Assembly: GCA_964016885.1 (NCBI GenBank) | Contig: OZ024744.1 | Location: forward strand, 125,736,001-125,800,000 | Origin: Eledone cirrhosa | Lineage: Eukaryota | DNA: 64,000 nt | Direction of reading: 5' to 3' | In this document: positions 1 to 64,000 of the stretch, one piece after another | Numbering within the stretch: the first letter of the stretch is position 1 | Layout: the number at the start of each line of letters is the position of its first letter | The notes under the pieces: generated by a model | The model's database searches: none | Seen by the model: only the letters and a program-made list of their open reading frames with translations | Told to the model about the DNA's origin: nothing | Program-made: the position numbers and the translations under genes

Positions 1-235
1 GGAAGCTTGTGCAGTGCACTCTACATGTAAATGGAGTCCCACTGAAGCAGGTAGAAAAGTTCATGTATCTCGAAGCTGTGTTCACGAGTGATGACAGAGA
101 CGGCAAAGGCACAACACACAACAGAAGAAAAGAACAATGACAATTATTATTATTATTATTATTATTATTATTTGTTTTATTAGTTTTATTATAATAAAAA
201 TTGTGCTGTTAGTTTGCTTGCTATACCATCATGTA

Positions 236-328
236 CCCTAACCCTAAACCTAACCCCAACTCCAACTCTGACCCTAAACCTAACCCCAACCCCAACCCCA
301 ACCCTAACCCTAACCCTAACCCTAACCC
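236..328. repeat. Interstitial telomere-like (CCCTAA)n with CCCCAA/ACCTAA variants
   Basis: Direct reading; copy at 36133-36219. Confidence 0.9.
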
Positions 329-1086
329 ACGATAGAAGACGTTCGTTACCGCTGGAGCAACGCAAATTACTCCTCGGTTGACGCCAAAAACGAACGCCTT
401 CTCGACGGCTAGCCGCATTTCGTGATCCGCCTTTCGATTGCGCTTCCGTCGCGGAAAAAGAATTGCCTTTATAGGCCGCCGCCGCCCGACCGGACCCACG
501 ATAGAAGACGTTCGTTACCGCTGGAGCAACGCAAATTACTCCTCGGTTGACGCCAAAAACGAACGCCTTCTCGACGGCTAGCCGCATTTCGTGATCCGCC
601 TTTCGATTGCGCTTCCGTCGCGGAAAAAGAATTGCCTTTATAGGCCGCCGCCGCCGCCCGACCGGACCCACGATAGAAGACGTTCGTTACCGCTGGAGCA
701 ACGCAAATTACTCCTCGGTTGACGCCAAAAACGAACGCCTTCTCGACGGCTAGCCGCATTTCGTGATCCGCCTTTCGATTGCGCTTCCGTCGCGGAAAAA
801 GAATTGCCTTTATAGGCCGCCGCCGCCGCCCGACCGGACCCACGATAGAAGACGTTCGTTACCGCTGGAGCAACGCAAATTACTCCTCGGTTGACGCCAA
901 AAACGAACGCCTTCTCGACGGCTAGCCGCATTTCGTGATCCGCCTTTCGATTGCGCTTCCGTCGCGGAAAAAGAATTGCCTTTATAGGCCGCCGCCGCCG
1001 CCCGACCGGACCCACGATAGAAGACGTTCGTTACCGCTGGAGCAACGCAAATTACTCCTCGGTTGACGCCAAAAACGAACGCCTTC
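326..1086. repeat. 169/172-bp GC-rich tandem array, 4 full copies plus a partial
   Basis: CCCACGATAGAAGACG starts at 326, 495, 667, 839, 1011; the 3-bp length difference is one GCC triplet. Confidence 0.95.
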
Positions 1087-1433
1087 CGGTTCGGGCGACG
1101 TAAAAGTCTGTAGCCTTTTCGACGATTATCCGCCTTCCGAACAACCGCCTTTCCGCCGTCACAGCAGTAGGTACTCGTCCGTCGTAATAGCCGTCATTTT
1201 AATGCAGGAGAAACGCCTAAATGCACTGCGATTGACGACGATCTACGACGCGCTTACTCTTCCTTGCTGCGACGAAGGTTTCGTTCGGCTTTTCGTCGTG
1301 GACCCGGTCAGGTCATGCCGCTGATCTCGCGTTGCGTCGTTACCGCTGGAGCAACGCAAATTACTCCTCGTTTAACGCCAACATCGAACGCGCTTCGGTT
1401 CTCGGTCGTCGTTGTTTTGTTTCGTGCGGAAGA
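1087..1433 (+). other. CpG-rich 5'ETS-like leader
   Basis: Lies directly upstream of the 18S-like start; contains a partial copy of the 172-bp motif near 1337-1392. Confidence 0.45.
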
Positions 1434-1617
1434 TACCTGGGTGATCCTGCCAGTAGTCATATGCTTGTCTCAAAGCTTAAGCCATGCAAGTGGAAGTTCA
1501 TGCCGTAAACGAAAATGGTGAAACCGCGAATGGCTCAGGAACCGGATCTAATCCTCGGGACCGTATTCCTCACCGCGAGGAGAGGATAACTGTGGCAATT
1601 CTAGAGCTAATACATGC
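1434..1617 (+). pseudogene. 18S rRNA 5' end, diverged and truncated
   Basis: TACCTGGGTGATCCTGCCAGTAGTCATATGCTTGTCTCAAAG..TTAAGCCATGCA, GTGAAACCGCGAATGGCTCA and GGATAACTGTGGCAATTCTAGAGCTAATACATGC occur in canonical 18S order. Confidence 0.93.
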
Positions 1618-1624
1618 AATTGAG

Positions 1625-4600
1625 ATCGGAGAGGGAGCGATCCGTCTGCTTGATTCCGATAACGAACGAGACATTCGTATCCGAAAGAACGTTTGTCTGG
1701 AAACTGGTGCAGTCAGTGAGTCGAAAAAAAAATATCTCGGTGGTAGTAGCAAATATTCGAACGAGACATTCGTATGCGAAAGAACGTTTGTCTGGAAGTG
1801 GCGATCCATGCCCGGTGGATAGTTGGTTCCGGGTTTTACTATGATTGTTGCAAAACAGAAACTTAAAGGGATTGACAGAATTTGCGATTCCGGAGAGGGG
1901 GCGATCCGTCTGCTTGATTCCGATAACGAACGAGACATTCGTATCCGAAAGAACGTTTGTCTGGAAACTGGTGAGTCAGTGAGTCGAAAAAAAAAATATC
2001 TCGGTGGTAGTAGCAAATATTCGAACGAGACATTCGTATGCGAAAGAACGTTTGTCGGTGGTAGTAGCAAATATTCGAACGAGACATTCGTATGCGAAAG
2101 AACGTTTGTCTGGAAGTGGCGATCCATGCCCGGTGGATAGTTGGTTCCGGGTTTTACTATGATTGTTGCAAAACAGAAACTTAAAGGGATTGACAGAATT
2201 TGCGATTCCGGAGAGGGGGCGATCCGTCTGCTTGATTCCGATAACGAACGAGACATTCGTATCCGAAAGAACGTTTGTCTGGAAACTGGTGAGTCAGTGA
2301 GTCGAAAAAAAAAATATCTCGGTGGTAGTAGCAAATATTCGAACGAGACATTCGTATGCGAAAGAAAAATATCTCGGTGGTAGTAGCAAATATTCGAACG
2401 AGACATTCGTATGCGAAAGAACGTTTGTCTGGAAGTGGCGATCCATGCCCGGTGGATAGTTGGTTCCGGGTTTTACTATGATTGTTGCAAAACAGAAACT
2501 TAAAGGGATTGACAGAATTTGCGATTCCAGAGAGAGGGCGATCCGTCTGCTTGATTCCGATAACGAACGAGACATTCGTATCCGAAAGAACGTTTGTCTG
2601 GAAACTGGTGAGTCAGTGAGTCGAAAAAAAAATATCTCGGTGGTAGTAGCAAATATTCGAACGAGACATTCGTATGCGAAAGAACGTTTGTCGGTGGTAG
2701 TAGCAAATATTCGAACGAGACATTCGTATGCGAAAGAACGTTTGTCTGGAAGTGGCGATCCATGCCCGGTGGATAGTTGGTTCCGGGTTTTACTATGATT
2801 GTTGCAAAACAGAAACTTAAAGGGATTGACAGAATTTGCGATTCCGGAGAGGGGGCGATCCGTCTGCTTGATTCCGATAACGAACGAGACATTCGTATCC
2901 GAAAGAACGTTTGTCTGGAAACTGGTGAGTCAGTGAGTCGAAAAAAAAAATATCTCGGTGGTAGTAGCAAATATTCGAACGAGACATTCGTATGCGAAAG
3001 AACGTTTGTCGGTGGTAGTAGCAAATATTCGAACGAGACATTCGTATGCGAAAGAACGTTTGTCTGGAAGTGGCGATCCATGCCCGGTGGATAGTTGGTT
3101 CCGGGTTTTACTATGATTGTTGCAAAACAGAAACTTAAAGGGATTGACAGAATTTGCGATTCCGGAGAGAGGGCGATCCGTCTGCTTGATTCCGATAACG
3201 AACGAGACATTCGTATCCGAGAGAACGTTTGTCTGGAAACTGGTGAGTCAGTGAGTCGAAAAAAAAATATCTCGGTGGTAGTAGCAAATATTCGAACGAG
3301 ACATTCGTATGCGAAAGAAAAATATCTCGGTGGTAGTAGCAAATATTCGAACGAGACATTCGTATGCGAAAGAACGTTTGTCTGGAAGTGGCGATCCATG
3401 CCCGGTGGATAGTTGGTTCCGGGTTTTACTATGATTGTTGCAAAACAGAAACTTAAAGGGATTGACAGAATTTGCCATTCCGGAGAGGGGGCGATCCGTC
3501 TGCTTGATTCCGATAACGAACGAGACATTCGTATCCGAAAGAACGTTTGTCTGGAAACTGGTGAGTCAGTGAGTCGAAAAAAAAATATCTCGGTGGTAGT
3601 AGCAAATATTCGTATGCGAAAGAAAAGATCTCGGTGGTAGTAGCAAATATTCGAACGAGACATTCGTAGGCGAAAGAAAAATATCTCGGTGGTAGTAGCA
3701 AATATTCGAACGAGACATTCGTATTCGAAAGAACGTTTGTCTGGAAGTTGCGATCCATGCCCGGTGGATAGTTGGTTCCGGGCTTTACTATGATTGTTGC
3801 AAAACAGAAACTTAAAGGGATTGACAGAATTTGCGATTCCGGAGAGGGGGCGATCCGTCTGCTTGATTTCGATAACGAACGAGACATTCGTATCCGAAAG
3901 AACGTTTGTCTGGAAACTGGTGAGTCAGTGAGTCGAAAAAAAAAATATCTCGGTGGTAGTAGCAAATATTCGAACGAGACATTCGTATGCGAAAGAACGT
4001 TTGTCGGTGGTAGTAGCAAATATTCGAACGAGACATTCGTATGCGAAAGAACGTTTGTCGGTGGTAGTAGCAAATATTCGAACGAGACATTCGTATGCGA
4101 AAGAACGTTTGTCTGGAAGTGGCGATCCATGCCCGGTGGATAGTTGGTTCCGGGTTTTACTATGATTGTTGCAAAACAGAAACTTAAAGGGATTGACAGA
4201 ATTTGCGATTCCAGAGAGAGGGCGATCCGTCTGCTTGATTCCGATAACGAACGAGACATTCGTATCCGAAAGAACGTTTGTCTGGAAGTGGCGATCCATG
4301 CTCGGTGGATAGTTGGTTCCGGGTTTTACTATGATTGTTGCAAAACAGAAACTTAAAGGGATTGACAGAATTTGCGATTCCGGAGAGGGGGCGATCCGTC
4401 TGCTTGATTCCGATAACGAACGAGACATTCGTATCCGAAAGAACGTTTGTCTGGAAACTGGTGAGTCAGTGAGTCGAAAAAAAAATATCTCGGTGGTAGT
4501 AGCAAATATTCGTATGCGAAAGAAAAGATCTCGGTGGTAGTAGCAAATATTCGAACGAGACATTCGTATGCGAAAGAAAAATATCTCGGTGGTAGTAGCA

Positions 4601-4735
4601 AATATTCGAACGAGACATTCGTATTCGAAAGAACGTTTGTCTGGAAGTTGCGATCCATGCCCGGTGGATAGTTGGTTCCGGGCTTTACTATGATTGTTGC
4701 AAAACAGAAACTTAAAGGAATTGACAGAATTTTCG
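1625..4735 (+). repeat. rRNA-derived satellite, modal monomer ~318 bp with 0-3 internal ~54-bp subrepeats
   Basis: TTGGTTCCGGG recurs at 1823, 2141, 2460, 2777, 3095, 3413, 3772, 4144, 4313, 4672; contains the 18S motifs GAAACTTAAAGG(G/A)ATTGAC, CGATTCCGGAGAGGG, TTCCGATAACGAACGAGAC and the 28S motif GGTGGTAGTAGCAAATATTC. Confidence 0.92.
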
Positions 4736-4754
4736 AATCGACATCAACTCGGCT

Positions 4755-5104
4755 ACGGCTATCCCGTCGAGTACGAGAGTATCGCGGGATCAGAGCAACG
4801 GTTTGCTAGGCTGACTCTGAGCGATAACGGCTGAACGCCTCCTCTAAGCCGGAACCCTAGCCGGACCCGAGTTGTTTTTCGACAAGCGTCTCGACCTTCT
4901 TAAGGCCCATGCCTTAGTTTGGCGATTGCCGTCCGTTCGCCGACGGCGGCAGCGTCAGCGGAAATGCCATTCTGTGACGACTACGACGATTCGTCGTCGT
5001 CGTCGTCCATTCGATTTCCTGAAAGAGATAGAGACTAAAGTGATCAAATTGTTCGGAGTTACGTGCTTAGTAGAGCAGCTACCACACTGCAATCTATTGA
5101 GAGT
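4755..5104 (+). pseudogene. 28S rRNA 3' end, diverged
   Basis: AGTACGAGAG (sarcin-ricin-loop-like) at 4770, GGCTGAACGCCTC..TAAGCC at ~4830-4850 and AGTAGAGCAGCTACCACACTGCAATCTATTGAGA at ~5069-5102, in canonical order. Confidence 0.85.
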
Positions 5105-5849
5105 TTTCTGACGAACGATACAATCCGCCCACGTGGCGCCAGAAAGGGAGAAGAAAAGAAAAGTTAGACGCCGCCGATCGATCGGTTCGTTGTTTTACGT
5201 GTACACAGCTTGTGTGTGTGTCTGTATGTGATACAAGCCGCCTATCCGTCTTCCAAGTAAGTTTTGTGTGTAGACTGCGGAAAGAAATCCAATCCGCCGT
5301 CTAGGCGGTTCTGCCGCCGACCCATACTTTTGCGAGTCGCTCCCGGGAAAGACAGGCGGCAAGACGGCGTGTATACACGACGCCTTCCGTCTTCCGCCTC
5401 GAACCCGGCAAACGTTCCTTTATTCGTCCACGCCTTCCCGCTTCGATCGCGAGAAAGTAATCAATCTGTTTTGTGTGTGTGTCTGTGTGTGATACAAATT
5501 TGTTTTCTTAATTTGATAACCATGAATTGTTTCAACACCGGCCCTTTTAAGGGCCACTTATATTTTCAATAATCAGTTTAAATGGGTTGCACCGTAGCCA
5601 CTTGGTAATACACTGCAAATCTCCCGTCAATCTATGAAGGTTTTGTAGTAGATTAGATCAAAACACAATCAGCAAGACAGTAATGGAATGAATAATATAA
5701 ACATTTGTTTATAATTAAAGCCTTAAGATGTCCCTCCCTCCCTCCCTTCCTTCCTTCCTTCCTTCCTTCCTTCCTTCCTTCCTTACGATATACACTTTAA
5801 TAACATTGAAACTTATTTAATAAGTTTAAATTTTAAACACTTTTTATTC

Positions 5850-5985
5850 AGACGTACCGCGATAAGTAACTAGATATGTTCTAACGAATAATCCGCGATG
5901 TGGCGAGGATTACCGCGATAGGAAATTAGATACGTTCCAAAGAAATATCCGCGAAAAGTGAACCGCGATATAGCGGGTTCACCAG
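5850..5985. mobile_element. Possible pogo/Tigger-like MITE end
   Basis: Repeated CCGCGA motifs ending in GAACCGCGATATAGCGGG; resemblance only. Confidence 0.3.
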
Positions 5986-5987
5986 CC

Positions 5988-6048
5988 AGTGTATTACTGG
6001 TACTTTATTTTATCGACCCCCATAAGGATGAAAGGCAAAGTTAACTGT
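5988..6048 (-). mobile_element. SINE fragment
   Basis: Reverse complement of the SINE core seen at 20243-20370. Confidence 0.75.
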
Positions 6049-6140
6049 GCAATAACAAAGGGAGATAACCTCGTCTTTTATTTTTTACGGAGTTATTTCC
6101 CTTTAAATTTTATCTATTACTTATGATGATACAATTTAAT

Positions 6141-6272
6141 CAGTTCTTAGCTGTCGAGACACTGCATCCTTTAAAACCTCCATGGAACAAGCTACCTGCA
6201 ACAGTTGTTAGCTGTCGAGACACTGCATCTTTTAAAACCTCCATGGAACAAACTACCTGCATCAGTTGTTAG
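6141..6272 (+). repeat. 61-bp tandem dimer derived from the CR1 ORF2 3' end
   Basis: Translates to WNKLPATVVSCRDTASFK, matching WNKLPASIVSCRDTASFK in the 22727-25492 ORF. Confidence 0.8.
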
Positions 6273-6275
6273 GGT

Positions 6276-6330
6276 CTGAGTTCAAATCACGCCGAGGAGG
6301 TTAACTTTGCCTTTCATCCTTACGGGGTCG
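6276..6330 (+). mobile_element. SINE fragment, truncated at GGGGTCG
   Basis: CTGAGTTCAAATCACGCCGAGG..TTAACTTTGCCTTTCATCC with a B-box-like GTTCAAATC. Confidence 0.75.
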
Positions 6331-6539
6331 GTCGGAAAACGAACCATTCCCGGTTCGCTTTCGAAGCGGGTTTCCGAAAACAGCGCTTCTCTCGACCGGG
6401 CCCGTCGTCCGCTCGGCGGTGGTTTTCATCGTCCCAGGCACGGCTAACAGGCGGAGACGGGACAAACGCGCGTGTTCCTTTTTTTATCAGCCGCAGCGCC
6501 GTTCGTATATATGCTTAGGTTGTTTTTTTTTTAAATATC

Positions 6540-6771
6540 CTAAGTTAAGTTGGGGCTAAGTTAAGTTGGGGCTAAGTTAAGTTGAGGTTAAGTTGAGTTG
6601 GGGTTAAGTTAAGTGGGGGTTAAGTTAAGCTGGGGTTAAGTTAAGTTGAGGTTAAGTTAAGTTGGGGTTAAGTCAAGTTGGGGTTAAGTTAAGTTGGGGT
6701 TAAGTTAGGTTGGGGTTAAGTTAGGTTGGGGTTAAGTTAAGTTGGGGTTAAGTTAGGTTGCGGTTAAGTTA
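6540..6771. repeat. 15-bp G-rich minisatellite (GGGGTTAAGTTAAGTT-like)
   Basis: Direct reading; copy at 42284-42515. Confidence 0.9.
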
Positions 6772-9700
6772 CATTCGCCGCCGGACTTCAGCTTCCTCAT
6801 TTAGCATGGGCAGTTTTTCTTGAAAATCACACCACACACAGCAAATGTGTGTCCGCACATGTACCAGTAATTACAGATCGATTCCGGTGAAAATTCACTG
6901 AAAACGGGCCATCCGGCCCTGTGCGTCGATCGTGGGCCGGCCGGATGTTGACGGATCGATGTGTAATTAGAAGTACATGTGCGGACACTCATTGGCTGTG
7001 CGTGGTATGCATTTCAGCAAGATATCTCCGTAACATCAAGAGTTATGGCTGTGGAGGCACACCTAGTCAAACGTAAACAAGGTCTGGAGCGTTTACGCTT
7101 CGCGATTTTGTTTACGTTTGACTAGGTGTGCCTCCACAGCCACAACTCTTGATGTTACGGAGATATCTTGCTGAAATGCATACCGCGCACAGCCAATGAG
7201 TGTCCGCACATGTACTTCTAATTACACATCGATCCGTCAACATCCGGCCGGCCCACGATCGACGCACAGGGCCGGATGGCCCGTTTTCAGTGAATTTTCA
7301 CCGGAATCGATCTGTAATTACTGGTACATGTGCGGAGACACATTTGCTGTGTGTGGTGTGATTTTCAAGAAAAACTGCCCATGCTAAATGAGGAAGCTGA
7401 AGTCCGCCGGCGAATGGTGTGCTTCGAAGAAAACTAATTCGAAAATGACCGTTTGCAGGCGGAGTAACCTTTTCGATCGTGGGCCAGCCGCCCGTGGTGG
7501 GATCCATCTGTAATTACTGGTACATGTGCGGACATACATTTGCTGTGTGTGGTGTGATTTTCAAGAAGAACTGCCCATGCTAAATGAGGAAGCTGAAGTC
7601 CGCCGGCGAATGGTGTGCTTCGAAGAAAACTAATTCGAAAATGACCGTTTGCAGGCGGGGTAACCTTTTCGATCGTGGGCCAGCCGCCCGTGGTGGGATC
7701 CATCTGTAATTACTGGTACATGTGCGGACACACATTTGCTGTGTGTGGTGTGATTTTCGAGAAAGACTGCCCATGCTAAATGAGGAAGCTGAAGTCCGCC
7801 GGCGAATGGTGTGCTTCGAAGAAAACTAATTCGAAAATGACTATTTGCCGGCGGAATCACCTTTTCGGTCCTGGTCCGGCCGGATCTTGCCGGATCGATC
7901 GGAAATTTGTGGACCATGTTCGGAAGGCCATTGTGCATGTGTGGTGAAAAAAATTTGTGTCGAAATCTTCTCGGAAAATAACGGATCGCCGGCGGAGATT
8001 GCCATTTCGATCGTGGGCCGGCCGGATCTTGTCGGATCGATTCGGACATATGTGCATCGTGTTCGCAAGGCCCTTGTCTATGTGTGGTGTGATTTTCATA
8101 AAGAAATTCCGAAAAACCCAGTTTTAAATCTGATTTCGCCAAAGAATTTTGGCTATCAGATCGGGTTGAAAGGTATGGTTTCAGGTCGATCTGAAAGTCT
8201 AAAATGGAATTCACTCGGTTAGCTAACTATTGATATTTCGGAGATATCTTTCTGAAAATCACACCACACACTCCCAATGAGTGTCTGCACATGTACCAGT
8301 AATTACAGATGGATCCCACCACGGGCGGCCGGCCCACGATCGAAAAGGTTACTCCGAAGCACACCATTCGCCGGCGGAATTCATTTAGCATGGGCAGTTT
8401 TTCTCGAAAATCACACCACACACAGCCAATGAGTGTCCGCACATGTACCAGTAATTACAGATGGATCCCACCACGGGCGGCTGGCCCACGATCGAAAAGG
8501 TTACTCCGCCTGCAAACGGTCATTTTCGAATTCGTTTTCTTCGAAGCACACGATTCGCCGGCGGACTTCAGCTGCCTCATTTAGCATGGGCAGTTTTTCT
8601 CGAAAATCACACCACACACAGCAAATGTGTGTCCGCACATGTACCAGTAATTACAGATCGATTCCGGTGAAAATTCACTGAAAACGGGCCATTCGGCCCT
8701 GTGCGTCGATCGTGGGCCGGCCGGATGTTGACGGATCGATGTGTAATTAGAAGTACATGTGCGGACACTCATTGGCTGTGCGTGGTATGCATTTCAGCAA
8801 GATATCTCCGTAACATCAAGAGTTATGGCTGTGGAGGCACACCTAGTCAAACGTAAACAAGCTCTGGAGCGTATACGCTTCGCGATTTTGTTTACGTTTG
8901 ACTAGGTGTGCCTCCACAGCCACAACTCTTGATGTTACGGAGATATCTTGCTGAAATGCATACCACGCACAGCCAATGAGTGTCCGCACATGTACTTCTA
9001 ATTACACATCGATCCGTCAACATCCGGCCGGCCCACGATCGACGCACAGGGCCGGATGGCCCGTTTGCAGTGAATTTTCACCGGAATCGATCTGTAATTA
9101 CTGGTACATGTGCGGACACACATTTGCTGTGTGTGGTGTGATTTTCACGAAAAACTGCCCATGCTAAATGAGGAAGCTGAAGTCCGCCGGCGAATGGTGT
9201 GCTTCGAAGAAAACTAATTCGAAAATGACCGTTTGCAGGCGGAGTAACCTTTTCGATCGTGGGCCAGCCGCCCGTGGTGGGATACATCTGTAATTACTGG
9301 TACATGTGCGGACACACATTTGCTGTGTGTGGTGTGATTTTCGAGAAAGACTGCCCATGCTAAATGAGGAAGCTGAAGTCCGCCGGCGAATGGTGTGCTT
9401 CGAAGAAAACTAATTCGAAAATGACTATTTGCCGGCGGAATCACCTTTTCGGTCCTGGTCCGGCCGGATCTTGCCGGATCGATCGGAAATTTGTGGACCA
9501 TGTTCGGAAGGCCATTGTGCATGTGTGGTGAAAAAAATTTGTGTCGAAATCTTCTCGGAAAATAACGGATCGCCGGCGGAGATTGCCATTTCGATCGTGG
9601 GCCGGCCGGATCTTGTCGGATCGATTCGGACATATGTGCATCGTGTTCGCAAGGCCCTTGTCTATGTGTGGTGTGATTTTCATAAAGAAATTCCGAAAAA

Positions 9701-12700
9701 CCCAGTTTTAAATCTGATTTCGCCAAAGAATTTTGGCTATCAGATCGGGTTGAAAGGTATGGTTTCAGGTCGATCTGAAAGTCTAAAATGGAATTCACTC
9801 GGTTAGCTAACTTTTGATATATCGGAGATATCTTTCTGAAAATCACACCACACACTCCCAATGAGTGTCTGCACATGTACCAGTAATTACAGATGGATCC
9901 CACCACGGGCGGCCGGCCCACGATCGAAAAGGTTACTCCGAAGCACACCATTCGCCGGCGGAATTCATTTAGCATGGGCAGTTTTTCTCGAAAATCACAC
10001 CACACACAGCCAATGAGTGTCCGCACATGTACCAGTAATTACAGATGGATCCCACCACGGGCGGCTGGCCCACGATCGAAAAGGTTACTCCGCCTGCAAA
10101 CGGTCATTTTCGAATTAGTTTTCTTCGAAGCACACCATTCGCCGGCGGACTTCAGCTTCCTCATTTAGCATGGGCAGTTTTTCTCGAAAATCACACCACA
10201 CACAGCAAATGTGTGTCCGCACATGTACCAGTAATTACAGATCGATTCCGGTGAAAATTCACTGAAAACGGGCCATTCGGCCCTGTGCGTCGATCGTGGG
10301 CCGGCCGGATGTTGACGGATCGATGTGTAATTAGAAGTACATGTGCGGACACTCATTGGCTGTGCGTGGTATGCATTTCAGCAAGATATCTCCGTAACAT
10401 CAAGAGTTATGGCTGTGGAGGCACACCTAGTCAAACGTAAACAAGCTCTGGAGCGTATACGCTTCGCGATTTTGTTTACGTTTGACTAGGTGTGCCTCCA
10501 CAGCCACAACTCTTGATGTTACGGAGATATCTTGCTGAAATGCATACCACGCACAGCCAATGAGTGTCCGCACATGTACTTCTAATTACACATCGATCCG
10601 TCAACATCCGGCCGGCCCACGATCGACGCACAGGGCCGGATGGCCCGTTTTCAGTGAATTTTCACCGGAATCGATCTGTAATTACTGGTACATGTGCGGA
10701 CACACATTTGCTGTGTGTGGTGTGATTTTCACGAAAAACTGCCCATGCTAAATGAGGAAGCTGAAGTCCGCCGGCGAATGGTGTGCTTCGAAGAAAACTA
10801 ATTCGAAAATGACCGTTTGCAGGCGGGGTAACCTTTTCGATCGTGGGCCAGCCGCCCGTGGTGGGATACATCTGTAATTACTGGTACATGTGCGGACACA
10901 CATTTGCTGTGTGTGGTGTGATTTTCGAGAAAGACTGCCCATGCTAAATGAGGAAGCTGAAGTCCGCCGGCGAATGGTGTGCTTCGAAGAAAACTAATTC
11001 GAAAATGACTATTTGCCGGCGGAATCACCTTTTCGGTCCTGGTCCGGCCGGATCTTGCCGGATCGATCGGAAATTTGTGGACCATGTTCGGAAGGCCATT
11101 GTGCATGTGTGGTGAAAAAAATTTGTGTCGAAATCTTCTCGGAAAATAACGGATCGCCGGCGGAGATTGCCATTTCGATCGTGGGCCGGCCCGATCTTGT
11201 CGGATCGATTCGGACATATGTGCATCGTGTTCGCAAGGCCCTTGTCTATGTGTGGTGTGATTTTCATAAAGAAATTCCGAAAAACCCAGTTTTAAATCTG
11301 ATTTCGCCAAAGAATTTTGGCTATCAGATCGGGTTGAAAGGTATGGTTTCAGGTCGATCTGAAAGTCTAAAATGGAATTCACTCGGTTAGCTAACTATTG
11401 ATATATCGGAGATATCTTTCTGAAAATCACACCACACACTCCCAATGAGTGTCTGCACATGTACCAGTAATTACAGATGGATCCCACCACGGGCGGCCGG
11501 CCCACGATCGAAAAGGTTACTCCGAAGCACACCATTCGCCGGCGGAATTCATTTAGCATGGGCAGTTTTTCTCGAAAATCACACCACACACAGCCAATGA
11601 GTGTCCGCACATGTACCAGTAATTACAGATGGATCCCACCACGGGCGGCTGGCCCACGATCGAAAAGGTTACTCCGCCTGCAAACGGTCATTTTCGAATT
11701 AGTTTTCTTCGAAGCACACCATTCGCCGGCGGACTTCAGCTTCCTCATTTAGCATGGGCAGTTTTTCTCGAAAATCACACCACACACAGCAAATGTGTGT
11801 CCGCACATGTACCAGTAATTACAGATCGATTCCGGTGAAAATTCACTGAAAACGGGCCATTCTGCCCAGTGCGTCGATCGTGGGCCGGCCGGATGTTGAC
11901 GGATCGATGTGTAATTAGAAGTACATGTGCGGACACTCATTGGCTGTGCGTGGTATGCATTTCAGCAAGATATCTCCGTAACATCAAGAGTTATGGCTGT
12001 GGAGGCACACCTAGTCAAACGTAAACAAGCTCTGGAGCGTATACGCTTCGCGATTTTGTTTACGTTTGACTAGGTGTGCCTCCACAGCCACAACTCTTGA
12101 TGTTACGGAGATATCTTGCTGAAATGCATACCACGCACAGCCAATGAGTGTCCGCACATGTACTTCTAATTACACATCGATCCGTCAACATCCGGCCGGC
12201 CCACGATCGACGCACAGGGCCGGATGGCCCGTTTTCAGTGAATTTTCACCGGAATCGAACTGTAATTACTGGTACATGTGCGGACACACATTTGCTGTGT
12301 GTGGTGTGATTTTCACGAAAAACTGCCCATGCTAAATGAGGAAGCTGAAGTCCGCCGGCGAATGGTGTGCTTCGAAGAAAACTAATTCGAAAATGACCGT
12401 TTGCAGGCGGAGTAACCTTTTCGATCGTGGGCCAGCCGCCCGTGGTGGGATACATCTGTAATTACTGGTACATGTGCGGACACACATTTGCTGTGTGTGG
12501 TGTGATTTTCGAGAAAGACTGCCCATGCTAAATGAGGAAGCTGAAGTCCGCCGGCGAATGGTGTGCTTCGAAGAAAACTAATTCGAAAATGACTATTTGC
12601 CGGCGGAATCACCTTTTCGGTCCTGGTCCGGCCGGATCTTGCCGGATCGATCGGAAATTTGTGGACCATGTTCGGAAGGCCATTGTGCATGTGTGGTGAA

Positions 12701-13382
12701 AAAAATTTGTGTCGAAATCTTCTCGGAAAATAACGGATCGCCGGCGGAGATTGCCATTTCGATCGTGGGCCGGCCGGATCTTGTCGCATCGATTCGGACA
12801 TATGTGCATCGTGTTCGCAAGGCCCTTGTCTATGTGTGGTGTGATTTTCATAAAGAAATTCCGAAAAACCCAGTTTTAAATCTGATTTCGCCAAAGAATT
12901 TTGGCTATCAGATCGGGTTGAAAGGTATGGTTTCAGGTCGATCTGAAAGTCTAAAATGGAATTCACTCGGTTAGCTAACTATTGATATATCGGAGATATC
13001 TTTCTGAAAATCACACCACACACTCCCAATGAGTGTCTGCACATGTCCCAGTAATTACAGATGGATCCCACCACGGGCGGCCGGCCCACGATCGAAAAGG
13101 TTACTCCGAAGCACACCATTCGCCGGCGGAATTCATTTAGCATGGGCAGTTTTTCTCGAAAATCACACCACACACAGCCAATCAGTGTCCGCACATGTAC
13201 CAGTAATTACAGATGGATCCCACTACGGGCGGCTGGCCCACGATCGAAAAGGTTACTCCGCCTGCAAACGGTCATTTTCGAATTCGTTTTCTTCGAAGCA
13301 CACGATTCGCCGGCGGACTTCAGCTGCCTCATTTAGCATGGGCAGCTTTTCTCGAAAATCACACCACACACAGCCAATGAGT
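6772..13382. repeat. Array of large palindromes, 1584-bp period, with 196-bp subrepeats
   Basis: Mirror ORF pairs give symmetry centres at 7094, 8874, 10458, 12042; a 27-nt loop lies between ..CAAACGTAAACAA and TTGTTTACGTTTG.. Confidence 0.95.
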
Positions 13383-13424
13383 TTAAAATACTCACCGTTT
13401 GATTTGGAAAAACTTAAAATGCTC

Positions 13425-13457
13425 ACATATATATGTGTATGTATTTATCTATGCATG

Positions 13458-13503
<46 letters not shown>

Positions 13504-13981
13504 TGTATTTATCTATGTATTTATCTATATGCATGGATATATATATATATATATATATATTTATCTATGTATTTATCTATATGCATGGATATATATATAT
13601 ATATATATATGTATTTATCTATGCATGTATGAATATATAAAATATATATATATATATATGTGTGTATGTATTTATCTATGCATGTATGAATATATAAAAT
13701 ATATATATATATATATATGTATGTATTTATCTATGCATATATATATATATAAAATATATACATAAATATATATATATATGTATTTATCTATGCATGTGTG
13801 CATACATATATATATATATATGTATTTATCTATACATGTATGTATATATATATATATACATATATAAGTATTTATCTATACATGTATGTATATATATATA
13901 TACATATATATGTATTTATCTATACATGTATGTATATATATATATATATATATGTATATAAGTATTTATCTATACATGTAT

Positions 13982-14014
<33 letters not shown>

Positions 14015-14045
14015 AGTATTTATCTATACATGTATGTATATATAA
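13425..14045. repeat. (TA)n-rich compound microsatellite
   Basis: Direct reading. Confidence 0.9.
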
Positions 14046-14129
14046 AATATTGTCATGTTTACAAAAATATTTTTCTAATATCGTGTTTAATATTTTATAT
14101 TGTCGTCTGCTTCTCTTCTCACGTGGTTA

Positions 14130-14520
14130 CTTACTCTCTCACCCTCTCTCTCTTTCCCCTCTCATACAACCCCTTCTTTCTCTTTCTTTCCCCTCTCACA
14201 CAACCTCTTCTTTCTCTCTCTTTTTGCCAGTCCCTTCTCTCACTCTCTCTCCCTCTTCCTTTTTTATCTCTTTCTTTCTGTCTCTGTTTCCCTCCTATAG
14301 ACATTCTCTCTCTCTCTTTCTGCTCTCACTCAGCCTTCTCTCTCTCTCTCTCTCTTTCCCCTCTCACACAGTCTTCTCTCTCTCTCTTTCCCCTCTCACA
14401 CAGCATTCTCTCTTTCTCTCTCTCTCTTTCCCCTCTCACACAGCATTCTCTCTCTCTCTCTCTCTCTCTTTATTTCCCCTCTCACACAGCCTTCTCTCTC
14501 TATCTATCTATCTCTCTCTC
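14130..14520. repeat. (CT)n-rich low-complexity repeat with recurring TTTCCCCTCTCACACA
   Basis: Direct reading. Confidence 0.85.
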
Positions 14521-14799
14521 TGGAGATTTTTTAACACAAAGTCACACAAGGATTAGAAAAATGGCGATAATCACTTTGAAAGTAACAATTATGCAATAAA
14601 TAGTTGTTATTGCCACGTCTCGTATCCTCCTTTGGCAATGTGTAAAATGTTAGCGAGATCGAGTGAACAATACACAAGTTATAATACTTTACAGACGGGA
14701 CTTATACAGTAGATGTAGCAAAATGCGTAGATTACGATTCTTGAGACGAGATTAAAATATACGATTAGGGGATATTTTAAGAAGACGAGTAGATGTTTG

Positions 14800-15165
14800 A
14801 GTAGATTTAGCTGCTTTTTCTAGCATTTTTAGTTATACTTTGAAGCACATTTTTTTTGTTACTATTATATTAAAAGTTATCTGGTTACGTTATTTGACTG
14901 GTATTTCTAGCATTTTACAAGGACCACGTGTGTGTTTTATTTAAGGAAGATCTAGTTGTTATTTCTGATATTTTCTTCATCAAGTTAGTTGCTATTTCCT
15001 GCATCCTCTTGAAGACAAGAAATAATAATGAATTAGCTGCTGTTTCTAGTAGGTTCTATGGTAGTGATGAGCGTGGGAGGGGGGTTTGACTGCTATTTTT
15101 AGCAGGTTCTAAGGCATTGAGGTTTATGTTTTACGAGAGATTTGGCTGTTATTTCTAACATGTTA
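14800..15165. repeat. Degenerate minisatellite, core GATTTAGCTGCTATTTCTAGCA-like
   Basis: Core recurs about 8 times at irregular 40-60 bp spacing. Confidence 0.55.
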
Positions 15166-15489
15166 TAATGGAGAGAGAGAGAGAGTATAAGATATACAGA
15201 GAGAGGGAGTATAAGATATAGAGAGAGGGGAAACGGCCGATGTTTACGTTGAGAAAACCTAATAAAATGTTATAAATGGGTTTATAAAGAATAGAATGAG
15301 ATAAACAAGACAAAGTTAGATAAAATAAATCAGCTGTAAGGATATTATACGATATATTTATAATATTTTAATATATTTTTCCTGGTCGTCTGCTGCCATT
15401 GATAGAGAGAGGAGTGGTGGGAGGTAGCCATAACAACCGTGGTAGCAGCACTGAGGTTTGTTTTTAAAGAAGTGAATACAAGAAAAACA

Positions 15490-16122
15490 AGCAACTAAGA
15501 ATATTAATCTCTTAAACCCTTCAAGATGTGTATGACAAGAAAGAAGACGTTTTAGAGTCGTATGACATAGATGATAACTGGAAATTCTTACGTGACAACT
15601 TACTGCAGGCTACTGAAGAAACTTGTGGCTGGAGCAGAGCTCCGACCAGACAGAGAGTGACCTGGTGGTGGGACAACACGGTAGATAAGGCCATTAGAGA
15701 CAAAAGACTAGCATGGAACACTTGAAAAAATGGTGGGAGTAGAGACCGATACACAGCTGCTAAGAGAGAAGCTAGACGTCAGATGTACTTAGCACGCACG
15801 GAGGCTGAGAGTAGGAGGTTTGCCAATGTTCTGTGATGGGAAGATCAGAGGCGTGCGGTGTTCCACATTGCAAGGCATGGTGTCAGTGTAAATCAGGATG
15901 TTGTTGGAGATAAGTGTATCCGGAATGATGCCAGTGTACTTGGTGTCACGAATGATCAAAAAAAGGAGGCCTGGAAATATCATTATGAGAGGCTGATGAA
16001 TTGTGGAGAATGAATGGGAGAGAGGGAAACTATCCCCAGTAGACCCAACAGAGGGACCAGCTATTGAGATTGGGAAATATAGGGTACAAGAGGCAATTAA
16101 GGAAATGAAGAATGGCAAGGCT
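15490..16122 (+). mobile_element. Decayed RTE-type LINE fragment (EN-RT linker)
   Basis: EETCGW..RVTWWWD..VDKAIRDKR and AIKEMKNGKA, with stops and frameshifts. Confidence 0.7.
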
Positions 16123-16130
16123 ACATTTAA

Positions 16131-16351
16131 CCCTTTAGCATTTAAACCAGCCATACCTAGCCAGAATACTCTCACATCTTTCTGTTCAAACCAGCCATAA
16201 CTGGCCACTCATACTGACGTTAAGGTATTGTTCTCAATATAAATAATATCAAAATCTCATAGATTCGATATTATATGAGATAATTATGTAAGATAAAGCC
16301 TTTACCACAAAAATACAATAGTATATATAGAGTAATAAAAATGCTAAAGGG
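16131..16351. mobile_element. piggyBac-like MITE
   Basis: TIR CCCTTTAGCATTT / AAATGCTAAAGGG; TTAA on the left, TAAA on the right; copy at 53651-53871. Confidence 0.7.
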
Positions 16352-16819
16352 TAAAAGTAGCTTATTATTTTGTGAGCTCTTGCTACTTATTGCTCTTGTG
16401 CATCAAGAACATACACAGCTTACATTTTGTTGCTAATCTCACTGAGATCCAACTACATCTCTTGTTTATCCATAGTTTGGAATTTCTACCTACTCCTTTC
16501 CTTTAGAATGATCAAGGCCATTTTCTTGTGGGGATCTAGGCCCTGTTTTCCTTTCTATTTTGCCAAGTTATCTTACATCACTTTCATTCTAGACCATGCT
16601 TCCAGGTTTGGAATTTCTCCTCTAATTTTACCACAGATTAAGTGACAAGGGTTCAATCATGTGCATACAGGAGTTCCCATGGACAGCCAGTAATATGTAA
16701 TAGCCTGCAGGATGATAATAAACAGAAGAGGGTTAATTACAGAGCCTTGATAGAGGGTTAATAACAGAGCCCTGATAGACTTGTTCACTCAACTCCTCAC
16801 TATAGCCATCATTACTTTT

Positions 16820-18250
16820 AACCTTACTGACTGCTCCTCCATACATGGCTTTTACTGCTCTCACAAGCCACTCATATACCCCTAGTTTTCTAAGTTATAC
16901 ACCAGATTAGGGAAGGGGGAAGTCTCACAGAAGCTCTCTCTGGGTCAACAAATGCCAAGTAGAGGGGCTTATTTTAGCTAGGTACTACTCTTGCAGTTGC
17001 CACACAAGGAAGAGGACATCAGTGGTACTTTTACCTGGCACAAATCCAAACTTCATCTCATCTAGGTTAACTTGGTCCCTAATCAGCTGTGTTATAAATC
17101 TAACACCTTCATGAAGTGGTCCATCTAATATCTCTATAGTTTTCTAGCTCTAGTACATCTCCTTTGCCCTTGTAGCAGTTGATGATGATGATACTACACC
17201 ATTTATTTGGTATGACACCATTTTGTATTACATGCTGTACGATACCAGTGGTTAAGATGTGACCCACCATCCCAGATACTTTCAGTATCTCAGCAACTAT
17301 CACCAATGGACAAGATACTTTCTCTGTCTTCATATCCTTAATTACCTTACTTCATATCCTTAATTACCTTACTGCTTACTTGTATGGCTGGACCCTCTGT
17401 TGGGCCCACTTTCCGTAGACTATCTTCCTCCCATGCATTCTCCTCATTCAGTAATCTTTCATAAAGGCATTTCCATGTTACAAAGGTTGGCTGAAAAGTT
17501 CATAGACTATCAATGATAGCATGATGCTAGAGCTGTGAAATCTTGCCTGCATTAATTTCAACTCTTCTTATTAATAACTGCATTGTTTCCTTCCAGGGAC
17601 TATGTTGAAAAATAAACCTCATTTGGTCATTCCATGAGTGTATCTTGGTCTGCCTATGAACTTTTCAGCTGACCCTATTCAGCATCAGTGAGCCCAAATG
17701 CCCCATTATCATCCTGGACACACTTTACCCCAACATCACAATTTGCCCTCACACACTGCCTCACAATCCTGAACATCTCATGTATTTCATCCTCACATCA
17801 TAAAACCAACTGAAATTATATATTCTCTGCTTCCCTCCTTGCAAAGAATACTTCTTGCCTAGCTTCCTGTAGTGTACCCTCCAGCTGCCTCCATTCTGCC
17901 ATTATTCCATGCCTGTCTCTTGGCCTTAACTGTCTCATCTACCCTAGTGTTTCACCACCAAGATACTCTCCTCTCTGAAGCCCTGCTCCAGCCACAGATC
18001 TAGTTTGACACCTTCAGCAAAGGTTCTTTAAGGAACTCCCACTGTTCCCCTATATTGTATGTTTCTATTTGTTCTTCCTTACTGTTGTAAAGATCAAACA
18101 AAATATCTCTAAATTTGGAACTGGCTGAGGGGTCCTTTAACTTCCATATCCTTCTCCTCCAAGTTGCCCTCAGTCTTCAAGTTCATCTAAGTCTATGAAA
18201 TCACTAACTACTGGGTTATGTTGGGAGGTGCATTCTTCCCCAGGGGGTGG
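16820..18250 (-). mobile_element. Decayed RTE-type LINE fragment (RT N-terminal half)
   Basis: IPNKWCS..CYKGKGD..NYRDI and a degraded FGF/D.EKAF region; copy at ~54340-55770. Confidence 0.65.
17481..17678. mobile_element. Tc1/mariner-like MITE nested in the LINE fragment
   Basis: TA|CAAAGGTTGGCTGAAAAGTTCATAG ... CTATGAACTTTTCAGCTGACCC inverted ends; copy at 55001-55198. Confidence 0.65.
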
Positions 18251-18390
18251 GGATTGTGTGTTTACAAATGTCAATATCTCATCTTCTGGTGAGGATAAAA
18301 ATCTGACTGGCATGCTCCTCTGACCAATAGGTGTTGAAGTGGTTGTCGGGTAAACGTTAAGACCCTCTGATATACATATATATATATATA

Positions 18391-18450
18391 CTAGCAGTGG
18401 TACCCGGCGTTGCACGGGATAACGTATTTCGGAACGCGGGCCGCCATCTT
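18391..18450 (-). mobile_element. Helitron-type 3' terminus
   Basis: Minus strand reads CCCGTGCAACGCCGGG hairpin, 8 nt, then CTAG|T; copy at 55911. Confidence 0.7.
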
Positions 18451-18739
18451 CCACTTCAGCCGGTCGCCCTAAAGTGTTGGCTATTCAGTCTACTTGAGGC
18501 CAGTTGGTGAGGGGGGGTAAAGCTTTCAGTGTGCTACTACCCTCACGGTCAAATAGAAAGGGAGAGGAAGAAAAGTCAGCGTTAATATCGTGCTACACGT
18601 TTGAAAGGTTGGATGACCTTAGAGTTCACCAGGGTGGGGGGTTCTAAAAGTATCTATCTTGGTATTTTATCTTAGAAGTAATCATTACAGAGTGTACTGG
18701 GTGTATTTTAGTGGGCAGTAATTCCATAAAGAACACAGT

Positions 18740-19500
18740 ATAATCTGTGGACACAAGCCTTGCAGTGTGATTACAGGCAGGTTAATGGGAAAGATAGATT
18801 ATATATGTGACATGATGTACATGAGAAGTGAGGACACAGACCACACATGAAATAGATTCCTACAACTGTCAGGGAGGCTCCCTAGAATTACAGATGACAT
18901 ATTTCAATATCTCGGTGATCAAGTTAGCAGTGGAGGAAGAATCTCTAAAAGTGTAATACCCAGGATAAGGACAGGCTGGAAGAAGTTTAGAGTACTGTTC
19001 CATCTGTTGACAACAAAGGGCTTCTCTCTCAGAATGGAGGCTAGACTGCTTGATACTTATGTGTGGTCTGCAATCTACACCCCAGCCATGCCCCTTCCAC
19101 TACCACTCCTTAGCTATTTCTCTCCATTAATACTCCTCACATTTCAAGCAGTTTTCTCATCTCAATGAAAGAAAAATATTGGGCTCAAGAGAAGTCTTCA
19201 GTTATGCCATGGTGTGGCAACCTCCCTAGGGTTGGGCAGAGTGTAAATGAGAGTGAAATTAGGTATGAGAGGGATCATATGCAGTATACAAGAGAGTAGA
19301 TTACATTGGTATGGTCATGTGATGGGTATAAAGGATGACAGCTGTATAAAAATGTGCTGGGCAATCAAAGTTGATGGAAGTTATGAAGGCGGAAGACCCA
19401 GGATGACCTGGGATGAGGTGATAAAAGATGACTTTGCACAATTGCAACTCTCAAAGACAATGACACAGGATAGAGATCTTGAGATGTATGCAGCAATACA
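18740..19500 (+). mobile_element. Decayed RTE-type LINE 3' fragment
   Basis: FQYLGD, RLHWYGHVM and GRPRMTWDEVIKDD motifs; copy at ~56260-57020. Confidence 0.7.
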
Positions 19501-19599
19501 GAAGGCCTGCTTTCCAATGTGCACGGACTCAAACATACATCTAGTAGGCCCCTCCTAACCACTATACTCCTTTCCAAACTCCCACACTCCCACTTCTGT

Positions 19600-20180
19600 A
19601 CACACCACCTTTAGACTGTAAAGTGGTAGTGTACAAGTCACAACAAAAGCACCCAGTCCACTCTGTAAAGTTGATGTGTTGGTGTCATAACAAAAGGCAC
19701 TCAGTCCACTCTGTAAAGAGGTTGTGTAAGTGTCACAACAAAGACATCTAGTCCACACTGTAAAGTGGTCATGTAGGTGTCACAACAAAAAGTACCAGTC
19801 ATTATTGTAAAGTGGTTGTATAGGTGTCATAACAAAAAGCACCCAGTCGACACTGTAAAGTGGTTGTGTAGGTGTCAGAACCAAAAGCACCCAGTCCACC
19901 CTGTAAAGTGGTTGTGTAGGTGTCATGATAAAAAGCACCCAGTCCACACAGTAAAGTGGTCATGTAGGTGTCACTAAAAAAGCACCCAGTCTACTCTGTA
20001 AAGTGGTCATGTAGGTGTCATGACAAATAGCACCCAGTCCACCCTGTAAAGTGTTCATGTAGGTGTCATGATGGAGAGTAACCAGTCCACAATGTAAAGT
20101 AGCCATGTAGCTGTCACAACAAAGCACCCAGTCCACACTGTAAAGTGGTCATGTAGGTGTCATTTCAAAAAGCACCCAGG
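19600..20180. repeat. 48-bp minisatellite
   Basis: AAAAGCACCCAGTCCACACTGTAAAGTGG..GTAGGTGTCA repeats every 48 bp; the unit 2 copy at ~57125-57895 is 192 bp longer. Confidence 0.9.
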
Positions 20181-20242
20181 TCCATGGCTTGGCCTGCTAA
20201 CCGACGCTATACCCAAGTCGGTCGCCATGCTTTCCAGCATAG

Positions 20243-20370
20243 AGTTACGTCTCTTTATGGTCTGAGTTCAAATCACGCCGAGGTTAACTTTGCCTTTCAT
20301 CCTTACGGGGTCGATAAAATAAAGCACCAGTAATGTACTGGGGTCGATTTAATCGACTTTCCCCTCCTCT
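20243..20370 (+). mobile_element. tRNA-type SINE core (octopod-like family)
   Basis: GAGTTCAAATC B-box, then TTTGCCTTTCATCC..GGGGTCGATAAA..ACCAGT..TACTGGGGTCGAT; relatives at ~31725-31850, ~35335-35495, ~53490-53575 (-), ~57957-58085. Confidence 0.75.
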
Positions 20371-20409
20371 GCCAAATGACACACACATGCATGGTTCGGG
20401 GGAACCTAC

Positions 20410-20471
<62 letters not shown>

Positions 20472-21350
20472 GTAGGTCACTGGTTGAGTCGGTATTAACC
20501 ACAGTAACTAAGGTACTCAATACATATTAGATATAGGTGTCTTTCTAATTGCTGGCCTTGTTCATAAGGTATACACAAGTATGATGTGTGTCTGTTTAAC
20601 TGTACGTGTGAAAACATCGCGAAATTGCGCCTTTTAATATTTGAATATAAACAGTTAAAAAATAATTATTTTAGTAATTTTTAAATATCGATAATGTGTA
20701 TATAAATATTAGAAATCAATTTAATTAGTTCAGTAACATTACTCGGAGTTAAGATAAACCTTCATTTGAAGAAATTCGAGATTTGACCAAATAAATAGAT
20801 TATGTGATCAATAAAAAAAATATGTATACGCGCTGTGACGACGGGTTGCAGACAGTCAGGCATACAGACACATATTTTAAAGCGTGCGACGTTAAAAGTC
20901 TTACTCTCTCTCTTTTTAGATAGATAGACTTAATTAAAGCAGTTTCACTCTCTCTATATTTCATCAGCTCCCTCTCTCTTAAATTGAAAGATTCATTAAG
21001 GCTGAAATAATCTAAACAGTAACATCATTTTTCGCCAGCTCTAGCTTGCGTCCAGAGATATACACACACATATATATATATTTTTTTTGTTATCGAGTTG
21101 AGCTTTGCCAAGCATAGAATTCCAAATTTGACCATCTCCACTGAAAATGTTCGTGAAATAGTCTTTAAGAAGCAATTTAATTTTTTCCAACTGAAACTGT
21201 AAGTATTTTAAAATTTATTTCAACATGGTCTTAAAAGATTGTTGGCTTTTTTTAAATTCATAACTATTTACTATGAAATATAAATTATTAAATCCAATTT
21301 ATTTGATAACCATGATTTGATTTTATAATTACCTGAATCACGTTAACATG

Positions 21351-21393
<43 letters not shown>

Positions 21394-21646
21394 GTGTGTG
21401 TATATATATATATATATAATAATTGTTTCTACGTTACGCAGTGTATTACTGGTACTGTATTTTACGATATTAAATATTAAATATTAACTATTAGATATTA
21501 AATATTAAATATTAGATATTAGATATTAAATATTAAATATGATATCCCTGAAATATATATAATGAAATAAATATGGTTTTATAAATGTAATTTCCATTTG
21601 TTTAATATCAAATATATATATATATATATATATGTATTTATGTATA

Positions 21647-21722
<76 letters not shown>

Positions 21723-21947
21723 GCAGACACAGACACAGAATATCGTATATATCACACACACACAATTAAGACTTGACGTGTTGCAGACAGCCAGACATAC
21801 AGAGAGATATTTTAAAGCGTGCGACCTTAAATGCCTTACTCTTTCTCTTATCAAAAGAGAAAGAGTAATGCTAACACTTACGTCTACTTCACGCTCTCTT
21901 GAACCGTTACAGAAATTGCATCACATCTAATTATAACTTTGTACGTT

Positions 21948-21949
21948 TG

Positions 21950-21983
<34 letters not shown>

Positions 21984-21986
21984 TAC

Positions 21987-22082
<96 letters not shown>

Positions 22083-22115
22083 GTGTGTGTGTGTATATAT
22101 ATACACACACACGTG

Positions 22116-22177
<62 letters not shown>

Positions 22178-22228
22178 AATACACACACACGTGTGTGTGT
22201 ATATATATATATATATACACACACACAC

Positions 22229-22311
<83 letters not shown>

Positions 22312-22401
22312 CACACACACGTGTGTGTGTATATATATATATACACACACACACGTGTGTGTGTATATATTTATATATATATATATACACACGTGTGTGT
22401 G

Positions 22402-22446
<45 letters not shown>

Positions 22447-22450
22447 GTGA

Positions 22451-22481
<31 letters not shown>

Positions 22482-22577
22482 CACGTGTGTGTGTGTATAT
22501 ATATATATATACACACACACGTGTGTATATATATATATATACATATATATATATACACACACACGTGTGTGTGTATA
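21948..22577. repeat. Self-complementary (TA)n(CA)nCG(TG)n compound microsatellite
   Basis: Direct reading; continues at 25703-25975 beyond the LINE. Confidence 0.9.
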
Positions 22578-25500
22578 TAATAATAATAATAATAATGAAA
22601 TGATTGTGTACAGTGCTCAGGTGCACTACAACTCATCAAAGGTGCATGTATAGTACATAGAATAATGTACAAACATCAGTAAAATGAACAGTGCACACAT
22701 GTGTGCATGTGTATGGAAGGGGCACATCAGGTGTAGTTTTGGCGTATTTCGGGAAGCATGAGTGTCTTAAAGGATGCAGTGTCTCGGCAGCTAACAATTG
22801 ACGCAGGCAGTTTGTTCCATGTTTCAGCAACTCTGAGCGTGAAAAAATGTCTGCGAAAGTCATGGGAGCTGTGCTGTTTTCTTATCTTGTAGGCATGTCC
22901 ACGTGTGTTAGACACATGGAGATCAAAGAGGCGCTCAGGGTTGCAGTTGGCGAGATGGTTAAAAACTTTGTGGGTATTCACCAAGTCCACTGCCAGATGT
23001 CGGAGCTTCAATGAATCCATGCCCAGGGAAGCAAGGCGTTCAGAGTATGGTAGGTGTCTGATGGAGGGTATGCGCTTGGTTGCACGTCTCTGAACAGCTT
23101 CCAGGAGGTCAATGTTCCGAGCAAGATAGGGGTTCCAGACTGATGATGCGAATTCCAAGTGTGGTCGCACCATAGCTGTATACAGTTTTAAATAGATGGC
23201 TGGAGAGCGGCTAACAAAGGTCTTGCTGAGTGATGCCAAGACACCCTCGGCCTTCTTGACAATCTTAGAGACATGCTTTGTCCAACGCAAATCGTTGCCG
23301 ACAGTAATGCCCAGGTCACGTTCACAAGAGGACTTTTTGATGTCAGTGTTGTGGAGGGAGTATGTGGACGCTGGATTTTTCCTTCCAAAATGCATGGTGG
23401 TACACTTGTCCACAGCCAGCTTCAGTTGCCAGTCTGTGATCCATTGCTGCATTGTGTCCAGGTCTGATTTTAGGAAAGAGTTGTAAATTTCAGGATCAGT
23501 CCTTTTGATTTCAAGGTACAGCTTGATGTCATCTGCATATTTTAGTACCGTGGCATTCTGTAAGTTGGCATCTATGTCATTAATATATGCCACAAACAAA
23601 AGAGGACCAAGAACAGATCCCTGTGGTACACCAGATGACATCTCATATGGTGAAGAATGCTGTCCTAGAACCGTGACTACTTTCCTTCGGCTGAGAATGA
23701 AGGATTTCAGCCAGTCGAAAAGATCATCCCTCACACCCATTGCAGAGAGTTTTGCCATAAGTCTTTTGTGTGGCACAGAATTAAAAGCCTTAGCAAAGTC
23801 AAGGTAAACAACATCCACCCATGAGCCGCTGTCAGTGATCCGGGTGATGTCCTCAAGGAACTCGATAAGCTGATCACAGCAGCTGGAGTTAGGGATAAAT
23901 CCAAACTGTGAGGGCCGGATGAGGCTGTGAGAGCTCCAGAAGTTCCAAAGTGTTTCTCTGACACAGGATTCCATCAGTTTGGCCATACAGCTAGTAAGAC
24001 TGACTGGACGATAGTTGACAGGTGACATGCGGTTGCCCTTTTTGAACAGGGGAATGACACTGGCAGTTTTCCACTGCTCCGGAGTAGCACCATTGCTGAG
24101 ACAGTATTGAAAGAAAAAAGAAAGCTGGCGCAAAAGGAAATCCCCGCCACGTTTGAGAAGCAGGTATGTCACACCATCAAGACCAGGGGAGGCATAGTTG
24201 CGCTTATTCTTAAGGTGACGTCGCAACATTGCAGGTGTAAATTCCATAGTTGTTATGGAATTTGATGTTAGAGATGGTGGAGATGGTACATTCTGGTTTT
24301 CAACAGTAAAAATACTTGCATAGCACTCAGCAATGAGTTCTGCGCATTCCTTGGGATCGTCAGTGATCTGGCTTGTGTGGGGATTGCGAAGAGGACCAAC
24401 TGGAGAGTGAGGTCTCTGCTTTGAATGAACATATTTCCAGAACACCTTACTGTCAGGATTGGTTGCGATGCACTGTTCAAATTCAAGCACTGCCTTCTTT
24501 GTCACTTGCTTGAGATGGTTAGAAGATTTATTCCGCTTTTTTCTGTTGGCATCTGATCTATGCAGTTTATATTCCCGTTCAGCGTTCCGACGTTCTTTCC
24601 TGGCAAGTCGGACTGCTGAAGTTTCCCAGATTGCACTTTTGGGGTGGTTATTTTTCCGCTTCCGTGGCACTGATGCTGCACACGCTATCCATATTGAGTC
24701 CAGGATGCTCTGGAGTATAGAGTTCACATCTCCAGAGTTATACATCTCATGCCAGTTTGGGCGCTGTAGCTCAGTGCAGTACAAGTTCCAATCCGCCCTC
24801 TTCCAATCAAAGCAAGCAGATTGGAGATGGCTCTGGTTTTTGTTGCTGCCCTCAAGTGCCAGATTGGCAATGATCATAGCATGATCAGAGTCGCCTAGAG
24901 GTTCCTCAGTAGTACAACTGATAACCACTTCAGGAGTAGTGGTGAAGATCAGGTCCAAAGTGTTGTCACCTCTTGTTGGAGAGGTGACTACTTGTGACCA
25001 GTTTGAGTCCAGCACTAGTTCAAGGAAATCGTTTGCACCCTGTGGCCAACGAAAGGTTTCCCAATCGATCTCAGGATGATTGAAGTCACCTGCAATAAAC
25101 ACATAAGTGGCTGTTTTCTTGGCAGCAACTCTGAGGATATCGCAAAGCTGTGTGTCCTGATGGTAGTTTGGGGGGCGATAAACAACACCAAGCAGAAGTG
25201 TTGACATGGTCATACGTATGTCACAGAAAAAAACTTCTTCCTGTGATTCGTTCAAATCAACGCAAGGAATTACCGAAAAGTTTGAACGAACGTAGACCAT
25301 CACACCACCACCACGGCGGTTAATGCGGTCCTTGCGGAAAAGGTTGTACCCAGTAATGGTGAAAACCCCATCACAGAGTAAGGAATGTGCCCATGTTTCC
25401 GTGACTGTGATGAAGTCAGGGTCGATGCTTCTGACGTAGGATTCGAACAGATGTATCTTGTTGCATAAACTGCGAGCATTTAAGGACAACAATTTGTACC

Positions 25501-25702
25501 CTGCTCGCAGTCTATGATGGTGTGTAGAGGGTGGCAGGTTGTTCTGGTTTAGTTTCCCAGAGTTGTAGCAGTTTTTACATTGCCAGTTATTGTGGGTAGA
25601 TCACACTCAGACCAGCTGGTATCTCTCTTCCACGTTTCACCCGCCTTGACAAACCTCCAGATCTGCCCATCATCACGCAGACTGAAACTTTCATCTTGTG
25701 CT
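22578..25702 (-). mobile_element. CR1-clade LINE, 5'-truncated, with (ATT)n tail
   Basis: EN+RT ORF, short 3'UTR, (ATT)n tail at 22578-22596, flanked on both sides by the same microsatellite. Confidence 0.9.
22727..25492 (-). CDS. LINE ORF2: APE endonuclease plus reverse transcriptase (921 aa)
   Basis: EN motifs NARS, TETW, YRPP, GDFN, LDL, SDH; RT motifs YRPVSLTS, QFGF, DFAKAF, GVPQGSVLGP, YADD; CR1-like C-terminus; start codon is not ATG and is uncertain. Confidence 0.93.
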   Translation of the reverse strand: MLSLNARSLCNKIHLFESYVRSIDPDFITVTETWAHSLLCDGVFTITGYNLFRKDRINRRGGGVMVYVRSNFSVIPCVDLNESQEEVFFCDIRMTMSTLLLGVVYRPPNYHQDTQLCDILRVAAKKTATYVFIAGDFNHPEIDWETFRWPQGANDFLELVLDSNWSQVVTSPTRGDNTLDLIFTTTPEVVISCTTEEPLGDSDHAMIIANLALEGSNKNQSHLQSACFDWKRADWNLYCTELQRPNWHEMYNSGDVNSILQSILDSIWIACAASVPRKRKNNHPKSAIWETSAVRLARKERRNAEREYKLHRSDANRKKRNKSSNHLKQVTKKAVLEFEQCIATNPDSKVFWKYVHSKQRPHSPVGPLRNPHTSQITDDPKECAELIAECYASIFTVENQNVPSPPSLTSNSITTMEFTPAMLRRHLKNKRNYASPGLDGVTYLLLKRGGDFLLRQLSFFFQYCLSNGATPEQWKTASVIPLFKKGNRMSPVNYRPVSLTSCMAKLMESCVRETLWNFWSSHSLIRPSQFGFIPNSSCCDQLIEFLEDITRITDSGSWVDVVYLDFAKAFNSVPHKRLMAKLSAMGVRDDLFDWLKSFILSRRKVVTVLGQHSSPYEMSSGVPQGSVLGPLLFVAYINDIDANLQNATVLKYADDIKLYLEIKRTDPEIYNSFLKSDLDTMQQWITDWQLKLAVDKCTTMHFGRKNPASTYSLHNTDIKKSSCERDLGITVGNDLRWTKHVSKIVKKAEGVLASLSKTFVSRSPAIYLKLYTAMVRPHLEFASSVWNPYLARNIDLLEAVQRRATKRIPSIRHLPYSERLASLGMDSLKLRHLAVDLVNTHKVFNHLANCNPERLFDLHVSNTRGHAYKIRKQHSSHDFRRHFFTLRVAETWNKLPASIVSCRDTASFKTLMLPEIRQNYT

Positions 25703-25766
25703 GTATATATATATATATACACACGTGTGTGTGTATTTATGTATATATATATATATACACACACAC

Positions 25767-25808
<42 letters not shown>

Positions 25809-25923
25809 GTGTGTGTGTGTATATATATTTATATATATATACACACACGTGTGTGTATATATATATATATATATACACGTGTGTGTGTATTTATATATAT
25901 ATATATATACACACACACGTGTG

Positions 25924-25954
<31 letters not shown>

Positions 25955-25974
25955 GTGTGTGTATATATATATAT

Positions 25975-26328
25975 CTGTCTCTCTCCCTGTCTCTCACTCT
26001 CCCTCTATCCCCCCTCTCTCTCTCTGTCTCTCTCTCCCCCCCCTCTCTCTCTCTAGTAGTAGAGAGAGACAAAGAGAGAGAGATATAAACGTATAACCCT
26101 AACCAAACCCTAACCCCAACCCTAACCCTAACCTAACCCTAACCCATCTCTCTCTCTCTCACCCCCTCTCTCTCTCTCTAGTAGTAGAGAGAGAGACAAA
26201 GAGAGAGAGAGATATAAACGTATAACCCTAACCCAACCCTAACCTCTCTCTCTCTTCTCTCTCTCTCTCTCCCCTCTCTCTCTCTATTCCCCCCTCTCTA
26301 TTTCCCCCCCCCCTCTCTCTCTAGTAGT

Positions 26329-26359
<31 letters not shown>

Positions 26360-26445
26360 TATAAACGTATAACCCTAACCCAACCCTAACCCTAACCCAA
26401 CCCCAACCCTAACCCATCTCTCTCTCTCTCTCTCTCTCTCTCTTT
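25975..26445. repeat. Compound repeat of (CT)n-TAGTAGTA-(GA)n and CCCTAA-like tracts
   Basis: Direct reading; longer copy at ~59930-60640. Confidence 0.85.
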
Positions 26446-27169
26446 GTTTTTAACATTGTTTTGTTTTTCTTTTCTTTTCTTATTCAGATGACAAACGGCA
26501 GAGGATACAACAGAAGAAAAGAACAAAGATAATTATTATTATTATTACTATTATTATTTGTTTTATTATAATCAAAATATGCTGTTAGTTAGATCTGCAT
26601 TGCGTACGTTTTATATAATTTATGCCAGTTCCTTTTCTGCATATCGAACATGGCCATTTCCCTGACGGAATAGAGTTTTGTCCTCTTTCGTGACACAAAG
26701 TACAGCCAGCGGCATCATTGCGGACAGACTTAATCCCGAATTGCACTGACACACTGCCTCGCAATACGGAACACCGCACGTCTTTGATCTTCTTCCCGTC
26801 GATCAGCCTCCTTGCCATGCTAAGTACACCTGACGTCTAGCTTCTCTCTTAGCGGCGGCTTTATATTCTTCTCTACTCCCACTAATTTTCCAAGCATTCC
26901 ATGCTAGCCTTTAGTCTCCAATGGCCCGATCTACCGTGCTGTCCCACCACCATGTCACTCTCTGTCTGGTTGGAACTCTGATCCAGCCACAAGTTTAATC
27001 AGTAGCCTGCAATAAGTTGTCACATAAGAAAATCGAGTTCTCATGTATGTCATACGACTGTGAATCGTCTTCTTTTTCGTCATACACATATTGAAGGGCT
27101 TTCCTAAATTTCTATTTTAGTGAAATCTCTTTTAGCTTCCAGACCTTTCTTTTTTCCACATCTTCCTGT

Positions 27170-27620
27170 ATGTCTCAATCATACCTGGAGCTGTCCAACA
27201 TGACCATTGAAATCCCCTGCTAGCATAACGATGTCTCCGTCCTGTCATTGTGGCTGTTTGTAAAAATTGCTTGTAAATGAAGTCTTTCTTTTCTTTACCT
27301 AGCAGAAGCAATTAACACTAACCCAACTGTAACACTAACCCTAACACTAACTTATGCAGGCCTAGGTAAAGACAAGAAAGATAAAACAAGGAGTGATGCT
27401 TCTTGAATTTTGTGATGCAAGTGTTTTAACCATTTGCAAAACCAACTTCCACAAACCTGCCTCACTGCCGCCTAATAACCTACAAATCAGGCAAGCACAG
27501 AAGCCGGATTTCTCGGTAGTTAGGCAGCGAGACAGACAGATGGGGTGTGAAGTACCAGGGTGTGCCCCGGGGAGGAATGTTTCCCACAGCGTGGGTTGGT
27601 TGTTGGTGATGTCTCGGTTA
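27170..27620. mobile_element. LINE endonuclease fragments in both orientations
   Basis: LAGDFNGHVG on minus near 27195-27225; LLEFCD..ICKTNFHK on plus from ~27395. Confidence 0.55.
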
Positions 27621-27994
27621 TCTTGAGACGGAGTGAGACGTGCAGGAATACTCTCACGGAATCGCCAAATGAGGTTTATTTTTCAACATAGTCCCTGGAA
27701 TGAAACAATGTGGTTATTAAGAAGAATTGAAATTAATGTAAGATTTCACAGATCTATGATCAATCCTTCACAGTCAGCTTACAAAGTTTTCAGCCAAACC
27801 TTGTGTATTTCCAACATTTCAAACCCTATCTAGGACTACATTATCTAATGTACAGTACAGTAGTTAGTATTAGTGGCTATCAGACATAGTGTATCTAAAT
27901 GCAACATTTTTAACATTGTTTTTTTTTTCTTTTCTTTTCTTTTCTTATTCAGATGACAGACGGCAGAGGATACAATAGAAGAAAAGAACAATGA

Positions 27995-28417
27995 TAATTA
28001 TTATTATTATTATTGTTGTTATTCCTTGAATCTCAGTCATTGATGTTGGTTAACTGGAAAGTCCGTTGGAATGAATATCAAGCCACTACCTGCAGCCTCA
28101 GATATTCAGGACGTATCGGAGGGTTCTTGCTGTTCCAAGCAAGCATGCCTTTTGAAGCGTTCCAAAAAGCGTGAAGGGGCCGATTTTCTTTAACCATCCC
28201 TGGAAACTTTTGGAGATGGACAAAAAACTGGAACACAATAGACCTGACCTGGTGGTTGTGGACAAAGAAAAAAGATCGTGTCTGATTGTGGATGTGGCCT
28301 GCCCGTTCAACACGAGAGTGCAAGAGAAGGAGAGGGAGAAAATTAACCGATACCAGGACCTAAAGTGGGAGGTGAAAAGGATTTGGAACTTCCATGAAGT
28401 CAAAGTGATCCCGATTG

Positions 28418-28458
<41 letters not shown>

Positions 28459-28465
28459 TATTATT
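27995..28465 (-). mobile_element. R4/Dong-like RLE retrotransposon 3' end with a 5' inversion, inserted in (ATT)n
   Basis: Plus 28219-28416 encodes HNRPDLVVVD..IVDVACP..EKINRYQDL..VIPI; minus 28220-28098 encodes SISKSFQGWL..LQKACLLGTARTLRYVL-stop; copy at ~62193-62663. Confidence 0.8.
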
Positions 28466-28489
28466 TGTTTTATTATAATCAAAATATGC

Positions 28490-29025
28490 TGTTAGTTAGA
28501 TCTGCATTGTGTACATTTTATATAATTTATGCCAGTTCCTTTTCTACATATCGAACATGGCCATTTCCCTGACGGAATAGAGTTTTGTCCTCTTTTCTAC
28601 TCATCAACACTCATTCGTGACACAAAGTACAGCCAGCGGCATCATTGCGGACAGACTTAATCCTGATTTGCACTGACACACTGCCTCGCAATACGGAACA
28701 CCGCACGTCTTTGATCACCGCACGTCTTTGATCTTCTTCCCGTCGATCAGCCTCCTTGCCATGCAAAGTACACCTGACGTCTAGCTTCTCTCTTAGCGGC
28801 GGCGGCTGTATATTCTTCTCTACTCCCACTAATTTTCCAAGCATTCCATGCTAGTCTTTAGTCTCCAATGGCCCGATCTACAGTTTCTGTCTCAACTCGT
28901 CTATGCTTGGTCGTTCCCGCACATTGACATTGCACATCCAACGGAGCATGCTTGCTTCATTTCTCTCCAGCCGTCGCATGTCCTCTGCAGTTGCTGCCCG
29001 TGTCTCACTACCATGCAGCATCGCG
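28490..29025 (-). mobile_element. Rearranged RTE-type fragments
   Basis: SGKWPCSICRKG and RRLERNEASMLRWMC motifs; paralog at 26585-26930. Confidence 0.6.
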
Positions 29026-29039
29026 CATCTAAACCTGGC

Positions 29040-29902
29040 CCTTACCCTAACCCCAACCTCTTTGGTTTTCGTTTTCTCGACGGCTAGCCGCATTTCGTGA
29101 TCCGCCTTTCGATTGCGCTTCCGTCGCGGCAAAAGAATTGCCTTTCCAGACCGGACCGGACCCATGATAGAAGACGTTCGTTACCGTTGGAGCAACGCAA
29201 ATTACTCCTCGGTTGACGCCAAAAACGAACGCCTTCCCGCCTCGCGCCGCCTTCTCCTCGCCGACCCTCGGCCTCGACGATTAGCCACTTTCCGTCACAG
29301 CAGTAGATACGCGTCCGTCGTAATAGCCGTCATTTTAACGCAGGAGAAACGCCTAATTGCCCTGCACCGCGTTTGACGGCGATCTACGACGGCGACGATG
29401 CGCGCACTCTTCCTTGCTGCGACGAAGGTTTCGGCTTTTCGTCGTGGACCCGGTCAGGTCATGCCGCTGACCTCGCGTTACGGCGACGCGAGAAGACGTT
29501 CGTTACCGCTGGAGCAACGCAAATTACTCCTCGGTTGACGCCAAAAACGAACGCCTCGCGCCGCCGCTTCCTCCTCGGCCTCGACGATTAGCCGCTTTCC
29601 GTCACAGCAGTAGATACGCGTCCATCGTAATAGCCGTCATTTTAACGCAGGAGAAACGCCTTGACGACGATATACGACGGGTCGACGACGCGCGCACTCT
29701 TTCTGCTGCGACGAAGGTTTTGGCTTTTCGTTGTGGACCCGGTCGGGTCATGCCTCTGACCTCGCGTTGCGTCGCCACCGCCGCGGCGGGCTTGGGTTTA
29801 GCCGTAGCTACCCTCGTTTTGCCAACGGCGACGCGAGAAGACGTTCGTTACCGCTGGAGCAACGCAAATTACTCCTCGGATGAGGCCAAAAACGAACGCT
29901 GA
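29040..29902 (+). repeat. Diverged paralog of the 172-bp array and leader region
   Basis: GAAGACGTTCGTTACCGCTGGAGCAACGCAAATTACTCCTCGG occurs three times with two leader-like blocks; copy at ~63220-64000. Confidence 0.85.
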
Positions 29903-29982
29903 AGAGATATTGTCCATGGATATCGGGAATTTTACCCGCCCTAGATAGATAGATAGATAGATAGGGATGTATGTATGTATGT

Positions 29983-30022
<40 letters not shown>

Positions 30023-30421
30023 GTATGTATCTTTCTCATTCTCTCTGTATGTATGTATGTATGTATATATATATAATTATATATTTATAGACATCCTGAA
30101 AGCTTTTTAAATGTCTGAGAGATTGGCTAAATATGTTTTGCAGGTATGACCAGTAAGAGAGAGGTAAGTTATTTCAAAACAATTCTTTGACCATTATTTT
30201 AAGGTACTATCTCAGTGTATTTTTAAATTGACCTCTTGATAGGATGAAATGACCTGTATAATTTTTTTCATATTTAGATGGAATAGAAGAAAAACAAGAA
30301 AAATGAAATGAATTCAAACAGAAAATATACACCAATGCCAATGGAGGTATGATTTCAGTTTAATCTTAACCTAATGACCACTTTACAGAGTGTACTGGAT
30401 ATCTTTCTCTCTCTCTATCTC

Positions 30422-30470
<49 letters not shown>

Positions 30471-30919
30471 AGGAAGCTCCAACCGTTAAGGTTGTCTTTC
30501 CATTTATTAATATATTGTGTATTTACTCCACTAAACTGTTGAGTGCTTTATATCAGTTATAAAAAAATTTCAGCTTGTTGAATCCCAAAATAGTTGTTGA
30601 AACAGCCACAGCTCAGCCGTCGGGGTCCTGAATATTTATCATATATATATACGTATGAGTGTGTGTGTTTTGAGAATTAATAATTATATAAACAAGTTTG
30701 TAATGAACAATTTATTTCTTATCAAAACTGTATAAACATGATATTATTTACAGTAAGAATAACAATAATAATGATGGTTTCTAGTAAAGGTGGAAGGCCA
30801 GTAATTTGGGGGAGGGGAAAGTTGATTAAATCGAAGAGAGAAAGAAAGAAAAAACAGAACGGGAAGGAGAGGGGATGGCAAGAGGTCCGGTGTCGCAGGA
30901 GAGAGGGGAGGGTGGTTGA

Positions 30920-31415
30920 GCTTTGAGTCTAGGGCAAGAGGGCAGAAATGCTGCGCCCCACGGATAAGACGGCAAAAATATTCTCGCGGACGATGGCCAG
31001 AGATACCCAATGCAACAACCACCCAACCTCGCGGTGTTCCCTCCTCAGATGGGCTGCTGACTCTCCGATCTTTTGGAGGAGCTCGGCAGTACAAGGTCCA
31101 AGTACTCCTGGGGTCTCGACGTTGACTGGTGCAGAGAGGAAGTGGCCGGACAATCCTCGGTATTTGTTTATTTTACGTTCTTCTGCGAGGTGGGCTGCGA
31201 TGCCGGGGTTTGTGACCGAAACGACTTGGAAACGAAGTTGTAGGCGGAGATTGTGTCGTAGCTGGTGGTGTCCCAGATGAGGGACCTACGTCCTTCGAAT
31301 GGGAAGAGAGTGATTCCGTCGGGGCGCTTGCCATCTCCGGGACCTGTTGGCCCCAGTTGTGATGGGAAGCCAGCTGCGTCCAGGCTTCTTCTCAATATGT
31401 CGTTGACAACGACGT
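30920..31415 (-). mobile_element. CRE-like RLE retrotransposon 3' fragment
   Basis: LRRSLDAAG..DGKRPDGITLFPF..LIWDTT endonuclease motif, frameshifted. Confidence 0.65.
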
Positions 31416-31959
31416 GTATCTATTCAATAATTATTTGAATATTGAAATTTTAGGTTTAACTACCTTTTAAACCAAATACATTAAGAAAGGCATGACCAAC
31501 ACCACATCATTTTTATTTCTATTTTGAAAGTAGGTTTATAAGTATTAAATTTCAGTAGATTCTTATATCCTTCATGGTGGTCTGGTGGGAGATACGAGAG
31601 ATGGTGGAGGTTCTGGTCTGGGGTTCAATCCTGCTCAGGAGATACTCTAAGGGGGTTCATACTAAACTTCTTCAGTGTTTCTTATCTCTAGAGACAAATA
31701 TATATACATAAGGTAATCTGGTAAAGTTGTTAGAACATCACATAGAATTCTTTGTAGTATTTTTTCCAGTTCTTCAATCTGAGTTCAACTTTACTTTTCT
31801 TCCATTCGGGGTTGATAATAACGTACCAGTCAAATACTAGGGGTTAATTCTTCCTCTATATCTCTTTCTCACTCTCTGTCTGTTTTATTAAGACCTGGAG
31901 AGGTGATGTACTCTACCAGGTTTTATAATGAGTGATGGGGTCATACCTGCCTGCTACAC

Positions 31960-32495
31960 CTCTGTGTACTAAGTGTAGCATATTATATCCTTGTTCAGGG
32001 CCTTCCTGACATTACTGTGTACTAAGGGTAGCATTTTATATCCTTGTTCAGGGCCATCTTAACATTGCTGTGTACTAAGTGTAGCATATTATATCCTTGT
32101 TCGGGGCCTTCCTGACATTAGTGTGTACTGAGTGTAGATTTTAACATCCTTGTTCTGGGCCTTCCTAACATTACTGTGTACTGAGTGTAGATTTTAACAT
32201 CTTTGTTCAGGGCCTTCCTAACATTGCTGTGTACTAGGTGTAGCATATTATATCCTTGTTCAGGGCCCTCCTGACATTACTGTGTACTAAGTGTAGATTT
32301 TGATATCCTTGTTCAGGGCCATCCTAACATTACTGTGTACTAAGAGTAGCATTATATATCCTTGTTCAGGGCCTTCCTAACATTACTGTGTACTAAATGT
32401 AGATTTGGATATCCTTGTTCAGAGCCTTCCTTACATTACTGTGTACTAAGTGTAGCATTTCATATACTTGTTCTGGGCCTTCCTAACGTTACTGT
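31960..32495. repeat. 53-bp minisatellite, about 10 copies
   Basis: TCCTTGTTC at 31988, 32041, 32094 and onward. Confidence 0.9.
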
Positions 32496-32499
32496 GGAA

Positions 32500-33275
32500 A
32501 TAGTAGTTTATATCCAATATGTAATATAGATATGGATTCTACAGGACTAAAACTCATTAATATGAGGGGTATTAGTAGATTATATGCCATATTTAATAGA
32601 GAAATGGCTTCTACAAGACTAAAACTCATTAATATGAGGGGTATTACAGTTTATATGCCATATTTAATACAGAAATGGCTTCTAAAGGACTAGAACTCTT
32701 TAAATTGAATAAAATAGTAGTATATATCCTATGTTTAATACAGAAATGCCTTCTAAAGGACTCATTAATATGAGGGTATTAGTAGATTATATAACATATT
32801 TAATACAGAAATGGCTTTTAAATTCAGGGACTCGTTAATTTGATGGAAATAGTAGTGTCTATGCAATATTTAATACAGAAATAGCTTCTACAGGACTAAA
32901 ACTAATTAATATGAGGGGTATTAGTAGTATATGTGCCATATTTAATACAGAGATGGCTTCTAAATGGAGGTATCTCATTAATTCGATTGAAATGGTAGTG
33001 TATATGCAATATTTAATACAGAAATAGCTTCTACAAGAATAAAACTCATTAATATGAAGGTTATTATTACATTATATGCCATATTTAATACAGAAATCGG
33101 TTCTAAAGGACTAGAACTCTTTAATTCAAATCAAATAGTAGTATAAAGCAATATTTACTACAGAAATGGCTTCTACAAGACTAAAAATCCTTAATATGAG
33201 GGGTATTGTTAGATTATATACCATATTTAATACAGAAATGGCTTCTAAATGAAGAAATCTCTTTAATTCGATAGT
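32500..33275. repeat. ~71-bp AT-rich minisatellite with two interleaved variants
   Basis: TTTAATACAGAAATGGCTTCTA recurs at roughly 65-72 bp spacing. Confidence 0.8.
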
Positions 33276-33928
33276 AATAGTAATAATAATAATAGTAATA
33301 GTAATAATACAGCCAATTTTCCACGCAATACTTTTAGTTAGCACCCCGAACGCATAATTGGGAATATAATCACTTATTTCCTAATGTTTGTTGAGTGAGT
33401 TGGGAAAAAAAACTTGGGAAATATATTTTCAGGGTCTCAAAATCTTAAAGAGAAAAAAAAGTCCTGTGGAAGGTAGCAAAACAATTAGGAAGAAAATGGT
33501 TTGAAGTTGGTTGGTGAGTATAAGATTACAGTATCTTGTTGATTTCTATAAAGTTTACTTTTAACTGAATTGGTAAAAATGGATAAATTAGAAGACACAA
33601 TATAATAACTAATATTGTCTTCTAAAACAGGGAATAAAAATATGTTGGTGTATTGGGGGGGGGGGGGGGTAAACATGTGAGTTAATGGGAATGTTTTTGT
33701 TTGTTTTTATTGAAACATATTCAATCTACAGATAGGTTGTTATAGTTATTTAGTCTCGGGTCTGCCATTATCTGCAGATTTATAATTGAGGGGTGTTCCA
33801 GGTGTGACCACCCTACATTATTCCTAGAGATTGTTACTCCTTCATTCTTCAGTCATCTTGGTCTTCTTATGAGATGGTGGTGTAGTCTTATTTATTGTTA
33901 AGGTTATGGTCTTCCTTTGTCCACACTC

Positions 33929-33966
<38 letters not shown>

Positions 33967-34189
33967 AAAGGCTTCCTTCTCTGGAAAAAGATGATTTAAT
34001 ATTCACAACCATCTGTCTAATTGTTTTCTGATGAGAATAAAGTTAATCTTGCTTGTATGTCTACCTGATCAAATGACTGGCTGATATCTTGAAGTCATTT
34101 ACACCACAGAACTGTAGGAGTCTTGATCCCTCAAGCCATACCTCTAGCCATCATGTACTCCAAAAGAGTCTCACCTTGGTGCTACTCAA

Positions 34190-35000
34190 CATGTCCATTA
34201 AATTTAGCAGCAAGGATGCCCTCTTCTTAGTGAGAGACAACTACAAGAGAGGTTCTTAGAGAAGAATAAGCCACTATAGTTAACTTTTGTTGACATAGAG
34301 AACCCCGATCTGTCATCTGGTGGTCCTTAAGGAAACTAGGTGTAGGGGAATGGCTTGTGAGGACAGTGCAAGCTATGTACAAGGGTGCTGTCAGTAAAGT
34401 GAGAGGAGGAATTCCAGAAACAAAGTAGGTGTACATCAGGGTTCGGTCCTCAGTCCGCTCTTGTTCATTATAGTCCTCCCTCCCTCCCTCCCTCCCTCCC
34501 TCCCTCCAAGCCATAACAGAGGAGGAGTAGTTTAAGACTGGATGCCCATGGGAACTTCTCTATGCTGACGATCTGGTTCTTATAGCAGAATCAGTAGAGG
34601 AGCTAGCTAGAGAATAAATTCTGGCTATGGAAACAGCAGTAGTTGGAATCAAGAAGACTGAGAGTGAACCTAGCTAAGACAAAAGTGTTTATAAGTAGAA
34701 GAGAGGACAAAACTCTGATTCTGTCAGGGAAATGGCCATGTTCGATATGTAGGAAAGGAGTTGGCATAAATTCTATGAAATGTAGTACGCAATGCAGATC
34801 TTGGCTACACAAGAGATGTAGTGGGATAGCAGGAAAACTGACTGACAGGTAGGGAGAAATACGTATGCAGTAGATGTACAGGGAAATTTGACAGAGATTG
34901 CAGTGATAGACACATTTTTCAAATGCAGGTGGGATCTATAGAGGGAGTTGATAGCTTCTGATACCTAGGTGATCAGATTAGTAAGGGAGGAGGGTGATAT
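34190..35000 (+). mobile_element. Decayed RTE-type RT fragment
   Basis: GVHQGSVLSPLLF, LLYADDLVL at ~34555-34580 and a WPCSIC..C..C.SWLHKRC Cys-rich insert. Confidence 0.8.
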
Positions 35001-35525
35001 AAAATATATTGTTATCATGACTGTCTTTATTATTTAAATTACCTCTGTCTATTTACAGATTTTACAGAGTGTACTGGGTGCTTTTATGATGGGAGCAGCA
35101 ACTCTATACGATTTTACAGAGTGTACTTGGTGCTTTTATCATGGCACATGGCAGCATCAGAAGCAGCAACTACGATTTTACAGAGTGTACTTGGTGCTTT
35201 TTACTCTGACATCAGCACTGAGGAAGTTGTCATATTTTCAGCTAAATTAATGAGTAGAAAAACCAAGTTTCTGCTACAAAAAATTCTCAGATTCAAGGGA
35301 GACATTCAGTTTAAGTATGGTATACTGTCACTAAGGCAGCAAATTGGCAGAGTCGCTAGAATATCAGATAGCATTCTTTACATTATTTGTTTCAGCTCTC
35401 TGTTCTCTCAATTCAAATCCTGCTCAGGTCAACTTTGCCTTTCATCCATACAAAATAGATTAATAAAAGTACCAGTGTATTACTGGGGTCAATTCTTCTT
35501 CTAACTCTTCTGCACTTCCATTCTC

Positions 35526-35566
<41 letters not shown>

Positions 35567-36036
35567 GCTTCTTTAGAACACATCTGCTGTATTCAGACCT
35601 GGAGCGGAGATGGGCTCCACCAAGTTTTAAAAATTGCCCTTTAAGCGCTGTATGTCAATATGGTGCCCCTATGATTCCCTCCCTCAGGAGTTATGGGACC
35701 ATAGATACTGTCAATTGTAAAGAATAACAGAGATATTCAGTGCTAGTGTGGTGTTCTGTCAGTTGTGGAGATTGATGAATCTAAACAGAAATATCAACAG
35801 CACTTTTCATTTCTGAGTAACACATTTGTTACCAAGTGCTGCATGGCTGGAATGAAAATCAGTGCTGTGAAAACCAAGACATTCATCCTCTCAAGGAAGC
35901 TTGTGCAGTGCACTCTACATGTAAATGGAGTCCCACTGAAGCAGGTAGAAAAGTTCATGTATCTCGAAGCTGTGTTCACGAGTGATGACAGAGACGGCAA
36001 AGGCACAACACACAACAGAAGAAAAGAACAATGACA

Positions 36037-36069
<33 letters not shown>

Positions 36070-36216
36070 TGTTTTATTAGTTTTATTATAATAAAAATTG
36101 TGCTGTTAGTTTGCTTGCTATACCATCATGTACCCTAAACCTAACCCCAACTCCAACTCTGACCCTAAACCTAACCCCAACCCCAACCCCAACCCTAACC
36201 CTAACCCTAACCCTAA

Positions 36217-37146
36217 CCCACGATAGAAGACGTTCGTTACCGCTGGAGCAACGCAAATTACTCCTCGGTTGACGCCAAAAACGAACGCCTTCTCGACGGC
36301 TAGCCGCATTTCGTGATCCGCCTTTCGATTGCGCTTCCGTCGCGGAAAAAGAATTGCCTTTATAGGCCGCCGCCGCCCGACCGGACCCACGATAGAAGAC
36401 GTTCGTTACCGCTGGAGCAACGCAAATTACTCCTCGGTTGACGCCAAAAACGAACGCCTTCTCGACGGCTAGCCGCATTTCGTGATCCGCCTTTCGATTG
36501 CGCTTCCGTCGCGGAAAAAGAATTGCCTTTATAGGCCGCCGCCGCCGCCCGACCGGACCCACGATAGAAGACGTTCGTTACCGCTGGAGCAACGCAAATT
36601 ACTCCTCGGTTGACGCCAAAAACGAACGCCTTCTCGACGGCTAGCCGCATTTCGTGATCCGCCTTTCGATTGCGCTTCCGTCGCGGAAAAAGAATTGCCT
36701 TTATAGGCCGCCGCCGCCGCCCGACCGGACCCACGATAGAAGACGTTCGTTACCGCTGGAGCAACGCAAATTACTCCTCGGTTGACGCCAAAAACGAACG
36801 CCTTCTCGACGGCTAGCCGCATTTCGTGATCCGCCTTTCGATTGCGCTTCCGTCGCGGAAAAAGAATTGCCTTTATAGGCCGCCGCCGCCCGACCGGACC
36901 CACGATAGAAGACGTTCGTTACCGCTGGAGCAACGCAAATTACTCCTCGGTTGACGCCAAAAACGAACGCCTTCTCGACGGCTAGCCGCATTTCGTGATC
37001 CGCCTTTCGATTGCGCTTCCGTCGCGGAAAAAGAATTGCCTTTATAGGCCGCCGCCGCCGCCCGACCGGACCCACGATAGAAGACGTTCGTTACCGCTGG
37101 AGCAACGCAAATTACTCCTCGGTTGACGCCAAAAACGAACGCCTTC
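36217..37146. repeat. 169/172-bp tandem array, 5 full copies plus a partial
   Basis: Starts at 36217, 36386, 36558, 36730, 36899, 37071. Confidence 0.95.
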
Positions 37147-37503
37147 CGGTTCGGGCGACGTAAAAGTCTGTAGCCTTTTCGCCGATCCTCGACGATTATC
37201 CGCCTTCCGAACAACCGCCTTTCCGCCGTCACAGCAGTAGGTACTCGTCCGTCGTAATAGCCGTCATTTTAATGCAGGAGAAACGCCTAAATGCACTGCG
37301 ATTGACGACGATCTACGACGCGCTTACTCTTCCTTGCTGCGACGAAGGTTTCGTTCGGCTTTTCGTCGTGGACCCGGTCAGGTCATGCCGCTGATCTCGC
37401 GTTGCGTCGTTACCGCTGGAGCAACGCAAATTACTCCTCGTTTAACGCCAACATCGAACGCGCTTCGGTTCTCGGTCGTCGTTGTTTTGTTTCGTGCGGA
37501 AGA

Positions 37504-37687
37504 TACCTGGGTGATCCTGCCAGTAGTCATATGCTTGTCTCAAAGCTTAAGCCATGCAAGTGGAAGTTCATGCCGTAAACGAAAATGGTGAAACCGCGAA
37601 TGGCTCAGGAACCGGATCTAATCCTCGGGACCGTATTCCTCACCGCGAGGAGAGGATAACTGTGGCAATTCTAGAGCTAATACATGC
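37504..37687 (+). pseudogene. 18S rRNA 5' end, diverged and truncated (unit 2)
   Basis: Same sequence as 1434-1617. Confidence 0.93.
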
Positions 37688-37694
37688 AATTGAG

Positions 37695-40478
37695 ATCGGA
37701 GAGGGAGCGATCCGTCTGCTTGATTCCGATAACGAACGAGACATTCGTATCCGAAAGAACGTTTGTCTGGAAACTGGTGCAGTCAGTGAGTCGAAAAAAA
37801 AATATCTCGGTGGTAGTAGCAAATATTCGAACGAGACATTCGTATGCGAAAGAACGTTTGTCGGTGGTAGTAGCAAATATTCGAACGAGACATTCGTATG
37901 CGAAAGAACGTTTGTCTGGAAGTGGCGATCCATGCCCGGTGGATAGTTGGTTCCGGGTTTTACTATGATTGTTGCAAAACAGAAACTTAAAGGGATTGAC
38001 AGAATTTGCGATTCCGGAGAGAGGGCGATCCGTCTGCTTGATTCCGATAACGAACGAGACATTCGTATCCGAAAGAACGTTTGTCTGGAAACTGGTGAGT
38101 CAGTGAGTCGAAAAAAAAATATCTCGGTGGTAGTAGCAAATATTCGTATGCGAAAGAAAAGATCTCGGTGGTAGTAGCAAATATTCGAACGAGACATTCG
38201 TAGGCGAAAGAAAAATATCTCGGTGGTAGTAGCAAATATTCGAACGAGACATTCGTATGCGAAAGAACGTTTGTCGGTGGTAGTAGCAAATATTCGAACG
38301 AGACATTCGTATGCGAAAGAACGTTTGTCGGTGGTAGTAGCAAATATTCGAACGAGACATTCGTATGCGAAAGAACGTTTGTCTGGAAGTGGCGATCCAT
38401 GCCCGGTGGATAGTTGGTTCCGGGTTTTACTATGATTGTTGCAAAACAAAAACTTAAAGGGATTGACAGAATTTGCGATTCCGGAGAGAGGGCGATCCGT
38501 CTGCTTGATTCCGATAACGAACGAGACATTCGTATCCGAAAGAACGTTTGTCTGGAAACTGGTGAGTCAGTGAGTCGAAAAAAAAATATCTCGGTGGTAG
38601 TAGCAAATATTCGAACGAGACATTCGTATGCGAAAGAACGTTTGTCGGTGGTAGTAGCAAATATTCGAACGAGACATTCGTATGCGAAAGAACGTTTGTC
38701 TGGAAGTGGCGATCCATGCCCGGTGGATAGTTGGTTCCGGGTTTTACTATGATTGTTGCAAAACAGAAACTTAAAGGGATTGACAGAATTTGCCATTCCG
38801 GAGAGGGGGCGATCCGTCTGCTTGATTCCGATAACGAACGAGACATTCGTATCCGAAAGAACGTTTGTCTGGAAACTGGTGAGTCAGTGAGTCGAAAAAA
38901 AAAATATCTCGGTGGTAGTAGCAAATATTCGAACGAGACATTCGTATGCGAAAGAACGTTTGTCGGTGGTAGTAGCAAATATTCGAACGAGACATTCGTA
39001 TGCGAAAGAACGTTTGTCTGGAAGTGGCGATCCATGCCCGGTGGATAGTTGGTTCCGGGTTTTACTATGATTGTTGCAAAACAGAAACTTAAAGGGATTG
39101 ACAGAATTTGCGATTCCGGAGAGGGGGCGATCCGTCTGCTTGAATCCGATAACGAACGAGACATTCGTATCCGAAAGAACGTTTGTCTGGAAACTGGTGA
39201 GTCAGTGAGTCGAAAAAAAAATATCTCGGTGGTAGTAGCAAATATTCGAACGAGACATTCGTATGCGAAAGAACGTTTGTCTGGAAGTGGCGATCCATGC
39301 CCGGTGGATAGTTGGTTCCGGGTTTTACTATGATTGTTGCAAAACAGAAACTTAAAGGGATTGACAGAATTTGCGATTCCGGAGAGGGGGCGATCCGTCT
39401 GCTTGATTCCGATAACGAACGAGACATTCGTATCCGAAAGAACGTTTGTCTGGAAACTGGTGAGTCAGTGAGTCGAAAAAAAAAATATCTCGGTGGTAGT
39501 AGCAAATATTCGAACGAGACATTCGTATGCGAAAGAACGTTTGTCGGTGGTAGTAGCAAATATTCGAACGAGACATTCGTATGCGAAAGAACGTTTGTCG
39601 GTGGTAGTAGCAAATATTCGAACGAGACATTCGTATGCGAAAGAACGTTTGTCTGGAAGTGGCGATCCATGCCCGGTGGATAGTTGGTTCCGGGTTTTAC
39701 TATGATTGTTGCAAAACAGAAACTTAAAGGGATTGACAGAATTTGCGATTCCGGAGAGGGGGCGATCCGTCTGCTTGATTTCGATAACGAACGAGACATT
39801 CGTATCCGAAAGAACGTTTGTCTGGAAACTGGTGAGTCAGTGAGTCGAAAAAAAAAATATCTCGGTGGTAGTAGCAAATATTCGAACGAGACATTCGTAT
39901 GCGAAAGAACGTTTGTCGGTGGTAGTAGCAAATATTCGAACGAGACATTCGTATGCGAAAGAACGTTTGTCGGTGGTAGTAGCAAATATTCGAACGAGAC
40001 ATTCGTATGCGAAAGAACGTTTGTCTGGAAGTGGCGATCCATGCTCGGTGGATAGTTGGTTCCGGGTTTTACTATGATTGTTGCAAAACAGAAACTTAAA
40101 GGGATTGACAGAATTTGCGATTCCGGAGAGGGGGCGATCCGTCTGCTTGATTCCGATAACGAACGAGACATTCGTATCCGAAAGAACGTTTGTCTGGAAA
40201 CTGGTGAGTCAGTGAGTCGAAAAAAAAATATCTCGGTGGTAGTAGCAAATATTCGTATGCGAAAGAAAAGATCTCGGTGGTAGTAGCAAATATTCGAACG
40301 AGACATTCGTATGCGAAAGAAAAATATCTCGGTGGTAGTAGCAAATATTCGAACGAGACATTCGTATTCGAAAGAACGTTTGTCTGGAAGTTGCGATCCA
40401 TGCCCGGTGGATAGTTGGTTCCGGGCTTTACTATGATTGTTGCAAAACAGAAACTTAAAGGAATTGACAGAATTTTCG
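37695..40478 (+). repeat. rRNA-derived satellite (unit 2)
   Basis: TTGGTTCCGGG at 37947, 38414, 38731, 39049, 39312, 39684, 40056, 40415. Confidence 0.92.
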
Positions 40479-40497
40479 AATCGACATCAACTCGGCT

Positions 40498-40847
40498 ACG
40501 GCTATCCCGTCGAGTACGAGAGTATCGCGGGATCAGAGCAACGGTTTGCTAGGCTGCCTCTGAGCGATAACGGCTGAACGCCTCCTCTAAGCCGGAACCC
40601 TAGCCGGACCCGAGTTGTTTTTCGACAAGCGTCTCGACCTTCTTAAGGCCCATGCCTTAGTTTGGCGATTGCCGTCCGTTCGCCGACGGCGGCAGCGTCA
40701 GCGGAAATGCCATTCTGTGACGACTACGACGATTCGTCGTCGTCGTCGTCCATTCGATTTCCTGAAAGAGATAGAGACTAAAGTGATCAAATTGTTCGGA
40801 GTTACGTGCTTAGTAGAGCAGCTACCACACTGCAATCTATTGAGAGT
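40498..40847 (+). pseudogene. 28S rRNA 3' end, diverged (unit 2)
   Basis: Same motifs as 4755-5104 at offset 35743. Confidence 0.85.
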
Positions 40848-42515
40848 TTTCTGACGAACGATACAATCCGCCCACGTGGCGCCAGAAAGGGAGAAGAAAA
40901 GAAAAGTTAGACGCCGCCGATCGATCGGTTCGTTGTTTTACGTGTACACAGCTTGTGTGTGTGTCTGTATGTGATACAAGCCGCCTATCCGTCTTCCAAG
41001 TAAGTTTTGTGTGTAGACTGCGGAAAGAAATCCAATCCGCCGTCTAGGCGGTTCTGCCGCCGACCCATACTTTTGCGAGTCGCTCCCGGGAAAGACAGGC
41101 GGCAAGACGGCGTGTATACACGACGCCTTCCGTCTTCCGCCTCGAACCCGGGCAAACGTTCCTTTATTCGTCCACGCCTTCCCGCTTCGATCGCGAGAAA
41201 GTAATCAATCTGTTTTGTGTGTGTGTCTGTGTGTGATACAAATTTGTTTTCTTAATTTGATAACCATGAATTGTTTCAACACCGGCCCTTTTAAGGGCCA
41301 CTTATATTTTCAATAATCAGTTTAAATGGGTTGCACCGTAGCCACTTGGTAATACACTGCAAATCTCCCGTCAATCTATGAAGGTTTTGTAGTAGATTAG
41401 ATCAAAACACAATCAGCAAGACAGTAATGGAATGAATAATATAAACATTTGTTTATAATTAAAGCCTTAAGATGTCCCTCCCTCCCTCCCTTCCTCCCTT
41501 CCTTCCTTCCTTCCTTCCTTCCTTCCTTACGATATACACTTTAATAACATTGAAACTTATTTAATAAGTTTAAATTTTAAACACTTTTTATTCAGACGTA
41601 CCGCGATAAGTAACTAGATATGTTCTAACGAATAATCCGCGATGTGGCGAGGATTACCGCGATAGGAAATTAGATACGTTCCAAAGAAATATCCGCGAAA
41701 AGTGAACCGCGATATAGCGGGTTCACCAGCCAGTGTATTACTGGTACTTTATTTTATCGACCCCCATAAGGATGAAAGGCAAAGTTAACTGTGCAATAAC
41801 AAAGGGAGATAACCTCGTCTTTTTTTTTTTACGGAGTTATTTCCCTTTAAATTTTATCTATTACTTATGATGATACAATTTAATCAGTTCTTAGCTGTCG
41901 AGACACTGCATCCTTTAAAACCTCCATGGAACAAGCTACCTGCAACAGTTGTTAGCTGTCGAGACACTGCATCTTTTAAAACCTCCATGGAACAAACTAC
42001 CTGCATCAGTTGTTAGGGTCTGAGTTCAAATCACGCCGAGGAGGTTAACTTTGCCTTTCATCCTTACGGGGTCGGTCGGAAAACGAACCATTCCCGGTTC
42101 GCTTTCGAAGCGGGTTTCCGAAAACAGCGCTTCTCTCGACCGGGCCCGTCGTCCGCTCGGCGGTGGTTTTCATCGTCCCAGGCACGGCTAACAGGCGGAG
42201 ACGGGACAAACGCGCGTGTTCCTTTTTTTATCAGCCGCAGCGCCGTTCGTATATATGCTTAGGTTGTTTTTTTTTTAAATATCCTAAGTTAAGTTGGGGC
42301 TAAGTTAAGTTGGGGCTAAGTTAAGTTGAGGCTAAGTTGAGTTGGGGTTAAGTTAAGTGGGGGTTAAGTTAAGCTGGGGTTAAGTTAAGTTGAGGTTAAG
42401 TTAAGTTGGGGTTAAGTCAAGTTGGGGTTAAGTTAAGTTGGGGTTAAGTTAGGTTGGGGTTAAGTTAGGTTGGGGTTAAGTTAAGTTGGGGTTAAGTTAG
42501 GTTGCGGTTAAGTTA

Positions 42516-45500
42516 CATTCGCCGCCGGACTTCAGCTTCCTCATTTAGCATGGGCAGTTTTTCTTGAAAATCACACCACACACAGCAAATGTGTGTCCGC
42601 ACATGTACCAGTAATTACAGATCGATTCCGGTGAAAATTCACTGAAAACGGGCCATCCGGCCCTGTGCGTCGATCGTGGGCCGGCCGGATGTTGACGGAT
42701 CGATGTGTAATTGGAAGTACATGTGCGGACACTCATTGGCTGTGCGTGGTATGCATTTCAGCAAGATATCTCCGTAACATCAAGAGTTATGGCTGTGGAG
42801 GCACACCTAGTCAAACGTAAACAAGGTCTGGAGCGTTTACGCTTCGCGATTTTGTTTACGTTTGACTAGGTGTGCCTCCACAGCCACAACTCTTGATGTT
42901 ACGGAGATATCTTGCTGAAATGCATACCGCGCACAGCCAATGAGTGTCCGCACATGTACTTCTAATTACACATCGATCCGTCAACATCCGGCCGGCCCAC
43001 GATCGACGCACAGGGCCGGATGGCCCGTTTTCAGTGAATTTTCACCGGAATCGATCTGTAATTACTGGTACATGTGCGGAGACACATTTGCTGTGTGTGG
43101 TGTGATTTTCAAGAAAAACTGCCCATGCTAAATGAGGAAGCTGAAGTCCGCCGGCGAATGGTGTGCTTCGAAGAAAACTAATTCGAAAATGACCGTTTGC
43201 AGGCGGAGTAACCTTTTCGATCGTGGGCCAGCCGCCCGTGGTGGGATCCATCTGTAATTACTGGTACATGTGCGGACATACATTTGCTGTGTGTGGTGTG
43301 ATTTTCAAGAAGAACTGCCCATGCTAAATGAGGAAGCTGAAGTCCGCCGGCGAATGGTGTGCTTCGAAGAAAACTAATTCGAAAATGACCGTTTGCAGGC
43401 GGGGTAACCTTTTCGATCGTGGGCCAGCCGCCCGTGGTGGGATCCATCTGTAATTACTGGTACATGTGCGGACACACATTTGCTGTGTGTGGTGTGATTT
43501 TCGAGAAAGACTGCCCATGCTAAATGAGGAAGCTGAAGTCCGCCGGCGAATGGTGTGCTTCGAAGAAAACTAATTCGAAAATGACTATTTGCCGGCGGAA
43601 TCACCTTTTCGGTCCTGGTCCGGCCGGATCTTGCCGGATCGATCGGAAATTTGTGGACCATGTTCGGAAGGCCATTGTGCATGTGTGGTGAAAAAAATTT
43701 GTGTCGAAATCTTCTCGGAAAATAACGGATCGCCGGCGGAGATTGCCATTTCGATCGTGGGCCGGCCGGATCTTGTCGGATCGATTCGGACATATGTGCA
43801 TCGTGTTCGCAAGGCCCTTGTCTATGTGTGGTGTGATTTTCATAAAGAAATTCCGAAAAACCCAGTTTTAAATCTGATTTCGCCAAAGAATTTTGGCTAT
43901 CAGATCGGGTTGAAAGGTATGGTTTCAGGTCGATCTGAAAGTCTAAAATGGAATTCATTCGGTTAGCTAACTATTGATATATCGGAGATATCTTTCTGAA
44001 AATCACACCACACACTCCCAATGAGTGTCTGCACATGTACCAGTAATTACAGATGGATCCCACCACGGGCGGCCGGCCCACGATCGAAAAGGTTACTCCG
44101 AAGCACACCATTCGCCGGCGGAATTCATTTAGCATGGGCAGTTTTTCTCGAAAATCACACCACACACAGCCAATGAGTGTCCGCACATGTACCAGTAATT
44201 ACAGATGGATCCCACCACGGGCGGCTGGCCCACGATCGAAAAGGTTACTCCGCCTGCAAACGGTCATTTTCGAATTCGTTTTCTTCGAAGCACACGATTC
44301 GCCGGCGGACTTCAGCTGCCTCATTTAGCATGGGCAGTTTTTCTCGAAAATCACACCACACACAGCAAATGTGTGTCCGCACATGTACCAGTAATTACAG
44401 ATCGATTCCGGTGAAAATTCACTGAAAACGGGCCATTCGGCCCTGTGCGTCGATCGTGGGCCGGCCGGATGTTGACGGATCGATGTGTAATTAGAAGTAC
44501 ATGTGCGGACACTCATTGGCTGTGCGTGGTATGCATTTCAGCAAGATATCTCCGTAACATCAAGAGTTATGGCTGTGGAGGCACACCTAGTCAAACGTAA
44601 ACAAGCTCTGGAGCGTATACGCTTCGCGATTTTGTTTACGTTTGACTAGGTGTGCCTCCACAGCCATAACTCTTGATGTTACGGAGATATCTTGCTGAAA
44701 TGCATACCACGCACAGCCAATGAGTGTCCGCACATGTACTTCTAATTACACATCGATCCGTCAACATCCGGCCGGCCCACGATCGACGCACAGGGCCGGA
44801 TGGCCCGTTTGCAGTGAATTTTCACCGGAATCGATCTGTAATTACTGGTACATGTGCGGACACACATTTGCTGTGTGTGGTGTGATTTTCACGAAAAACT
44901 GCCCATGCTAAATGAGGAAGCTGAAGTCCGCCGGCGAATGGTGTGCTTCGAAGAAAACTAATTCGAAAATGACCGTTTGCAGGCGGAGTAACCTTTTCGA
45001 TCGTGGGCCAGCCGCCCGTGGTGGGATACATCTGTAATTACTGGTACATGTGCGGACACACATTTGCTGTGTGTGGTGTGATTTTCGAGAAAGACTGCCC
45101 ATGCTAAATGAGGAAGCTGAAGTCCGCCGGCGAATGGTGTGCTTCGAAGAAAACTAATTCGAAAATGACTATTTGCCGGCGGAATCACCTTTTCGGTCCT
45201 GGTCCGGCCGGATCTTGCCGGATCGATCGGAAATTTGTGGACCATGTTCGGAAGGCCATTGTGCATGTGTGGTGAAAAAAATTTGTGTCGAAATCTTCTC
45301 GGAAAATAACGGATCGCCGGCGGAGATTGCCATTTCGATCGTGGGCCGGCCGGATCTTGTCGGATCGATTCGGACATATGTGCATCGTGTTCGCAAGGCC
45401 CTTGTCTATGTGTGGTGTGATTTTCATAAAGAAATTCCGAAAAACCCAGTTTTAAATCTGATTTCGCCAAAGAATTTTGGCTATCAGATCGGGTTGAAAG

Positions 45501-48500
45501 GTATGGTTTCAGGTCGATCTGAAAGTCTAAAATGGAATTCACTCGGTTAGCTAACCTTTGATATATCGGAGATATCTTTCTGAAAATCACACCACACACT
45601 CCCAATGAGTGTCTGCACATGTACCAGTAATTACAGATGGATCCCACCACGGGCGGCCGGCCCACGATCGAAAAGGTTACTCCGAAGCACACCATTCGCC
45701 GGCGGAATTCATTTAGCATGGGCAGTTTTTCTCGAAAATCACACCACACACAGCCAATGAGTGTCCGCACATGTACCAGTAATTACAGATGGATCCCACC
45801 ACGGGCGGCTGGCCCACGATCGAAAAGGTTACTCCGCCTGCAAACGGTCATTTTCGAATTCGTTTTCTTCGAAGCACACGATTCGCCGGCGGACTTCAGC
45901 TGCCTCATTTAGCATGGGCAGTTTTTCTCGAAAATAACACCACACACAGCAAATGTGTGTCCGCACATGTACCAGTAATTACAGATCGATTCCGATGAAA
46001 ATTCACTGAAAACGGGCCATTCGGCCCTGTGCGTCGATCGTGGGCCGGCCGGATGTTGACGGATCGATGTGTAATTAGAAGTACATGTGCGGACACTCAT
46101 TGGCTGTGCGTGGTATGCATTTCAGCAAGATATCTCCGTAACATCAAGAGTTATGGCTGTGGAGGCACACCTAGTCAAACGTAAACAAGCTCTGGAGCGT
46201 ATACGCTTCGCGATTTTGTTTACGTTTGACTAGGTGTGCCTCCACAGCCACAACTCTTGATGTTACGGAGATATCTTGCTGAAATGCATACCACGCACAG
46301 CCAATGAGTGTCCGCACATGTACTTCTAATTACACATCGATCCGTCAACATCCGGCCGGCCCACGATCGACGCACAGGGCCGGATGGCCCGTTTTCAGTG
46401 AATTTTCACCGGAATCGATCTGTAATTACTGGTACATGTGCGGACACACATTTGCTGTGTGTGGTGTGATTTTCACGAAAAACTGCCCATGCTAAATGAG
46501 GAAGCTGAAGTCCGCCGGCGAATGGTGTGCTTCGAAGAAAACTAATTCGAAAATGACCGTTTGCAGGCGGAGTAACCTTTTCGATCGTGGGCCAGCCGCC
46601 CGTGGTGGGATACATCTGTAATTACTGGTACATGTGCGGACACACATTTGCTGTGTGTGGTGTGATTTTCGAGAAAGACTGCCCATGCTAAATGAGGAAG
46701 CTGAAGTCCGCCGGCGAATGGTGTGCTTCGAAGAAAACTAATTCGAAAATGACTATTTGCCGGCGGAATCACCTTTTCGGTCCTGGTCCGGCCGGATCTT
46801 GCCGGATCGATCGGAAATTTGTGGACCATGTTCGGAAGGCCATTGTGCATGTGTGGTGAAAAAAATTTGTGTCGAAATCTTCTCGGAAAATAACGGATCG
46901 CCGGCGGAGATTGCCATTTCGATCGTGGGCCGGCCGGATCTTGTCGGATCGATTCGGACATATGTGCATCGTGTTCGCAAGGCCCTTGTCTATGTGTGGT
47001 GTGATTTTCATAAAGAAATTCCGAAAAACCCAGTTTTAAATCTGATTTCGCCAAAGAATTTTGGCTATCAGATCGGGTTGAAAGGTATGGTTTCAGGTCG
47101 ATCTGAAAGTCTAAAATGGAATTCACTCGGTTAGCTAACTATTGATATATCGGAGATATCTTTCTGAAAATCACACCACACACTCCCAATGAGTGTCTGC
47201 ACATGTACCAGTAATTACAGATGGATCCCACCACGGGCGGCCGGCCCACGATCGAAAAGGTTACTCCGAAGCACACCATTCGCCGGCGGAATTCATTTAG
47301 CATGGGCAGTTTTTCTCGAAAATCACACCACACACAGCCAATGAGTGTCCGCACATGTACCAGTAATTACAGATGGATCCCACCACGGGCGGCTGGCCCA
47401 CGATCGAAAAGGTTACTCCGCCTGCAAACGGTCATTTTCGAATTAGTTTTCTTCGAAGCACACCATTCGCCGGCGGACTTCAGCTTCCTCATTTAGCATG
47501 GGCAGTTTTTCTTGAAAATCACACCACACACAGCAAATGTGTGTCCGCACATGTACCAGTAATTACAGATCGATTCCGGTGAAAATTCACTGAAAACGGG
47601 CCATTCGGCCCTGTGCGTCGATCGTGGGCCGGCCGGATGTTGACGGATCGATGTGTAATTAGAAGTACATGTGCGGACACTCATTGGCTGTGCGTGGTAT
47701 GCATTTCAGCAAGATATCTCCGTAACATCAAGAGTTATGGCTGTGGAGGCACACCTAGTCAAACGTAAACAAGCTCTGGAGCGTATACGCTTCGCGATTT
47801 TGTTTACGTTTGACTAGGTGTGCCTCCACAGCCACAACTCTTGATGTTACGGAGATATCTTGCTGAAATGCATACCACGCACAGCCAATGAGTGTCCGCA
47901 CATGTACTTCTAATTACACATCGATCCGTCAACATCCGGCCGGCCCACGATCGACGCACAGGGCCGGATGGCCCGTTTGCAGTGAATTTTCACCGGAATC
48001 GATCTGTAATTACTGGTACATGTGCGGACACACATTTGCTGTGTGTGGTGTGATTTTCACGAAAAACTGCCCATGCTAAATGAGGAAGCTGAAGTCCGCC
48101 GGCGAATGGTGTGCTTCGAAGAAAACTAATTCGAAAATGACCGTTTGCAGGCGGAGTAACCTTTTCGATCGTGGGCCAGCCGCCCGTGGTGGGATACATC
48201 TGTAATTACTGGTACATGTGCGGACACACATTTGCTGTGTGTGGTGTGATTTTCGAGAAAGACTGCCCATGCTAAATGAGGAAGCTGAAGTCCGCCGGCG
48301 AATGGTGTGCTTCGAAGAAAACTAATTCGAAAATGACTATTTGCCGGCGGAATCACCTTTTCGGTCCTGGTCCGGCCGGATCTTGCCGGATCGATCGGAA
48401 ATTTGTGGACCATGTTCGGAAGGCCATTGTGCATGTGTGGTGAAAAAAATTTGTGTCGAAATCTTCTCGGAAAATAACGGATCGCCGGCGGAGATTGCCA

Positions 48501-51500
48501 TTTCGATCGTGGGCCGGCCGGATCTTGTCGGATCGATTCGGACATATGTGCATCGTGTTCGCAAGGCCCTTGTCTATGTGTGGTGTGATTTTCATAAAGA
48601 AATTCCGAAAAACCCAGTTTTAAATCTGATTTCGCCAAAGAATTTTGGCTATCAGATCGGGTTGAAAGGTATGGTTTCAGGTCGATCTGAAAGTCTAAAA
48701 TGGAATTCACTCGGTTAGCTAACTTTTGATATATCGGAGATATCTTTCTGAAAATCACACCACACACTCCCAATGAGTGTCTGCACATGTACCAGTAATT
48801 ACAGATGGATCCCACCACGGGCGGCCGGCCCACGATCGAAAAGGTTACTCCGAAGCACACCATTCGCCGGCGGAATTCATTTAGCATGGGCAGTTTTTCT
48901 CGAAAATCACACCACACACAGCCAATGAGTGTCCGCACATGTACCAGTAATTACAGATGGATCCCACCACGGGCGGCTGGCCCACGATCGAAAAGGTTAC
49001 TCCGCCTGCAAACGGTCATTTTCGAATTCGTTTTCTTCGAAGCACACGATTCGCCGGCGGACTTCAGCTGCCTCATTTAGCATGGGCAGTTTTTCTCGAA
49101 AATCACACCACACACAGCAAATGTGTGTCCGCACATGTACCAGTAATTACAGATCGATTCCGGTGAAAATTCACTGAAAACGAGCCATTCGGCCCTGTGC
49201 GTCGATCGTGGGCCGGCCGGATGTTGACGGATCGATGTGTAATTAGAAGTACATGTGCGGACACTCATTGGCTGTGCGTGGTATGCATTTCAGCAAGATA
49301 TCTCCGTAACATCAAGAGTTATGGCTGTGGAGGCACACCTAGTCAAACGTAAACAAGCTCTGGAGCGTATACGCTTCGCGATTTTGTTTACGTTTGACTA
49401 GGTGTGCCTCCACAGCCACAACTCTTGATGTTACGGAGATATCTTGCTGAAATGCATACCACGCACAGCCAATGAGTGTCCGCACATGTACTTCTAATTA
49501 CACATCGATCCGTCAACATCCGGCCGGCCCACGATCGACGCACAGGGCCGGATGGCCCGTTTGCAGTGAATTTTCACCGGAATCGATCTGTAATTACTGG
49601 TACATGTGCGGACACACATTTGCTGTGTGTGGTGTGATTTTCACGAAAAACTGCCCATGCTAAATGAGGAAGCTGAAGTCCGCCGGCGAATGGTGTGCTT
49701 CGAAGAAAACTAATTCGAAAATGACCGTTTGCAGGCGGAGTAACCTTTTCGATCGTGGGCCAGCCGCCCGTGGTGGGATACATCTGTAATTACTGGTACA
49801 TGTGCGGACACACATTTGCTGTGTGTGGTGTGATTTTCGAGAAAGACTGCCCATGCTAAATGAGGAAGCTGAAGTCCGCCGGCGAATGGTGTGCTTCGAA
49901 GAAAACTAATTCGAAAATGACTATTTGCCGGCGGAATCACCTTTTCGGTCCTGGTCCGGCCGGATCTTGCCGGATCGATCGGAAATTTGTGGACCATGTT
50001 CGGAAGGCCATTGTGCATGTGTGGTGAAAAAAATTTGTGTCGAAATCTTCTCGGAAAATAACGGATCGCCGGCGGAGATTGCCATTTCGATCGTGGGCCG
50101 GCCGGATCTTGTCGGATCGATTCGGACATATGTGCATCGTGTTCGCAAGGCCCTTGTCTATGTGTGGTGTGATTTTCATAAAGAAATTCCGAAAAACCCA
50201 GTTTTAAATCTGATTTCGCCAAAGAATTTTGGCTATCAGATCGGGTTGAAAGGTATGGTTTCAGGTCGATCTGAAAGTCTAAAATGGAATTCACTCGGTT
50301 AGCTAACTTTTGATATATCGGAGATATCTTTCTGAAAATCACACCACACACTCCCAATGAGTGTCTGCACATGTACCAGTAATTACAGATGGATCCCACC
50401 ACGGGCGGCCGGCCCACGATCGAAAAGGTTACTCCGAAGCACACCATTCGCCGGCGGAATTCATTTAGCATGGGCAGTTTTTCTCGAAAATCACACCACA
50501 CACAGCCAATGAGTGTCCGCACATGTACCAGTAATTACAGATGGATCCCACCACGGGCGGCTGGCCCACGATCGAAAAGGTTACTCCGCCTGCAAACGGT
50601 CATTTTCGAATTAGTTTTCTTCGAAGCACACCATTCGCCGGCGGACTTCAGCTTCCTCATTTAGCATGGGCAGTTTTTCTCGAAAATCACACCACACACA
50701 GCAAATGTGTGTCCGCACATGTACCAGTAATTACAGATCGATTCCGGTGAAAATTCACTGAAAACGGGCCATTCTGCCCTGTGCGTCGATCGTGGGCCGG
50801 CCGGATGTTGACGGATCGATGTGTAATTAGAAGTACATGTGCGGACACTCATTGGCTGTGCGTGGTATGCATTTCAGCAAGATATCTCCGTAACATCAAG
50901 AGTTATGGCTGTGGAGGCACACCTAGTCAAACGTAAACAAGCTCTGGAGCGTATACGCTTCGCGATTTTGTTTACGTTTGACTAGGTGTGCCTCCACAGC
51001 CACAACTCTTGATGTTACGGAGATATCTTGCTGAAATGCATACCACGCACAGCCAATGAGTGTCCGCACATGTACTTCTAATTACACATCGATCCGTCAA
51101 CATCCGGCCGGCCCACGATCGACGCACAGGGCCGGATGGCCCGTTTTCAGTGAATTTTCACCGGAATCGATCTGTAATTACTGGTACATGTGCGGACACA
51201 CATTTGCTGTGTGTGGTGTGATTTTCACGAAAAACTGCCCATGCTAAATGAGGAAGCTGAAGTCCGCCGGCGAATGGTGTGCTTCGAAGAAAACTAATTC
51301 GAAAATGACCGTTTGCAGGCGGAGTAACCTTTTCGATCGTGGGCCAGCCGCCCGTGGTGGGATACATCTGTAATTACTGGTACATGTGCGGACACACATT
51401 TGCTGTGTGTGGTGTGATTTTCGAGAAAGACTGCCCATGCTAAATGAGGAAGCTGAAGTCCGCCGGCGAATGGTGTGCTTCGAAGAAAACTAATTCGAAA

Positions 51501-52680
51501 ATGACTATTTGCCGGCGGAATCACCTTTTCGGTCCTGGTCCGGCCGGATCTTGCCGGATCGATCGGAAATTTGTGGACCATGTTCGGAAGGCCATTGTGC
51601 ATGTGTGGTGAAAAAAATTTGTGTCGAAATCTTCTCGGAAAATAACGGATCGCCGGCGGAGATTGCCATTTCGATCGTGGGCCGGCCGGATCTTGTCGGA
51701 TCGATTCGGACATATGTGCATCGTGTTCGCAAGGCCCTTGTCTATGTGTGGTGTGATTTTCATAAAGAAATTCCGAAAAACCCAGTTTTAAATCTGATTT
51801 CGCCAAAGAATTTTGGGTATCAGATCGGGTTGAAAGGTATGGTTTCAGGTCGATCTGAAAGTGTAAAATGGAATTCACTCGGTTAGCTAACTATTGATAT
51901 ATCGGAGATATCTTTCTGAAAATCACACCACACACTCCCAATGAGTGTCTGCACATGTACCAGTAATTACAGATGGATCCCACCACGGGCGGCCGGCCCA
52001 CGATCGAAAAGGTTACTCCGAAGCACACCATTCGCCGGCGGAATTCATTTAGCATGGGCAGTTTTTCTCGAAAATCACACCACACACAGCCAATGAGTGT
52101 CCGCACATGTACCAGTAATTACAGATGGATCCCACCACGGGCGGCTGGCCCACGATCGAAAAGGTTACTCCGCCTGCAAACGGTCATTTTCGAATTAGTT
52201 TTCTTCGAAGCACACCATTCGCCGGCGGACTTCAGCTTCCTCATTTAGCATGGGCAGTTTTTCTTGAAAATCACACCACACACAGCAAATGTGTGTCCGC
52301 ACATGTACCAGTAATTACAGATCGATTCCGGTGAAAATTCACTGAAAACGGGCCATTCGGCCCTGTGCGTCGATCGTGGGCCGGCCGGATGTTGACGGAT
52401 CGATGTGTAATTAGAAGTACATGTGCGGACACTCATTGGCTGTGCGTGGTATGCATTTCACTAAGATATCTCCGTAACATCAAGAGTTATGGCTGTGGAG
52501 GCACACCTAGTCAAACGTAAACAAGGTCTGGAGCGTTTACGCTTCGCGATTTTGTTTACGTTTGACTAGGTGTGCCTCCACAGCGACAACTCTTGATGTT
52601 ACGGAGATATCTTGCTGAAATTCATACCACGCACAGCCAATGAGTGTCCGCACATGTACCTGTAATTACACATCGATCCG
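42516..52680. repeat. Palindrome array (unit 2), 7 centres
   Basis: Centres at 42838, 44618, 46202, 47786, 49370, 50954, 52538. Confidence 0.95.
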
Positions 52681-52822
52681 ACGACGGACAGAGTATTCGG
52701 TTTATTTTCTTGACATATTTCTTTACATATTGTCCAGGCATGCACTTTTTCCATGATTAGTTCTGTTGACGGCCCGCTTTCCAAAATACCTTATCCTGTG
52801 CAACGCCGGGTACCACTGCTAG
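52681..52822 (+). mobile_element. Helitron-type 3' terminus contiguous with the palindrome array
   Basis: CCTGTGCAACGCCGGG-TACCACTG-CTAG|T at 52795-52823; homologous over ~55 bp to 18391-18450 (-). Confidence 0.7.
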
Positions 52823-53041
52823 TATATATATGTGTATGTATATATATATATATATATTGGTAAACGGAATAGAAAATTGTGACAAATTGTTCACAGTGAA
52901 AAATAGTTTAATTAGGAATAAGTGATAATTAGTAATAGTATTGGTTAGTATTAAGTTTTGGTTTTAAGTTTTACCGGTTGCGCATTTCTAATGCTTTTCA
53001 AAAATAATTTTGAGATAGAGCGTCCGTGATGTTTGCTCTGA

Positions 53042-53085
<44 letters not shown>

Positions 53086-53232
53086 AACAGTAGAAAGGAA
53101 AAAGATTTTTTCAGTAGAAATTGCTGAAGAGATTCTTTCAGTGTAATTTCAAAACATTAATTTATTTATAAAGTGGATATTTCCACATTTAATAATGGCA
53201 CTGGGTTCAGCATTATATACATTGTCAATTGT

Positions 53233-53510
53233 GGATTCTACTTTTGGCACAAGGGCTGCAATTATCCAGTACATTACTGGTACTTTATTATTTATACAAA
53301 TAATAATTGTTTCTACTTTTGGCACAAGGGCAGCAATTACCCAGTACATTACTGGTACTTTATTATTTATACAAATAATAATTGTTTCTACTTTAGGCAC
53401 AAGGTCAGCAATTACCCAGTACATTACTGGTACTTTATTATTTATACAAATAATAATTGTTTCTACTTTAGGCACAAGGTCAGCAAATACCCCAGTACTT
53501 TATTTTATCG
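53233..53510. repeat. 75-bp SINE-derived tandem repeat, unit 2 only
   Basis: GGCACAAGG at 53246, 53321, 53396, 53471; runs into a minus-strand SINE core. Confidence 0.85.
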
Positions 53511-56500
53511 ACCCCGTAAGGATGAAAGAAAAGTTAACCTCAACGGGATTTGAACTCAGTCTGTAAAGGGAGGTAACTGCTGGATTAATTTGGTTAATTA
53601 AGTTAACAGAAATTATGAACCGGTTTCTACAGAGCCTTCTGGACATTTAACCCTTTAGCATTTAAACCAGCCATACCTAGCCAGAATACTCTCACATCTT
53701 TCTGTTCAAACCAGCCATAACTGGCCACTCATACTGACGTTAAGGTATTGTTCTCAATATAAATAATATCAAAATCTCATAGATTCGATATTATATGAGA
53801 TAATTATGTAAGATAAAGCCTTTACCACAAAAATACAATAGTATATATAGAGTAATAAAAATGCTAAAGGGTAAAAGTAGCTTATTATTTTGTGAGCTCT
53901 TGCTACTTATTGCTCTTGTGCATCAAGAACATACACAGCTTACATTTTGTTGCTAATCTCACTGAGATCCAACTACATCTCTTGTTTATCCATAGTTTGG
54001 AATTTCTACCTACTCCTTTCCTTTAGAATGATCAAGGCCATTTTCTTGTGGGGATCTAGGCCCTGTTTTCCTTTCTATTTTGCCAAGTTATCTTACATCA
54101 CTTTCATTCTAGACCATGCTTCCAGGTTTGGAATTTCTCCTCTAATTTTACCACAGATTAAGTGACAAGGGTTCAATCATGTGCATACAGGAGTTCCCAT
54201 GGACAGCCAGTAATATGTAATAGCCTGCAGGATGATAATAAACAGAAGAGGGTTAATTACAGAGCCCTGATAGAGGGTTAATAACAGAGCCCTGATAGAC
54301 TTGTTCACTCAACTCCTCACTATAGCCATCATTACTTTTAACCTTACTGACTGCTCCTCCATACATGGCTTTTACTGCTCTCACAAGCCACTCATATACC
54401 CCTAGTTTTCTAAGTTATACACCAGATTAGGGAAGGGGGAAGTCTCACAGAAGCTCTCTCTGGGTCAACAAATGCCAAGTAGAGGGGCTTATTTTAGCTA
54501 GGTACTACTCTTGCAGTTGCCACACAAGGAAGAGGACATCAGTGGTACTTTTACCTGGCACAAATCCAAACTTCATCTCATCTAGGTTAACTTGGTCCCT
54601 AATCAGCTGTGTTATAAATCTAACACCTTCATGAAGTGGTCCATCTAATATCTCTATAGTTTTCTAGCTCTAGTACATCTCCTTTGCCCTTGTAGCAGTT
54701 GATGATGATGATACTACACCATTTATTTGGTATGACACCATTTTGTATTACATGCTGTACGATACCAGTGGTTAAGATGTGACCCACCATCCCAGATACT
54801 TTCAGTATCTCAGCAACTATCACCAATGGACAAGATACTTTCTCTGTCTTCATATCCTTAATTACCTTACTTCATATCCTTAATTACCTTACTGCTTACT
54901 TGTATGGCTGGACCCTCTGTTGGGCCCACTTTCCGTAGACTATCTTCCTCCCATGCATTCTCCTCATTCAGTAATCTTTCATAAAGGCATTTCCATGTTA
55001 CAAAGGTTGGCTGAAAAGTTCATAGACTATCAATGATAGCATGATGCTAGAGCTGTGAAATCTTGCCTGCATTAATTTCAACTCTTCTTATTAATAACTG
55101 CATTGTTTCCTTCCAGGGACTATGTTGAAAAATAAACCTCATTTGGTCATTCCATGAGTGTATCTTGGTCTGCCTATGAACTTTTCAGCTGACCCTATTC
55201 AGCATCAGTGAGCCCAAATGCCCCATTATCATCCTGGACACACTTTACCCCAACATCACAATTTGCCCTCACACACTGCCTCACAATCCTGAACATCTCA
55301 TGTATTTCATCCTCACATCATAAAACCAACTGAAATTATATATTCTCTGCTTCCCTCCTTGCAAAGAATACTTCTTGCCTAGCTTCCTGTAGTGTACCCT
55401 CCAGCTGCCTCCATTCTGCCATTATTCCATGCCTGTCTCTTGGCCTTAACTGTCTCATCTACCCTAGTGTTTCACCACCAAGATACTCTCCTCTCTGAAG
55501 CCCTGCTCCAGCCACAGATCTAGTTTGACACCTTCAGCAAAGGTTCTTTAAGGAACTCCCACTGTTCCCCTATATTGTATGTTTCTATTTGTTCTTCCTT
55601 ACTGTTGTAAAGATCAAACAAAATATCTCTAAATTTGGAACTGGCTGAGGGGTCCTTTAACTTCCATATCCTTCTCCTCCAAGTTGCCCTCAGTCTTCAA
55701 GTTCATCTAAGTCTATGAAATCACTAACTACTGGGTTATGTTGGGAGGTGCATTCTTCCCCAGGGGGTGGGGATTGTGTGTTTACAAATGTCAATATCTC
55801 ATCTTCTGGTGAGGATAAAAATCTGACTGGCATGCTCCTCTGACCAATAGGTGTTGAAGTGGTTGTCGGGTAAACGTTAAGACCCTCTGATATACATATA
55901 TATATATATACTAGCAGTGGTACCCGGCGTTGCACGGGATAACGTATTTCGGAACGCGGGCCGCCATCTTCCACTTCAGCCGGTCGCCCTAAAGTGTTGG
56001 CTATTCAGTCTACTTGAGGCCAGTTGGTGAGGGGGGGGGGTAAAGCTTTCAGTGTGCTACTACCCTCACGGTCAAATAGAAAGGGAGAGGAAGAAAAGTC
56101 AGCGTTAATATCGTGCTACACGTTTGAAAGGTTGGATGACCTTAGAGTTCACCAGGGTGGGGGGTTCTAAAAGTATCTATCTTGGTATTTTATCTTAGAA
56201 GTAATCATTACAGAGTGTACTGGGTGTATTTTAGTGGGCAGTAATTCCATAAAGAACACAGTATAATCTGTGGACACAAGCCTTGCAGTGTGATTACAGG
56301 CAGGTTAATGGGAAAGATAGATTATATATGTGACATGATGTACATGAGAAGTGAGGACACAGACCACACATGAAATAGATTCCTACAACTGTCAGGGAGG
56401 CTCCCTAGAATTACAGATGACATATTTCAATATCTCGGTGATCAAGTTAGCAGTGGAGGAAGAATCTCTAAAAGTGTAATACCCAGGATAAGGACAGGCT

Positions 56501-58124
56501 GGAAGAAGTTTAGAGTACTGTTCCATCTGTTGACAACAAAGGGCTTCTCTCTCAGAATGGAGGCTAGACTGCTTGATACTTATGTGTGGTCTGCAATCTA
56601 CACCCCAGCCATGCCCCTTCCACTACCACTCCTTAGCTATTTCTCTCCATTAATACTCCTCACATTTCAAGCAGTTTTCTCATCTCAATGAAAGAAAAAT
56701 ATTGGGCTCAAGAGAAGTCTTCAGTTATGCCATGGTGTGGCAACCTCCCTAGGGTTGGGCAGAGTGTAAATGAGAGTGAAATTAGGTATGAGAGGGATCA
56801 TATGCAGTATACAAGAGAGTAGATTACATTGGTATGGTCATGTGATGGGTATAAAGGATGACAGCTGTATAAAAATGTGCTGGGCAATCAAAGTTGATGG
56901 AAGTTATGAAGGCGGAAGACCCAGGATGACCTGGGATGAGGTGATAAAAGATGACTTTGCACAATTGCAACTCTCAAAGACAATGACACAGGATAGAGAT
57001 CTTGAGATGTATGCAGCAATACAGAAGGCCTGCTTTCCAATGTGCACGGACTCAAACATACATCTAGTAGGCCCCTCCTAACCACTATACTCCTTTCCAA
57101 ACTCCCACACTCCCACTTCTGTACACACCACCTTTAGACTGTAAAGTGGTAGTGTACAAGTCACAACAAAAGCACCCAGTCCACTCTGTAAAGTTGATGT
57201 GTTGGTGTCATAACAAAAGGCACTCAGTCCACTCTGTAAAGAGGTTGTGTAAGTGTCACAACAAAGACATCTAGTCCACACTGTAAAGTGGTCATGTAGG
57301 TGTCACAACAAAAAGTACCAGTCATTATTGTAAAGTGGTTGTATAGGTGTCATAACAAAAAGCACCCAGTCGACACTGTAAAGTGGTTGTGTAGGTGTCA
57401 GAACCAAAAGCACCCAGTCCACACTGTAAAGTGGTTGTGTAGGTGTCATGACAAAAAGCACTCAGTCTACATTGTAATGAGGTTGTGTAGGTGTCATGAC
57501 AAAAAGCACCTAGTCCACACTGTAAAGTGGTCATGCAGGTGTCATGACAAAAAGCACCCAGTCCTCACTGTAAAGTGGTCATGTAGGTGTCATGTCAAAA
57601 AGCACCCAGTCCACCCTGTAAAGTGGTTGTGTAGGTGTCATGATAAAAAGCACCCAGTCCACACAGTAAAGTGGTCATGTAGGTGTCACTAAAAAAGCAC
57701 CCAGTCTACTCTGTAAAGTGGTCATGTAGGTGTCATGACAAATAGCACCCAGTCCACCCTGTAAAGTGTTCATGTAGGTGTCATGACGGAGAGTAACCAG
57801 TCCACAATGTAAAGTAGCCATGTAGCTGTCACAACAAAGCACCCAGTCCACACTGTAAAGTGGTCATGTAGGTGTCATTTCAAAAAGCACCCAGGTCCAT
57901 GGCTTGGCCTGCTAACCGACGCTATACCCAAGTCGGTCGCCATGCTTTCCAGCATAGAGTTACGTCTCTTTATGGTCTGAGTTCAAATCACGCCGAGGTT
58001 AACTTTGCCTTTCATCCTTACGGGGTCGATAAAATAAAGCACCAGTAATGTACTGGGGTCGATTTAATCGACTTTCCCCTCCTCTGCCAAATGACACACA
58101 CATGCATGGTTCGGGGGAACCTAC

Positions 58125-58188
<64 letters not shown>

Positions 58189-59067
58189 GTAGGTCACTGG
58201 TTGAGTCGGTATTAACCACAGTAACTAAGGTACTCAATACATATTAGATATAGGTGTCTTTCTAATTGCTGGCCTTGTTCATAAGGTATACACAAGTATG
58301 ATGTGTGTCTGTTTAACTGTACGTGTGAAAACATCGCGAAATTGCGCCTTTTAATATTTGAATATAAACAGTTAAAAAATAATTATTTTAGTAATTTTTA
58401 AATATCGATAATGTGTATATAAATATTAGAAATCAATTTAATTAGTTCAGTAACATTACTCGGAGTTAAGATAAACCTTCATTTGAAGAAATTCGAGATT
58501 TGACCAAATAAATAGATTATGTGATCAATAAAAAAAATATGTATACCCGCTTGGACGACGGGTTGCAGACAGTCAGGCATACAGACACATATTTTAAAGC
58601 GTGCGACGTTAAAAGTCTTACTCTCTCTCTTTTTAGATAGATAGACTTAATTAAAGCAGTTTCACTCTCTCTATATTTCATCAGCTCTCTCTCTCTTAAA
58701 TTGAAAGATTCATTAAGGCTGAAATAATCTAAACAGTAACATCATTTTTCGCCAGCTCTAGCTTGCGTCCAGAGATATACACACACATATATATATATTT
58801 TTTTTGTTATCGAGTTGAGCTTTGCCAAGCATAGAATTCCAAATTTGACCATCTCCACTGAAAATGTTCGTGAAATAGTCTTTAAGAAGCAATTTAATTT
58901 TTTCCAACTGAAACTGTAAGTATTTTAAAATTTATTTCAACATGGTCTTAAAAGATTGTTGGCTTTTTTTAAATTCATAACTATTTACTATGAAATATAA
59001 ATTATTAAATCCAATTTATTTGATAACCATGATTTGATTTTATAATTACCTGAATCACGTTAACATG

Positions 59068-59108
<41 letters not shown>

Positions 59109-59366
59109 GTGTGTGTATATATATATATATATAATAATTGTTTCTACGTTACGCAGTGTATTACTGGTACTGTATTTTACGATATTAAATATTAAATATT
59201 AACTATTAGATATTAAATATTAAATATTAGATATTAGATATTAAATATTAAATATTAAATATGATATCCCTGAAATATATATAATGAAATAAATATGGTT
59301 TTATAAATGTAATTTCCATTTGTTTAATATCAAATATATATATATATATATATGTATTTATGTATA

Positions 59367-59426
<60 letters not shown>

Positions 59427-59651
59427 GCAGACACAGACACAGAATATCGTATATATCACACACACACAATTAAGACTTGACGTGTTGCAGACAGCCAGAC
59501 ATACAGAGAGATATTTTAAAGCGTGCGACCTTACATTTCTTACTCTTTCTCTTATCAAAAGAGAAAGAGTAATGCTAACACTTACGTCTACTTCACGCTC
59601 TCTTGAACCGTTACAGAAATTGCATCACATCTAATTATAACTTTGTACGTT

Positions 59652-59653
59652 TG

Positions 59654-59728
<75 letters not shown>

Positions 59729-59734
59729 GCACAC

Positions 59735-59765
<31 letters not shown>

Positions 59766-59768
59766 CAC

Positions 59769-59805
<37 letters not shown>

Positions 59806-59873
59806 CGTGTGTGTGTGTATATATATACACACACACGTGTATATATATATATATATATACACACACACGTGTG

Positions 59874-59906
<33 letters not shown>

Positions 59907-59928
59907 GTGTGTGTATATATATATATAT
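59652..59928. repeat. Compound microsatellite at the CR1-free site
   Basis: Flanks match 21900-21950 and 25975-26000 with no LINE between them. Confidence 0.9.
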
Positions 59929-60271
59929 CTGTCTCTCTCCCTGTCTCTCACTCTGCCTCTATCCCCCCTCTCTCTCTCTGTCTCTCCCCCCCCCTCTCTC
60001 TCTCTCTAGTAGTAGAGAGAGAGAGAGATATAAACGTATAACCCTAAACCTAACCCATCTCTCTCACTCTCTCTCTCCCCCTCTCTCTCTCTTCTCTCTC
60101 TCACTCTCCCTCTACCCCTCCCTCTCTCTATTTCTCTCTCTCTCTCTCCAGTAGTAGAGAGAGACAAAGAGAGAGAGAGATATAAACGTATAACCCTAAC
60201 CAAACCCTAACCCAACTCTAACCCAACCCTAACCCTAACCCCAACCCTAACTCTAACCTAACCCTAACCCA

Positions 60272-60302
<31 letters not shown>

Positions 60303-60609
60303 ACCCCCTCTCTCTCTCTCTAGTAGTAGAGAGAGAGACAAAGAGAGAGAGAGAGATATAAACGTATAACCCTAACCCATCTCTCTCTCTCTATTTCTCC
60401 CCCCCTCTCTCTCTCTCTAGTAGTAGAGAGAGAGAGACAAAGAGAGAGAGAGATATAAACGTATAACCCTAACCCAACCCTAACCTCTCTCTCTCCCCCC
60501 TCTCTCTCTCTATTCCCCCCTCTCTCTCTCTCTCTAGTAGTAGAGAGAGAGACAGAGAGAGAGAGAGACAGAGATAGATATAAACGTATAACCCTAACCC
60601 AACCCTAAC

Positions 60610-60644
<35 letters not shown>

Positions 60645-62615
60645 TTTTTAACATTGTTTTGTTTTTCTTTTCTTTTCTTATTCAGATGACAAACGGCAGA
60701 GGATACAACAGAAGAAAAGAACAAAGATAATTATTATTATTATTACTATTATTATTTGTTTTATTATAATCAAAATATGCTGTTAGTTAGATCTGCATTG
60801 CGTACATTTTATATAATTTATGCCAGTTCCTTTTCTGCATATCGAACATGGCCATTTCCCTGACGGAATAGAGTTTTGTCCTCTTTCGTGACACAAAGTA
60901 CAGCCAGCGGCATCATTGCGGACAGACTTAATCCCGAATTGCACTGACACACTGCCTCGCAATACGGAACACCGCACGTCTTTGATCTTCTTCCCGTCGA
61001 TCAGCCTCCTTGCCATGCTAAGTACACCTGACGTCTAGCTTCTCTCTTAGCGGCGGCTTTATATTCTTCTCTACTCCCACTAATTTTCCAAGCATTCCAT
61101 GCTAGCCTTTAGTCTCCAATGGCCCGATCTACCGTGCTGTCCCACCACCATGTCACTCTCTGTCTGGTTGGAACTCTGATCCAGCCACAAGTTTAATCAG
61201 TAGCCTGCAATAAGTTGTCACATAAGAAAATCGAGTTCTCATGTATGTCATACGACTGTGAATCGTCTTCTTTTTCGTCATACACATATTGAAGGGCTTT
61301 CCTAAATTTCTATTTTAGTGAAATCTCTTTTAGCTTCCAGACCTTTCTTTTTTCCACATCTTCCTGTATGTCTCAATCATACCTGGAGCTGTCCAACATG
61401 ACCATTGAAATCCCCTGCTAGCATAACGATGTCTCCGTCCTGTCATTGTGGCTGTTTGTAAAAATTGCTTGTAAATGAAGTCTTTCTTTTCTTTACCTAG
61501 CAGAAGCAATTAACACTAACCCAACTGTAACACTAACCCTAACACTAACTTATGCAGGCCTAGGTAAAGACAAGAAAGATAAAACAAGGAGTGATGCTTC
61601 TTGAATTTTGTGATGCAAGTGTTTTAACCATTTGCAAAACCAACTTCCACAAACCTGCCTCACTGCCGCCTAATAACCTACAAATCAGGCAAGCACAGAA
61701 GCCGGATTTCTCGGTAGTTAGGCAGCGAGACAGACAGATGGGGTGTGAAGTACCAGGGTGTGCCCCGGGGAGGAATGTTTCCCACAGCGTGGGTTGGTTG
61801 TTGGTGATGTCTCGGTTATCTTGAGACGGAGTGAGACGTGCAGGAATACTCTCACGGAATCGCCAAATGAGGTTTATTTTTCAACATAGTCCCTGGAATG
61901 AAACAATGTGGTTATTAAGAAGAATTGAAATTAATGTAAGATTTCACAGATCTATGATCAATCCTTCACAGTCAGCTTACAAAGTTTTCAGCCAAACCTT
62001 GTGTATTTCCAACATTTCAAACCCTATCTAGGACTACATTATCTAATGTACAGTACAGTAGTTAGTATTAGTGGCTATCAGACATAGTGTATCTAAATGC
62101 AACATTTTTAACATTGTTTTTTTTTTCTTTTCTTTTCTTTTCTTATTCAGATGACAGACGGCAGAGGATACAATAGAAGAAAAGAACAATGATAATTATT
62201 ATTATTATTATTGTTGTTATTCCTTGAATCTCAGTCATTGATGTTGGTTAACTGGAAAGTCCGTTGGAATGAATATCAAGCCACTACCTGCAGCCTCAGA
62301 TATTCAGGACGTATCGGAGGGTTCTTGCTGTTCCAAGCAAGCATGCCTTTTGAAGCGTTCCAAAAAGCGTGAAGGGGCCGATTTTCTTTAACCATCCCTG
62401 GAAACTTTTGGAGATGGACAAAAAACTGGAACACAATAGACCTGACCTGGTGGTTGTGGACAAAGAAAAAAGATCGTGTCTGATTGTGGATGTGGCCTGC
62501 CCGTTCAACACGAGAGTGCAAGAGAAGGAGAGGGAGAAAATTAACCGATACCAGGACCTAAAGTGGGAGGTGAAAAGGATTTGGAACTTCCATGAAGTCA
62601 AAGTGATCCCGATTG

Positions 62616-62656
<41 letters not shown>

Positions 62657-64000
62657 TATTATTTGTTTTATTATAATCAAAATATGCTGTTAGTTAGATC
62701 TGCATTGTGTACATTTTATATAATTTATGCCAGTTCCTTTTCTACATATCGAACATGGCCATTTCCCTGACGGAATAGAGTTTTGTCCTCTTTTCTACTC
62801 ATCAACACTCATTCGTGACACAAAGTACAGCCAGCGGCATCATTGCGGACAGACTTAATCCTGATTTGCACTGACACACTGCCTCGCAATACGGAACACC
62901 GCACGTCTTTGATCTTCTTCCCGTCGATCAGCCTCCTTGCCATGCAAAGTACACCTGACGTCTAGCTTCTCTCTTAGCGGCGGCGGCTGTATATTCTTCT
63001 CTACTCCCACTAATTTTCCAAGCATTCCATGCTAGTCTTTAGTCTCCAATGGCCCGATCTACAGTTTCTGTCTCAACTCGTCTATGCTTGGTCGTTCCCG
63101 CACATTGACATTGCACATCCAACGGAGCATGCTTGCTTCATTTCTCTCCAGCCGTCGCATGTCCTCTGCAGTTGCTGCCCGTGTCTCACTACCATGCAGC
63201 ATCGCGCATCTAAACCTGGCCCTTACCCTAACCCCAACCTCTTTGGTTTTCGTTTTCTCGACGGCTAGCCGCATTTCGTGATCCGCCTTTCGATTGCGCT
63301 TCCGTCGCGGCAAAAGAATTGCCTTTCCAGACCGCCGTCGCCCGACCGGACCCATGATAGAAGACGTTCGTTACCGTTGGAGCAACGCAAATTACTCCTC
63401 GGTTGACGCCAAAAACGAACGCCTTCCCGCCTCGCGCCGCCTTCTCCTCGCCGACCCTCGGCCTCGACGATTAGCCACTTTCCGTCACAGCAGTAGATAC
63501 GCGTCCGTCGTAATAGCCGTCATTTTAACGCAGGAGAAACGCCTAATTGCCCTGCACCGCGTTTGACGGCGATCTACGACGGCGACGATGCGCGCACTCT
63601 TCCTTGCTGCGACGAAGGTTTCGGCTTTTCGTCGTGGACCCGGTCAGGTCATGCCGCTGACCTCGCGTTACGGCGACGCGAGAAGACGTTCGTTACCGCT
63701 GGAGCAACGCAAATTACTCCTCGGTTGACGCCAAAAACGAACGCCTCGCGCCGCCGCTTCCTCCTCGGCCTCGACGATTAGCCGCTTTCCGTCACAGCAG
63801 TAGATACGCGTCCATCGTAATAGCCGTCATTTTAACGCAGGAGAAACGCCTTGACGACGATATACGACGGGTCGACGACGCGCGCACTCTTTCTGCTGCG
63901 ACGAAGGTTTTGGCTTTTCGTTGTGGACCCGGTCGGGTCATGCCTCTGACCTCGCGTTGCGTCGCCACCGCCGCGGCGGGCTTGGGTTTAGCCGTAGCTA

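Follow-up and report, generated by a model that had tools for sequence, protein, structure and literature searches.

Ribosomal DNA (rDNA) sequence can be reused as a repeat family, as in the rDNA-derived satellite of tomato and in satellites derived from 5S rDNA; in rDNA-derived satellites and in SINE28, the source is a spacer or one contiguous piece of rRNA. Both rDNA pseudogenes in high copy number and arrays of degraded rDNA are already known. About 50% of the 45S rDNA copies of Cycas revoluta are pseudogenes, the grasshopper Podisma also has rDNA pseudogenes (PMC10462631, PMC1790724), and marmoset chromosome 6 carries a degraded rDNA array, the giraffe being cited as having a similar one (PMC13041921).

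Here we analysed a 64-kb stretch of Eledone cirrhosa DNA, referred to below as the window. Our main reading, to which we give a probability of roughly 70%, is that it holds a hollowed, non-functional rDNA gene together with spacer and transposon debris, present in high copy number, that this gene is likely long dead, and that unequal exchange has likely amplified the unit again, and homogenised it, in the recent past as a tandem macrosatellite. As in the Cycas and Podisma pseudogenes, dead rDNA is as numerous as functional rDNA and has drifted towards A+T, and the Podisma copies are apparently also in tandem; whereas those are described as heterogeneous copies with point mutations, here there is one homogenised family (0.11%) in which nearly all coding sequence is lost and a satellite stands in its place (PMC10462631, PMC1790724). 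The marmoset report likewise describes a separate array of non-functional rDNA units with retroelement insertions (PMC13041921), and the SINE28 report the reuse of rDNA sequence as a repeat family (PMC10946416). Long units, conserved dead elements and nested satellites are found in the functional 45S rDNA of Hepialus humuli and Inachis io; however, those units have rRNA genes, whereas here most of the 18S and 28S and all of the 5.8S are missing (PMC10257491). The gene-derived macrosatellites D4Z4, DXZ4 and RNU2 similarly consist of tandem units of several kilobases that are highly identical and vary in number, but the present unit has about ten times the length of those of DXZ4 (3 kb) and D4Z4 (3.3 kb), is derived from rDNA and contains several nested arrays.

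The window covers ~1.8 units (29,811-35,894 is seen once only):

1..35894, plus strand: unit 1 of the ~36-kb repeat, its phase being that of the window start
35895..64000, plus strand: unit 2, incomplete, stopping at the equivalent of 29,810

There is no N in the window, no tRNA genes were found within its 64 kb, and the tandem order is that of the assembly at one head-to-tail junction. The earlier note on this DNA had described two near-identical units at an offset of 35894, and the pair is indeed head to tail, with 14 substitutions and 12 indels over 12,315 aligned bases in seven non-array segments (0.11%). The offset is 35,894 at the start and 33,954 to 37,724 further on, following array and insertion differences. 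Divergence is as low in the rDNA-derived core as in the LINE relics, whose reported near-identity was also confirmed (1 substitution in 3,492 bases at 16,123-19,614). Recounting gave the same array differences as had been claimed, namely, 4.4 versus 5.4 copies of the 172-bp repeat (for 4 versus 5), 10 versus 8 anchor motifs in the rRNA satellite (with two motifs), 4 versus 7 palindrome centres and four additional copies of the 48-bp repeat (12 versus 16). The view that the units differ by array turnover stands as far as these counts go but is incomplete, as a LINE insertion and a swap of non-homologous segments (2.7 kb at 13,380-16,122 in unit 1 versus 1 kb at 52,681-53,642 in unit 2), both absent from that note, also distinguish them.

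The core of the unit runs from an 18S 5' end through a satellite of ~320-bp monomers to a 28S 3' end, with flanking regions that are likely rDNA spacers:

235..328 (copy 36,132-36,219), plus strand: (TAACCC)-like tract, immediately 5' of the 172-bp array
325..1086 (36,216-37,146 in unit 2), plus strand: 172-bp array, 4.4 copies (5.4 in unit 2), likely a spacer subrepeat, judged by position only
1087..1432 (copy 37,147-37,502), plus strand: putative 5' external spacer, likely so by position
1433..1620 (copy about 37,503-37,690), plus strand: 18S rRNA 5' end, about 188 nt
1620..4736, plus strand: rRNA-scrap satellite of unit 1, 10 monomers of about 170-370 bp
37690..40479, plus strand: rRNA-scrap satellite of unit 2, 8 monomers
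4743..5125 (copy 40,486-40,868), plus strand: 28S rRNA 3' end, decayed type (Rfam model 3005-3399)
5126..5466, plus strand: putative, and likely, 3' spacer
29074..29899 (partial copy 63,255-64,000), plus strand: older copy of the 172-bp/spacer region, about 80% identical

The 172-bp motif is seen again at 1,337-1,396, just upstream of the 18S piece, and 5126..5466 is partly common to a second rDNA type, while 5,248-5,466 resembles a separate, higher-copy repeat. Rfam matches are limited to 18S model positions 57-388 (weak) and 28S model positions 3005-3399, and none to 5.8S was found in the unit. A functional 45S rDNA would have complete 18S, 5.8S and 28S genes in order and be identical to the main rRNA type; here the gene bodies are gone, and the 28S piece differs from a second 28S type by at least 14 substitutions and two indels over 389 bp. 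The lesions are those of a pseudogene: besides the loss of most of the gene, there are changes at the conserved columns 5,091 and 5,122, a 3-nt duplication at 4,838 and a loss of 33 nt at a 7-bp direct repeat (4,937-4,943). On the 3' side, both the 28S piece and its flank have second-type variants at matching depth, as is found for a pseudogene that arose from the animal's own rDNA with its flanks and not as a processed retrocopy. Derivation from rDNA is a more apt description of the unit than the previous one, by which it was merely organised like rDNA.

Within the satellite, a 54-bp inner repeat occurs 1-3 times in most monomers. Pieces of the monomer were mapped with rDNA references from metagenomes: among 103 loci, 16 had 5.5 kb or more downstream and were retained, 12 of them also serving for the 28S end; a lineage-specific 28S motif had 0 matches in metagenome contigs, and the 18S start motif had 0 in viral contigs. 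Four pieces were placed (18S ~385-402, 18S ~1305-1343, a 28S core and 18S ~1112-1163), at the same map positions in several eukaryotic rDNA loci; they are non-collinear, and each lies on the sense strand. At their join, the first two 18S pieces share a 5-nt overlap in the references, and one 18S piece and the 28S piece join through a shared 9-nt end. About 45% of the monomer has no rRNA assignment with these distant references, modules x, y, z and w mapping to rRNA no better than the minus-strand control, and folding of the monomer is no more stable than that of shuffled sequences (z -1.03). In a contig of a public run, X9, the 28S module of the satellite runs on into other sequence, which we take to be upstream 28S. 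Coding pieces of 18S and 28S that are not adjacent are combined in the monomer, which remains between an 18S start and a 28S end, unlike rDNA-derived satellites and SINE28, and our literature search found no precedent for a scrambled 18S/28S satellite.

Sense-strand, non-collinear pieces from mature-rRNA cores, in a unit that contains an intact young LINE, could point to an RNA-level origin of the monomer, in which the frame is DNA derived but a LINE reverse transcriptase (RT) switched from one rRNA fragment to another, making a chimeric cDNA that patched a break in the rDNA and was amplified afterwards. We consider this unlikely, as direct-repeat recombination in a tandem array likewise yields same-strand, non-collinear joins, distant references can detect conserved cores only, and the ends of the satellite show neither a poly(A) tail nor a target-site duplication.

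The abundance of the core was assessed from the word depth of contigs in public run X1, possibly the assembly's own sample, for 4,372-6,540 (2.2 kb) only; contig depth is not a copy number, and the single-locus baseline of about 4-11 comes from a handful of contigs taken as single-locus; the four other X1 contigs listed have depths of 3.8-10.1. The contig across the satellite-28S junction, with 41 nt on the satellite side, has a depth of 4,015, about 1.1 times that of the second 28S type (3,570-3,700). Further window-type contigs have depths of 3,979, 3,985 and 3,938, the last from the non-rRNA flank at 6,022-6,175. A depth of about 4,000 against about 4-11 (X1, 4,372-6,540 only), with units 0.11% apart, is that of many near-identical copies, as in a macrosatellite. 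The presence of only two copies, 0.11% apart and with allele-like structural differences, would also fit one locus whose two haplotypes were joined in tandem by the assembler; this is, however, extremely improbable, with window-type X1 contigs about 400-1,000 times deeper than other listed contigs. The earlier note had argued against a trivial duplication, and the depth check supports it, contradicting single-locus depth in X1 for 4,372-6,540. Depth covers only this stretch; for the remaining 34 kb, it is the identity of the two units that speaks for amplification. High copy number might be confined to the rDNA-derived core (about 6-13 kb), with the 36-kb repeat having arisen by local duplication into two copies, or from two members of a large family having been joined in the wrong order, given that depth covers 2.2 kb, that a single junction is seen and that ordered assembly is difficult for families of hundreds of 99.9% identical copies. 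The depth of 3,938 in the non-rRNA flank, the equally low divergence in core and LINE relics and the lack of an N gap make this quite improbable.

Divergence between the two 28S types is at least 3.6% (14 substitutions or more), and 7 of the 14 listed differences are G/C to A/T changes in the window type, with 2 in the opposite direction. The second type has the reference letter at 5,091 (12/12 references), 5,122 (11/12) and 5,105 (8/12) and lacks the 3-nt duplication; the counter-case is 4,857, where the references side with the window letter (10/12) and not with the second type. The second type is likely the functional one. The runs compared were those with a share of at least 0.3 and, of the 17 runs below that share, X9 only. 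X9 (same species label, another sample, library type unknown) has only the second type at 4,838 and 4,857 and has no contig for the window-type 28S or for 6,051-6,123. In X24, a second sample from another study, whose library is restriction biased, the satellite receives about 70-110 reads and the unit-specific 6,051-6,123 about 57, and about 90-99% of the 28S reads are, with the same bias, of the second type. X4 (0.43 share) was considered as a relative with conserved rDNA and rejected, because the window type is present in it at a depth of 2, with 0-1 differences, and SINE sequence is very scarce; its signal is likely trace contamination and so gives no evidence of cross-species conservation.

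One further segment bears on the relationship between the two types:

6336..6509: segment with a variant at second-rDNA-type depth (about 3,700 in X1; 2,909 in X9), likely native rDNA spacer

Together with the 3' flank, which also has variants at functional-type depth, this segment would be expected if the dead units lay within the true nucleolus organizer region (NOR) and shared the whole long spacer, including transposon relics, with functional units, their homogeneity being due to concerted evolution with these; conserved dead transposons are known in rDNA spacers of Hepialus humuli (PMC10257491). We think there is only a slim chance of this, since 6,051-6,123 is seen at window-type depth alone (4,008, one X1 contig) and since 28S pieces at least 3.6% apart indicate that the two types are not homogenised together.

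Outside the core, the unit holds further arrays and insertions:

5535..5579 (copy 41,279-41,323), plus strand: orphan histone 3' stem-loop
6541..6771 and 42,285-42,515, plus strand: 16-bp array, 14.4 copies in each unit
6772..13379: 1,584-bp array of unit 1, 4 palindrome centres
42516..52680: 1,584-bp palindrome array of unit 2, 7 centres, ending mid-palindrome
13380..16122: unit-1-specific segment with microsatellites and a decayed retroelement fragment
52681..53642: unit-2-specific segment with a 75-bp x3.5 repeat and SINE-like pieces
19615..20184 (57,138-57,899 in unit 2), plus strand: 48-bp array, 12 copies (16 in unit 2)
22580..25703, minus strand: young LINE insertion, 3.12 kb, unit 1 only
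31962..33282: 53-bp (10 copies) and 72/142-bp arrays, in the portion without a second copy in the window

By eye, no histone frame is recognisable upstream of the stem-loop. The 1,584-bp monomer examined holds a palindrome with 480-nt arms that are 98% complementary and a 27-nt spacer. The first monomers are alike across units (2-3 differences), and the internal ones are patchworks shuffled between units, one pair having 0-1 differences. The LINE has an open 957-amino-acid endonuclease and RT frame (22,727-25,600) with the Pfam domains Exo_endo_phos and RVT_1, starts about 100 nt before the frame, ends in an (ATT)n tail and sits in a (TA)n palindromic minisatellite. We take it to be CR1-like from its named matches (stork, turtle and Hydra at 31-37%), and an APE endonuclease and RT frame, a short-repeat 3' tail and 5' truncation, as in CR1-type elements, are all present. 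Five short frames in decayed retroelement pieces had no Pfam match.

In one sample, the read depth of the broken gene is close to that of the rRNA genes that are likely the working ones, so that the dead array was likely re-amplified hundreds of times, and 28S types at least 3.6% apart beside units 0.11% apart indicate an old death and a recent homogenisation. The earlier proposal, in which a non-functional unit was amplified recently or evolved in concert and its nested arrays turned over faster, fits the lost gene bodies, a dead 28S at ~4,000 beside ~3,600 and the shuffled monomers; its wording as rDNA-like gives way to derivation from rDNA. For the favoured history of a dead rDNA unit amplified anew, we propose that DNA-level microhomology-mediated deletions and template switches in an rDNA array may have joined rRNA scraps into one monomer, which would then have grown in tandem; next, the dead gene would have decayed. 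Unequal crossing-over or the re-integration of circles could later have raised a ~36-kb block to a few hundred copies, the 1-kb palindromes probably helping as break sites, and nested arrays, deletions and the LINE insertion would have formed subtypes since. This explanation requires no function. A selfish defective rDNA is conceivable but improbable; it would have kept its Pol I promoter and spacers, been replicated and counted like rDNA, risen to parity with the working genes and been transcribed into scrambled 18S/28S multimers first joined by RT template jumping, and it would behave as a natural pseudo-NOR, titrating Pol I factors and differing hugely from one individual to another.

The locus separates homogenisation from function, as a unit without rRNA product appears to be 99.9% uniform at rDNA-scale copies beside a distinct functional array, and it provides a natural control for models of concerted evolution and of rDNA copy counting. 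Provided that amplification extends to the whole unit, a few hundred copies of it would amount to ~10-20 Mb. Conserved pieces of the 18S and 28S cores, whose depth corresponds to tens of thousands of repeats, are likely to distort rDNA copy-number estimates, rDNA fluorescence in situ hybridization and rRNA-based phylogeny or metabarcoding in this animal.

Comparison of the window with itself revealed two head-to-tail units, the second incomplete, with a start offset of 35,894, and no N anywhere in the sequence. This bears out the layout described in the earlier note, and its counts of the internal arrays are likewise upheld: 4.4 copies of the 172-bp array in unit 1 versus 5.4 in unit 2, 10 versus 8 rRNA-satellite anchors, 4 versus 7 palindrome centres, and 12 versus 16 copies of the 48-bp array. 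Over 12,315 aligned bases in seven non-array segments, the units differ by 14 substitutions and 12 indels, the latter mostly in microsatellites. Two larger differences go beyond that note: a LINE found only in unit 1 and a swapped segment, with unrelated sequences at the equivalent place (13,380-16,122 in unit 1 and 52,681-53,642 in unit 2). The 1,584-bp arrays stop at different phases before this segment, and homology resumes after it at a 3-nt word common to both units; a short MITE-like element with terminal inverted repeats (16,123-16,355) marks the rejoining point. An earlier duplication has left an 80%-identical copy of the spacer region at 29,074-29,899.

Young LINE of unit 1
22,580-25,703, minus strand: LINE of 3.12 kb, in unit 1 only, with an (ATT)n tail and an open frame of 957 aa for endonuclease and RT

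The LINE lies in a (TA)n palindromic minisatellite, and microsatellite targeting is possible. Its closest database relatives, at 53-83% identity, are records without a name, and its intact endonuclease and RT frame overlaps the end of another frame upstream. A 61-bp duplication at 6,141-6,272, which resembles the 3' region of this element (86-89% similarity) and has a summed depth of about 1 million in the public sequencing run X1, belongs to an abundant family having its 3' end in common with the LINE.

Each unit has three Rfam hits: one to the 3' end of 28S (model 3005-3399), a weak one to the 18S 5' end and one to a histone stem-loop. No match to 5.8S was obtained in the window. The stem-loop is an orphan located 400 bp 3' of the 28S end (5,535-5,579 and 41,279-41,323), with no recognizable histone frame upstream, and is possibly a relic of histone-rDNA linkage. 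Further rRNA pieces were mapped by comparison with 16 long rDNA loci of eukaryotes taken from metagenomes.

Pieces mapped to the reference rDNA loci (the satellite pieces consistently so)
1,433-1,620: 18S piece
18S about 385-402, sense: satellite piece 1
18S about 1305-1343, sense: satellite piece 2
28S core segment, sense: satellite piece 3
18S about 1112-1163, sense: satellite piece 4

The four monomer pieces are all in the sense strand, in an order that is not that of rRNA, and about 45% of the monomer showed no mapping to these references above control. In the references, the first two 18S pieces overlap by a 5-nt word; the second 18S piece and the 28S piece have the same 9-nt ending followed by the same module, which accounts for a variable 54-bp inner repeat. 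Folding of the monomer was no better than that of shuffles. These shared words at the joins, together with a loss bounded by a 7-bp repeat, argue for a microhomology-driven origin, and assembly of the monomers by RT is the less probable, though conceivable, route. At 4,770-4,785, the sarcin-ricin loop region differs from the Rfam consensus and nearby stems carry compensated changes, so the source rRNA itself was highly divergent.

Twenty-four runs are listed for 1,087-6,540, none of them on record as RNA, and three from one sample contain about 0.7 of the words. Four (X1, X4, X9 and X24) were compared in detail over 4,372-6,540. In X1, one contig at depth 4,015 spans the satellite-28S junction, and contigs of the window type, the decayed 28S of the units, have depths of 3,979 (4,910-5,090), 3,985 (5,061-5,372) and 3,938 (6,022-6,175). 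A second 28S type, at 3,570-3,700, differs from it by at least 14 substitutions in 389 bp, is without the 3-nt duplication at 4,838 and has 33 extra bases at the 7-bp direct repeat. This type differs from the reference letter at 4,857. Since its letter is that of most references at three conserved columns (12/12, 11/12 and 8/12) and it is the only type found in X9 at 4,838 and 4,857, it is likely to be the functional rDNA. Baseline depth (3.8-10.1) came from the remaining four X1 contigs listed, which are dispersed repeats that have diverged and were assumed to be single loci. Read as a within-run ratio, contig depth being no copy number, the dead type stands at about 1.1 times the functional type and several hundred times single-locus depth. 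For 4,372-6,540, this contradicts a single locus with two haplotypes joined in tandem, which the earlier note had kept as an option and which now seems highly improbable. Residence of the dead units inside the NOR, with a spacer in common with functional units, is improbable.

X24 consists of raw RAD reads from another sample and study. Its coverage, about 70-110 on the satellite and about 57 on the unit-specific stretch 6,051-6,123, is skewed by restriction cut sites, with 4,026 reads beginning at 4,908. At 6,080, unit 2's letter is found in the deep X1 contig and in 54 of 55 X24 reads; unit 1 is therefore a minor variant. We consider it doubtful that the core only was amplified. In X9, which has the same species label, the second type reaches about 2,900-10,700 and the satellite 114, with no window-type 28S within 4,372-6,540. 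These depths do not scale with those of X1 across repeats, which makes X9 unlikely to be ordinary whole-genome DNA; RNA, open chromatin or an animal without the array may lie behind it. The mere trace of window sequence in X4 is likely contamination. Variants of the 3' spacer segment 5,248-5,466 occur in X1 at depth 46,000-81,000 and may represent either a distinct repeat of higher copy number or a subrepeat in the spacer of the functional unit. A variant of the GC-rich segment 6,336-6,509, which may be a spacer promoter or transcribed spacer piece, is at functional-rDNA depth in X1 and at 2,909 in X9.

The 1,584-bp monomers (6,772-13,379 and 42,516-52,680) contain subrepeats of ~196 bp, in both orientations, on either side of a palindrome whose arms, in the monomer examined, are 480 nt long and 98% complementary; a foldback element and rDNA spacer are candidate origins. 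Edge monomers match between the units and internal ones are patchworks, indicating ongoing unequal exchange. Telomere-like (TAACCC) tracts, which may mark healed breaks or belong to a transposon, lie directly 5' of the 172-bp array (235-328) and within a repeat of ~97 bp whose copy number varies (26,094-26,416 and 60,191-60,511).

Several related systems are already known. Cycas and Podisma have high-copy rDNA pseudogenes (PMC10462631, PMC1790724), and the marmoset has an rDNA array that is degraded and laden with retroelements (PMC13041921). Spacers of rDNA can be laden with transposons (PMC10257491), and rRNA has given rise to repeats, SINE28 among them (PMC10946416). The style of the SINEs in the window suggests an octopus-like taxon. 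Among the top matches in the open-access literature, there was no report of this family in cephalopods or of a scrambled 18S and 28S satellite inside a homogenised dead unit; comparable examples may be entered in the taxon table of PMC10462631.

Taken together, the repeat is real, high-copy and rDNA-derived, and its unit is most likely non-functional. In the most likely scenario (probability roughly 0.7), deletions and template switches driven by microhomology would have hollowed one unit of an rDNA array and joined scraps into a monomer, which then expanded. The hollow unit would have decayed until it differed by at least 3.6% from the working type (7 G/C-to-A/T changes versus 2 in reverse, both small numbers), and the ~36-kb block would later have been amplified and homogenised to 0.11%, with the 480-nt-arm palindrome as a plausible source of breaks.
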